Source: Stegostoma tigrinum (lineage: Eukaryota). From it: a DNA stretch of 64,000 bases. Of the stretch, positions 1-64,000 are shown piece after piece. The position numbers and the translations under genes were made by a program. A model generated the notes under the pieces. It was not told the origin of the DNA. It was given only the letters and a program-made list of their open reading frames with translations, and did not search any database. The stretch lies in contig NC_081386.1 in assembly GCF_030684315.1 (NCBI RefSeq), positions 29,741,020 through 29,805,019 of the forward strand, read 5' to 3'. The first letter of the stretch is position 1. Every line of letters begins with the position of its first letter.

Positions 1-3000
1 GAAAATTTATTTGCTTACAGGCATTTGACAGTAAACAGTTCAGGTAAACATTTCAGTGATTGGAGAATTTTTGGAGAGGGGGTTGAAGAAGGCCGAAGGA
101 ATAAATGTTACCTTGCAACAGGCGTCTAACATCACAAAAAGACAAACATCCAGAAGCAGTGTGCAGATTCATTCAGATAGACAGTCTACAACAGCTCATT
201 TTTCTTGTGCAAAAAAAAATTATTCAATTAAAAAAAGTAGCAGTCTCTTCTGGATATGCACTACGACCAACCACCACAGTAAACTAATTGAAAATATAAT
301 GGTTTATGGTCTGTACTGTCATAGCTCTGGCTGGAATCTAACTTGTGCAGCATTACCATCAGTTGCGATTATTAAATTTAGAGATGTTACTCTGTTCAGT
401 ACTTTGATTCCAACATAACTCTTCAAAGTTACATATTGATTAAAAAGAAACCAGTAGTAGGAGATACGCAATTTCCATCACTTACCTTTGCTGGCCATTC
501 CTTAGAGGTAAACTAATGGTCTTTATTTTACATACTCAAAAAAGGATAGGAATTAAAATGTTAAATATGTCAAATTGTGAGCCTTTAAGGGGTGGAACAT
601 AGAGGGCAAATTGTATGCTGGGGAGTGCAGAACAAGAAGGAATAAGCCTTAAAATTAAAGCTAAAAACAAAATAGATGGTGTCAGGGTACATCACTATGA
701 ATCCTGGAAAAAAAACAAACTTTTTCAAGCTGCTGTGGATTCAGTCGGTCAAATGAACAATTCAAAACTGGGCCTGACAGGCTAATGAGCTGCAAAACCA
801 TGGCTGGCAAGTGGAGTTAAGATGCAGACTACCTATGGTCTAATTAATCCTTAAAATAGGTTCAAGGGGATGAATGGCCTTCTCCAGCTCCTATATTTCA
901 TGAGCTTTCATTTCAATGTCACGCAGAACAAAACACACTGCTCACATTACACGGTCACTATCTCTGACTTTTAATGACAAGTCCTGACTTTGTTTCAGTG
1001 TACACACAGGGTCATTTAACAAAAGAAAACACATTTTACAAAATACAGGAAATGAATGTTACATATCTCATCCCTTTCCAACAAAAGAAGTACAATATTA
1101 TAATTCGGTGGAAAATGAGATTAAAGGGGAGTTTAAAAATACAAACAGCAAACCCAATTTTCCAAGTAGCAGTGCGCTTCAAAAGCGAAGGGAAAATAAA
1201 TCTGCATCTTGGGAACTGTGAGAAAACAGTTACATTAGCTGTAGGTCCTGAGGAGTTATAGTGCAAAATGCCAAGTCATTTCAATTCAAGTTAAATAGTT
1301 TCTGCTCCATCCTGAATTTTCAATATTATCCCTCATTGCTGATTTATACTGCTAAACATTTAGATTCTCTTCTTCGATAGACATGTAATATTACAGACAG
1401 AACAGCACAATGTTCTGATTTGTCTTACTTTACCAAAAACCACAAATCAGAAGCTGCAAATTGATCAGATACACAGGGTATATATTTTTAAATAAACTCT
1501 GCAAAAGCACAGCTCTTGTAGGAAGACCAACTGTACATCATAAGTCAAAAATCAGAAAAGATCATTTGGGCTGTGAAATGAGAATGTTTTCCTTCTCCCT
1601 TCCTTTATTTTAATCCATTATTAAGGCGTTTGGTGGTAATGCATTCATTCAATTTCATTCCATACAATTCTACACAACACTCAGTTTGCAGACTGTAGCC
1701 TTAGGAATGGGCTAGTGGAAAATAAAATTTAACACCCTTAAAAAGTATCCCTGGAGCATTTAGATCCAAGCTTTCTCTACATGTTGGTTACTACATCGCT
1801 CTTACCAGAGGGGATACAGACAGCGACACTTAAGAAGCCAGTTCTTTAGATGCACAGTTGGCATGTTTAATGTTATGTCAATCCAACACATTTTAGACTG
1901 ATATCTGCCCACACTCCGTTACGACTGCAAACTCTAAGTACCTTATCACAAACGATGCCATGGTCATTAACAGATCTGTAGAATGTAAAACGTGATGAAA
2001 ACAGGGCAAAAATAATTTGCAATGTTGATGATTAAATTAATTACTTTTTTTTCAGTTAGCTCCCAAGAAACCTGAACTTCACAAGTGCTCCCCAGTATCG
2101 GTTCATAATATGCTGGTCTAGACAGTGTCCTTGTAGCAATGACCCATGGTTTGAATCAATTCAACATCCAACGGTCACACATACATTTACCAATAAGTGA
2201 CCGTAACCAAGACTGGGAATCCCTCCCCATTTTTTCCTCTCTAGTTCAGCGATGACAAGGCTAATTGCAAATGTGATATAGATCTGGAATCTTCCTAGTC
2301 CAAATTGCTCAGAGCATAAGGTTATTCACTGAGCCAAGCAGTGTCCACAAAACATTTCAAAACAAATCTTAAAAAAAATGTTCAACCACTTGTGTCAAAA
2401 ATCCAAAACATTATTTTAAAACAATGGCTAAATGTGAAGAAAATGTCACAACATCAATCATTTCAAAGAGAATATCAAATACAGGCAGATTGTGAGACCT
2501 TTGGGGTCAGTGATCTGAAATGAACTCAGAGGAATTGTTCCAGTTGCCAATTGTGCAACCTTTCCCCAAGAATATTCAGCACAAGTTCCAAATACACCAC
2601 CCACTCAGTACTTAATCAAATACACCACAGCTGCCTAAGGCAGCAAACCTCTACTTTGCGTGCAAACACTACACCATAAACTACATCAATAATCATCTAA
2701 ATTCAAGCACAGATTTGCCTCAATACTACAGCGGCCTCTACGTGAAACATTTAACAGTTATTCTTTTCCAGGAATAAAACTAGAAAGTTAAAAACAGCAT
2801 TGATGCAGTCAGGAGTCATTCAGCTGTTAATAACAAGATATTCTGAATCACTAAACTTTGAATCCTCATTTTAAAATATGAACCACTGTTGTCCCCAGGG
2901 AAAATAACGGGAGTGCACACACCAATCCCACTAAAAGACATCACTCCCTAGCAAGTAGAATGGACACTGCCTACGTAGTTTACCAGTTTAAGTCCCAATT

Positions 3001-5874
3001 GAGCATTCAGTTGGGAAGCACTGAAACTCGTATAAATTGTCTCCACCCAGGGATGAAGGCAGCCTGTACTTCCAGTTTATGACCAGTGACTCTGTGGAAG
3101 TGTGGGCAACATGGGGTGCTAGATGCGAACGGGCTGTCTTCTAGCTATTCACGTTAGGCTTAAAAAATAAGGCAATTCAGTAGGGGCTGCAAAAACAGAC
3201 TACAAACCCAGAAAAAGTTCATCCAATGAGATAAGTGGGTAATCACGATTCCCACTGGGTTGCAGTTGGAGACAGTATCTCTAGTTACTCAAGTACTTTT
3301 GACTGCAGTTCTATTACTTGTGCTGACCAGCTTGTAGAGATAAAATTAAGAATGTTCCATAAAATATAATCAAGATTATACAAGACATTTTGGCACTAAG
3401 ACGATGAAGTAAGCAAGAAACAAAAATTAAAACACTAGCACGAGTGAGAGTTCTAATAATTCAGGCAAAGAAATATTTCCTTTTAAAAAAATAAAAAAAA
3501 GAAAGAAATCAAGGCATTCCTACAGACAAAGTCAGGACAATTTCACACCTACCTATATCTTAATTTTCAGTACAACCATTAGGTTTGCAGCTCTCTATAA
3601 ATTGGTGACCATTGTTCCCTGTAGGTTTAAGAAAGTACGAAGACATGACAATTTGTATTTGCTGTCGTATTAAGGCTATAGGAGGAAAGTAGAGAGCAGA
3701 AGAAGAGCACCTAACTAGACAGAACTTACGTAGAATATAGCGAGATGAATGCCGTCTGCCACGCTGCAAAATTCTACAATCCTAATACCATAATAGTCCT
3801 ATTCTGCACAGTTTTCCCTTCCCCATTCTCTGATAAGGAGCAATTTTATGCTACAATAATAGTGGAGGCGTGTTTGGAAACTATACAACAAGTTAGAGTC
3901 CCAGAATATTTCCAAGAAAGGTTGGAAAAAAAAATCACCAATTAAAAGACAAAGAACACACTCGTCAGCAGGCAAAATTGGGAACAATCCTTTATGTCTT
4001 CAAATATTTTCTAAAAATTGACATGCAACTTTAAAAGGATTAAGATTGATATTTAATTAATTAAACTGATATTGGCTGGGAACTGTTTCATCGCCCCTTC
4101 TTTCACACCGTTACCCTCTAAAATAATTGCATTGATTCACAAATGCTTCTGGAGGTTTTTATTGCCATCCTTGTAACTTACTTTAGCCACAAGATTAGCC
4201 ACGTAAAAAGGTCCCCATGCCCACAAACATATTCCCTTTTACATCTCAGCCAACAGGAAACTTGGATGAATCAAGTAAAAATTAAGTCAGACTCTTTCAT
4301 TGCTTAATCAACAGAGATCTCTCAATTCTGCATTTCCACCAAAAAAAGTGGTTTATCTTTCCAAAGTTCAACCTTCAGTTACAGGACTTTGAATTTTTAA
4401 AATACATATTTCTAGCTGAAAGTAAAATTTCCAAACATAAATCTAAACAATAAAATCAATTATTAGAAACAAGTTCAAAAGTGTGATCTGTATTCCTCCC
4501 ACTGCTCAAAAATTAGAGAACTGGCACCAGCATGGATGTTGGAGAGCACAATTATTTAGGCTTTGACACTACATTTGAAGGAGAGAGTGTGCAAGTGAGC
4601 GAACGCAGGAGTGTGACAGCGCAACAGAAAGAGACAGCAGATGGATTTACTAAAGCAGCAACAGATTCAACAAATGAAGCATGATATGGTTTTATTCCAC
4701 TGGCATTCTAGTTGGGAGGATGGTTATTTTCTCCATTTTGTTCCAATGATTTAAAGCAGGTAACATGAGCCAAGGAATCAGACTTATGGGCGCCTGAATG
4801 TTTGCAATGAGGAACTAATCTCAACCTTCAAAACAGCCAAATACGTATTACACTGAGTGTAGATGTTTTCCAATTGCTGCTCTGCCCCGTGTAAAAGACC
4901 TTCACAACCTCGTTCGTCCCTACGTTCTTTCGTGAGCTATGAACCTTTCATATCTGTGAAATAACAGGAATTTAGAGTCAATAGTGAGATATTCTAGACA
5001 TTTTAAATACTAAAACTGCTAACCTGAGATTCATATCCTCAAAGTATTATCACTATCATATAGAGCAAGCATCAAAAGTAGGGCAGTCTGCTGGTAAGTT
5101 ATATATTTGTTTTAATCAACTCAGCCAGTGAAGATACTAATAAAGCATAATGTAAGCATCTATGAACTAAAATAATATTTAAATTATTTGCAATTCTTAA
5201 GCTTTATTTTTGCTAAAGCTATTCAGTCACAGAAACACAATGAATAGTCAAATCCTGCAGCTATTGAAAAAGACTGTCAAAAGCTTTCATTTTTAAGACT
5301 TTGCAGATTAGAAGGTACACTATAAACCTAACCCGGAAATATAATTTATGGTCCCACTCAGTAAGCCTACCTAAAACCCACAAGGGAACAAACAGATAAA
5401 TATTGAAAGATAATTCAATTCATAGATGCTTAACGTTGTACTGCATTGTGCTGTGTAGTGGTGCCAAGTTTAACCCACATTATATATCAAGAAAGAGTCA
5501 CCTTTAAAGTAGTCTCAGGTGATTTCATTGGAATAAGTAAAAGTATTTCATTTAAAAAGTTATAACATAAAACAAGATATGGACCAGAGCCCTCACCCTC
5601 TTTCATAATTTGTGCTCAGAGGTTTCAACTGTGGAAAACAGGAAGATAGGGTCTTGGGTTAAAGACTCTCAGTACAGTCAGTACTGGGCTAACAGCAGTA
5701 AAACCCTACATTTCACAGTTTTGCCGAATTTGAAGTTACATGTGGATTCTAAATCTAAATTGAACAAAGCAACAATAACTGCTGTATTTTTCAACCAGTG
5801 TAGCAATCTTAAAAAAAAAAGTCCAGCTGCATTAACAGAATCAGAATTGGTTAAATAAAACAAAGTAGTAAAAC

Positions 5875-6060
5875 GAAGAAATGCAGATGCTGGAGATCGG
5901 AAATTGAAATTGAAACAGAAACAGAAACAGCTGGAAAAACTCAGCAAGTCTGGAGCATCTGTGGAGAGAAAGTAAACGTTTGAGTCCGATTTCTAATAAA
6001 AAGTCACCAAACTTGAACAGTTAACTCTGCTTCCTTCACACAGAAGCTGCCAGACCAGAG
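5875..6060. mobile_element. Family A fold-back mini-element
   Basis: Inverted-repeat arms gctggaaaaactcagcaagtctggagcatctgtggag / cacagaagctgccagacc. Confidence 0.7.
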
Positions 6061-7875
6061 CTGGCCATTTGTTGACACTGCCTCACCAATGATTTTCAAA
6101 AAAAAAGGTTAGGCATTTCAATAGTAAGGAATAAGCAAAGTAAAATTAAAAACAGCATGGTCCAGATTTCCCACCTATTAACTACAAAATAAATATATTA
6201 AATAAATAAGTTTTCTAGATTACCAAGAACAATTTTAAAAAATACAGTATTTCTGTATTTCTTGCTCCATTTCAAAACGTTGATAATGTAGGGGAAACTA
6301 AACGTTGCTGAAGACAGAGACACTGCTGAAACATTTCACCACATCCTGATCAGGACAAACTTAAAAATGCTAAATTTCAAAGGACTGGGTGACAAGTCTC
6401 ATGTTGCTTTCTCCTTGGAAACATCTCGACCAATCAGTTTCAACTTGCCATCCAGTATGGTCTCAAATTTCCATTTATTTAAAAATATTTCTTGATAGGA
6501 CCCAGGCATCAACTATGATCTCACTCTGAGCAATATCAATATGACTGCAAACGGATTTGAAGAGTTAATATGCTAACTGTGCCAACCAGTTTTGATAATC
6601 ATACACAGTGTTGCAATACTCCAATACATTTATTCACTAAGGCTTTTTTTTGTCAAATGAGAAGAAATATTTGAGTGCAGCAGGCTAAAAGGGAAAATAC
6701 AACCCTTTGTGACCTGAACACAGCCTCCTTGAAAATAACAAGCTGGATGCACCAATAACAGTGTATAGGGTCTAACCATGCAGAACACATTTGGCTCAAA
6801 CAAAAGTTATTAGCCAGTAAAATATTCATATTGTATAAGAACAGAACTCTGGTGTATTTTACGCAAGTGTCTGATTTACAGACAGGTCAGGCACTTACGT
6901 AACTAAAGCATTCACCTTCAGCATCCACGCAGGCTTCTAGAATCTATGCTACACTCTGGTCCTTTTGACATTCCGGACAATTGCATTTCAAAACAAAATC
7001 AAATTACTCAGTGAAGAATCAGATTGGAGATCTGCCTGACCAGTTATTTACTGGATAAACTAGCTGCACCATCACAGGAGTCACAAGTACACCAATACAA
7101 TTTGTGATTTTTATATCCTCTGTTTAAAAAAATGGATCCATGGTTTGAATAAAAAAGTGTACTGCCAGTACTTTCACTGGTTCTGATCGGTACACGTCGG
7201 ATGCACTAATAAGTTATAAAGCGTTACACTGTATTAACACTTTGCATTTCACATTTGTCATACAAAATTTTCTAACATCTCCACACATTTAGCATCTTTA
7301 GAATCTATTAAAACAGCCCACAAAAAACAGAAATCTGACCAAGCTAAGATTTGTTCGGCAGAAGGTTTTGCATGTACTGCAAAGTGAACAATGAATAAAC
7401 GTCAGAAAGGGAAGGCGTGCCACATTAAACAGGCACAAGCCCAAACATCTAATGACAGCGTTCCATAATTAACTGGGTTCGAATCCTTAAAGAGCTGACA
7501 ATGCTGACGAGGGGGCGAGCTCTGATTTATGACTTTATACAACCACAGCACCAGAAACAGCAGATTATCACCTGGTGTTATGAAAGAAGTCTTTAGAAGA
7601 TAGAGTTAACTCAACCCAACACGTGAAAAAAATTTGTTTGATCTTTTACAAATAAACTTCTGTGACTTATTTCCAGAAGTTTGTTTAAGCCACCTTCCAA
7701 TATGTCAAACCATTTGACAGAAGCATTGCATACAAAACAGCATGGTTGTGGAAAGAAACAGGGAAAGGTAAGAAAATAAACCTAAAAATGGGGCAAAAAT
7801 CAATTCTACAAAGCAATACATTGCAGACATACCTAGTACCAGTTTCATAAAGAATCATCTGAGCTACTGAGAATG

Positions 7876-9336
<1,461 letters not shown>

Positions 9337-10279
9337 TCAGCCAGCATCTGTGGACAGAAACAGTTAATATATCAGATTGTCAGAACCCTCGAATCATTTA
9401 AGCCATAACAAAGAAATTCCCTGCACATATAGTAGGTAGGGGCACAGACTGATACAAGGCTGCATTGCAAAGTGAAACGTTTCAGATAAAGTGCATATTC
9501 TGTAAAACGACCTCAGCTGAAGCATTAACAACTTTGCTAACATCAGGAGCCGCAAATGGGTCAAGGAAAGGAAAAACATAAATCAAAAACATTTGTAAAA
9601 AAGGAGGACGCAAAGAAAGCAGAAAGTGGAAGCAAAGAAAGAAAAAATTCTCTATTTTTATTGTTATCCTATGATGCTATTGGAATAATTTGCAATGCCC
9701 TCCACAGTAAGGATGTGATAAGGCTCAACCAAGGTACCCTCTCCTACTGAATGATACAAACTGCTGACGCTGCTTCCAAGGCTTGTAAATAACTAAACAA
9801 ACAAAACGTGATGGAGCATGGTAGCAGGCAGGAAAAGACTACACACCATTCAGGAGTCAGCACCTTCTAAAGAGGAGTGTAAGAAATTGAAGACAGAACT
9901 GGTGTGACGAGAGAAAGAGAACGCTGATTCAATGTCCAAAGCAGAAAAAAAAGGATAACTGGTCACTTCCACACCACAATGATGCAGCGGAGAAAGAAAA
10001 CATTGGAGATTGCAGGGACTGGTTGAAATTGTGGGGAAAGCAGAAATGCCTGAAGAGGACATTTTTTGCCAATAAAAGGGGAAGAGCAAGTGAGCGGTGA
10101 GCAAGTGATAGGATAGTTTAAGTCAGTGCAGGATTGATGACTGGGATGAATTTCACAGCACCAGAACGAGGCCAATAACTTGAACTTTCAATATGGCAAG
10201 GATCCAGGTGCTGCACAGCGATCCTTGCAAGTTAGTGATAACCTAAAAATCAAGTTAGAGGGCAGTCACCTGAGAATCA

Positions 10280-10500
10280 AAAACCAAAAGAAGTACGAAT
10301 GCTGGGAATCAGAAACAAAAAAAACCAGAAATTGCTAAGAAAATTCAGGCAGTGTGGCATCAGTGGAGATATTTTGTAGTGAACATTTCAGGTCCAATTC
10401 TGAAGAAGGTTCATTGGACCTTCACTGGACCGTTAACCGATTTCTGTCCACAGATGCTGCCAGACCCGCTAAATTTTTCAAGCAATTTCTGTTTTCACAC
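10280..10500. mobile_element. Family A fold-back mini-element
   Basis: Same arms with a central degenerate CTGAAGA-aggttcattggacc. Confidence 0.75.
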
Positions 10501-13500
10501 CTGATAATCAAGTTAGAAAGTAAGTAAACTGACAACTAGATGATAAAGAAAGCAAACGGTTAAGTGCATCAATCTTTCACTTCAAACTGAAAATAACTAG
10601 GGCCCTTGGTGGTTGTTTCAAGAGGTTAGCAATCCATTTACTATCAACAAGGCCCATGAAAAAAAAAAATCAGCAATTAAATGAAAGTTTATCATTCAAT
10701 TATGTCACATAACACAATTAATCTATGGAAGCTGTTTGTATGATATGCAGTCTGCCTCGTTTAGCTCAAAGCCACCTAAAAAGGAACACACTGAGTTTGA
10801 TCATTCCACTGCACTAAGCTGATTGAAAATCAAGACGAGCAGTTCAGCCTAACAGAGCTGACCACAACATCAAGACAGAATACATAGATCAAGCTAAATT
10901 CCACCAGTCCTACAAGCCCCTGAAATGTCCTCTTTCCTTTCACTCTGGCTCTCGTGCATCCTTAATTCCCTCGCCATCAGCCATAACTTGGAACCCGTGA
11001 AGTTGAAGGTATGTAAATTCCACATTACAGGAGGAGGGGTGGGACACGGCTTAAAGACTTTCCTCAAAACATACCTTTTTAAACAACTTTCTGGTCACCT
11101 CTCTCAATTTGGTATTAAAATTAGAACAAAAATTGGTTTTATTTTGTTCCATTGAGATATCTGGGACTTTTCTCTCCTTTAAAAAGGGAAAATGCTATAG
11201 AACGCATAATGGCAGCTATTTTAACAGCTCTGCAGCAGCAGGACAAGGATCTGAAGGTGCAGCGCATCATACAAGCTTCCTGACATTCATCAGAGCTTTG
11301 AGAGCTCCAAACTGAATAAAAGATCATTCCTCACGAAAGAGAAAATAAAACTCCAGATATGTGAGAAATACACATCCAAATACACAAAAGGACACGTTAA
11401 TGTTGCCTTGTGCACCTTAGGAAAAGAGCAATCCCACTTTTGGAAAAGAGCAATCCATTGCAAAGCATTCCATTTAAAATAGTTCGAACTATGAATGGTG
11501 GCTAAAGAAAAAAAATGGAAAAATACTCAGAGGGAACAAATCCAAAACACATGTCTGAAAGTGTAATTGGTCACATCCCAGCATTCCTGTTATTACAGTA
11601 GTAATCTATGGATCTCATTAGCCTGTGTAAAACATCTGCAGGGCATTTTCCTCAATTTAGGTCACAACTATGAACAACTTTAAGTGAATAAATGCACAGT
11701 TTACCCAATAGAACATTTTAAACATCATAACAACTTGTATGTGGCACCTTTACAGTGCCAGTCACCAAATCCTGAAGCTTCTTATGAACGCCAATGAGCC
11801 AGTGTGAAGTTTGTGATTAAGATGTGAGAAAACAATGGCCTTTTTATATATCTAAAGATCCATAGACAGAGAGATGAACCTGGTTTTGGTTAGGGAAGAC
11901 CGTTGACAGGGACGACAGGTGTATTTTCTCCAGTTCTCCTCGAATGTATCGTTGGATTTTTACATACATTTCGCTTTAGTGTCCCATTTAAAGTACATTG
12001 CCTGGAACAATGTTCTCTTGGTTTTACATTAGAATAGTGGATCACACTGACTAGTGCACATACCCTGATACTGATGGGCTATGGGAGGCTCCCACAAGCT
12101 GACTAATCAGGAACATACCTTGGTTTGGATGCAGTTTGCAGAGGTTAACAGAATTACTTACAACTCATTCTTTCAAAAAGAGGATACTGATCTCTGAAAG
12201 TGATATCGAAAATATTGTAATGCAATTTTCATCCTCTAAGAGATAATGTTTCTTTCACTCACCCCCATTCACTAGTTCCACAACCTCTGTAGAGTCAGAT
12301 GAAAAGGAACTTGTATTTATATATCACTTTACACAGGCAGATACTTCAAATTACTCTACACAGGCAGATATTATTTCAAATTACTCCACAGTGAATTAAA
12401 TTGTTTTTGAAATGCTGTTATTGATTATTTGTAGGCAAGCCCTACAGCCATTGTACAAAAAGCAAGATCACACAAACAACAATAAAATGGAGGACTTTTG
12501 ATCTTGCCTTCTTTTAAGATGAGGGACCAATACTGGCCAAGACATCCCTGCTCTTCTTGGAATAATGCCGCATTACTTTAGACAAGCTGATGCTCCCTTG
12601 GTTTAATTTTAGTTTGATAAGATCCAGCAAATCAGCAATCCCTTAATCTCAGTTGATAGTCAGTGCAGCATTGTCAAAACTGTTCTGGAGACAGAGACCT
12701 GAAGCCGCAAGCTTCTGACTCAGAGACAAGATTGCAGCTAAAGGTCTTGTAGAAAGATGGTGTGCCCATTGTTACACTAGACAGAAAAGTCAATAAACAT
12801 AGAAAGGCAGATATTAATGCAAGGTACTCCTCTGTTGAAAACAAAATGGCCAAGCATTTAACTAAACAAATCCTCTGGCCAAACAGTTAAATATTAAATG
12901 AACACTAAGTGTCTAACAAAATATCTCACCGACAATAGATAGCCTGCAGTATAAAAGGCAAAAAATAATACACGCCGAATAAAATAAGAAGAGATCCAAA
13001 ATGGGATCTCAAGGTTTGATAGAAAAGAAAATGAAAGGATGCACACATACACTGGATAAATTCAGGCACACAGATTAATGCATTTTATATACGTTGATTA
13101 ACATATTTCAAAAGAAGTGTAATTAATTTACAGCTAGATTACCCCTCATGTTTTATTGTTTACTGTTACTACAATAGTCGTTGCTTCAGTGCTAATGTTC
13201 CTGAGCTCTCTGAAAGTTTCAAATTTGAAAAAGAAGTGCTGACTTGGAAGCAGTGAGATTTTATATGTGAAAATAATTAGCAGTTATAGCGATAGCAAAA
13301 ATATTTAGCTGACAAGCAACAATCTCACCCCACTTGGTGCATTATTTTCAAAACCAACTACCCCCCCAGTGTATGAACTACTGCTTGTTAATTCAAAATT
13401 GTCCTTTTGCACGCAACAGAAAAATGGAATCATGCAGCCGTTTGAAGTAAGCATCTTAATTAAATCAGCTTTACCTCTCCTGAGGTTGCCAAAAAAAACT

Positions 13501-13884
13501 CAGTAGCTATTACAAATTAAATGATTTATGAATTTGACAGATGACTGGAAATGGTGCAGAGTCCAGAGAACACAGTTCTTGTTCAGGAGCTTTAATGAGT
13601 TATGGGTAAACATTGATAAGCATTGAAGAGAGATTTAAGGTAATGGCAAAGAACCAAAAAGGAGCTGAAATGAAGTGAAAATCTTCACTGTCCCAGAAGG
13701 TCCTCTTATAGAATTATGACTGGTGATGAATTTAGTCAAGAGGTTGAATTAACAACAACTTTGTTGTGACCTCTGCCACTACATGAATTGAAGCCATGCT
13801 TGGCATCACTGCATTACATATCAGCCAAATCGGCCAAAAAAATTTGCGAATAAAACACCTCTGGCCACAAGTTCATCACGAAAT

Positions 13885-14640
13885 GGTCAGCATGTAATGT
13901 TCCTGAGTGCCCGCAGGGGTGAAAAACAAAGGAGCGGGTAGATCATGTCACATGGTTCCCCAAGTTGACTGTCAAAGTCATTTAGTAGGATGCCCCACCA
14001 CCAGAACTCTGCAACACGCACCAAGACACAGTTTGGCAGATGGTAAGAAGGGCACTGTCCTTCAGACCCTTCATGCACACCAAGTCTTTGTGAACCAATG
14101 TATGCTGCCCTCAAAGCAGCTGTACTGTTGAAGAGACAGTCGGTCATATCCTCTGGAAAGTGCATGCAAAGAAGGTCTGAAGAGAGACGCAGCAGTTTTC
14201 ATCAAGGTTCGCCCCAAGCTGCTCTTATGACGCAGGACTATGTGCTCCTTGGTCATTCCACAGGATGTACATCAAGACAAATCATCGATTCAGTTAAAGA
14301 TGCTCTGTGGTCTGCCCAAAACTTGTTGGCCTCGACTGAATTCTGCAGACTAGCACACTCCAAGGTTCAGGATTACATGCCAAGGGATGCACTAGAACTT
14401 GGGGCAGCTGCCACCAAGTTGCAGTAGGGAAAAACCATCAACTAGGCTTTCTCTGCCAAAGTATAAGTAGCATTCGATCAGTTGTCAGACCCTCTTGGTG
14501 TCTCAAATAAACATAATTATAATTATAGTTACCAGGATAAGTAAGAAATGCCTTTTTTTTTGCAACTGTAGAGAGGTTGAGAAATGTCAAAATTCCATTT
14601 ATTTTTCCTCTGCAAATATGATTTAGAACCTTTGTATATA
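13885..14640 (+). mobile_element. Tx1-like LINE 3' fragment
   Basis: IIDSVKDALWSAQNLL...CRLAHSKVQDYMPRDALELGAAA resembles the Tx1-clade ORF2 C-terminus. Confidence 0.7.
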
Positions 14641-15379
14641 CTCAGATGATTTTTATTTTTAAAAATTAAAATCAATCAACTGACCCAATGGACCTTCAAA
14701 AGTTTACATGTCCACATCAAGTTAGAACAATCAATTGGTTAAAAGGAATTACTATTGAAGGACCAAGAGGAAAGAACAAAGGGAGCATGGGGTTCAGTGG
14801 ATAGCTACAACAGTTCAAAATTAGACCAGGCAGTGAATCTCAGGGTTGTATGACTGAAGCACATGGTGCCCTTGATATTGTTTGGGTGTAAGTTTTCTTT
14901 CAGGATGTGTGCATATAAAGATTTTATTTCGCTGTGGCCGAAGCATTTGTATATACCATACAGAAGCCAGAACTTGAAATTAACACAAATAACATCAGTC
15001 TTAACCTATTTGTTATGTTGGGGTTAATATATTTTCCTATCCTATTGATATAATATTATTCTCAGCATAGACATCTTTACACATACCTCTGAACAAAACG
15101 TTCTTCTCCAATCACAGCAACTAAAGTTTATAACCCATAATAAATGTTGCATGCACTAACACCCTTTGTAAACATCCTTGAATTGTTACTTCTCATTCGG
15201 ATTACCATTTCCCCACAATCACCATTTGTTACTAGCCTCCCTATCCAAATATAACCACCAAGGAAGGGTCTTACAGCATACTAATAACCTCTGAGCTGGA
15301 AAGTCCAGGTTCAAGACCCTAACTGAACAAATCAGAAGATAATGAGGACATGCTTTAAAAAAAAAATCACAGGTCACTT

Positions 15380-18300
15380 TAACCTTTGTAAAGATTGAGA
15401 CAGTCAGATTGACAGAGGGGGGCAGTGAGGGAGAATTCACCAAGTGCAGTTGAGACAGTTTTCTAGAACAACATGCAGTAGATCCAACCACTAAATCAGG
15501 TTATTCTGGATGTAGGGATGTGTGATGAGCTTGGTTTAATAAATAATGTCACAGTAAAAGATTCCCTCATAAACAGTGACCATTACATGCCAGAACTTAG
15601 GTGTGTGCGCGTGTGTGCGCGCGCGCGCTTGGGTCAGAAACAACTACGTTAAGCTTAAATAAGGATAATTACAAAGGATTGAGGGGACAGCTGGCTGCAG
15701 TGGACCAGGAAAGGTGTTCAGCAGCAAATACAGTTGAGGGAACAATGTTTAAGAAATAGTTCATTGCTCTCAGCAAAGTCATAATTGAGTGAGTGCCAGG
15801 GATTCAAGGAAGGGAATAAGTCTATCATGGTTAACCAGGGGAGTTAAGGATAGCGTCAGATTGAAAGAAAAAAAATGTGGCAAATATTAGTGATAGGCCA
15901 GAAGATTGGGAAAGTTTTAAAAGCAAAAAACAACCAAAAAAGTAAGAAAGCGAACAAAACTTTCATAGTAAACTTGCAGTATTATCAAGATTGACAGCAA
16001 TAGCTTCTTTACATATAACAAGAGGGAGAAGCCAGAGTAAACACAGCTCCCCAAGATAATGAGATGGGAAATAATGAGGAACCAGGAAATTACTGAGGAG
16101 TCAAATAAATATTTTACATCTGTTTTCACAGAGGACGACATTAACAGCATTCTAAAATTACTAAACATTCAAGATGCAAGAGGAGAAGTGAAAATAAATG
16201 CAATAACTACAAAAAACATCTTAGGGAAACAAATAAGACCAAAGACCAGTGAGTCCCCTAGATCTGATGGGACGCATCCTAGGATATTAAAGGAAGTAGC
16301 TCTGGAGTTAGTGGATGCACCGGCAGAAATTTTCCAAGAATCCTTAAGAGTTTAGAAAAGTCTCAGAAGAGTTAGCTGAAACAGGTTTATAAATAGGAGG
16401 CAAGTGGTGATGGTGGAGGGTTGTTTTTGTAATTGGAAACCTATAACCAGCAGTTTACCACTGAGTTCGATGCTGGGACAATTGCTGTTTGTACCTTAAG
16501 AACTTCGATGTGAATGAAGAAGATATAAAGTAAGTTTGCAGATGATAAAAGTTGGCAGTGTTGCAGATGAGGAGGAGGATGGTCTAGAACATAGAATATA
16601 GAACACTATAGCACAGAACAGGCCCTTCAGCCCACGATGTTGTGCCGACCATCGATCCTCATGTATGCACCCTCAAATTTCTGTGACCATATGCATGTCC
16701 AGCAGTCTCTTAAATGACCCCAATGACCTTGCTTCCACAACTGCTGCTGGCAACGCATTCCATGCTCTCACAACTCTCTGTGTAAAGAACCCGCCTCTGA
16801 CATCCCCTCTATACTTTCCTCCAACCATCTTAAAACTATGACCCCTCGTGTTAGCCATTTCTGCCCTGGGAAATAGTCTCTGGCTATCAACTCTAGCTAT
16901 GCCTCTCATTATCTTGTATACCTCAATTAGGTCCCCTCTCCTTCTCCTTTTCTCCAATGAAAAGAGACCGAGCTCAGTCAACCTCTCTTCATAAGATAAG
17001 TCCTCCAGTCCAGGCAGCATCCTGGTAAACCTCCTCTGAACCATCTCCAACGCATCCACATCTTTCCTATAATAGGGCAACCAGAACTGGACGCAGTATT
17101 CCAAGTGCGGTCTAACCAAAAAGTTTTATAGAGCTGCAACAAGATCTCACGACTCTTAAACTCAATCCCCCTGCTAATGAAAGCCAAAACACCATATGCT
17201 TTCTTAACAATGATACTGAACAGCTGGTAAATTGGGCAGAACAGTGGCAGATGGAATTTATTTCTGGTAAGCGTGAAGTGATGCATTTTGGAAGCTCTAA
17301 AATGGGAATGTTTACACAATGTATGGTAGGTCTTCAGGGAGTAGTGAGGAACAAAGGGTCATTGTTGCATAAGTCCATAAATCCCAGAAGGTGTCAGCAC
17401 AGGTAGACAAGGTGGTGAAGGCAGCATATGGTATGCTTGCCTTCATTAGTGAGGCTTAGAATATAGAAGCAAGAAAGTCCTTATGGAGATTTTATAAAGC
17501 ACTGGTTACGCCACAGCTGAAATGCTATGTGCAGTCCTGGTCACCACACCATTGGGACGTATGTGATTGCGCTGGAGATAGTGCAGAGCAGATTCACTAG
17601 GATGCTGGATGAACACAGCAGGTCAAGCAGCATCTTAGGAGCAGGAAAGCTGACATTTCAGGCCTAGAGACAGTATATTAGTATGGATAGAGGATTGACT
17701 AACTAATAGAAGACAGAAAGATGGGCTAAAAGGGAGCATTTCAGGATGACAAACTGTAAATTGTGGCGTGCTGCAAGGGGCAGTGCTGGTGCCATAATGA
17801 TTTATGATGTCCATTAGAAGGAAAGTGAACATATACAGCCATGATTGCAAATCACACAAAAATAGGTGGGAAGACAATTGGTACAAATGACTGTCTCTAG
17901 AGAGATATGGACAGGTTAAGCAGGTGGGTGAAAAACTCCACATAAATGTGAAACATCTGGAGGAATTGTCTTACGAGGAGAGGTTGAGTAGATTGAGTTT
18001 GTGTTCATTGGAATATAGAAGAATAAGAGGCGATCTGATTGAAACATACAAATTCTTGGGAACTTGACAAGGTAAACTTGGAAAGGTTGCTTCACCTTTT
18101 TTAGAGCCTCTAAGGCCAAAGGTGGTTGCACATTTAAGACAGATGAGGAGGAATTTCTTCTATCCTAGGGTAGCAAATCTGTGGAATTTTTCACTACACG
18201 GGTTGTAGATGCTGGGTCATTGAGTATGTTCAAGGCTGAGATGGACAGGTTTTTAAATTAGGAATGAAATCAAAGGTTTTGGAAAAAGACACAAAATTTG

Positions 18301-18990
18301 AGCATCATCAGGTCAGCCAAGATCTCACTGAATGGCAGAGCAGACTCAATGGGCTACATCGGTTAATACATTTTATGGGCTGGCCCAGTGGCAATAAATA
18401 CTCAGGTTGGTCATGCCTGCTCCAAACTATTTGCAATTCTCTAAGCTGATCATTGCTAGATAAATGGCCCCAATATTTTTAGGCTGCAAGATATCCCCAT
18501 CCCCACCTCCTCATACCATAGCCTCAAATCTCTCCCACATCTTCAACAATCCTGATCACCCTATCCTCATACTCCTTTCAGTCCAAATGGTAACACCTCA
18601 ACCAATATGTCATCCCATTCTTTCAGCAGTTTATAAAATAATGAGGGGCATAGATAGAGTGAATAGTCAGTGTCAATTCCCCCAAGGTGATGCGGGGGGG
18701 GGGGGGGGGGGGTGGAATCCAAAACTAGAGATCGCAGGTTTAAGGTGAGAGAGGAAAGATTTAAAGTGGACCTAAGGGGCAACATTTCCATGCGGAGGGT
18801 GGTGCATGCATGGAACTAACACGGTGGTCGTTGGTGCAATTATAACATTTAGAAGGCACTTGGATGGGCACATGAACGACAAGAGTTTGGAGAGATATGG
18901 GCCAAATGGAACTAGACTAATCTAGTATAACTGGTCAGCATGGACGAGTAGGACCGAAGGGTCTGTTTCCGCGCTGTGCAGCTCCATATC
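15380..18990 (+). mobile_element. Cluster of degenerate CR1 LINE ORF2 fragments in the FEM1B intron
   Basis: Peptides NKYFTSVFTED, SPRSDGTHPRILKEVALEL, KFADD and CR1 3' tails, with frameshifts. Confidence 0.85.
16587..17210 (-). mobile_element. Young CR1 (HER1-like) 3' end nested in older CR1
   Basis: Open frame VRPHLEYCVQFWLPYYRKDVDALEMVQRRFTRMLPGL...; (TTCTATG)n-type tail. Confidence 0.9.
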
Positions 18991-19049
18991 AGGCCAGGCC
19001 CATCCGCAAGCCCCACCAACCAGCCGTCCCCAGCCGGGGCCCGCTCCTA

Positions 19050-19650
<601 letters not shown>

Positions 19651-20449
19651 TTCTTTAAAGCAGCCGCCACCACCCCCCCCCCCCCTACACCTCCCCACTT
19701 CTTCCCGCTCGCTTCCGATCCGTGCACCGCCCCAACCTTCCCCAAGGCTCTTCCGGCTGAGGCCTGTGCAACCCTGACTGGGCTCCGGGCGCAACAAACA
19801 TACAGCTCCACAGTCATAATAAACCCCTCACTCTTTCAACAAACTTTCCCTCACCTTTTAAGTATATTTTTCTAATTTCTCCTTCGTCGCGTTCGACAAG
19901 CTTCGCTTATTTTCATATTTCAAATACATTTTGATTCCTCCTTTACACGTTAACAAACTTTTATGCACTATCATTTACCCTTAAGTTTCAACAAATCTGT
20001 TTATTCATTTTGATGCTTTCAAGTTTTTTTTAAAATCCCCACATTTCCAGCATACTTTCTTGTCCCCACGCTTTTATGCTTTGAATACATCTTATTTCCT
20101 CTTCATACTTGAAAGCAACCTAATTCTTCCCTTGAATTTAAAAGCATGTTCTAATCTTCACCGCTCCCCCTCCCCTCACCACAGCCTACAGCAAGATTTC
20201 TTGAATCCCACTTTCACTGTACAAACTTTTCCAATTCACTCTTTATATTTTAAGGGGATTCCCTCAATCCCCCTTTCCGCTTTGAAGGAACTTTCCCTAA
20301 TACTTCTATTGAACTTGATAGAAAGGTTTCCTAATTCTGCTTTATACATTAAAGCAGACTTTCCCAATTTCCCCACTTTCATTTTAGTGGAAGATTTCAT
20401 AATAGTCCTCTACAATCCTCACTTTAAAACAAGCCTTTCTTTCCTAATT

Positions 20450-20690
20450 AAAACAAACTGCTGGAGAAATTCAGGAGTTCTTGCAGTATCTCTACAGAGA
20501 GATAAAGTCAATACTTCCGGTCTGATATGGCTTCTTCAGAACAGGAGAAGAACTACTATTCTAGAAAATCATACTGGACCCAAAACATCAACCCAATTTC
20601 TCTCTCTCTCTCTCTCCACTCATTCTACTAGAACTGCTGAGTTTGTCCAGTGTTTGCTTTTTTTTGTTTCAGATTTCCAGCATCCACCAT
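20450..20690. mobile_element. Family A fold-back mini-element
   Basis: Degenerate inverted arms ending gtttcagatttccagcatcc. Confidence 0.7.
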
Positions 20691-21264
20691 GTTCACTTTC
20701 CAAATTCTCCCCTTACACTTTTAACAAACTGGTTTGCCTTTCTCTTCATCCTGCCAGTTCTGTTTGTAGGATATATTCCTGGCAGAGTTATTACATAACC
20801 TTATCAAGTCAAAAAACTATTTTACTCCAGATCTGCAATATTGCTGTAATAAATTATCAAAAAGTTTTCAAAATAAATTAAAAATAAACACTATTTCTGG
20901 CTTTTCTCCCTATTGCTCACAGATGTGTCTGAGAACTAAATTGGTTAATTCCTGGAGAGTTGACAGCCCGTAACTAATGTTGGCTACTTATTTTAAAGTT
21001 TTTGCTCACGGAATGAATGTGATAGAATGGTATAGCACAGGAGGCTATTCAGCCAATCATGTCTGCACTGAGCTTTCACAAAAACTAACAAGCAAATCAC
21101 AGTCCGTGGTTCATTCCTCCCCTGCAAATACCTTCTCACCCATAACTCACTCAGAAACAACTGACACCTGTACGTATGCTAATCACAAGAACAATGCTTT
21201 TTCTGCAATCATTGGCATGTCCTATATGCAAAACTAAACTACTGCCAAAATTTAACATTTATCT

Positions 21265-22218
21265 TAGCTTTTGTGCTCCTGAGATGCTGTTTGGCCTACT
21301 GTGTTCATCCAGCTCCACACTTTGTTATCTTGGATTCTCCAGCATCTGCAGCTCCCATTATCTCTAAACAGTGTTTGGTGCCTGTTTGCCCTGCCACATG
21401 ACTGTCAGCCACTAAATGAATCTCAAAGTTCAATATCACGTGTGCCACCTGGGTCCCATTTCATGAAAGAGGAACATTTTGCAGTGGATGCTTCAACAAA
21501 TGCCAATTTCTACTGTCCTCCCCCCCCGACACAATGATCCAATATGTGAGGTTAGCAATCTATTCCATTGGAAGAGAAATCACAGCTGAACAGAAACTGA
21601 TCCTCACTGAAAGGCTACAATAACTGGGACAGCCAATGGGGGATAAAGATGCTGACTGATTACTTCCAAACTGAATGGTGAGAAAGGTCAAGGGATAAGA
21701 GTTTACACTGGGTTCAAATGTCTTCATGGCCCATTGATCATACCTTTCTACAAACCTAATGCTGGTCTCTGATGTCAACCAGTTAGCTTTTAGCCCAATG
21801 TCTCAGGAACTTTCTTCATTCATTTGCAGGATGTGGGTACCACGAGCTGGACCAGTAGTTACTTCCCATTTCTGGTTGTCCTTAAAGGTGAAGTGCCTTC
21901 TTGAACCTCTGTGGCCCATGTTCTGTAGGGACAGTGATAATGGGAACTGCAGATGTTGGAGAATTCCAAGATAATAAAATGTGAGGCTGGATGAACACAG
22001 CAGGCCAAGCAGCATTTCTGTAGGGACAGTGCTGCATTTCCAAAGCAGAATGGTGAGTGCCTTGGAGGAGAATTTGCAGGCGGTGGTATTCCCCCTTGTA
22101 CCTGCTGTCCTTGTCCCTCTCAAAGATGACCCTTCTGGGCTTGGAAGAGAAGCCGAGTTGCCATCCCTGGATAATGAAATGTGAGGCTGGATGAACACAG
22201 CAGGCAGCAGCCATCCCT
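21265..22218. mobile_element. Three short family B termini (21265-21366 +; 21937-22015 -; ~22169-22209 -)
   Basis: Shared gctggatgaacacagcaggccaagcagcat unit. TSD TTCTGTAGGGACAGTG at 21921-21936 and 22016-22031; GCCATCCCT at 22160-22168 and 22210-22218. Confidence 0.8.
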
Positions 22219-22469
22219 AAACTTTCTTTAAGTTGTTTCTTTTGGGGCCATCTGCCTAAAATTCCACCGTGTACACAACCCGGTGCTTCATTTCGCATTA
22301 AAACATGACGGCATTTGGGATGACGTTCATGGCGCTACAAGAATGCAGGCTGTTGATCAGCATTTGGGGTGCTCACCGGGAGGAGATTCTGTAGTATAGT
22401 CAACCACTGGGTTTCTGCAAAGTCCTCCCCCGCCCCCCAAACCATGGGAATAAATAAATGAATGAATGA

Positions 22470-22560
22470 ATCTCGATAGCGGAAGACGGGAGGCGCCTGG
22501 CGCTGCCGCTCCTCCTACCTGCTCTAGCTGCGCTGTTTCGCGGTCACATGTATTGACTGG
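22470..22560 (+). promoter_or_regulatory. Putative CLN6 proximal promoter with ETS-like GCGGAAG and E-box GTCACATG (22543-22550)
   Basis: Small CpG-rich patch 150-230 nt upstream of the ATG; the E-box resembles MiT/TFE or USF sites. Confidence 0.45.
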
Positions 22561-22703
22561 GTTCGGGCTCTTAATCTGCTCCTAATGGGGAGGGGCAAGA
22601 GACTGGGACCAAACTCAACCTCTCGCTAGAAGGGAACCCTTTCCCCCCCAGAGGAAATAGAAGACACAAACGGAAAAGAGCAGACAGGGACAAACCCCAA
22701 AAC

Positions 22704-22753
22704 ATGCGGAAGCGACAGCAGTCTCCTGTGCAAACTCCCTTCTTCGTCCCCAG
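22704..22753 (+). CDS. CLN6: CLN6 coding exon 1
   Basis: aacATG then MRKRQQSPVQTPFFVP-AG|gtttgg. Phase 2 matches exon 2; basic N-terminus like CLN6; lies behind a small CpG-rich patch. The donor is non-consensus. Confidence 0.75.
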
Positions 22754-25700
22754 GTTTGGTCCTTTTATATTGGTTTACATTGTACTCTTTGCTGTTCTGT
22801 TTTATTTGAAAGGAGCGAGGCCACGGCGGCTTGCAGGCCTGTCAACTAAGAAATACTTGTGTGAATGTGTTTTCTTCTACAATACATCATCCTCCCTTTG
22901 TTTAAAAAAACAACCCTCTCTCTCGCACCGACCAGTCTGAAGACCCCAAGATTGTTTCCAATGCTTTACACGCGAAGTTCTGCAGTGCCGACACGTTGTT
23001 GAAAGAAGCGCCAAATTGTGCACAGGAAGCTCCCATAAAGCAACAACGACCAGATAATCTGTGGTGTCTGTGCGTGGGGGTTGGTTGTTTTGAGGGATGA
23101 CTATTGGCCCAACCAACCTGCTCTGCTTCATAAGTTTCAAGGGGAATTTCTTTCTTTCCCCACCTGCTCCCAGGTGGGATCTTAATGTTTACTCTTCCTT
23201 CTGAAAGGCAGCACTTCTGTCAGTGCAGCACTCTCTCAGGACTGTATTTACTGTAAGCCTAGGTTTTGTGCATCAGTCCAAAAGTGGATCTTGAACTTTA
23301 AATTATCTGAGTGCTGGTCACTAATTTACAATGTTTAGTCGTTGCTGCAGAGTTAAACTCCTCAGCATCAGCAGAGTCCTAATGTTAACTTGCACTTTTG
23401 GAAAATAAAATCAGTACGGACTGTTTCTATATCAGTATCAGTGGCATTGATATTGATTCAACTCCAATAGGATTTAATTCTGAATCTTTTTAAATCAATT
23501 TTCCCACTCCCTTCATAATGTGCAACTCCCAAGGTTGGTAGGAATGGGATAGAAGCAAGAATAACAATGCTGGGAACGTTCATGTTTTTCACTTCTCCTG
23601 TGATGCTGGGGATGAAATCGGCTTTGCTTGAAAGCAGCAGATAATGGACTGTTCAGAGAGAACCGGGCAGGCTACATAATGGATAGTTAATGTTCTGCAG
23701 CTCCTGTGACAATATCACCTGAGACCAATTCTGCCCACCTCAGACTTTTACTGCACCTGTGTTCACTCCCTTCCTGCCCTTTGTGACCGTTGTCTATGGG
23801 GAAGCACAGACAGGCCGTGTCTTGGCTATTCAACTGTGGGTGCCATCACAAACACTAGATTATCAGAAATAAACAATAACATACTAGGGAAGAAAAACAA
23901 GTGTTGATTGTGAGTTTAAGGAAATGCAAATTATTCTGTTTATTCTTTCGGCTCCTAGTATACCATAAGTGTATTTCCAATAATTCAAAAACCACAAATT
24001 TGCAGGAGTGGACCATTTGTTGCCCCCCCCCCTCCCTCCCCCAAAGGCTGATTTTTCTGCCTGTTCTCCCCCCCCCAACCCATCCATCAAGTCAATAAGA
24101 TTGTGCCTTTGACTTCTTTCCTGCCTTGGGTAGGTCTAACGCTGCCTTGAAGATGTTCATTGACTGAACCTTCACTGTTCTCAAGTGGTGAATTCCTAAT
24201 ATTAACAAACTTGTAAGATCCTCCTCTGTTGGAAATCAGGTTCCTTACGCTGCAACTACAGCCCTAATTCTAGATTGTGTGCCCCCCCCCCCCCCAAACA
24301 AGGGGAAATGTCCTCTCTGCATATACCCTGTCAGTGTTCTTATGATTTCATGAGTTGATGTTCACACTTTTTTCCGCGTTAAGATAAATCTTTATGTTAA
24401 TTGAAGCATATTCAAATGTTAATTGTGCCAGTTTTCTGTTGACGAAGTTTGCTCGCGATATTTCAATCTGTTTTTCCAGCAGAAACCTAGCCAACTGGTG
24501 CTCACCTGTATCAAAGTTCGTTTTGTGCCACTGAAGTGGTTTAACAGTCATGCAACTACTCATGTAATAGTGCCAAGGATATTCATCCCACTAGAACGTG
24601 AGAGCTACTAGTAAAATTAATATGCTGTTGAATTTATCCGGCTGACTCACATGATACAAATGAAGCTGTCTGCGCTGTATTGTAATGTTGTAGTCTTCTG
24701 CCTTGCTAGCAACACATCCAAGGTTAAAACGTGTGAATGCCAGCTTGTTTCTCAGCGCATGTGTGGATAATACCAGAAGCATTTACACACAGCTCTGTAT
24801 TATCCCTGTCATGTTGAAAAATGATAGATATTGTTTTGGGGCTAGAGGGCTCAGTAAAAGTGGGAACGGGGGACTGCATTGGATGATCAGCCATGATCGT
24901 TTTGATGCAGTAGGCTCAAAGGGCTGAATGGCTTACTCCTGGCTTCTATGTTTCTAATACCTGGGGAATACAGTGTTCCAACCATCAAGAGTCTTCTAGC
25001 CTGGGCGCTAACTAAGCAAAGTGTTGATGTCCAATAAATAAGGATGATTAAATGCATTTGGCACGTGCATTTTGCATGATTTACATCCTGACAGCTTTTA
25101 TATTCCCCTGGAAGAGGCTAATTGGGCTTGATGGGGGATGAAACTTGGCAAATTGTTCTGGGTCCCTTTGGACAGTTCTGGGGTTAAGAATCTCTCACTT
25201 GGCAGTTTGGACTTAGCTGAGCAGTCTGAGGGTGCTAGGGGACTGCAGCTATTTGACACTTTATAGTAACATGTTGCCAAGTAAGGTCAGCAACATGGGT
25301 TTTAAAGATCAACTGCGTGTTGAAAGTTAGCATGGCAGAAACATTGTTATTGTTTTTTAACTTTTTTTTAAAAGGATAGTAAAATTCACTGTTTGTCCTG
25401 AGTGCTATTCATTTTAGCTTGTTAAATTCAATTGTCATTGTGAGAATTCAAGAAGAATGCTCAAAAAGTTGTCCCTGTGGAGCTTAGCCAACTTGGAGCT
25501 GATCAACGAGCCGACCACAAAAAGTCTATTCTCTTAAGCCACTGGGAAATTAAAGAGTTTGGAAAACAATGATTTCTAAATGCCAGAACTGGATATCAAG
25601 TTTCTGATGCTCACTACTTATTTGTAACTCGTATACAATTTAATAGATTTCAAAACACTTAAATGTGACTTACTTTTCAGTGAGTGTTTGTGGTCAATGA

Positions 25701-26334
25701 ATGTGACAGGAATGGTAATGCGTTAACCTTTATGATGTAAGCAGTGGTGATGAGATTGTCATGTGACTACAAAAATGGAGCAGACAGATTCTTACTCCAG
25801 GGATTGTTATTGCAAGTGGAAATCTGTGACGAAGATGCCCCGCAATTATTTGCCTGAATTTGTTTCCTGTCTATCCTGAAGGCTGCACTGTTACGGTGCA
25901 ATTCTACAGGCCCTTGGGGTACTTTGTGTACATGGTCAGTCTTTTATATAAACGTAGACAGTGAAATACCTAGGGTTTGGTGACTTGAGACGTGTGTTGA
26001 TTTCAAGATTCAGTCAACTTGGCAGGGTGGGACTGAGCTATATTCACCAGGGAGTGATGAGGGGCAAAGACCGCACACACATACCAACGGAAACTTCAAA
26101 ATTAAACGGGTTGCAATGCAGGTGGTGCTTACTGGCCACAGTGTGAATGGAAGATTGACCTGTCACCTTCACCTCTGCCACTGAATTTTGGCAGAAACCG
26201 CAATTGATCTCATCTTGTCTCAGCCCAACCTTTTCCACTCCCACCTGGGATCTGGTTCCTAATGTTTCTCTCCTGGTTGAGATTAACTAGCCTAATGTGA
26301 TAGAGAGTGGAAAAACTCACCTGGTCTTGTAGCA

Positions 26335-26610
26335 TCATAGAAACCCTACAGTTTGGAAACAGGCCCTTCAGACCACCATGTCCACACTGAACTTCACAGC
26401 ATCTCATCCACCAAGAACCCACCTAATCTACACATCCCTGAACACTCATGGTAATGTGGCATAGCCAGTCCACCTAGCCTGCATATCTTTGAACTGTGGG
26501 AGGAAACTCACGCAGACGGGGAGAATTGTGAAAACTCCAGTCACCCGAGGGTGGAATCAAACCTGGGTCCCTGGTGCAATGAGGCAGCAGCGCTAACCAC
26601 TGAGCCATCA
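26335..26610 (-). mobile_element. HE1-like V-SINE
   Basis: tRNA-derived head (ggctcagtggttagc...ggtttgattcc), V-domain core and CR1-type tail. Confidence 0.85.
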
Positions 26611-27561
26611 TGATGTCCAAGTTCGTTGAGAGGGTGTGCAGATCTTTGCAAAGTCATCTTTTGGATTTGAAATATTGACTTTCTTTCTCCACAGACCTTG
26701 CCAGACCTGTGGAGATTTTCCAGAACTTTGTTTTTATTTTGGATTTCTAGCATCCGCAGTGTTTTCCATTTATGAATGTAGTTGGAACTGCAAAGCTTCC
26801 GATCTGTGGACTAGTAGTTGCGTGATTTCTGTAAATATCAGGACCTGAGAGAGTCACAACCAAGTGCTTTCAGCTGTGCTTGGCTGCTCTAGAGTTGAAA
26901 GTAAAGCTCAGGGAGATTAAAGGATTGATGTGCATTATTCATAGTACAAATAGGGGTGCTTTTGAAAACTACAGAACAGATCTGTCATTTCTTCTGATAT
27001 CTAGAAGTTTGCAAACTCCTCATCTCCTTAGTCTCACCACAATATCCAGCCTGAGGTTACAATCATTTGAGTCGCAGTTATTCCCTTGGCCTCTTGTCCA
27101 AATAGTTTAAAGGTTTCATTTCGAAACATGTTAATTTTCCTTTTGAAAACGGTTGTAGATGCTGCTTCCACTATTGCTAATCTACACCCTGACACGTCTG
27201 AAAATAGGTTTTCCCCTAACTGCCCATTTGTCCCATAGCCTTCTACAGTTTATCTCTCATCCTAAAGCTAAGACTCTGACACTCCAACTGTAATTGTTGG
27301 CGCAGGACAGGCTGGAGGTATCAGACCTGGGGAGTCTGTGTCAGTGAGCTGCAGCACACACCACACATCTGTTTAATATTTTACAGATTTATATCCTCTG
27401 CTTCCTCCTCCCAAAATATCACTCCAAGTGAGATTTTACTGGAGTTAAGCATGATTGATCAGGGCCTAGGATGGAGTGTCTCTCAGTGATGCTTCAGAAG
27501 AGCAGTAGGAGCCTTTTTTGTTAAAAGAAACTTTGGCTAAGAATAAACTGTGTTTTGTCTT

Positions 27562-28496
27562 AGAGACCACTCTCTCCGTGACTCCCTTGTTCGCTCCACA
27601 CTGCCCTCCAACCCCACCACACCCGGCACCTTCCCCTGCAACCGCAGGAAATGCTACACTTGCCCCCACACCACCTCCCTCACCCCTATCCCAGGCCCCA
27701 AGATGACCTTCCACATTGGCAGATGTGCAGGTGAACCTCTGTTTAATGTGGTATACCGCATCCACTGTACCCGGTGTGGCTTCCTCTAATTGGGGAAACC
27801 AAGCGGAGACTTGGGGACCGCTTTGCAGAACACCTCCACTCGGTTCGCAACAAACAACTGCACCTCCCAGTCGCAAACCACTTCCACTCCCCCTCCCATT
27901 CTTTAGATGACATGTCCATCATGGGCCTCCTGCAGTGCCACAATGATGCCACCCGAAGGTTGCAGGAACAGCAACTCATATTCCACTTGGGAACCCTGCA
28001 GCCCAATGGTATCAATGTGGACTTCACCAGCTTCAAAATCTCCCCCTCCCCCCACCGCATCCCAAAACCAGCCCAGTTCGTCCCCTCCCCCCACTGCACC
28101 ACACAGCCAGCCCAGCTCTTCCCCTCCACCCACTGCATCCCAAAACCAGTCCAACCTGTCTCTGCCTCCCTAACCTGTTCTTCCTCTCACCCATCCCTTC
28201 CTCCCACCCCAAGCCGCACCTCCATCTCCTACCTACTAACCTCATCCCACCTCCTTGACCTGTCCGTCTTCCCTGGACTGACCTATCCCCTCCCTACCTC
28301 CCCACCTATACTCTCCTCTCCACCTATCTTCTTTTCTGTCCATCTTCGGTCCACCTCCCCCTCTCTCCCTATTTATTCCAGAACCCTCACCCCATCCCCC
28401 TCTCTGATGAAGGGTCTAGGCCTGAAACGTCAGCTTTTGTGCTTCTGAGATGCTGCTGGGCCTGCTGTGTTCATCCAGCCTCACATTTTATTGTCT
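27562..28496 (+). mobile_element. 5'-truncated Penelope-like element (family B) with GIY-YIG remnant and terminal hammerhead motif
   Basis: VVYRIHCTRCG..IGETKRRLGDRFAEHLHSV..PVANHF. 13-bp TSD TGTGTTTTGTCTT at 27549-27561 and 28497-28509. Confidence 0.9.
28402..28433 (+). ncRNA. Minimal hammerhead ribozyme motif (Penelope type)
   Basis: ct-CTGATGA-agggtctaggcct-GAAA-cGTC-ag: conserved core, short stem II, palindromic ACGT in place of stem III. Activity untested. Confidence 0.6.
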
Positions 28497-28522
28497 TGTG
28501 TTTTGTCTTTGTTATTTTGTAG

Positions 28523-28637
28523 GAATGTAGGAAAGGAGCCTGAGGTCCTGGACAAAAAACCTCAGTTCCACCTGGATCTTTGGTTTTATTTCACTGTGCA
28601 GAACTGGATCCTGGATTTTGGCCGTCCAATTGCAATG
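28523..28637 (+). CDS. CLN6: CLN6 exon 2
   Basis: tttgtag|G...QFHLDLWFYFTVQNWILDFGRPIAM|gtgagt, 115 nt. Confidence 0.96.
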
Positions 28638-29352
28638 GTGAGTCCTGAGTTGACAAATTTGTATTGACTGAATGGAATCCTTGGACTTGGAAAAGCATGC
28701 CCAGTGACTACCCAGAGCTAATGCTGCTTCTGTAGAGAAGGCCGAGAGGCAACCCAACAGAGGCCTTTAACGTTCTGAAAGGGTTTGGTACACAATAAAT
28801 AGAGATGATGATCCCATTTTTTTGGGGAGACCAGAACTCAGACCATCACTATTAAACAATTAGTGATAAAATTAATAGGGAATTCAGGAGAACCCTCCAC
28901 ACAGCAGTGAGAATGTGGGATTTCCTACCACAAGTTGTAGAACTAAAGCGTATTAATGCATTTAAAGCAACTGGATAATCATGAGGCCAAAGAAATAGAA
29001 GGATATGACAATAGTGTGAGAACAGGGAATTTGTGTTGAGCAGACCTTAGCATGGGCTGTGTAGTCTGAATGATCTGGTTCAATGCTGTAGGTTGTGTGC
29101 TATCCTTCAGGAAAGTGCACTCTGTCAATACTGGGTGCGTTTAGTATGATGGCTCTGTGTTAAATAAACTGCCTAGTTTAACACAGGAAAAGTAGCTTTT
29201 TTTTGACGAGTTGTACTCTGACCCCATCAGCGTGGGAGGTGAGTTGTAGGATCTGGGATTGTGTTGAGGGGTAGAAGATGCTTCTGTTTATACTGTCCAT
29301 GCCATTTTACCCATATGAAACTGAGCAGGGTCCGTTGTGTGCTCGTTCATAG

Positions 29353-29451
29353 ATTGTTCTTCCAGTCGAGTGGTTTCCATTGAATAAACCAAGTGTCGGT
29401 GATTATTTTCACATGGCCTACAACATCATCACACCTTTCCTCCTCCTGAAG
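29353..29451 (+). CDS. CLN6: CLN6 exon 3
   Basis: catag|[33 protein letters not shown]|gtaagg, 99 nt. Confidence 0.96.
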
Positions 29452-30359
29452 GTAAGGTCTTTGCTGTCTATCACAGAGGTTACAATGGGGTCTTTGTGTC
29501 CCTATCGAATCCATGCCTTTGGCTTAATGATAAAGTGCGGAATTGAGTGTGGATCTGACCCCAGAGGAGCTCAAAGCTTCCAAAGTTGATTCTTGATCTT
29601 TTTTGTTGCATTAGATTTTTGCATCGGGGGTTAATCCTGGAGATGCCATGACTTAATGGGTTGGCTTCCCCAAAAGCATCCAGGATTGAGATCCTTGTGT
29701 TAGGTAGAAGGACTGGCAAGCCTGCTAAAAATGTGGCAAACATTACATTTCTGCTAAGTGACCAAACCCTGGCTATGTCTGCCTTTACCAATTGGTCTTT
29801 TAGGAGGGAGAGCACCCAGCCATGTGCTGACTGCCTCCGACTGAATTTAAAGCTCGTGGGAGGGTAGGGACCAAGAACTGACTTTTCTATGTTGCCATGC
29901 ATAGTTGAATAGCTTGTTGTGACTCCCACAGTCTAGGCTTACACATGCAACCATCCTGAATCAAACAATGTGTCTTTCCTCCAGTCCTAATTTCTCAGGA
30001 TCAGGCTGTACCCTTGTTTAGATTGGTCTGTACACAAATTACTGTGGTTTGCCACTGCCTTCTACAAGGTGGCTGACCAGGAAACTCTTCCTCTTAACTA
30101 CCTGCCATCAGGCTTTTCCTTGGCCAACAAGTCCTGGTGTGGGATCGAACCCAGAGCCTCTAGCACTGAGGTGGGGATCCAACCCCAAGTGCCACAAGAC
30201 CTACTGCATCAAACTGTAGCCCTTTCAGAAAAGAGGGGAGAATAGAGAAATGGCAGCAGAAACAGACATGTTGAAGATCAGGAAGAGGTGATCATTGAGC
30301 TCTCAAGGGCTTATTTCCAGAATATGTTAGTGTTTACTCAATCTTGAATATTTTTGCAG

Positions 30360-30548
30360 CTTATCGAGCGTTCTCCCAAGACACTCCCTATCTCAGCGGT
30401 GTACATCTGTATAATAACATTTGTCATGGGAGCAAGCATTCACCTTGTTGGCGATTCAGTGAATCATCGTCTGATTTTAAGTGGTTACCAACTCCACTTG
30501 TCTGTGCGTGAAAACCCAATTATGAAGGACTTGAAACCAGAAACGTTG
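30360..30548 (+). CDS. CLN6: CLN6 exon 4
   Basis: tttgcag|[10 protein letters not shown]...[15 protein letters not shown]...KPETL|gtaaga, 189 nt. Confidence 0.96.
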
Positions 30549-31430
30549 GTAAGAGCCATTGCATTGATAAATGTTTTCAGTCTGATCAAACCCATGAAAG
30601 TTTTGCTCTGTTCAGGATACAGGGATATGCAGTGAGTTTGACATTTGTCTTTTTAATCTCTTTCATATCCCTGATTTTCATTGCTCCATTATTGGCAGCT
30701 ATGCCTTTAGCATTCAGGATCTGAGGTTTTTGATCATGTGTTAATTCTTTAGGACATATTACAAGCTTAAACCAGACTTAGTAACTGTTAAATTGTTTTA
30801 TCGTTACACCGTGAATGATAGTAAGGCTACGGACCAACGTGCTCAGAGCAGTCCAATGTCCAACCTCTTAGCAGAACATTAGGATGTGGCACTCTGATTG
30901 TGTTTGCTTTGTGAAGTGTCTTTTGATGGTTTACTGCATTAGTGGTGCTACACAAATGTTGATAAATTGAAAGTAGCTGCTTGTTTGGCTTTAAGGCGCC
31001 AACTGGATGAGGAGGGGGTGTTGGATAAACAGAATGCTGAAAATTCCAGCAGATGAGACAGAATCTGTGGAGAGAGGAACAGAGTTAACTTTCCTCAGAC
31101 TTTTCAGAACAATGAAAATTCACCAGTTTGAAATGAGTTAAATCTCAGTCCAGTTCTGTAGAAGTCCTGAGTGCATGACATCAACTAATTGGCATTAATC
31201 GAGGTCCATAATCTCATTGGGTGTGTCTCTGGATGACTGGTGAAGGACATGATAAATGGTATTATTGGAGGCGATCTCCTGTGATGGGTACAGGGCCAGG
31301 GAAGAGGGAATCTTCACAATACGCTGGAACTGGTGCCCTTGAGTACAAAATTCGCTCAACCTGACTATTGTACCGAAGAAACACAGCTGGGCTATTGTCA
31401 AAGTTTATCATTTTTTGTTTAAATCCACAG

Positions 31431-31486
31431 ATTGACTCGTTTGAACTGCTGTATTACTATGACGAATCCTTGGGCCACTTAATGTG
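31431..31486 (+). CDS. CLN6: CLN6 exon 5
   Basis: ccacag|IDSFELLYYYDESLGHLM-TG|gtaagt, 56 nt. Confidence 0.96.
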
Positions 31487-33328
31487 GTAAGTAATTTGAA
31501 GGAGAAGTAGCTTCCTATGGCATGTACACGAGGCAGCCAGAATCAGCTCTGATGGCTCAGTGGTAACCTGTTGTGTTTCCCCAGCACAGACATCCTGTCA
31601 GTGTTCCCAGCTCTTGACAGGTTCCTCCTGGGTTAGAGAATGGGTAGTGAGTGGGCTGCCTCCACCAGTGACATCTGGACCTGCTTGAGAATTCGGTTGC
31701 TCTCTCTGGTCACTCAAATGTCTCAGTCCTACACATGAAGGATGATAACTGGGTCATTTGGTTCCTTTTTGAATCAATTCCTTCAGGACTCAACTAGTCC
31801 CATAAATGGAGAAAAGCTGGGGGTGAGTAACAACTGAAAGGTAATAACCTGGTCAGACTGTGCCAATTGTGTGAGTCTGTGTGCTCCATATATTGAGTTT
31901 ATCCTCCGATTCTACATCCCCTGCAGTGTCCAAGAGGTTACAACACAATCTTTCCAACTGTTCCATTGGAAGCGAGATATTGTTTAAAATGCCTGCTTGT
32001 TTCAGTGCAGGTATTGCTGCAGGATGTTGAATAGAGCAACATCTATACAGATTCATTAACGTTTGATGACTGTGTGAGAAACTTGGGCGTAACTATCAAG
32101 TGAAGCATTTCATTTAAGCTTATGAGCTGGCACTTGGCCCGCATCACCCTCCATTAGTTTTGTTGTTCTCAGACTCTCGTCCGTCCTCCCCCCACCTCCA
32201 GCTTATTCCTTTCATCCTCTGGGATCCAGTTTCGAAGCAGCAAAAGAACACATCTTGTAATATAGATAACACGGTGGTGTGCATGGAGATGAATACACAC
32301 CACCCTAGTGAAGTATGATTGCATGTGATATGTAACCTATTTGAGGATGTTGGTGCTTCATGTGTAATCTATTATCTCGATTTTGTTTTGTTTGAAGTGA
32401 AGTCTGTAATTTAGGCTTTTTTCTTGAAGGCACAGTCCTGTTCTTTTTTTTTAAGAAAATGAATATCTCCTCTGGGAATGTAAAGGACAAACACTTTTTT
32501 TTTGTATTACCTGGCATTTAGCTTCAATTGGCGGCTTTGCTCATCTGTCTAATGCAACAGTCATTTTGTTATTAGTCACTGCTGGAGCTGAGATGACCAT
32601 GAGTTGCGGGGGCCTTGGTGCACCTTGGAAACTGCTGTATTTCTATTAGGAGTTCAGTGGGAGGGACTCACCTTTGACCCTGGTCTGTGCTAAATGAATT
32701 GATCCCTTCGATCTCAAAGTCCTTGGATCGAGAGGAGAAAAGAATAGCTGTCCAGTATTCACCCTTAATTGCTGGAAAGTGTGTACATCGCTGTACTCAC
32801 ACTTGAGTGCATGTCTCACTGTCTTTTGTGCATACTGAATGAAAATTGGGTCAGATCAGCAAAAATATGCTGTAACTTGTAGAGTCATAGATGTACGGTG
32901 TGGAAACAGACTCTTTTGGTCCAACTCATCCACGTTGACCAATTATCCTAACTTAATCTAGTCCCATTTGCCAGCATTTGGCCCACATCTCTCTCAGCCC
33001 TTCTTATTCACGTACCCATCCAGATGCCTTCTAAATGTTGTAACTTTACTCGCCTCCTCCACTTCCTGCAGCAGCTCCTTCCATATATGCACCACCCTCG
33101 TGTTTGAAGATCCTGCCACGACCGCTAACTTGTGTGAAAACATGCTCCATGCCAGGAGATTTCTGACTTCATAAAGCAGGTTGATATTGCAAAGAACCTT
33201 TACTTGATCCATGATGCCTGAGTAATCATTGCATCTATTTGTGAGGCTGCAGTTCAAGCTGCTACTTTGGTTCTGGGGTATGAAGAAAAGCTTGGTTGAC
33301 TAATTCCTTGTGTCGATTTTTGTTTCAG

Positions 33329-33451
33329 GTATGTTCCGTTCTTCGTCATTTTCAGTCTGTATTTCACTGGGTGCTTCACTCGCTGTAACAGAGATAGCAG
33401 AATGCCCCTGTCAGCATGGCTGCTGCTTGGGCCAAGTAGCCTGTACTACTG
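33329..33451 (+). CDS. CLN6: CLN6 exon 6
   Basis: tttcag|G-YVPFFVIFSLYFTGCFT...LLLGPSSLYY-TG|gtaaga, 123 nt. Confidence 0.96.
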
Positions 33452-34439
33452 GTAAGAGACAAAGTGCTTAACAAAGAACAACCACAACTTTGCCTTTCAG
33501 TCTATGGGAATGCCGTGTTCGGGGTGGGGTTTGGGGGGTGCAAATCCCACTTTAGGGCTTGAGCTTGAAAACCAAGACCCTCCCCATCAGTGCAGGCCTG
33601 AAGGAATGCTGCGCTGTCAAGAGGTGACAATAAACTGAGGGCTACTGTGGTGGATCCAAAAGATTTAAATAACACTGTTTCAAAGAAGGGAATGTGATGG
33701 ATGATATTTACCCTTCATTCAAAAACGTGGAAACATGTTATCTGGTGATACCCCTTTTTTGGGATTTTGCTGTATTGCCATTCAGCTGCCGTGTTTCCAA
33801 TATTAGACCAGTGACTACACCATGAAAGTACTCGATTAGCTGTGACGCTGGAGACACCTGCCAATCTAGAAAAGCACTGAGTTAATTCCAGATTTACTTT
33901 AGTCTTAAATGTCACCGTGATCAGTTCTGGAATATGTGTACAAGAATGAGGTACTAAGGTGCTGGTTGAGTCATTCAAAATGGCCAGCCTAGCCTAGAGA
34001 ATGACGGTTCATAAACTCATGTTTGTAGTTCAAATTCAGTTTGTTTTGACTAAATAAATAATTCTAGAAATGAAAACAGCCTCCATTTAAGGAAAAAGAT
34101 CATGTGTCCGCTGTTCACAAATAGTTCAACCTAAAAGCAAACCTACTGGCTTTACCCACTCTAGCCTATATGTGACTTCAGTCCCATACCCCTTTAATTT
34201 TTCACTGAAAAGGCCTGGCAAGCCACTGGTTTATATTGACCTTCTAACCTGGTGCTGTCTAGAAGGTTGGGTCACTACCACCTTGTCGCAAGATAGCTGT
34301 TTGTGCAGAAGATCCATTCAACTCAAATTAATTCTCCTGAAGGATCTTCAGTCTCCAGTACAGGCATCCAGTTGATCCTGAAATGATTCTAAGGGCTTTT
34401 CTTCTACTTGTTTATTGGGCTGAAATTTATTCCCATTGG

Positions 34440-34960
34440 AGACCATAAAATATATGAGCAGAATTAAGCCATTTTGCCCACTGACTCTGCTCTGCCATTG
34501 GATCATGGCTGATATGTTTCTCAACTCTAGTCTCCTGCCTTCTCCCCATAACCCTTGAACCCCTGACTAATCAAAAACTTTCTATCGCTGCCTTAAAGAC
34601 ATCAATGACCCGACCTCCACAGCTCTCTGCGGCAATGGGTTCCACAGGATATCCACCTGGCCGAAGAAATTCCCCCTCATACCAATTCTGAAGTGTCATC
34701 CCTTCACTCTGTGGTGATGCCACCTCAGATCTTAGTATCTCATACTAGTGCCAACCTCCTCTCCACATCCAATCTATTCAGGCCTCTCGGTATCCTGTAA
34801 GTTTCAATGAGATTCCCCCCTCGTCCCTCTCTACTCCATAGAGTAGAGATTCAGAATCCTCAACTTCTCCTTGTAAGAGAAGCCCTTCATCACTGTCTTT
34901 TGAACTTCCTCTGGACTCCCTGCTGTGCCAGCACATCCATCCTTAGATACCAGGTGCAGT
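34440..34960 (-). mobile_element. CR1 3' fragment in CLN6 intron 6
   Basis: Typical CR1 3' end (gatcatggctgat...ccccataacccttg). Confidence 0.75.
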
Positions 34961-35251
34961 CAGTCTGTTTACAACTGTACACTGCTATCACCCCTGAGTC
35001 AGTAATCCTCCTGTTCTCTCCTCCCCACTCCCCCAATCATTTATATCTGAAGAAGAATCCTTGGAGTCCATCCTAAAATGTATTACTTGTCCTAATGTTA
35101 CAATTGCATTTAAGCCATGTTATAATCTACTACCTTCAGAAGGGGAAGGAATAAGTGATGGGGAGTGGAATTTATTTGAAGTCCTTTGTAAAATTCTCAG
35201 AACCTGATTGTAAGTGAATGTTACAGTTTAGTCGTTGACCTCTTTCTTTAG

Positions 35252-35522
35252 GTATCTGGTGACTGAGGGTCAGATCTTCGTCCTCTATATCTTTACCACT
35301 TTTGCAATGATTGCAACAGTCATGCACAACAAGCGTAAAGGACTGGTGATGGACAGTAATGGCCTCTTTTTATTTTACTCTTTCTGCATTGCTCTGGTCC
35401 TCATCTCTGCCTGGGTCGCCTTCCTGTGGAACGACAAAATTCTCCGCAAAAAGTACCCTGGCGTCATGTACGTTCCAGAGCCTTGGGCGTATTATACCCT
35501 GCACATCAAGAAAACACTGTAG
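35252..35522 (+). CDS. CLN6: CLN6 exon 7 (terminal coding)
   Basis: tctttag|[10 protein letters not shown]...DSNGLFLF...[26 protein letters not shown], 271 nt; total CDS 903 nt = 300 aa. Confidence 0.96.
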
Positions 35523-37520
35523 CTTATGTTCTGGGTCTTGTTTCTGAAGCCATTTTAGTCAACTCTCCAACTTCCCCCAAGTAACTGATAGTTGAGCGTC
35601 CCTTTAGGGTGCCGCTGTACTCTCCACACTTCAGTTCGCAGTGGTTTCAGATAGGCGTCGATGCAAATAGTGGCAGTATAGTTTGTGCCAAGTGATGCAA
35701 GGCACCCCATTCCCCCCATCAGGAAGCAGATTTTGCTGCTTTCAAGTTTGCACTGACTGCAGTATAACTCCAGTTTAGCCCAAGTGATCTGGGCAATCCA
35801 CAGGATCATCTTCTCACCCCACCCTTTAAGAGCTCACGAGAACATCTGATGGAGTCTTTCAAAAGCCAGGAGAGAGTAGCCACAACCCCTGCTGCATTTC
35901 TGCTAACAGTAGGTCAGATGGGAGTACTCCAAAAAAGACAGCACAAGCCAGATGGGCCCAATGGTCATTATTGATGCTGCGATCCTGTGACTGACGGTCT
36001 CTCATGAAATTAAAGCATCCGTGCCAGAAGTTGCTACTGATGAAGTTTGGTGATGCAGTCCTAAACCAGTTCAACCAACACTGTCTTCCTGCTGGTGTAA
36101 CCAATGCAGTAGCCTAGTTTCTTGACTTTGGGTTAAAGCAGCAGTTGGAATGGAGAGCAGAGATATGTGGCCAGATTGTGACTGCATCTAGTAGTCTGAA
36201 AGGGGAGGCAGTGATTTTGATGAAAAATAAATTTGGGGGAGTTGGCAGTTTAGTGGTAATGTTACTGGACAATCTATTATGCCAAGCCAATGATTTGGAA
36301 GCATGCATTCAAATGGTGGAATTTGAATTCAGTAATTTGGAACAAAGCTGGTGTAATGACAATCGTCTAACCCAGTCAATTTGTCATCTGGTTTTGGAAG
36401 GAAAATCTGCCTTCATTAGCTGGTCTGGCCTCCATGTGACTCCAGATTCAGAACAATGTGATGCTTAACTGCCCTTTGTGTGCTTGGGGGTGAACAGTAA
36501 GTGCTGCCCTAGCCCACAACACCTTCATCCCATGAATGAATGAAGGAAAACAATATCAGGAGAGCTGACTCTTCCACGATGACACTCAAAGAAGATTTAC
36601 CTAATGTGTTCACTCTCACTATATTGTTGAGCTTGTTTGGAAACTAACTTTATGTTGTCACATCTTTCGCTTTGTGGGATTTGGTTTTGAATTTTGTGCT
36701 GCTTTTTTTGTTTCTAAAAATGTGAACTGCTTGAGAATGTAGAACTTGCAATTTAATACCAAGTTTGCTCCATGGCATTCAGCTAAACCAGTAGAACCCA
36801 AAAATCTGTGCATCTGCAATTCTAATTGAATTCTTGGGAACGTATGCTGAAAGTCCTTATTTCCACAATGGGCTGAGACCCCTTGGGGCCTGTTACACCC
36901 AGCTAATCCGTGTCCTATAAACAATAAATGGCTGTGACAGAAGTGGAGTTACTGTCCTGCGTCAAAATGCAAAATGTGTCTGCCTTTTATGATGATGTAT
37001 TCTTTTAAAATGTATCAAAATGGAAGGCGTTTTATTTACTGAGCTTTAACCTGGAACATGCACTCCTGGAAGTAGGCCAAATTGTTTGAACTAATATTTA
37101 AGCGGATGAGGAGGATTTTCTGCTTGGTAAATTTCAACATCTATTTTGCTGATGGTATTAATTGTGTGAGAGTCACAGAATGTCTGATCACTCATGAATA
37201 TGCCATGCAATAATCCTCATTTTATTTTCTTGGGCAATTGAGTTCAGCTTTGGAGACTTTAAAAATTGTATAAAAACTGAGGAGTTCCCTTTATAATTCT
37301 TTGTTTCACTTGAGTTGTGATTATATTGGATAGATTCAGTACCAGCTGTATCCAGATCTCTTAGCAGGAAGTCTATAAATGACTGTTACATGAAAGCCTT
37401 CACATGATCAAACTGACGGCAATTCCTTCTGAAGAGGATATTTAAGTCCCTTTGGGCTGATTCAGTGTTTGGTTTCTGTTTATTTGTATCTTGAATTATT
37501 TATTGTGCATTTTACTAATC

Positions 37521-37526
37521 AATAAA
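37521..37526 (+). terminator. Candidate CLN6 polyadenylation signal (alternative AATAAA at 36923-36928)
   Basis: AATAAA ending a U-rich, UTR-like stretch just before repeat-dense sequence resumes. Confidence 0.5.
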
Positions 37527-38329
37527 TGTAACCATTAGTTTTTAGCCTGACTGTATCAATTATGACATTTGCCAATTTTCAGAGTAGATGATAAACTGAA
37601 TGGGGATCAGATCTATCTTTAACGTAAGAAGTGGAAACAGCAGCAGGTGATTTCAGACCTTCCAAACTGCCCTGCCTTTCAACCAGTGGCTGATCTCTCA
37701 ACTTGTCTTTCATGGCAGCTCCTCTCAGCCCACCATTTCCCCAATACACTAAAATTGTATAGAAACCGCCCCCCCCCCCCCCCCCCCCCACCAATACTTT
37801 CAGAGAACTAGCATCCACAGCTCTCTCTGGGAAAGAGCATTCCAGACTTCCACTATCCTGTGGGAGAACAAATTCCTTTACATCCAAGTTTGAAATGAAT
37901 GGCACTTTTTTTTAATTTTGTAATTCTGTTCCTTGCTAGGTTCAATGTTTTTCCCTTGTTCTTCTGAACCCTATTGAAAAGCTTTGTTTAGTCATCATTG
38001 ATAAATCAAGCCCTTTGCCTTGGGAATCAGCCTAGTTAATCTCTCTTTAGCTGCCTCAACAGTCAATAAATCTTTGTTAAATACAGCAACTGAAACTGCA
38101 CTCCAGGTGCAGCCTCACCAGCACCCACGATGATTGTAACAGGACTTTTCTATTTTTCAACTCCCATCCCCCTCAATCAAATTCCATTTGCCTCTTCACT
38201 TGCTGCAAATGATTGCTTCTGTAATTTTCTGCGACGTTTCCTAGTCAAGGGGATATTTAGTTTCCAGGTGTTATCCCATTGCTGAGAGTAGTGGGCATAT
38301 GCTGTGGTTAAATGGTACAGCCCTGCAGG

Positions 38330-39015
38330 GTGTAGGTGCACAGTTCCTTGAAAGTGGAGTTGCAGGTAGACAGGGTGGTGAAAAAGACATTTGCACTTGC
38401 CTTCATTGTTCAGCACATCTGAGTGCAAGAGTTGGGTCATTGTTTTGGGGCTGTACAAGACATGGGTTAGGTCAGTTTCAGAATACTGCATTTAATTTTG
38501 GTCTTCCTGCTATTAAATATTTTGTTAAACTTGAGAGGGTTCAGAAAAGATTTACAAAGATGTTGGAGGGTTTGAGCTATAGAGAGAGGCTGAGAAGGCT
38601 GGGACTATTTTTCCTGCAGTGACGGAGGTTGAGGGATGAGCTTCGTAGAGGTTTACAAAAGCATGAGGGGCATGGATTGGGTGAATTGCCAAGGTCTCTT
38701 CCCCAGCCTAGTGGTGTCCAAAACTCGAGGACAAAGGTTTAAGGTGAGAGGGGAAGGATTGAAAAAGGACCCAAGGGCCAGTGTTTTCATTGCAGAGGGT
38801 TATGCATATATGCCATGAACTGCCAGAGGAAATGGTGGAGGCTGGTACAGTTACACTTAAGAGGTATCTGGATGGGTACACTAATAGGAAGGGTTTAGAA
38901 GGAGATGGGCCAAATGCTGGCAAATGGGACTAAATTAATTTAGGATATCTGGTCAGCATGGATGAGTTGGACTGGAGGATCTGTTTCCTTGCTGTACATC
39001 TGTATGACTCTAATC
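38330..39015 (+). mobile_element. CR1 3' fragment
   Basis: VKLERVQKRFTKMLEGLSYRERLRRLGLF. Confidence 0.85.
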
Positions 39016-39834
39016 TAAGGGTCCCATGAAATAACTGAACAGGGGCTGGTTTCCTGTCACTGTCACCCTTTTTACATGTGGTATGTACTTGACACTGGTA
39101 CTGCTCCTGCAAAGTGAACAAAACCCCTGACCCCTTCCCGTTTATGTCCCTCTCAGGCAGGGCTCCTTGATTGGACAGATTAACACCCCCCAATCAGAGA
39201 AAAGATTCTATGAAGTCCACTTGGCTGGCCTTGTTGCAATCACTACATATCATTTTAATGACTTCTAGCTTCTAAATAACTTCTTAAAATTTGCCCTCTG
39301 TTGGATGTTAGGTGAAGTTGCTTGTAGGCTCCTGCTTTCTGTCTCCCGCTTTTTCTCAGCACTTTGTGATTTCAGAAGCTGTCACTAAAAGGCAGCCATG
39401 ATGTTCAGGCGCCACTGTTGGACTGAGTTGGCTAAGGTCAAAATTCCCACAAGGAGCAATGCTATGAAAGCTTGTGTTTTCAAATAAACCTCTTGGACTA
39501 TAACCTGGCTTCGTGTGATTTTTTTTTTACTTCTACCAAATGGCAGCATCTAGGTGAGAAATTGTGGTGGGGGGTGGTGAGTGAGGGAAGGGCCCAAGGA
39601 TTGGTCTTGAGGGATTACCAGACTTAATAATGCAGAAATGGAGAAGTCAAGTCATTACAAGTTATTCTCTAGCTATGGATGGAAAGGGAAGAACAGAATG
39701 AAGTAATTGGAGTTTCCAGCTAGTTGGAAGGGATGTTGGAGATGGATAGTGTGATTATTTGCACTCCATGTTTAAATAGTGCCCATATTCTCTTCTCCCT
39801 TTCCAAAGTACTTCTTGTCTCTGTGGAAGAGAGT

Positions 39835-40735
39835 ATACATCAGTCATCAGTGTCCCTCACAGATGAGGATAGCTCTCTTCCACACTCAGGGTGAGTCTGT
39901 AGGTGGTTACACTTGGGGCAGGTGATGGTCACAGGAGGAGGTGGATGGGGCATTAGTGCAGCAGCACGCTCCTTTCCCTGTTTTTGCTGGGCTTCCGCTT
40001 TTTCATGACAGCAAGTCTGGAGGTGTTCGGCCCTTCCCAAATGCTCCTCTCCACTTTGGACAGTCTTGGGCCAGTGATTTCCAGGTTTCTGTGGGAATAC
40101 TGCACTTTGCCAATGAGGTCTTAAGGGTATCACTAAAGCACTTCCTCTGTGTCCACCTGGGGCTCAGCTGCCATTTTGGAACTGGGAGTGGAGCATCTGC
40201 TCAGGGACCCTCCTGTCAGTCATGCGGATAATATTGCCCACCCTTGATTGGCAACAGTGCCTCAAAAACGCTGGTGCATCCGTCCTCCCATGGGAATTCG
40301 CAGGACCTCGCACAGGCAGTATTGGTGGTACGGCTCCAGCACCTCGAGGTGTCTGCTATAGACAGTCCATGTCTCAGAGGAGAGCAAGAACCACCATAGC
40401 TCTGTAAACCATGATCTGGATATTGAACCTGATGTTCTTGAAGACCCTTTTCCAGTGGCTGAAGGCTACGCTAGCACACAGGAGGCAAGATAATAAAATG
40501 TGAGGCTGGATGAGCACAGCAGGCTCAGCAGCATCTCAGGAGCACAAAAGCTGACGTTTCGGGCCTAGACCCTTCTTCAGAGAGGGGGATGGGGTGAGGG
40601 TTCTGGAATAAATAGGGAGAGAGGGGGAGGTGGACCGAAGATGGAGCGAAAAGAAGATAGGTGGAGAGGAGAGTATAGGTGGGGAGGTAGTGCTGGATCT
40701 CTTCATCAATAGCTGCTCTGGACAACAGGACACTC
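39835..40735 (-). mobile_element. RTE-like LINE 3' fragment (interrupted by Penelope at 40487-40690)
   Basis: IDEEIQH...FMVYRAMVVLALL; C-terminal WKSLAQDCPKWR and CPKC motif, typical of the RTE clade. Confidence 0.7.
40487..40690 (-). mobile_element. Penelope family B 3' fragment with hammerhead motif (40551-40582), nested in an RTE-like LINE
   Basis: Near-identical to 28290-28496 in reverse; reads CTGAAGA-a-GGGTC-ta-GGCCC-GAAA-CGTC on the minus strand. Confidence 0.85.
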
Positions 40736-41599
40736 CTGAAGAATTTGGAAGTGGTCCATGTTCTCTAAGGCCTCCACATGAATTTTATGATCAGGGAGTT
40801 TGTTCCACAAGGTCATCCAGATTAATCCTACTTCTACGTGAAGCAGTTGTTTTCCTAACTCCCTTTAATTCTTGTTATTGATAAGGCATTTCCTTCGGTG
40901 TAAGTCTTCTACACAGCTTCTTATCAAATGCTTTTTGGAAAAAGTGCATTTCTTTTATTGAGTGTCTCTTTAAAGAACTCTAGGAGGCTGCTCAAATATT
41001 TCCACAAAAAACTAAGTTTATTCCCTAGGTGCCCTATTACAGACTATCGTGTAGTTTATTAGTAACTAATGTAAGACTATCCATCTGATCTGTAATTTTC
41101 TGGCTTATCTCTACCTCTTTATGTGCAGAAACAAACCACATTTAATTGGATTCAAAGCCATCAGGAGAGATTGAACACTGGGAACAAATGGATAAATTAT
41201 TTCCAATATTTGGCCTCAAATTTAAAGCCAACTCATTTCAGAGTGAAGTTTGGGAACACACTTACAAAGAAAGTGTGTAAGGAAATCACACCTCTTCGTG
41301 TATTCAGTCGTTCATCCTAGGACAATTGATTGAGTCAAAATCTGAAAGTGGTTGCTTTTTGATGGTAACAGAAAATGAGCTGGTAGCCTGATATGGAGTT
41401 AGGTCATAGATCAGTCATGATCCCACTGACTATCAGGGGGCTTTAGGGGCTGAATGGCCTCTTCTTATTCCTATGTTCTCAATTTTAAGAATTCTCCCCT
41501 CCCTAATTTGTACCCGGGCTTCAGTCATTTCTTCCAGAGCTTCTTGAAGGATTTTAATGATTGATTCAAATCCTTGGCTCAGAGTTGGTCATGAGAACA

Positions 41600-42470
41600 T
41601 ACCAAACTTGAAAGAATTGTTGATTGTGAAGAAAACAGCAGGAACTCCAAAAGGACAATGACTGGGTGGTGGATAGGTAGCAGATGAGGTTTAAAGCAGA
41701 GAAGTGTGAGGTGATGCACTTTGGTCAGAAGAACATTGAAAGGCAACATAAAATAGTGGGTACAGCTCTAAAGTGAGTGCAGGAGCAAAGGGACATGGGT
41801 GTACACATGTACAGATCATTGAGCAGGAATGGGGATAGTCAATAATAAAGCATAGTGTTCTCAGCTTTATTAATAGAGGCATAGAGTACAATGACAAGGG
41901 AGTGATGTTGAATTTGTGTGAGACACTTGTTAACCTCAGCTGAAGTACTGTGTATAATTGTGAGTGCCACATTATTGGAAAGATGTAAATGTATAGGACA
42001 GAATGCAGAAGTGGCTTACAAAAATGATTCTAGGAATGAAAAACTCCATTATGAGGATAGTTTGAAGAAGTTGGGACTGTTCCTCTTGACGAGAAAAGAC
42101 CGAGAGAAGATCTGAAAGTGGTCTTCAAACTCATGAGCGGGCTGGATAGTATAGATGGGCAGAAGCTGTTTCCATTCATAAAAGAAAAATGAACAAGAGG
42201 GCATGGATTTAAACTGATGAGCAAAAGAAGCAAGGGTGACATGAGAAAATGTTTTTTCACACAGTGAGTCGTTAAGGGATGGTCTGGAATGTACTGCCAG
42301 GAATTGTAGTGTAGGCAGGTTCAATGAAACACTGAAGAGGGGCATTAGATGGTTATTTGGAGACAATGAGCAGGGATACGGGGATAAAGTAGGAAATTGT
42401 ACCTACGCCAGCTCTATTACCTAGTGCCAATGGGCCTCCCTCTGTGCCATAACAATTCTGTGATTTTTGA
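41600..42470 (+). mobile_element. CR1 3' fragment
   Basis: CEVMHFGQKN, YEDSLKKLGLFLL motifs. Confidence 0.8.
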
Positions 42471-43539
42471 TAACCCTTATGAACATACTGTACCTTCCAT
42501 TATAATGCCTATCTTTGCCTGAGAGTGTACAATATAAGCAAAGTAATTGAGTGACTGAGATAACACAATGTGGAGCTGGATGAACATAGCAGGCCAAGCA
42601 GCATCAGGGGAACAGGAAAGCTGGTGTTTTGGGCCTAGACCCTTCTTGAGTGACTGTCTGAAAGGCTTATGTACATTACCCCACCCATGAGCACAGAATG
42701 TCACACTAGACAGGTGTCAATAGCTTCAAAGAGAAGAACTTCAAATGGGAAAATGCCATGCAAACTGAACTGTAACCTTTTGTGAATTATCTCACATTGT
42801 CAATGTGTTTGTGTGAGAGACATTTGTGTGTTCCCCTTTTGAGGATACTAAAGAATAGGGGATTGAAAGCCAAGCTCACTCCTGGTCTGGGTGCACTAGT
42901 AGGTGAGTGTGTTTGCTGTGCGGGTCACAGCTGACAAACATAGCTATCCCTGTGGTAAAAAGAAAAGGAGATTCTATCATTTTGCCAGGAATCAAAAAGC
43001 AGGTGAAATCATAATCCAAGGAAAAACAAGCTTTTCCAGTTCACCCACCAGGATCACCATTATAGCTTTACCTAATGAAATAGCCACAACATCCTGTTGT
43101 CTACTCTTTGTTGAACTCCGAGACCGATCCACATGGTTTTAAAGTTTTTTTTCTGGACTGGCCTCTCATTCCTAAACTGTGTGTAATCTGTGTGGCATTA
43201 TTGCTTCTTTGCATGTTTATTAGTTAATGAACTTTTGTTTTCATCCATTCAAAAAAGTCTGGTCAAATTGGTTCCTTTCTAAAACCTGATTTTATTCGGT
43301 CCAGGAGAAAGGTAAGCAAGCTGATTTGATTAGTTGAGAGATCGAATTCAAAGATTTGAGCAGTAACAGCACATTTAAAGGACTTTGGAATGAACATTAG
43401 GGTCGGAGATGTGGATTTTATTGAATTGCAGAGAGCTGTAACATTAGGGAATTTATCAGGTTGTATCATTTGTGTTGACATTTACCAAGGTATCATGTTG
43501 GAACTGAGTCACACAGGAGACTCTACAAGATTCAGTTGT

Positions 43540-43910
43540 GACTCAGCTGGTGGTGTTTTTACCTCAGAATCCCAGATTTTAAAGTTGCACGAGAGGGCCT
43601 GGACACAAAACCAAGGCTGACCCTCCAGTGGTACAGAAAGAATGATGTCTTTTTGATAAGACTTTAAACTGAAGCCCCATCTGTCCTGTTAGTGAATGAC
43701 AATTACAAGACATTGAAGAAGAGCTGGATGCTCTCACTGTTGCCCTTGTTCGACTCTCGTAGATTTCAGGTGCATATCGCATTGACGTTTGTGTGCTCAG
43801 TGCAAATTGGCTGCCACAGTGCAATGGTGCCTACAATACAAAAGTGCTTCGTTGGCTGCAAAGTGACATCCAGTGGCTACGAAACCACTACACAAATGCA
43901 AATCTTTTCT
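43540..43910 (+). mobile_element. Deu-domain SINE (SacSINE1-like); related copies at ~11760-12050, 12380-12740, 22960-23330, 33540-33850, and 54800-54985 + 56160-56370
   Basis: Deu-like core gtgcaaattggctgcc...aaaagtgcttcgttggctg and a tRNA-like head. Confidence 0.65.
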
Positions 43911-45259
43911 TTTTGGACAAAAATAGGATTGTTCGCTGTGACATTGTTCTCTGTCTTGACTGAAGAGCCTCTCACAACCCTGCCATGTGTTTGTGAGACA
44001 CACTGGGGCGATATGGAAATCACAGGCTTCAGGAAAGGATGGAGAAAACAGGGAAGAAGGAAACCCATAAAAGAAAATAACGTGAGATGACCTAAATAAT
44101 GAAGGGATTAAAACTCTTATTGGCCAGAATAAAAATGGGGATTTGATTTAAACAAAATAGGAAAATACAACCCATTTCATTACTGAGTTAAATTTAAGCA
44201 ATTATGAAGGCATCTCAATATTTACCACTTTGATCAGTGAAGCCATTTGATGAGTTAAGCTCTTTATCTTTTATCGAATAAATTCTTAAATAGATTATAG
44301 AAAAGCGAGAAATAAGCACTGACTTACCCCTGGCTGCATCCTTCTGTATTAAAACTAAACATGACCTATTTTCATTAATCTTCACTTTATAAGGGGGGGG
44401 AGGGTCAGAGATAGAATCTGTAAGTGTCCCACTGTGTAAACCTCTGATATAAATCTACAAATAAATTAGTTTTGTTGCTCGTGAAATTTCAATTCCAGGG
44501 TCTAGAATTTATGTCCCAAGATGTTACTAATGATGGTGAAAGTTTTGAGGATATTTGTTTAAATGCCAATGAAATTTCACATATGCATTGATGTGTTTCT
44601 AATAGATATTGCACAGCACAATTCCAGGGAAAAAGATCTTTAAATCATTATCGCATTCAAAAACCTCTTTGCAATACACAGGGATACCAACAGCATGCAT
44701 TCAGTTCCCACGCTAGCTGAGGTTATCCTGAAGGTCAAAGAGGCAGAGAAAAGCCAAGTGCCGAGCTAAAGAAGGAAACTTTGTAAAGGATGAGTAAACA
44801 TGTGGTCAAAGAGCTGAGTTTTGTGTAAGGAATTCCCACAGTGAGACAGAAGGAGACAGAAGTGCAAGACACTGTGACCATAAGGAGCTGAGATAGACCA
44901 TTCAGCCCATCGAGGGTGCTCTAACAATTAATGAGGCCACTCTGATAATTCTCAGCTTCACTTTCCTGCTTTTTTCCCATAACCCTTGATTCCCATACTG
45001 ATTGAAAATCTGTCTGTTTCAGCCTTGAAAGACGGAACTTCAACAGCCCTCTGTGGTTTTAAAAAAAATCCACAGATTCCTTATCCTCTGAGAGAGATTT
45101 CTCCTCATTCCTGTCTTAAGTGTGTGACTCCTTATTCTGAGAGTATGTCTCCTGGCCCCAGAGTCTCTCACAAGGGAAAACAGCTCTCCCTAACTACCGT
45201 GTCAAATCCCCACAAATCTGAAATGAAAACCAAAAGAACTGTGGATACTGACAAAGGGT

Positions 45260-45805
45260 GAGTTTTGAGAAGATTTGTAGCTCAACAACACACTAAAACA
45301 GCAGCTAATGAACTTAAAAGACCCTATACAGACAACAAGCAAAACGAACGTCATTTACAAAATACATTGCAAGAACTGTGACAAACATTACATTGGACAA
45401 ACAGGCAGAAAGCTAGCCACCAGGATACATGAACATCAACCAGCCACAAAACGACATGACCCACTATCACTAGTATCCTTACATACAGATGAGGAAGGAC
45501 ACCACTTTGATTGGGACAACACATCCATCCTAGGGCAAGCCAAACAGAGACACGCATGAGAATTCCTAGAAGCATGGCATTCCAACTGGAACTCCATCAA
45601 CAAACACATTGATTTGGAGCCCATCTACCATCCTCTGAGAAAAAGAACAGGAAATGACATCACCAACCCAAGGAAACCTAAACAGATAAATAGAAAGCGG
45701 GACATAACACCAGCGCTTTGTCGGAGGCTTACTGATGATGTTACCTAGAATGGTGACGAAACGTCTGAAAACGAACCTTCCAGCTCAGCGAGCAAACTCA
45801 CATCC
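45260..45805 (+). mobile_element. Penelope-like element (family C, Poseidon-like) with inverted 5' terminal fragment
   Basis: GIY-YIG NVIYKIHCKNCDKHYIGQTGRKLATRIHEH with a premature stop at 45557-45559. 13-bp TSD ACTGACAAAGGGT at 45247-45259 and 45806-45818. Confidence 0.9.
45729..45768 (+). ncRNA. Minimal hammerhead ribozyme motif
   Basis: tta-CTGATGA-t-GTTACC-tagaat-GGTGAC-GAAA-cGTC-tga: 6-bp stem II, 3-bp stem I, GUC cleavage triplet ending at 45765. Confidence 0.7.
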
Positions 45806-46164
45806 ACTGACAAAGGGTCACCAGATCTGAAACATTAACTCTGATTTCTCTCCACAGATGCTGCCAGAACTGCTGAGCTTTTCCAGCAACTTCTGTTTTT
45901 GCCCCGAAGAATCCTGTTTGCATCAATAAGATCATTTCCTATTCTTATATATTCCAACCACAAAGAGTTAGAGAAATACAGAGTTTGGAAAGCCAGAGGA
46001 AAGAGAGAGAAAAAATGACAAGGAAAGGTTTCACCAGGAGGACAAGAATTTTAATGTTCCGGAGAACATTTTTATTTATGACTAGATGTTCGGTCCAGTC
46101 CTCAAACGTAGTACGCATGTGATATAATTACGTCAACATAGGAGATAAAAGGTAGCATTTGCAA

Positions 46165-46446
46165 TCATACAATCCCTTCAGTGTGGAAACAAGCCCGCAC
46201 TGACCCTCATACCATCCACCCAAACTGATAACCCACCTAATCTACACATCCCTGAACACTACAGGCAATTAAGCACGGCCAATTCATCTAACCTGCACAT
46301 CTTTGAACTGTGGGAGGAAACCAGAGCAAACCCACACAGACAAAGAGAGAATGTACAAACTCCACACAGACAGTTGTCCGAGGCTGGAATTGAACCCGGG
46401 TCCCTGGTGCTGTGAGGCTGCAGTGCTAACCAGTGAGCCACCGTGC
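46165..46446 (-). mobile_element. HE1-like V-SINE
   Basis: gcacggtggctcactggttagcactgcagcctcacagcaccagggacccgggttcaattcc head. Confidence 0.85.
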
Positions 46447-47014
46447 TGCTCTTTGGCCTGTTGACTAAACAGAGTTATTTCTAATGAAACGTTTATATAT
46501 TCATGTTGAACTTGATTGAAGTTCATATGATTCTGCTTGGCCTTGACAAGATGGGTATGGAAAGAATAGTTCCTCTTCTGGGTCCCTCCACTTTAAATTA
46601 AGGGCTTTAGGGCAGAAATAAGGAGATATTGTTCTTGCAGAAGATGACTTTGGAATTCTCTGCCTCAGAAGTTGGTGGAGACAGGTCATTCATTATGTTT
46701 AAGACAGAGGTGGATGGACCCTTTCTCTGCTGCAAATCAGGAGTTATCAGCATCGGAGAGGTGAGTGTGCAATTTGAAGCACAAAAACTTCAGCCATATT
46801 CCTATTGAATAGCCGAGCAGTCTCAAGGGACCAGATGGTTTGCGACTGCTCCTATTTCGTATGTTTATACACGTTAGTTACTGACTTTTCACATTTAAAC
46901 ATTTCTCTCAGCTCAAATATGTGAAAATCCAAACAATTCAGGAAAGTATGACTGCATCAAAAGTTGAAGTAACTACCATCAATTTCAGGAATCTGAAATC
47001 CTGAGCCAATACAT

Positions 47015-47620
47015 GGAGTCATAGAGTCATATAACATAGAAACAGACCCTTCAGTCCAACCAGTCCTTGCCAACCATATTCCCAAACTAACCTAGTCCTA
47101 CCTACCTGCGCTTGGCCATATCCCTCCAAACGTTTCTTATTCATATTTATCTCAATGTCCATTAAACATTGAAACTGTACCCAGATCTACCTCTTTCTCT
47201 GGAAGTTCATTCCATACATAAACCACTCTACGTAAAAAAATTGTCTGGTATGTTTTTTTTAAATCTTTCTCCTCTCACTTTAAAAATCTGCCCCCTAGTC
47301 TTGAAATCCCTCACCTTAGGGAAAAGACAATTGCCATTCACCTTTTCTCTACCCCTCATTATTTTATAAACCTCTACTCTCCAGTGAAAAAACCTCAACC
47401 TGTCCAGCCTGACCTTATCACTCAACCCCTCATTCCTGGCAACATCCTGGTAAATCTTTTCTGAACCCTCTCCAGCTTAATACTTTCTTTCCTTTAACTG
47501 AGTGACTAGAACTGCGCACGGGACTCCAGAAGAAGCCTCGCCAACATCCTATATGACCTCAACACAGCATCCCAACTCCTATACTCAAAGTCTGAGCAGT
47601 GAAGGCAAGCGTGCAAAATT
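47015..47620 (-). mobile_element. CR1 3' fragment
   Basis: VEVYKIMRG...FPKVRDFKTRGQIFKVRGERFKK. Confidence 0.85.
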
Positions 47621-49064
47621 CCTCAGAAGGCAATGCTGATCAGGTGAGATGTAGTAGGCGGGAGGAGGTAAACGCCATCTAACATCTTCACATGAGAAGA
47701 ATAAGCAAAGTTATTGTAAAAGTCTGAATCCAGTTAGATTCCATGACAATGTAACTGAATTTAGACATTTACAATAACTTCCGCTCATTAACTGGGTTTG
47801 TAAGTAATTTCTTTGTTATCAATAATTTGCTCTTGCATTATATAATTGCAATGCTTTGTGTCACAGCAGCCAATGTCTCTGAGCTTAGACACTCTAGGTT
47901 CAAGTTTCACTCCAGCACCTGGAAGTTGGATTCATAATGCAGCCAAACAAATTTTGACTCTCAACACACATCAGTGCAGGCATTAAGTCCGGGAGAGATT
48001 CCTGGTCAGATAGGTGACACAATGGAAATTGGAGCCTCTATCATCATAAACCATAGCTCCGTTATCTGTGCAGCCACCATGAAAAAGTGCACATTGTCAC
48101 AGCAACCAGAACCCCCTGAGTGAACGGTAACATGCCATCAGCAAATATAATTGCTACATTAAGTGAAACACTTAATTACCAGTATGCCTTTGATTCTGTA
48201 CCATCCAGCAGCTGCTAATTACCTCTGTCTACAGAATCACCAAGTAAAAAGATGCTCTTGTTTTGTAAAACAAACTTTCGTTCTTCCACAATTTATCAGT
48301 GTTTACAGCGCCTTGGAACTCAGGATTCAGAAAGCATTGCCAAGAGTGTAATAATGTGACCTCATTAAGAAGATGATTGTTAGTGCTGTTGGAATGCGAG
48401 GTCATTCTTAGTTCAAACGTTCAGGAGTCATTTCTTTGAAATAAAATCATACTTTCTTCCTTAACAATCAAAGGTAAAAACTTGCCATTATTAAAATACA
48501 GGTAAGAAAAAGCATTTTTAAGACATTGAAGGATTCGAATGGGCACACGTACAGGAATAAGGTTAAAACCTGACACCAAAAACCAAAGAATGAGCTATGA
48601 TCATGCACCAAGTCAAAGGGCAACTTTTGAGAAGCGTCTGAATGGAGGAAAGGCATTGGGGCAGAATTGCAGAGTTTAATAGTCTGACCAACAGAAGGCG
48701 CTGGTGCCAAAGCAAAGGTAGTTGACTATAAGGTGATTTAAGAAATAGGAAGAAGCATAGACCATTCAGGCCCTCAAGCCCACTCCACCACTCATTAGGA
48801 TGATCTGACATTCCACATCTCCAATTTCCTGCCCTTTCCCCATAACCCTCAATTCCCCAACTGATCAAAAATCTAAATATTTCAGCCTTATGTACACACA
48901 AAGGACCCTGCCCCCACAGCTCTCTGTGGCAAGAAGTTCTAAAAATTCACAGCCTTCTGAGAGAAGAAATTCCTCCTCAGCTCAGTCTTAAATTGGCACC
49001 CCTTTATTCTGAGACTAAGCCCTCTGGACTTAGATTCTCCTATGATGGGAAACGTTGTCTCAGC

Positions 49065-49863
49065 TGTGAGTTTGCTCGCTGAACTGGAAGGTTCGTTTTA
49101 AGACGTTTCGTCACCATTCTAGGCAACATCATCAGTGAGCCTCCGGTGAAGCGCTGGTGTTATGTCCCGCTTTCTATTTATCTGTTTAGGTTTCCTTGGG
49201 TTGGTGATGTCATTTCCTGCATTGGTGATGTCATTTCCTGTTCTTTTTCTCAAAGGATGGTAGATGGGCTCCAAATCAATGTGTTTGTTGATGGAATTCC
49301 GGTTGGAATGCCATGCTTCTAGGAATTCTCGTGCGTGTCTCTGTTTGGCTTGCCCTAGGATGCATGTATTGTCCCAAAGTGGTGTCCTTCCTCATCTGTA
49401 TGTAAGGATACTAGTGATAGTGGGGCATGCCTTTTTGTGGCTAGTTGATGTTCATGTATCATGGTGGCTGGCTTTCTGCCTGTTTGTCCAATGTAGTGTT
49501 TGTCACAGTTCTTGCAAGGTATTTTGTAAATGACGTTCGTTTTGCTTGTTGTCTGTATAGGGTCTTTTAAGTTCATTAGCTGCTGTTTTAGTGTGTTGGT
49601 GGGTTTGTGGGCAACCATGATGCCAAGAGGTCTGAGTAGTCTGGCAGTCATTTCCGAAATGTCTTTGATGTAGGGGAGAGTGGTTATGGTTTCTGGGCAC
49701 GTTTTGTCTGTTTATTTGGGTTTATTGCTGAGAAATCGGCGGGCTGTGTTCATTGGGTACCCGTTCTTTTTGAATACGCTGTATAGGTGATTTTCTTCTG
49801 CACAGATTTTCTTCTTCTTCACATCCAGAACCTCAACCTGAGCTACAAATCTTCTCAAAACTC
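49065..49863 (-). mobile_element. Penelope-like element (family C), second copy; hammerhead motif at 49099-49138
   Basis: Same GIY-YIG peptide (ORF 49355-49651). TSD (C)GTTGTCTCAGC at 49053-49064 and 49863-49874. Inserted in a CR1 3' end. Confidence 0.9.
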
Positions 49864-50329
49864 GTTGTCTCAGCATTTACCCTGTCCAACCCTTAAATAA
49901 CAACCAAAAGAACTGTGGATGCTGTAAATCAGGAACAAAAACAAAGTTGCTGGAAAAGTTCTAATGAGTAGAATCCCAACCTGTTTAGCTTTTGCTCAGA
50001 AGACAATCCACCCCTACCAGGAATCATCCTAGCCAGCTTTCTCTGAGCTGCTTCCAATGATATATTTCCTGAAATACACGGCCCAAAATACTATGGTACA
50101 TAAAATGTGGCCTCACTGGTAACTTCCACAGTTGCAGTAAGGCTTCCTTTCTGCTATACTCTAAACCCATCATGAATATGAGCTGCCATTCCATTAGCCT
50201 TTCTGACTATCAGATGCCCCTGTGTGCTAGCTTTCTGTGTTTCATGCACAAGTTCCCCAAAGTCCCTTTTGTGTTGCAACTTTCTGCAGATTTTCTCCAT
50301 TTGAATAGTACTGTTCTGGTTTGATATCT

Positions 50330-52510
50330 TTGGCAAACAGGATTAAGAAGAAACCCAGGACCCTTTATAGGTATATTAGAAGTAAGAGGGCAACACCAGG
50401 GAAAGGCTAGGTCTTCTCTAGGCATGGGAGGGAATTTGTGCGTGGAGCCAAAGAAAGTGGGTGAGATATTTAATGAGTACTTCTCATCAGCATTCACCAA
50501 GGAGAAAGACATGGATGATGGGAGGATTAGGGAGGGATATGTTGATGTTCTAGGGCATGTTAATATTAATAAGGAGAAGGTGTTGGCATTATGAAAAACA
50601 CTAAGGTTGATAAGGCTTGTTGGGATACTGAGAAAGGCAAGGAAAGAGATCATTGGGGCCTCGACAGATAGCATTTTGTCCTCTTCTGCCACAGGTAAGG
50701 TCCCAGAAGACTGGAGAGTAGCTAATGTTTTTTCTTTGTTTAAGAAGGGCAACAATGACAATCCAGGAAATTACAGACCAGTGAAGTTTACATCAGTGGT
50801 AAGGAAATTATTGGAGAAGATTCTTAGTGGAAAATTTACCATGCTTGTACTTGCGAAAAGAATGAACTTCTTAGGTTTAGTGAACATAATTTTGTGTGGG
50901 GGAGGTCTTGTCCCACAAATTTGAATGAGTTTTTTGGGGAAGTGATGAAGATGATTAATGAGGGTAGGGCAGTGAATGTAATCTACATGGACTTTACTAA
51001 GGCATCTGACAAGGTCCTTCATGGTAGGCTGGCCCAGAAGATTATGTTTCATGGGATCCACAGTGAGTTGGTAAGTTGGAAACAAAATTGGCTTGGTCAT
51101 GGAAGACATGGGGTAGCTGTGGAGGAGTGTTTTTTTTTCTGTCTGGAGGTCTGTGACCAGTGGTGTTCCACAAGAAATTGTGCTGGCAATCTGTTGCTTG
51201 TAATATATATAAATGATTTGGATGAAAACGTAGGTGGTCTGATTAGTAACTTTGCAGATGATACAAAAATTGGTGAAGCTATGGATAGTGAGGAAAGCTA
51301 TCAAAGGATACAGCGGGATATAGATCAGCTGGAAAGTTGAGTGGAGAATGCCAGACAAGCATGAGGTGATGCATTTTGGGATGTCAAGTGCAAGACAAAA
51401 GTAAACAATAAATGACAGGACCCTTAGGAGCATTGATATGCAGAGGCACTTAGGTGCAAATCCATAGCTCCCTGAAAGTGATAGGTAGATAAGGTGGAAA
51501 AGAAGGCATACAACATGTGTGCCTTCATCAATCAGGGCATTGAGCACAAAAGTTAGCAAATCACATTGCAGCTGTATAAAACTTTATTTCTAAAAAAAAC
51601 CCAGAAGAAATGCGGGTGCTGTGAATCAGGAATAAAAATGAAGTTGCTAGAAAAACTCAGCAGACCTGGCAGCATCCGTGAAGGAAAAAACAGAGTTAAC
51701 ATTTCAATGATAATGGGAACTGCAGATGCTGGAGAATCCAAGATAATAAAATGTGAGGCTGGATGAACACAGCAGGCCAAGCAGCATCTCAGGAGCACAA
51801 AAGCTGACGTTTCGGGCCTAGACTCTTAACATTTCAAGTCTGGTGTTTTGAGGAAGGGTCACCAGACTTGAAACGTTAACTCTGAGTTTTTCCTTCACAG
51901 ATGCTACCAGACCTGTTGAACTTTTCCAGCAACTTTGTTTTCAAAACTTTATTTCTACCACATTTGGAGAATGCAGTTCTGGTCACCACACTATAGGGTG
52001 TGGAGGCTTTGGAGAGGGTGTAAAAGAGATTTAGCAGGATGTTGCCTGGATTCAAATATATTAGTTAGAAGGAGAGGTTGGACAAACTTGGGTTGTTTTC
52101 ACTCAAGAGTCAGAGGCTGAGGGGTGACATGATAGAAGTATATAACGTTATGAGAGGCAAGGATAGGGTGGATAGTTTGAATCTCTTTCCCAGAGTAGAA
52201 ATGTCAAATACTAGGAGGCATAGGTTTATGGTAAGGGTGGTGGAGGGGGAGAGTTCAAAGGAGATGTGCAAGGCAAGTTTTTTACACAGAGGGTGGTAGA
52301 CGCCTGGGGTAGAATCCTGGCACTGCTCGGGGGTGTGGTAGAAGCAGAAACGATAACAGTGTTTAAGAGGCATTTAGATAGACACATGAACAGGCAGGGA
52401 ATATAGAGATATAGAACAAGTGCAAGTAAATGGGATCAGCTTAGAATGGCATCATAGACAGTGCAGACATGGTGGGTTGAAGGGCCTATTCTTGTGCTGT
52501 ACTGATCTAT
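50330..52510 (+). mobile_element. Degenerate CR1 ORF2 (reverse transcriptase region)
   Basis: VPEDWRVANVFSLFKKGNNDNPGNYRPV; IYMDFTKASDKV; IYINDLD..ISNFADDTKIG. Confidence 0.9.
51590..51940. mobile_element. Family A fold-back element with a nested family B terminus (~51707-51825), inside a CR1
   Basis: Both arm types are recognisable; degenerate hammerhead TTGAGGA..GAAACGTTaac at ~51848-51880. Confidence 0.8.
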
Positions 52511-54044
52511 GATCTTCCTCCTATAATGAACAATTTCATTTTTTCCTACATTATACTCCATTTCCCAATATTCTGCCCACTTACTTAAACTATCAATATC
52601 ACTTGGTAAACTGTTTTTATCTTTCTTGCTCCCAGCCTTTTCACCTAGTTTTGTGATGTCTGCAAATTTGGCTGCGGTTTATTCACTTCCTTCCTCCAAG
52701 TCATTGATATATATTGTATACAGTTGCAGTTAGATACAAAAAGGTTAGAGTTGATTGAACACAGTAACTTTGAAGAGTTCTAGGACAATAAGAGGTTACG
52801 GAATTAAAAAGTGTACTGAAGCCATGTAGGATTTGGACACAAGGAGGAGGAATTTAAAACTGAAGCATTTTGTGGACCAGGAGAGAGTAAGCACTGAGGC
52901 TAATAGAGTTTAACGAATATGGGCAGATGATCTTTGGGTGAACAGAAGTTTCCAGAGGGTGGAGTGAAGTGTGAAACATATGCTGCTGCTAGATACATTG
53001 TGCCTGATGATAAATTTAAGGAGAATCCAGCTCTGGAGTAGTGCCTCTAGCGCCTCGTGGAGGTAGCTCAATAAGAGCTATTGCAAAGTGGTCTGTCTGC
53101 ATTTCTGTTCATGTTCAACAGCCAGGAGTGAAAATCAGTACATGGTTGAGTGACACTGTAGGTGAGCTTGCAGTTTACAACCTGATTATCAAATCCTTCC
53201 AATATGCCTACCATGGCAGGGGTAAGAATGAGAGTCTCCTGGTTGATACACACAATGGCCCTCAAGCTACAGTCTCTGATGATCTAGTTCCAGGAAAACC
53301 TAACGATGGAAATACACATAAAGCATGTGCTTTGTCTGCCTCAATAGGATATGGTGAATCTCCTAAATTCCTGAGTCACTAGCTGGTCATTTACTTAAGT
53401 GCCCTGGGACTGGGCGTAAAGGGGATGGATCATATGGCACCATTACCTTGGATAGCAACCTGAATCTACCCCCACTGCCCATTGCAATGAGACCTGGGTG
53501 CTCTTGTATGCCAGTCATTGAGAGTAGGCATGCAGATGCAGCAGGGAATGAGGAAGGCAAATGGTATGTTTGTCCTCATTACAAGAAAGCTCAATACAGG
53601 AGCAGGTTGGATCGCTGCAATTGTACAGGGTCTTGGTAAGGTCACACCTGGAGTATTGTGTGCAGTAATGTCCAGGAAGGATGCTCTGGCTATGGACAAA
53701 GTGAAAAATCATTCTACCAGACTGATTCTTGGGAAGGATGGGCTGAGGGATGAAGAGAGACTGGATTGGTGAGGACTATATTCACTGGAGTTTAGAAGAA
53801 TAAGGGGGTATCACGTAAAAACCTATAAAATTCTAACAGCACTTGACAGGGTAAATGCAGGAATGTAAGGCTGGAGTGCCCAGAACCAGGGTCGCAGTCT
53901 AGGAATATGGGATAGGCCATTTAGGACTGAGTGGAGGAGAAAATTCTGAACCCAGAGAGTAGGGAGCCTACGGAATTCTTTACCACAGAAAGTGGGTACA
54001 GCCAGCATATCGAAAGTTTTCAAGAAAGAGTTAGATCAGAAGGG

Positions 54045-54362
54045 TGTCCTGGTGGCTCTGTGGTTAGCAACTGCTACCTCATAGCGCCAGGGACCTGGGT
54101 TTGATCCCACCCTCGGGCGACTGTCTGTGTGGAGTTTGCACATTCTCCCTGTGTCTGCGTGGGTTTCTTTCGGGTGCTCCGGTTTTCTCTCACAGTCCAA
54201 AGGTGTGCAGTTTATGTTGATTGGCCAGGCTAAATTGCCCGAAGTGTTCAGGGATGTGTAAGTTAGGTGGGTTATTGGAGGATAGGCCTGCATGGGATGC
54301 TCTGAGGGCCAGTGTGTACTTGTTGGGCCGGGAGACCTGTTTCCACACTGTAGGGATTCTAT
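54045..54362 (+). mobile_element. HE1-like V-SINE nested in a CR1 3' end
   Basis: ggtggctctgtggttagc...gtgtggagtttgcacattctccc core. Confidence 0.85.
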
Positions 54363-54531
54363 GAAAAGGTCAGAAGAAAAGGGGGAACAGGGCACTGAGT
54401 TACTGATCAGCCATGATCACGATAAACAGTGGAGCAGGTTCAAAGGGCTGAATAGCCTCTTCCTGCTCCTAGTTTCTATGTTTCTGTGGGTGGGAGGGGA
54501 CAATAGGGGTGGAGGTGGTCATTGGTCATTA

Positions 54532-54737
54532 CAGTCGGTTCTGATATAACGCGATAGCTGTGACCTTGAGTTATAAGAATATTGTGCAATAGCAGAGCCA
54601 TTTAAACAAATTGGGTCGGAATCACATTGTAGCCAATAAAGGTAAGGAAAGTTTGAATTCTGCAAATAGTGGTCTAAATTCTTCAATTACGTCAAAGCCA
54701 ATTCGCATTGAAACATGCATTATAGTAGAACCGATTA
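54532..54737. mobile_element. Tc1/mariner (pogo/Tigger-like) MITE
   Basis: TA|CAGTCGGTTCTGATATAACGC ... GCATTATAGTAGAACCGATTA|TA: imperfect terminal inverted repeats with TA TSD. Confidence 0.7.
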
Positions 54738-54989
54738 TATTGTAGCAACAGACCTCAGCACTACTTGACCAGGAAGCCCAAGGGGCAAGAAGGGTATAAA
54801 TTCAACTCCAAAGATTAGGCACGTGAACTAACCTGACACCCCCACTGTGCACCAGTAAGGGGATGCTGCACTGTTGGAGATGCCGTGTTTTGGGTGAGAC
54901 ATTAAACCAAGGCTCCAGTTGGGATCTCAGGTGGGTAAGAAGGATCCCACGGCTAAATTGAAAGGAGAGCAGGACAGAGCTCCCAGCAC

Positions 54990-56155
54990 TCAAACAAAAA
55001 TGGAAATTGCTGGAGAAATGCAACAAGTCTGGTAGCGTCTGTGGAGAGGAAGCGGAGTCAATGTTTCAGGTCCAGTGAGCCTAATTCAGAACTGATTGTA
55101 GCTCGGGAAAGGTTGATAAATACGCTGAAGAAGTGGGGGCAGGGGGACCCCAGTGAGAGAGAGAAACAGCTGGGCGGACAAACTTAAAGGTTAAAGGTCA
55201 GCCTGGGAGAATGGTTACTTGCTGAGGGGAACCATTAGTGACTGAGAATGGTAGCAGCCCATGTGATGACAAGGCCTGGTATATGGGGCTGAGGGAAAAC
55301 ATGGGGAAAGGTGCTCAAGACCTCAAATTGTTGATCTCAATACTGAGTCCAGAGGGCTGCAGGGTTCTGAGTGGAAAATGAGGTGTTCTTCCAGCTTGTG
55401 CTGAGCTTCGCTGGAGCACCGCAACAAGCCAGAGACAGAGATGTTAGTCAGGGAACAAACATCCACATCAAAGGGATCATTAGTCACCATTTTCTGCAGG
55501 ATGGCACCACCAGACACATATTCCCCTCCCCTCCCTTGACCCGCCTTGTGTAAGGGCCATTCCCTTCAGGACTCCTTGGTCCACTCTTCCTCCACTCCCA
55601 ACACCTGCTCCCAACAACCCTACAGCACCTTCCCCTGAAATTTCAAAAGCTGTATCACCTGCCCATTTACCTCCTCCCCCTCCCCCCCCCCCCCCAGTAT
55701 CCAAGGGCCCAAACACACCTTCCAGGTGAAGCAACACTTCACCTGCATTTCATTCAATCTAGTCTGCTGCATTTGCTGCTCACAATGTGGTCTCCCCTAC
55801 ATTGGGGAAACAGAGCATTGACTAGGTGACCGCTTCTCAGAACATCCACATTCTGTCTGTAAAAATGACCCTAAGCTTCCAGTTGCCTGTAATTTCAACA
55901 CACCACCGTGTTCCCTGGCCAACACCTCTCTAGGTTCCATCTCCACCCACCGTTTACTCCTGTAATCCTCCACCTCATCCTCAGCATATATACCAACCCT
56001 TTTCTCGCTATAATCAGATCTGAAAAATGGTCAATGGACCCAAAACTTTAACTCTGCTTTCTCGTCACAGATGCCGCCAGACCTGCTGAGTTTTTCCAGG
56101 AATATCTGTTTTTATTTCTGATTTCCAGCATCCGCAGTTCCTTGGTTATTTTTGT
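54990..56155 (+). mobile_element. Degenerate Penelope element (family A) with inverted terminal repeat, nested in a Deu-type SINE
   Basis: Remnant YIGET..LGDRFSEH near 55797-55850; the termini are inverted copies of the ...tgctggaaaaactcagcaggtctggcagcatctgtggag... unit. Confidence 0.75.
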
Positions 56156-56809
56156 TGAGTGCTCCCAGTATCCTGACCCATATTTGTCTGCCTGTCAACA
56201 TCATTAAAACCAGTGTTTGCTGTTTGTGGGATCTCTCTGTGTGCAGGTTTGCTGCCACACTTTCCACATTACAATAGTAGTTACATTTCAAAACTGCTTC
56301 ATTGGGCATTAAACCATTTAGCTGTGAGATGGCCTGAGGTTGTAAAAGGTTTTATAAAAATGCGTTTTTTTAAATTTTGTTGGACAAAGAAGTTAGAAAT
56401 ATTTTTAATGTATGTGTTTTTTTAAAAGTCTCTTAGCCTGTATAGTTAGCTGTCCTGTGACGAGATCGTTCACTTGCTGACCTGTTATAATTTAAATGGC
56501 CCTTTAGCTGTCCCTAGCAACTCTCGTTGCCAGGGAGTAATGAGCCTGCCTGTCCCCGGCTGCCGTTACACAAAAATAATTTTAAACATTTCACTACAAT
56601 CCACCATCCAGTTCAGGAGCAGCTCCAGCGGAAACTCCAGAATTTAATGCCTGAGATTGTAGCTCAGTACTAGTTACTAGTGGATGAGGCATGTCTAGAA
56701 TTTGTAGCCACAAGGTCCACAGGTGTGGAGAAAAGGGCAAAACTGGAAACAAAACTGATTAAAGATAACAGAGAAAACACAAACTTAACCTTGTTTGAAA
56801 CTGAGGTGT

Positions 56810-57300
56810 GTATACACATATGTAAGGGTATGTGTTTGGGTAGATTATGTATGTGTGTGTGTATGTGTGCATGTGTCTATATGTGTACGTGGGCATGTGG
56901 GGGTGTATGAGTGTGTTTGTGTGTGTATGTTCCTGTGTGTGAACATAAGTATTTATTCCTGTCTTCTTATTCCTATGTGCATGTGTGTATCTGTGTGTTC
57001 TGTGCATGTGTTTACTTGTTCCTGTGTGTTAAGTATGTATTTCTTCCTCTGTGTGTCTACGTTGCTGTGAATTTGTGCGCATTTGTGTCTTTAGTCCTGT
57101 TTATGTCTGGATGTGTATCTGTCACCACTGTGCGTGTATGTCTATATTCCTGTGTATGCGTGACTATGTCATGTCGCTGTATGTTTGTTCCTGTGAATGT
57201 TCTGCATGCATGTGTTTCTGTGTGCATGTTCCTGTATGCGTGTGTTCCTGAGTGTGTTTGTTCCTGTGGGTGTATGTTCCTGTGGTTGTGTGCATGCCTG
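56810..57300. repeat. TG-rich low-complexity / degenerate microsatellite
   Basis: Repeated tgtgtg/tatgtg/tgttcctgtg units. Confidence 0.9.
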
Positions 57301-57369
57301 TAAGATAGATTAACAGCTGGTAGCTGGAATCTGACCCTGTGGGAAGCCTGATCCCGTAACCATAGTGAC

Positions 57370-57440
57370 CAGGATATTTATTGCATCCACCAAACATTAT
57401 TCAGTGTGGATTGGTGGACTTTAGCCTATAATCAGATAGA
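57370..57440 (+). promoter_or_regulatory. Putative CALML4 promoter (CDX-like TTTATTG, HNF4-like DR1, TATAA, GATA)
   Basis: TTTATTG 57377-57383; TGGACTTTAGCCT 57415-57427; TATAA 57427-57431; AGATAG near 57434. Confidence 0.45.
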
Positions 57441-57532
57441 TGGAGTTTAGGGCAAGCTGTACTGGATTGCAACTAGAGAGACAAACACATCATTAAAGGG
57501 AGAAGGAAAACAGGGAGGAAGCAAAAGAAAAA

Positions 57533-57535
57533 ATG
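57533..57535 (+). CDS. CALML4: CALML4 exon 1 coding part (ATG only)
   Basis: aaaATG|gtaaaa followed by an 89-nt intron; calmodulin-family genes typically have an intron directly after the ATG. Confidence 0.65.
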
Positions 57536-57624
57536 GTAAAAATACAACAGGAGAAACCCAGAGCTTTCAAAATAATTCTTCATGTGGAAACACAAAGCAA
57601 TAACTTTTGTTGTTCCAATTACAG

Positions 57625-57655
57625 GCTAAATTTTTCACTCAAGATGAAATCCATG
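57625..57655 (+). CDS. CALML4: CALML4 exon 2 (AKFFTQDEIH-E); later exons not found in this window
   Basis: ttacag|GCTAAATTTTTCACTCAAGATGAAATCCATG|gtgagt. The 31-nt exon is typical of the calmodulin family, resembles human CALML4 AKFLSQDQIN, and sits in the syntenic position after CLN6. Confidence 0.85.
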
Positions 57656-60014
57656 GTGAGTATGAGTCTATATATGGTATGGTATGTTTGTTTACTTATG
57701 TCTTGAAGGTTATTGGAGTCCCTAGTGCCTAACCTCTGTTCCCCTGCTATGGCGACAATCTCCTCTCCTCAAACATCCCTCTAATCTTTGGCCCCCAGTT
57801 CTGAGGCCCTGTAAATTATAGTGACCTGTCCCCAGGTGAGATTCCCTAATTTATTACAGTTCCACATGGATGTCCCACATTGTCAGAAGTCCCAGGTAAG
57901 GACAAATAAACTGTCTCCCCATTTTATTTATCAGTCCCCTCTGTTGGATGCAACAAGGTGAACTTAAGAAAGAACCCCTTCCTTCATGAAGGCCTTTCTC
58001 CCAGACAAAAGAACTTCAGGTTTGAAAAGGGGCCAGTTTAACTAGGCTTTTTTTGAATTAACAAATTAGCAAGTTTATTAGTTTCTAAACCTGAGGTGAT
58101 GACAAAAGAATTGAGTCCAATAAAAGGTAGAAGTTAAGGCAATACAGACCGGTCATGCATGCGGAGTAAATAGTGGAACAATGAGAATTGAGCAGTTGAG
58201 TTTGACTTTCCTGGCTTTGCAGTTGGCCAAAATTCTTTTGTCCCATTTCCTTTTGAACTGGTTTGCTAACTAGTTTCCAGTGCTCAAAGAGAGATTTCCT
58301 TTACTTGAAATACAGGGGTGACTAGTGGATGCTTCTTCAACTGTGACTTTCACATTCCACCAATTCTCAAACCCACAACAGTTCACACAAATAGCTCAAC
58401 CCATTCATACACATAAGAGTTTCAGCCTATTGATACATATAGAACAGGGCGAGACTTGCTTTAATCCCCCTATATTCTTGAAAGGGGAAATGCAACGGTA
58501 CTTATTGCCACAATCACTAACATTAGACCCATCGTGTTCATTGTCTAAGGTAGTCACAAGGGAATACAGTTCAGTTGGTAATATATTTCTCCCTTTGAAG
58601 CTACTTTGTTACTTTCAGATGTGACATTTCAGAAATCCTCCGCAGGTAGTCGATTGATTTACATTTTTGTCTGAATCTGTCCTCCTGAGAAAAATGTTGT
58701 AACAGCAACTGGACATAATTAAAAGTTTTTTTATATCCATGGGTGACCAGTCTCATGATCCACAGTCATGACATTTCCCTTGAAAAATGACTAATTCATT
58801 CTCATCTCATTTCAAAAATGCAGGGAAAAAAATAGAAAGTAACATTAAAAAAGACACATTCACTCCTGTACATAGAACATAGAACATAGAACACTACAGC
58901 GCAGTACAGGCCCTTCGGCCCTCGAAGTTGAGCCAACCTGTGAAACCAAATCGAAGCCCATCTAACCTACACTATTCCATTATTATCCATATGTTTATCC
59001 AATGACCAATCAAATGCCCTTACACTTGGCGAGTCTACTACTGTTGCAGGCAGGGTATTCCACGCCCTTACTACTCTCTGCGTAAAGAACCTACCTCTGA
59101 CATCTGTCCTATATCTATCACCCCTCAATTTAAAGCTATGTCCCGTCGTATAAAAGTGCCCTTGCATTGTAATACTACTCTCGGTCAATTCTACCTCTTC
59201 AGTTCTAAATCGAGTCTTTCAAGGTTATGGACGGGCTCTGCAATCCAGTTTCCTGGTGGTTTACTTTTATGTTGGGGCAACAAGCTCCAGTGAATAGCAT
59301 TGTAAACCTACCACAATAGTGATTGGCTTGTGGTCAGCATAACCTGTGGTCTCTCTATACTACTTTGTGATATAGATTTCAAAGTGTTTGACAGTCACTG
59401 TTAAACTGAAGGCTTCCTTCTCATAATTATAGAGTCAGAGCCATACAACACAGACACAGATCCTTTGGTCCAACTCATCAGTGGCTACCAGACATCCCAA
59501 TCTGACCTAGTCCCATTTGCAAGCATTTGGCCCATCTCCCTGTAAACCCTTCCTGTTCATATACCCATCTAGGTACCTTTTAAATGTTGCAGTTGTACCG
59601 GTCTCCATCACTTTGTCTGGCAGTTCATTCTATAGATGCACCATCCACTGCAAGAAAAGAAGTTACCCCTCAGGTCCTTCTTAAATCTTTCCCCGCTTAC
59701 CTTAAACCTATGTCCTCTAGTTTTAGACTTCCCCACCCTAGGAAAAATTCTATTTACTCTATCCACACCCCTCACGATTTTATAAACCTCCATGATGTCC
59801 CCTTATCCTCTAACACTCCAGGATAAAAAGCCCCAACCTACTCAACCTCTCCCTGTAACTCAAACCCTCTATCCTTGTAAATCCTTTCTGCACCCTCTCA
59901 AGTTTAACAACATCCTTTTTATAAAAGAATGACTGCAATTGTATGCAGTATTCTAAAAGCGGCCTCACCAATGACCTCTATAGCCGCATGACGTCCCAAC
60001 TCCTATATTCAATG

Positions 60015-60116
60015 CAACAAAAACAAAGTTGCTGGAAAAGCTCAGCAGTTCTGGCAGCATCTGTGGAGGAGAAAACAGAGTTAACGTTTCGGGTCCAGTG
60101 ACCCTTCCTCAAAACC
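60015..60116 (-). mobile_element. Family A half element with hammerhead-like motif (60079-60116)
   Basis: ggtt-TTGAGGA-a-GGGTC-actg-GACCC-GAAA-cGTT-aact; the core C3 is replaced by T. Confidence 0.75.
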
Positions 60117-60229
60117 TATACTCAATGTGCTGACCAATGAAGGCAAGCATACCAAAGAGCCTTCTTCATCGCCCAGTCTACCTGCAACTCCACTTTCAAG
60201 GAACTATGCACCTGCATTTCTAGGTGGAA

Positions 60230-62560
60230 TATTATTTCTGATGTGGGGTTAGCTTATTGCGGGTAAGTACCTGATCACACTCTCTCTCTCTCTCTCTCTC
60301 TCTCTTAAATACCTCCTCCTGTAGAAGGACAGCCCCTACCCCAATGTCACTCACATTGATAGTTACTTCCAATCCTAGCTTGGGATTTGGAGCTGCAAGC
60401 ACAAGTTTGTTTGTTGAAATTGACTTCCACTTTCCAAAGCAGTTTGACGTCACTCAGGCCACACTCCTTCTGCTTTTCCGATCTATCTAATCGGTCTATC
60501 GGAGGTACAGTACTGAGCTGAAATTTGAGACAAATCTTTGTCAGATCCCATACATTCCCTAAAACCGTATGATTTCCAGTTTTGTCATGGGAATGGGGAA
60601 CTGTGATATTGTTTCTACCTTTGTAGCCCTGGGAAGGGCTCTTACTTGATTGTCCAAAATTGGTCATTTGAGGCTTAGCAAACACGCTGTTGCAAGATTG
60701 ACCTTAGAGTCATGGAAACTGACCCTTTGGTCCAACTAATCCATGCCGACCATGTTCCAAAACTAAACTAGTCCCACTTGCCTGTGTTTGGCCCCTGTCC
60801 CCCAAACCCTTCTTATTCATGTACTTATCCAAATGTATTATAAATGTTGTCGTTGTAACTGCATCCACCATTTTCTCTAGCACTTCATTCCACACAGTAA
60901 CCACTGTCTATGTAAAAAAAAGTTGCCCTTCATGTCCTTTATAAATCTTTCTCCTCTCACTTTAAAAAATATACTCCCGAGTTTTGAACTCACCACCCTA
61001 GGGAAAAGACCCTCGCTATTCACTTTAACTATGCCCCTCGTGATTTTATAAGCATCTACAAGGTCACACCTTAACTTGAATGAAAAAAGTCCCAGCCTGC
61101 CCAGCCTACATTTATAACTCAAATCCTCCATTCATGGCAATATTCTGGCAAATCTTTTCTGAACCCCACCAATTTAATAATATCCTTCCTATAGCATGGT
61201 GACCAGCGCTGCATATGTAGTCCAGAAGAGCCCTTACCAAAGTCCTATACAACCTCAACATGGTGTCCCAATTCCTATACTCAAAGGTCTGAGCAATGAA
61301 GGCAAGTGTGATAAATGCCTTCTTAACCACCCTGTCTACTTGTGCTGAAAATTTCAAAGAATTATGTACCTGATCCTCTAGGTCTCTGTTTGACAACAGG
61401 ACCCAGGGCCCTACCATTAATTGTATAGTTTGTTTGTTTACCAGAGTGTAACACTTAACACTTTGTAATCTTAGTTAGCCTTCCTCACTGACCACTTAGC
61501 TGACCACCAATTTTGGTGTCTTCTGCAAACTTGCTAACCATCCCTCCTTTATTCCAATCCAAATTGTTTATATAAATGACAAACAAAAGTGGACCAGCAC
61601 TGCTGCCTGTGGAACACTGCTGGTCACGGGCCTCCAGTCCGAAAAGTAACTCTCCACCATTGGTAACAAAGTGTGGAGCTGGATGAATACAGCAGGTCAA
61701 GCAGCATCTTAGGAGCACAAGAGCTGTGCTCCTAAGATGCTGCTTGGCCTGCTGTGTTCATCCAGCTCGACACTTTGTTAACTCGGATTCTTCAGCATCT
61801 GCAGTTCCCATTATCTCTCTCCACCATTGGTCTGTCTCCTACCATCAAGCCAATTTTGTATCCAATTGGTGAGCTCGCTCTGAATCCCATGCGATCTAAC
61901 TTTACTAATTAGTTTAGCCCCTGTCCCTCCAAACCCTTTCAAAAGGTTATCAAAGGCTTTACTAAAGTCCATATAAACAATGTTTATTATTCTGCTCTCA
62001 TCAATGTTTTTGGTTATTTTGTCAAAAACTGAATCAATTTTGTGCGTCATGATTTGTCTCACACAAAACTATAATTTCCTATATTTCCTATAACTATAAC
62101 TGTAAACTATAGTGGCCATAATTTCTGAATGAGGTCTCCAGGTTTCTCTAAATGCCTTTCAAAAAGTGTGTCTGCACTCTCTGGATACAATACACAATCA
62201 GACACTCCTGCTACTACTTAGTTCATCAGCGTTCGAAAGATGTCTTGATCATTTTGCAGTTTGAATGACATGACTCAACATTGGTGTAACCAGTTTGGAG
62301 TTACAAAGTGAAGGTTTCCTTTGTGTAGACAGTCAGGGGAACCTGCCAGTACCCCTTGTGCAAATCTACCGTATTAACGTAGGTTGCTTTACCAAACCTT
62401 TCTATGCAATTTTCCAACCAGAGTATCAGGTAGGAATTGGCTTTCATCACTGTGTTAACCTTTTAGTAGTCAGTCTGGAGCCTTGCAGAATCACCCAACC
62501 TTTCCATAAACATAACAGAGAAAGTTACTGCGGCTAGTCTCCATTAGTGACTGCCATAGT
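60230..62560 (-). mobile_element. Degenerate Gypsy/Ty3 pol fragments (RT ~62100-62520; RT/RNase H ~60230-60690), split by CR1
   Basis: LVLAAPNPK..INVSDIGVGAVLLQEE (RNase H DAS motif region); RLQTDY*KVNTVMKANSY (RT, like LCVDYRKVN..DSYP). Confidence 0.7.
61665..61816. mobile_element. Family B fold-back mini-element inside a CR1
   Basis: 56-bp inverted arms; 15-bp TSD CTCTCCACCATTGGT at 61650-61664 and 61817-61831. Confidence 0.9.
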
Positions 62561-63399
62561 ATTTCTGCTCCTGAACCCGAGCCAGCTTTTCTGGGCCTAA
62601 CCAATAGAGATGTAGCCTTATGAGAGGGTCCAACAACATTGTACCCAGCATCAACACTATGCAGAACTACGGTGAAGCAGCTTGTCCTCTCTCTCCATAA
62701 CCCCTTAAATACAGTGAGCAGCCTCCTTACAAACCAACTCAGGGAATACTGGAGAAGCTCAACTGGTCTGGCAGCATCTAGAGTTGGAGAAACTGAGTCA
62801 ACCACCCCCGTCCCACCACCTCCTTCTTGTCAATCGCTGTAATGTGCCTTTAGGAAGCTATCATCATCTGAAAGCTGCCCGAAAAACAGAAGCTGTTGGG
62901 AAAAATAATGTCTACTTATTAGTTATCAGTTTGGAGCAATATCCATCAGGTTTATTCAGAATGTAACTAAATGACACTGTTTAATGACTGAAGCCCTCAG
63001 AGGTGCGGGAGAAGGCCATTCAGCCCCTTACTTGTTCTGGGCCATTTACCATTTACCCCATCTCCTCTTTCCTGCTCTATTCCCATTCCCCCATGACAGT
63101 CAATGAACCAGTGCATAACATGGTACTGAGGCTAACAGCAACTTGACTGCTGAGGGCAAGCTGCCCTGATTGAGGTGAGGTTGTATGGGCAGGGAATGAG
63201 GGTATTACATTGTCCATGGTGAGGCTACAATTGGCTCAGTTTCTTTTAATAACCAACAAAACAGTAGGCTATCAGCGCTGTAAGTCCACTTCCTCCATTT
63301 AGTGAGATCATGACAGTTCTTCTGCTGTCATATCATTTTCCTGCGCTCTTCATCATTTACATTTTGGTTTTTCTACCCCACTGTAGGAGCTAGAAGTCC

Positions 63400-63760
63400 T
63401 TAATTTTTTAATTCATTCATGGGATGAGGGCAACACTGGCCAGGCAGCATTTATTGCTCATCCCTAATTGCCCAGAGAGCAGTTAAGATTCATTACCATG
63501 GCTCTTCAGTCACATGTAGGCCAGACCAGGTAAGGATGGCAGTTTCCTTCCACAAAGGCCTTTAGTGAACCAGATGAGTTTTCTGCCCTGACAATCAGCA
63601 ATGGATTCATTGCCATCCTAGACTTTTCATTCCACATATTTATTGAATTCAAATTCCACTATCTGCCATGGTGGGATTCAAACCCGGGTTCTCAAAACAT
63701 TATCTGGGTCTCTGGGTTTACAGTCCAGCAGTAATACCATTAGGCCATTGCCTCCCCTTG
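63400..63760 (-). mobile_element. tRNA-derived SINE; an older copy lies at ~36235-36545 (+) in the CLN6 3' UTR
   Basis: A/B-box-like head (ggcctaatggta...ggtttgaatccc) and atcccatgaatgaa tail shared by both copies. Confidence 0.7.
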
Positions 63761-64000
63761 TGAGCTTTGCAGAGTGTGGACATCAATCTAAGGCTAGAAT
63801 GGGCTCCATAACTGATACTGTCTGTGTCAATACTTTAGGGAGAACTTTTTGCTTGATAAAACATTCTGGTTTAAATTCTTCAAACTGTTTCTGGGCTCTG
63901 ACCCCACCTGTGAGTTGCCTTTCGGTGCCATCATCCCAGAGAGAGCCAATTATTCCAATAATTGCATACTTCGCACATCCTCCACACCATGCCCAAATTA

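Follow-up and report, generated by a model that had tools for sequence, protein, structure and literature searches.

The closest described relatives of the insertion analysed here are Penelope-like elements (PLEs) of the Neptune and Nematis type. As described in PMC8557442, these elements have a tandem pLTR-ORF layout, a hammerhead motif in the pLTR, an optional tail of ~33 nt, inverted 5'-truncated partners and a cysteine linker before the endonuclease, described as CX2-5CxxC. PAc, a Poseidon element of Anolis, has two 3' ends ~30–40 nt apart, AT-rich targets and an ORF that starts inside the hammerhead; this hammerhead gave no protein-free cleavage and no RNA-seq ends at its site, and the element's own protein can switch it on (PMC11167929). 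The minimal hammerheads of metazoan PLEs occur as dispersed single motifs and combine a CUGANGA core, a bulged base before helix II, a GAAA and a palindromic AC-GU for helix III with a helix I of 4–5 bp. According to PMC4209133, their G10.1-C11.1 pair is highly conserved, a variant with a 2-bp helix I is known for D. virilis, a single minimal motif did not cleave and dimers cleaved at a low level. Two further systems concern effects on a host gene. CPEB3, a neuronal gene, has an HDV-like ribozyme in the sense orientation of an intron that precedes a coding exon; this ribozyme is active and affects the CPEB3 mRNA (PMC10274809). Transposons can also contribute to predicted branch-point sequences, wholly or in part, as in human pseudoexons of F8 (LTR78), GPR143 (L1) and CEP290 (AluY); the same source places 90% of human branch points at 19–37 nt (PMC7951965).

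Here, we analysed a stretch of 64,000 nt from the Stegostoma tigrinum genome (hereafter the window) in which such an element lies directly before a conserved exon of CLN6. We think it quite likely that this is a young, 5'-truncated copy of an abundant Penelope-like family inserted 26 nt before CLN6 exon 2, that splicing proceeds normally, likely through an adenosine of the element's unmodified tail, and that the hammerhead, predicted to be inert, has no effect that matters. Coordinates of the features are collected in Table 1.

Table 1. Features at the CLN6 insertion, in window coordinates. Branch positions are counted with the G of the acceptor AG as -1.
Feature	Position	Strand	Remarks
CLN6 exon 1, coding part	22704..22753	+	donor joins 28523
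Displaced candidate branch region: CTAAG (A27540, -35 before the insertion), ATAAAC	27537..27547	+	TTAAGAATAAAC in organism B
5' copy of the target-site duplication (TSD), 13 bp	27549..27561	+	exact repeat; single copy at the empty site of organism B
5'-truncated Penelope-like element: ORF end (Cys linker, GIY-YIG region) and pLTR, with the family's short 3' end	27562..28496	+
Micro-inversion between inverted arms CCACATT (27711-27717) and AATGTGG (27745-27751), inside the GIY-YIG coding region	27711..27751	.
Candidate cryptic acceptor: TACTAAC (28234-28240), AG-free pyrimidine stretch, TTCCAG ending at 28381	28234..28381	+	predicted
Minimal type I hammerhead motif: CUGAUGA 28404-28410, bulged A, helix II 28412-28415/28420-28423, GAAAC-GUC	28402..28433	+
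Element tail, holding all adenosines within branch-point range: A28483 (-40, CCTCAC), A28485 (-38), A28490 (-33, TTTTAT)	28479..28496	+
3' TSD copy (28497-28509), remaining host pyrimidine tract and AG, intact	28497..28522	+
CLN6 exon 2, 115 nt	28523..28637	+	Pfam CLN6 E 8.9e-13; acceptor TAG 28520-28522, donor GTGAGT

The gene is CLN6, as a preliminary description of this DNA had proposed. Besides the Pfam match, a seven-exon model (exons 1 and 2 as in Table 1, then 29353–29451, 30360–30548, 31431–31486, 33329–33451 and 35252 to the stop) gives an open frame of 300 amino acids that is identical at 300/300 residues to XP_048419132.1 from Stegostoma tigrinum. The modelled protein differs from that of the whale shark at 2 positions and from a Chiloscyllium entry at 9, and the exon 1-2 junction is in register in all 12 proteins of equal length that we compared. 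The CLN6 profile had 11 matches in the genome, and the 6 over the cut-off all fall at the present locus.

The insert measures 935 bp, is in sense to CLN6 and is bracketed by TGTGTTTTGTCTT, an exact 13-mer that adjoins both element junctions, extends at neither side and occurs at these 2 places in the 64-kb window when both strands are searched. The 3' boundary of the insert is the short end of its family, with TG as a 2-nt overlap with the family continuation. Upstream of 27562, other family copies carry further element sequence, so the CLN6 copy is 5'-truncated. We also considered a fixed non-autonomous unit starting at 27562 and dropped it: the apparent shared start was the edge of the query, and the copies extend upstream of it.

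An empty orthologous site was present in a related shark (organism B) whose introns differ from the window by ~6%. Single contigs of 5,448 nt (X5) and 457 nt (X12) from this shark link 27533 to 28497 through 14 letters; the corresponding stretch of the window, ahead of its first 13-mer, has 15. In X5 and X15 the sequence TTGTTAAGAGACACTTGGTTAAGAATAAAC stands directly before a single copy of the 13-mer. These observations come from three runs in three studies. The exact repeat at both junctions and the family membership bear out the preliminary description in its reading of a Penelope insertion flanked by a true TSD, and organism B provides the empty site that this description had proposed to look for. 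It had also placed the insertion inside the pyrimidine tract, and on this point it needs correction. The element sits at the tract's 5' edge, and through the duplication all 26 nt of host tract still adjoin the AG; the tract is therefore uninterrupted, and the insert instead parts it from any former branch point upstream.

The copy has diverged little from its family. Relative to the majority of 48 family copies (40 loci), 29 of 935 columns differ and 13 of these differences are private, 8 of them in a small inverted segment (27708–27744), so that ~5 remain elsewhere. Private changes number 1 in 28400–28496 and 0 in 28150–28399, figures too small for a test of selection. Given the empty site and the few private changes, the sequence comparison thus points to an insertion much younger than the split from organism B. 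Within the species, contigs of a DNA run (X1) cross both junctions unbroken, with no empty-site contig among those listed; this is one sample, possibly the assembled animal, and so says little about fixation. The local inversion disturbs the ORF-end reading frame of the insert, and the insert's own 98-aa frame had no Pfam match. Similar inversions are seen in other family copies, and the opposite-strand joint (27710–27751) is present in contigs of all four runs examined, which indicates that the micro-inversion recurs in the family and in relatives.

To what family does this copy belong? The 171-nt end of the insert returned 1,090 candidates, and the 40 that were scored were all 96–100% alike. 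A copy with a long ORF (L038; 670-3435, - strand) has a 922-aa frame with PADKG at 283, KIHK at 362, YIDD at 526 and YIGET at 795, which we take to be marks of a Penelope reverse transcriptase and a GIY-YIG endonuclease, the reverse transcriptase being recognised by these motifs. A linker, CNRRKCYTC (CX4CX2C), stands before the endonuclease at residue 745 of P0001. With the long copy, Pfam gave GIY-YIG at E 0.0032, which lies below its cut-off, and NCBIfam reached E 0.13; neither returned a reverse transcriptase family, and a PDB search gave no match. Of 12 loci retrieved with the 5' part of the ORF, 5 have the insert's sequence immediately before the ORF, in the place of a tandem pLTR. Among 35 distinct copies (41 rows minus 6 duplicates, several with an inverted partner left out at the outer junction), 16 end short, like the CLN6 copy, and 19 end long, the two ends being ~33 nt apart; 7 of the 35, the CLN6 copy included, have exact TSDs of 9–13 bp at both junctions, mostly AT-rich. 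The long-ORF copies L038, L040, L044–L046 and L050 share 98–99% mutual identity over the 5' part of the ORF, which suggests that the family was recently active.

The family is thus an endonuclease-bearing (EN+) PLE, with an ORF in which reverse transcriptase precedes GIY-YIG, a tandem pLTR, a pLTR hammerhead and an optional tail. It has in common with the Neptune/Nematis elements of PMC8557442 all the features given above for that type, the clade being assigned by the linker only, and the CLN6 copy differs from them as a truncated, non-coding 3' end. The paired 3' ends and AT-rich targets recall PAc; in the shark family, by contrast, the first Met comes 166 nt after the start of the hammerhead core (compared with PMC11167929). 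A 28-nt hammerhead pattern had 50,227 and 50,326 exact matches on the two strands of the 3.2 Gb genome, 100,553 in all or one per 32 kb, and 0 for a reversed control. This exceeds the 4,000–9,000 given for coelacanth and Xenopus in PMC4209133, a comparison across different search methods. Nearer to CLN6, further short pieces of this family or of a sister family lie at 40488–40690 (- strand), 21266–21330, 21969–22018 and 22170–22211, the copy at 40580 having the core CTGAAGA. Hammerhead-like motifs of different repeat families, with a longer helix II and variant cores, occur at 45732 (+), 49135 (-), 45807, 51848 and 60112, and probably belong to other Penelope-like families.

The insertion has consequences for where the intron can branch. 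The preliminary description held that a branch point at CTAAG had been displaced. Whatever lay upstream has indeed been moved away, and CTAAG reads TTAAG in organism B, so the identity of the old branch point is a candidate only. In the host sequence left beside exon 2, adenosines occur at -9 and -2 only, and a normally placed branch adenosine must therefore come from the element. From this geometry, the branch adenosine of CLN6 intron 1 is probably element-derived, and U2 would now branch on A28490 or A28483. The same description had taken A28483, in the tail's CTCAC, as the substitute. TTTAT with A28490 fits yUnAy, and in 2,000 sampled folds it was free in 1,804–1,865, as against 62–144 for CTCAC. 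With CTCAC mostly paired and TTTAT mostly free, the folding model makes A28490 at least as good a candidate as A28483. The human pseudoexons with transposon branch points are mutation-activated (PMC7951965), whereas CLN6 exon 2 is a constitutive, conserved coding exon with its own acceptor that likely borrows only the branch adenosine.

We found no sign that the tail was exapted in the sense of having been selected, as had been suggested. The tail is the unmodified default of the family, with CCTCACA in 28/28 copies (a count inflated by the choice of copies for likeness to the tail region), and the copy is too young for a test of selection. Nothing suggests adaptation, and the insertion would have been tolerated by luck rather than selected. 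When random 60-mers from the window were placed before the host tract (20,000 trials), 18–23% gave an in-range yUnAy with no later AG and 49–57% gave UnA. With 150,000–250,000 acceptors assumed, ~70–117 sense copies are expected by chance to end in the 30-nt window before an acceptor. One tolerated case among them is to be expected.

Transcript contigs bear on how the exon is joined. In a same-species run (X13), one contig falls on 28480–28840; it is 2,907 nt long with a depth of 489, matches exon 2 without a single difference, carries 179 unbroken letters before it, up to the end of exon 1, and continues into the start of exon 3. The same two junctions, exon 1-2 and exon 2-3, are present in a run from organism C (X14). 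We took both runs as RNA on the ground that exons are joined; the record of X13 carries no RNA label, and its animal may or may not have the insert. X13 had no contig on the intron side, 28480–28520. The preliminary description had named exon 2 skipping and intron retention as outcomes to look for, and neither appears among the X13 contigs, which join exons 1, 2 and 3. As the contig is unbranched, forms with exon 2 skipped, the intron retained or the exon extended to 28381 did not survive assembly in this sample. Since contigs drop rare variants and do not report transcript levels, and since products that carry a stop or are cleaved would be degraded, minor mis-splicing or cleavage may nonetheless occur.

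The third element feature of interest is the sense-strand hammerhead, which the preliminary description placed correctly at ~90 nt from the splice site: the predicted cleavage, after C28431, lies 91 nt from the intron end. Like the minimal hammerheads of PLEs, the motif has the CUGANGA core, the bulged base, GAAA, NUH and palindromic 15.2-16.2 (here CTGATGA and GAAAC-GTC), and it is likewise one of many dispersed single motifs. It departs from them in two respects (compared with PMC4209133). Helix I is 2 bp throughout the family, in place of 4–5 bp, and the CLN6 copy has T at 28423, which makes G10.1-U11.1 of the conserved G10.1-C11.1; T is found in 8/28 copies and C in 20/28. No Rfam model matched in the window at the gathering score, and minimal PLE hammerheads may be absent from those models. 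For the motif region, folding z-scores (1.14, 0.18 and -0.78) did not reach significance. The active fold was drawn in 0 of 2,000 samples in each of two contexts, folded without proteins or co-transcriptional order. In the lowest-energy monomer and homodimer alike, CUGAUG is hidden by pairing with CGUCAG, the active layout being at -1.7 against -9.5 kcal/mol in the monomer and at -0.3 against -34.2 kcal/mol in the dimer. A loose scan of the CLN6 span (22600–37500) found no second sense core. On these folding models, the hammerhead is predicted to be inert.

Normal joining of exon 2 could be explained without the tail, or could hide a minor fraction of faulty transcripts. If splicing were independent of the tail, the intron would branch on a non-adenosine base of the host tract, on the A at -9 or at a distant site, and deleting the tail would be harmless. 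CTCAC is predicted to be paired and at -40 lies outside the usual 19–37 window, and the pre-insertion flank fails yUnAy, meeting the looser UnA rule, so the CLN6 exon 2 acceptor may tolerate poor branch sites. We nevertheless regard tail-independent branching as quite improbable, since TTTAT is predicted to be free and fits yUnAy at a usual distance, and since the AGs at -46, -75 and -91 speak against a distant site, with no AG between 28479 and the acceptor; branching on a base other than A is, moreover, a minority event. A faulty fraction would arise from use of the AG at 28381 or from skipping of exon 2, with removal by nonsense-mediated decay and a slightly lowered CLN6 output. Both routes lead to a stop: use of AG 28381 would add 141 nt in frame with TGA at codon 23, and loss of the 115 nt of exon 2 would shift the frame to an early stop. 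The cryptic acceptor also has a perfect TACTAAC and no AG from 28214 to 28379, and its 12-mer is the same in 26/28 family copies. An AG-free stretch comparable to these 166 nt, however, arises in 23% of shuffles, the cryptic tract is C-rich where the true one is U-rich, and the deep X13 contig runs unbranched across both junctions with no sign of AG 28381 among the X13 contigs. We therefore consider this fraction improbable. The same stretch could have been the acceptor of an intron in the element's own pLTR, for which no donor was found by eye and to which the 23% applies equally. TTCCAG lies 23 nt before the hammerhead core, which recalls D. virilis, where an intron of the pLTR has its end at helix I.

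The strongest form of the preliminary description, in which an exapted tail and a sense hammerhead together tune the processing of CLN6 pre-mRNA, as the CPEB3 ribozyme does for its gene, seems to us very improbable. The CLN6 motif does resemble that of CPEB3 in being of a self-cleaving type and in its setting, a neuronal gene where it lies in sense in an intron before a coding exon, and its core nucleotides are intact. Penelope hammerheads can cleave as dimers or with element protein (PMC4209133 and PMC11167929), and 100,553 genomic cores could act as partners in trans. Given activation by element protein in PMC11167929 and near-identical long-ORF copies in this genome, occasional cleavage is possible. 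Against a regulatory role stand the short helix I and the G-U pair, the burial of the core in the modelled folds, the lack of a sense partner in the gene and the normal mRNA contig, and these leave the proposed effect of the ribozyme core on CLN6 processing unsupported. The insert is also young and lineage-specific: it is absent from organism B, so that the conservation at an orthologous site that marks a CPEB3-type case is missing, and, with the inversion set aside, ~5 of its 935 columns show private changes. Unlike the active CPEB3 ribozyme (PMC10274809), the CLN6 motif is species-specific, one of 100,000 and predicted to be misfolded, with no effect seen.

We therefore favour the reading that the CLN6 insert is most likely a tolerated passenger. 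By analogy with another Penelope element, the GIY-YIG endonuclease would have nicked AT-rich DNA at the acceptor tract, and reverse transcription would have begun at the inner of two start sites to give the short, AG-free end. The 13-bp duplication would then have left the host tract and AG intact beside exon 2, U2 would branch on A28490 or A28483, and the lone minimal hammerhead would not cleave the pre-mRNA at a relevant rate.

The short 3' end may have a more general property. A preference for AT-rich targets, which includes U-rich tracts, together with restoration of the tract by the duplication would make sense insertions just upstream of acceptors self-compensating, with the short end, free of AG, bringing along a complete branch-point cassette (CCTCAC...TTTTAT); two CAGs come with the long tail. 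Dozens of constitutive shark exons would then depend on Penelope adenosines, with short-ended copies enriched among them. This extension is tentative, and we find it rather doubtful. If true, the turnover of branch points could be followed as a natural experiment with dates attached, and CLN6 exon 2 would be its first documented case. The locus in itself is a clean, dated case of a transposon lodged between a branch point and the pyrimidine tract of a conserved disease-gene exon with no visible harm, and since a close relative has the empty site, it lends itself to minigene work on the ease of branch-point turnover. Neither new ribozyme biology nor altered CLN6 function is indicated. A larger meaning would follow if the cassette pattern held genome-wide, or if intronic Penelope hammerheads were cut in trans with element protein.

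A whole-word literature search found no work on CLN6 in sharks, and searches on Penelope hammerheads, transposons at branch points, Penelope in shark genomes and intronic ribozymes, with subscription journals largely outside their reach, found nothing on the CLN6 insertion locus or on branch points derived from Penelope. Shark hammerhead families may be listed in the supplements of PMC4209133. Elsewhere in the window, a two-exon ankyrin-repeat gene (7876–9336 and 19047–19625, both on the - strand) lies head to head with CLN6. It resembles FEM1B, a putative assignment by name and synteny.

What the first reader, a model, noticed from the sequence alone, without database searches (positions are those of the whole stretch)
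28402..60116. Three Penelope-derived families scatter minimal hammerhead-ribozyme cores across the locus
Seen: the core CUGANGA-[stem II]-GAAA-CGUH recurs with family-specific stems. Family B: 28402-28433 (+) and 40551-40582 (-). Family C: 45729-45768 (+) and 49099-49138 (-). Family A: 60079-60116 (-), plus decayed copies near 10400, 45808, 51850 and 56020. Stem II differs in sequence but stays paired (GGGTC/GGCCC, GGGTC/GACCC, GTTACC/GGTGAC), and stem III is reduced to palindromic ACGT. Known: Penelope-like elements carry minimal hammerheads proposed to cleave as dimers. Inference: the many short non-coding A and B copies form a high-copy, non-autonomous, ribozyme-bearing (retrozyme-like) system in this genome that a protein-based annotation would miss.
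Basis: partly seen in the sequence, partly recalled or inferred. Interest (0 to 1): 0.8.

Follow-up and report, generated by a model that had tools for sequence, protein, structure and literature searches.

The report
Hammerhead ribozymes of Penelope jumping genes
The small self-cutting RNA motifs are real, but they are the known terminal ribozymes of three protein-coding Penelope-type jumping genes, scattered mostly as short dead copies whose ends record where the element's RNA began and how it was copied.

Summary
The minimal hammerhead cores are real (3 strict hits in the window, 0.01 in shuffles). They lie in the pseudo-LTRs of three autonomous Penelope-like (PLE) families: A and B Neptune-like, C Poseidon-like. 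Family B has at least 108,183 motif copies. This kind is known (Cervera 2014, Frangieh 2024, Li 2026), and this scan noted it in another genome.

The short copies are not a separate non-autonomous family. They are promoterless monomers or head-to-head pairs, their cores decay neutrally (2.7% vs 2.9%), and their 5' ends show no peak at the cleavage site.

Not found in the papers searched: many short B copies start four bases before the core, 30 nt after a TATA-like box, with a non-templated G (78 of 100). In C, 77 of 100 start at one base. This points to cDNAs run off a capped, uncleaved RNA from two internal priming sites.

Retrozyme-like tandem mini-elements (261-565 nt) exist elsewhere in the genome, not in this window. 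Three of four junctions tested are unique to one locus. Cleavage and expression are untested.

The parts
27562..28498 (+). Family B copy: 5'-truncated Neptune-like PLE with Zn-finger-like linker and GIY-YIG remnant (frameshifted), 3' UTR and pLTR, ending at priming site 1; 13-bp target-site duplication 27549-27561 / 28497-28509
   Evidence: 94% identical to longer copies with RT and EN
28370..28377 (+). TATA-like box (TATTTATT), 30 nt upstream of the 5'-end cliff of short B copies; inferred promoter element
   Evidence: function inferred
28400..28433 (+). Family B minimal hammerhead: inferred RNA start 28400, C3 at 28404, 5-bp stem II (closing pair G.U in this copy), predicted cut after 28431, 2-bp stem I
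40486..40690 (-). Family B copy, -135 to +67 relative to the cut site, non-coding; intact hammerhead 40551-40582, predicted cut after 40553
45260..45805 (+). Family C copy (Poseidon-like): inverted 25-nt tail piece 45260-45284, GIY-YIG remnant 45284-45556, TATA-like 45686-45692, position of the family's 5'-end cliff 45715, hammerhead core 45732-45765; 13-bp duplication 45247-45259 / 45806-45818; inserted into the core of a family A hammerhead
49065..49862 (-). Family C copy: inverted tail piece at its 5' end, GIY-YIG remnant, hammerhead core 49135-49102; 12-bp duplication 49053-49064 / 49863-49874
60016..60116 (-). Family A short copy beginning at the hammerhead 5' edge; C3 mutated to U
54993..56150 (+). 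Family A copy with an inverted 5' arm, Zn-linker/GIY-YIG remnants (54% identical to family B over 59 aa) and a decayed hammerhead near 56020; links family A to a Neptune-like PLE
45806..45901 (+). Decayed family A copy whose core was the target of the family C insertion (its inverted tail arm is at 45218-45250)
51631..51941 (.). Head-to-head family A pair (51631-51705, 51845-51941) with a family B arm (51709-51827, -22 to +97) between the arms
10323..10514 (.). Decayed head-to-head family A pair inside the intron of the FEM1-type gene (left of the finding's range)
61664..61818 (.). Head-to-head family B pair (-1..+62 and +7..+100), 15-bp duplication; gives the sub-threshold Rfam mir-2756 hairpin hit
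21266..21365 (+). Family B copy that begins exactly at the predicted cut site (+1 to +100); the genome-wide tally says this is compatible with chance
42558..42653 (-). Older B-type short copy with a decayed hammerhead (78% identical)
17601..17668 (-). Older B-type fragment lacking the 5' half of the core

Best explanation
The motifs are the pseudo-LTR hammerheads of three autonomous endonuclease-bearing PLE families, and the scattered copies are by-products of their replication. Coordinates are relative to the predicted cut site (+1 = first base after it). (1) Shown: the family B ribozyme lies between the 3' UTR and an ORF that starts at +140 and encodes RT and GIY-YIG. (2) Inferred: a polymerase II transcript starts about 30 nt after a TATA-like box, at -32 in B (4 nt before C3) and 16-17 nt before C3 in C, so the ribozyme is at or near the 5' end of a capped RNA. 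(3) Shown as a genomic signature, and matching published in vitro work: the target is cut with a stagger of about 14 bp, and each strand primes reverse transcription at its own internal site (+65, +100). (4) Inferred: the two cDNAs stop early or run off the uncleaved RNA, copy the cap as an extra base, and join head-to-head, often through a 2-nt GC overlap. This gives the 100-250 bp copies, which lack the promoter and then decay neutrally. (5) Inferred: catalysis matters only in master transcripts, where two pLTR ribozymes cut as a dimer or with the element's protein to give unit-length, ligatable RNA. A circular or head-to-tail template then yields more-than-unit copies. (6) Shown: a minority of B insertions are mini-elements that join the ORF start to the 3' UTR, some repeated 2-8 times inside one insertion. 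Inferred: these are rolling copies of a small circular template, that is, nascent retrozymes.
For: Coding linkage. Length continuum with a cliff: 69 of 99 family B arms have 5' ends between -40 and +45, at 1.9 ends per nt in -40..-26 against about 0.05 per nt in -499..-41. Non-templated G before -32 in 78 of 100 listed copies (3,584 in all), against 8 of 47 at breakpoints +1..+11, Fisher p 2e-12; 54 of 76 remain after dropping 24 junctions that could be fold-backs. Family C: 77 of 100 listed breakpoints (695 in all) at one of 18 positions scanned. Head-to-head pairs: 19 of 20 have one arm ending at each priming site; in 12 of 19 neither arm can be a copy of the other; 17 of 20 have an 8-17 bp duplication. 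Neutral decay: 20 of 737 core vs 43 of 1,474 non-core mismatches in 67 copies, p 0.89. Across families: 19 of 80 stem cells change on both sides, 0 of 500 shuffles reach this. Arrays: L129 has 6 forward and 2 inverted units inside a 14-bp duplication, all 8 with a variant seen in no other fetched locus; L071 and L130 are similar. Published support: two RT start sites, both-strand extension, uncleaved RNA as the main substrate and protein-assisted cleavage for a lizard Poseidon (PMC11167929).
Against: No RNA evidence for the start site, cap, cleavage or circles. The extra-G test was inconclusive for family A (letter before GTTCTGA: A 44, G 27, T 22, C 7 of 100; 14 of 44 A-starts preceded by G). 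In C the first G is also the templated base, so only the cliff is shown. Tallies were read by eye from the first 100 listed matches (contigs C1, C2); both arms of a palindrome can be counted; the exclusion patterns favour some junction types. Some 5' ends near -29 are alignment ends of older subfamilies rather than true ends. With four subfamily-variable columns kept, non-core mismatches are 6.4% against 2.7%, which fits selection on masters but depends on how columns are classed. Family B's stem I is only 2 bp, and predicted minimum-energy folds of B monomers, dimers and three unit circles do not form the hammerhead. Pfam RT and GIY-YIG hits are below gathering cut-offs. No complete intact ORF was read. 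The alignment for held 10 copies that I chose by the motif, so paired stems are partly built in.
Confidence: 0.68

Rival explanations
1. One reading: the short A and B copies are an independent non-autonomous, SINE- or retrozyme-like family that is transcribed, self-cleaves and is copied from its own short RNA.
For: Very high copy number and a distinct short size class with sharp ends. One 329-nt mini-element junction is shared by 64 matches at about 34 loci, 10 of them tandem.
Against: Copies starting at the cliff lack the TATA-like box; ends are not at the cut site (5 of 97 at +1, p 0.27); pairs are head-to-head, not tandem; cores decay neutrally, 37 of 67 still intact; the same sequence continues into coding copies. 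The tandem subset differs in structure and I found none in the window.
Confidence: 0.08
2. The 5' cliff and extra G mark an arrest of the polymerase, or a processed uncapped RNA end, with untemplated C addition, rather than a capped transcription start.
For: Some reverse transcriptases add untemplated C at template ends (recalled). The region upstream of -32 is a pyrimidine tract. No clear G excess in family A.
Against: G is not enriched at other breakpoints (8 of 47). The cliff lies 29-30 nt after a TATA-like box in two unrelated families. About a third of arms pass through the tract with a low stop rate. A structure-induced stop would be expected on the 3' side of the stems, not beyond their 5' edge (inference).
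Confidence: 0.14
3. Head-to-head pairs arise by self-priming or fold-back, possibly on an antisense template (proposed for rotifer PLEs in PMC3846280).
For: Perfect palindromes with no loop are common in C. In 7 of 19 B pairs the tail arm contains the other arm.
Against: In 12 of 19 pairs the site-1 arm reaches further 5' while only the other arm has the tail, so neither can be a copy of the other.
Confidence: 0.06
4. The tandem arrays are DNA-level expansions after insertion (slippage or unequal crossover between two pLTRs), as suggested in the 2026 preprint, with no circular RNA involved.
For: Three of four junctions tested occur at one locus only. Units differ at only 1-2 columns.
Against: In L071 and L129 the inverted arm carries the same junction and variant as the forward units, all inside one 14-bp duplication. 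Both arms also share a junction in L107, L113, L117, L119 and L127. The 329-nt unit forms arrays at 10 separate loci.
Confidence: 0.12
5. The motif is kept for a non-catalytic role (protein binding, start-site or priming architecture) and does not cut in vivo.
For: No breakpoint peak at +1; 2-bp stem I in B; poor predicted folding. Published low in vitro activity and no cleaved ends in lizard RNA-seq; 8 of 9 frog dimers did not cleave.
Against: Catalytic core letters, not stems, are what is conserved across families. The lizard ribozyme cleaves with its protein and is killed by C3G or G8C.
Confidence: 0.15

Closest known systems
Minimal hammerheads (min-HHR) in pLTRs of metazoan PLEs (Cervera and De la Pena 2014, PMC4209133)
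   Same: Same core, extra base between positions 9 and 10.1, G10.1-C11.1 pair, palindromic 15.2-16.2, short stem I; several families per genome; mostly single motifs attributed to truncated PLEs; pairs on opposite strands.
   Different: Copy number: at least 108,183 exact matches for one family and about 170,000 strict motifs by extrapolation, against about 4,000 and 9,000 called remarkable there for coelacanth and Xenopus; the axolotl retrozyme section title in PMC7229834 gives up to 120,000. No cartilaginous fish in the parts I read.
Poseidon element of Anolis carolinensis (PAc; Frangieh et al. 2024, PMC11167929)
   Same: Two internal RT start sites bounding the tail, extension of both target strands, uncleaved RNA as substrate. 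Family C has the same layout, with an ATG at the start of stem II 28 nt before the cut (26 in PAc).
   Different: Family B is Neptune-like with the ATG 140 nt after the cut. A 5'-end cliff, extra G and GC-overlap junctions are not in the main text I read.
Non-LTR retrozymes of animals (Cervera and de la Pena 2020, PMC7229834; Li et al. 2026, bioRxiv 10.64898/2026.07.22.740005)
   Same: The genome's family B arrays are non-coding tandem units of about 300 nt, each with a hammerhead, PLE-derived, with long target duplications; one chondrichthyan is in the 2026 survey (mean unit 363 bp).
   Different: The window's copies are not tandem. The arrays carry minimal ribozymes, are 51-53% GC, include the first codons of the PLE ORF, keep the PLE inverted-arm signature, and mostly have locus-specific junctions.
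Inverted/palindromic pLTR insertions of Adineta vaga and of Naiad/Chlamys PLEs (PMC3846280, PMC8557442)
   Same: Inverted 5'-truncated copy, optional 30-40 bp tail, TATA and Inr-like motifs in the pLTR, microhomology-mediated internal deletions, non-autonomous head-to-tail derivatives (Chlamys).
   Different: There the palindromes were read as self-priming on an antisense template; here non-nested arms favour two sense-templated cDNAs. Naiads lack canonical hammerheads.

Membership tests
PLE minimal hammerhead (min-HHR) | Core CUGANGA ... GAAA ... UH with an extra base before stem II | tested here: met
   Met in 28404+, 40580-, 45732+, 49135- and in the majority sequence of A, B and C; not met in the A copy at 60079-60116 (U3)
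PLE minimal hammerhead (min-HHR) | Paired stem II with G10.1-C11.1; short stem I; covariation among families | tested here: met
   88.8% of 80 cells paired, 19 double-sided changes, 0 of 500 shuffles; slid controls 21-46%; the 10 rows were picked by the motif
PLE minimal hammerhead (min-HHR) | Palindromic positions 15.1-16.1 (ACGU) instead of stem III | tested here: met
PLE minimal hammerhead (min-HHR) | Self-cleavage (dimer or protein-assisted) | not testable with these tools
   Indirect only: no excess of copies starting at the cut; minimum-energy folds do not give the active shape
Endonuclease-bearing Penelope-like element | Single ORF with RT followed by C-terminal GIY-YIG | tested here: met
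   B: 520 aa open from the ATG to the end of locus L116; RT and EN in L089 with one stop; Pfam RVT_1 E 2.5e-4 and GIY-YIG E 1e-3, both below cut-off. C: GIY-YIG E 6e-4, RT not examined. A: linker/EN remnant only
Endonuclease-bearing Penelope-like element | pLTR partial tandems, inverted 5' copy, optional 30-40 nt tail, target duplication | tested here: met
Neptune clade (A, B) / Penelope-Poseidon clade (C) | Zn-finger-like linker before EN present (Neptune) or absent (Poseidon) | tested here: met
   CxxC-type linker in B and A, none in the corresponding C stretch; criterion from a passage of PMC8557442, which also gives it to Nematis
Neptune clade (A, B) / Penelope-Poseidon clade (C) | Placement in an RT phylogeny | not tested
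   No reference PLE sequences were fetched
Non-LTR retrozyme (window copies) | At least two consecutive head-to-tail units with complete hammerheads | tested here: not met
   No such array in the window
Non-LTR retrozyme (family B arrays elsewhere) | Head-to-tail non-coding units of about 150-400 nt with a hammerhead each and a duplication longer than 4 bp | tested here: met
   L071 301 nt, L129 329 nt, L130 362 nt; 14-bp duplications at L071 and L129; only one flank of L130 was fetched
Non-LTR retrozyme (family B arrays elsewhere) | GC below 50% and canonical type I ribozyme (2020 definition) | tested here: not met
   Units are 51-53% GC with minimal ribozymes; the 2026 preprint's definition admits minimal motifs
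Non-LTR retrozyme (family B arrays elsewhere) | Expression as self-processed circular RNA | not testable with these tools
   Only assembled contigs were available
Named Repbase/Dfam family | Match to an existing consensus | not testable with these tools

The most novel reading that the evidence does not exclude
This genome holds a fossil record of the Penelope replication cycle. The element's capped RNA starts a few bases before its hammerhead. Two cDNAs primed at the two internal sites run off the uncleaved 5' end, copy the cap and join head-to-head, which explains the inverted pLTR and tail signatures. The same machinery keeps giving birth to new retrozymes: small circular templates joining the ORF start (about +200 to +390, mostly near +215) to the 3' UTR (often -115) are rolled into tandem arrays in a single insertion event, mostly with no surviving parent locus.
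Probability: 0.45. Interest if true: 0.72.

Novelty: new member of a known kind. Interest (0 to 1): 0.42.

Why it matters
As a finding about ribozymes it is ordinary: minimal hammerheads in PLE pseudo-LTRs are described, and single copies here are neutral debris. The value lies in the numbers. PLE transposition is still only partly worked out, and only one full-length protein has been studied in vitro (PMC11167929). A young family with over 100,000 copies, about 4.9% of the sampled DNA (31,389 of 640,000 bases), gives base-level predictions for the RNA start, the cap, the two priming sites and the junction chemistry. It also supplies young intermediates between an autonomous PLE and a retrozyme, a link that the 2026 preprint argued from phylogeny. 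These make two open questions directly testable: what the ribozyme does for a PLE, and how retrozymes arise.

Tried and rejected
Ribozyme-defined 5' ends. Window copy 21266, L038 and the L104 junction begin exactly at +1, but among 100 listed breakpoints (6,520 in all; 3 dropped as indel or unreadable) only 5 of 97 were at +1 over 28 positions, p 0.27. Rejected.

Back-splicing as the source of mini-element junctions. The acceptor sides are not preceded by AG and the donor sides are ragged (by eye). Rejected.

One founder for all arrays. Periods differ (261, 293, 301, 305, 315, 329, 331, 333, 362, 565) and three of four junctions tested are single-locus. Rejected, though lost parent loci cannot be excluded.

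A cap signature at the -115 hot spot: no consistent G in 8 junctions read by eye. Extra-G test in family A: inconclusive.

Rfam: no hammerhead hit; mir-2756 is a sub-threshold match to a B palindrome. Pfam on the window's B remnant frames: 0 hits. Thermodynamic folding did not produce the hammerhead for B or the dimers.

Expression: no RNA holder listed. The four runs laid were contigs, which cannot show ends or strand. Two of them show a single extra base at joints at -32 and -30, in line, but they may be the assembly's own material and are not counted as support.

Earlier-findings look-ups by place and by sequence returned nothing. No phylogeny, no protein homolog search, no structure prediction and no covariance model were run.

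Full report
SETTING. The window is G000:C43:29741020-29805019 of a 3.2-Gb vertebrate genome. That it is a cartilaginous fish is my inference and was not tested. An ankyrin gene of FEM1 type lies on the minus strand (exons near 7876-9250 and 19047-19625; the name is recalled). CLN6 exons lie on the plus strand near 29353, 30348, 33300 and 35232 (4 of 87 segments scanned hit PF15156). About 30% of the window matches repeats in the fetched sample. Positions written +n or -n are relative to the predicted ribozyme cut in family B.

1. OBSERVATION. The five stretches are where stated. A strict descriptor gives 3 window hits against 0.01 in shuffles, and 34 hits in 640 kb of random genome against 0-1. 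Three details need correcting. The copy at 28402 has a G.U closing pair in stem II. The A copy at 60079 has U in place of C3. The C copy at 49099 has a broken stem I pair. Genome-wide exact matches, all lower bounds: B 108,183 for a 26-mer, C 7,202, A 1,916. Extrapolating the sample gives about 170,000 strict motifs and 450,000 family B arms. Family B covers 31,389 of 640,000 sampled bases.

2. WHAT THE FAMILIES ARE. The B copy at 27562-28498 runs upstream into a Zn-linker and GIY-YIG remnant and has a 13-bp target duplication. Longer genomic copies continue into RT. Downstream of the pLTR an ORF starts at +140 and is open for 520 aa to the end of locus L116. Pfam hits are weak (RVT_1 E 2.5e-4, GIY-YIG E 1e-3). 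Both C copies in the window carry GIY-YIG remnants, an inverted tail piece at the 5' end and 12-13 bp duplications. The first C copy landed inside the core of an A hammerhead. The A copy at 54993-56150 holds an EN remnant 54% identical to B over 59 aa. A and B have the Zn-finger-like linker given for Neptune (and Nematis) in PMC8557442; C lacks it. No tree was built. A relaxed scan of the fetched DNA gave 198 motifs in 8 clusters plus 14 singletons, with shared core and changing stems. On 10 copies picked from these, 19 of 80 stem cells change on both sides and no shuffle of 500 reaches that. Within B, 67 copies show 2.7% core and 2.9% non-core mismatches once CpG positions and four subfamily-variable columns are set aside (p 0.89); with those columns kept it is 2.7% against 6.4%. 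G12 lies in a CpG and is mutated in 21%; 37 of 67 cores are intact. Selection therefore appears to act on master lineages, not on inserted copies.

3. WHY THE COPIES ARE SHORT. Of 99 B arms, the 3' ends of all but the older, diverged ones cluster near +65 and +100, and 69 have 5' ends between -40 and +45. The density is 1.9 per nt at -40..-26 and about 0.05 per nt further up (some ends near -29 are alignment ends of older subfamilies). Of 20 head-to-head pairs, 19 have one arm ending at each site and 17 have an 8-17 bp duplication. In 12 of the 19 the site-1 arm reaches further 5', so neither arm is a copy of the other. This matches the two RT start sites and both-strand extension shown for the lizard element. 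There is no excess of ends at the cut (5 of 97). The cliff lies 30 nt after a TATA-like box at -62. Among copies starting at -32 with non-element sequence upstream (3,584 matches), 78 of the 100 listed have G before the start, where the master has C; 13 have T and 9 have A. The control breakpoints give 8 of 47 (p 2e-12). In family C, 77 of 100 listed breakpoints (695 in all) fall on one base, 29 nt after an ATAAATA box, many as perfect palindromes joined at GC; there the G may be templated. Family A has a TATAAA box and an initiator-like motif at the start of stem I (by eye), but its G test was inconclusive. An extra 5' G as a trace of cap copying is known for L1 (recalled). My reading is that short copies are cDNAs run off the capped, uncleaved 5' end. 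They lack the box and cannot start their own transcript.

4. THE RETROZYME-LIKE MINORITY. An ORF-start 32-mer has 2,520 matches. Of 27 independent loci fetched, 21 join the ORF start (+199 to +393, often near +215) back to a point upstream, 18 or more of them in the last 320 nt of the 3' UTR and 8 near -115; 6 look like long elements (by eye). Among the first 100 matches, 9 of 77 loci have same-strand repeats with periods of 261-565 nt (by eye). L129 has 6 forward and 2 inverted 329-nt units inside a 14-bp duplication, all 8 with one variant absent from the other fetched loci. L071 (301 nt) and L130 (362 nt) also share a minor variant across all 4 ribozymes, seen 2 and 6 times elsewhere. The L129 junction has 64 matches at about 34 loci on 22 contigs, 10 of them tandem. 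The L071, L130 and L124 junctions occur at one locus each. A shared junction in both arms means it was already in the template, which favours a circle or multimer over later DNA expansion. How the circle forms is open: ribozyme cutting of a since-lost parent locus, ligation of a protein-protected fragment, or repeated end-to-end template jumps. No such array was found in the window.

5. MECHANISM AND RIVALS. See Best explanation (0.68). Shown: anatomy, end distributions, neutral decay, covariation, arrays. Inferred: promoter, cap, catalysis, circles. The rivals address different steps and are scored separately.

6. WHAT IS KNOWN. PMC4209133 (parts 1-2 of 4 read: abstract, results, discussion) describes these motifs in PLE pLTRs, mostly as single copies, with low dimer activity, and proposes circles. 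PMC11167929 (parts 1-2 of 4 and a term search) gives the priming sites and protein-assisted cleavage. bioRxiv 10.64898/2026.07.22.740005 (parts 1-3 of 5 and a term search) derives retrozymes from PLE pLTRs and includes one chondrichthyan. PMC7229834 (passages and Discussion) proposes that PLEs mobilise retrozyme circles. PMC8557442 and PMC3846280 (passages) cover inverted copies, tails, pLTR promoters and internal deletions; the Drosophila start site in the pLTR is known to me only through the passage in PMC8557442. I read no supplements, and they may hold shark families. Five searches did not turn up a paper on the extra-G start signature or on single-locus array junctions in PLEs; I saw only listings for most hits, the library lacks most subscription papers, and Repbase and Dfam could not be checked. 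This scan recorded a similar hammerhead pair as a truncated PLE in another genome (e1-7858566); I did not check it.

7. VERDICT. Real motifs, known kind, new member. Interest 0.42, carried by the mechanistic signatures rather than by the ribozymes.

Noticed in passing
window 27562-28498 (+), upstream of the CLN6 exon at 29353: This B copy is sense to CLN6 and probably intronic (CLN6 exons 1-2 were not located), so the pre-mRNA would carry a monomeric minimal hammerhead with a weakened stem II; an effect on the host is unlikely but untested.
   Followed up: partly
window 45247-45818 and 51631-51941: Nested insertions: family C sits inside an A hammerhead core, and a B arm sits between two A arms. 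Could hint at targeting of pLTR sequence, or be chance given the density.
   Followed up: no
window 7876-19625 (-) and 29353-35519 (+): A FEM1-type ankyrin gene and CLN6 lie head-to-head, as FEM1B and CLN6 do in human (recalled).
   Followed up: partly
L104 (G000:C1:8020882-8023913), junction near 1451: A mini-element junction joins +248 directly to +1, exactly the predicted cut site; 1 of 21 junction loci.
   Followed up: partly
L088 minus strand, near 7902 from the reverse end: A further hammerhead-like motif with AGCU instead of ACGU as the helix III palindrome; single copy in the sample.
   Followed up: no
L109, about 1556-1642: About 85 nt of non-element sequence between the ORF-start part and the 3' UTR part of a mini-element, suggesting capture by template switching.
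   Followed up: no
G000:C1:2722798-2722882: Two same-strand B motifs only 59 nt apart, listed; a very short tandem, not read.
   Followed up: no
window 61684-61758: Head-to-head B pairs form long perfect hairpins that score as microRNA precursors (sub-threshold mir-2756); a large potential source of double-stranded RNA genome-wide.
   Followed up: no
window 16673-17450, 18700-18910, 32900-33100, 38240-39000, 46200-47620, 50200-51600, 59000-59870, 60700-61480: Many decayed LINE (CR1-like, by recalled motifs) fragments; two tested frames gave no Pfam hit.
   Followed up: no
window 56840-57310: Degenerate TG-rich minisatellite.
   Followed up: no
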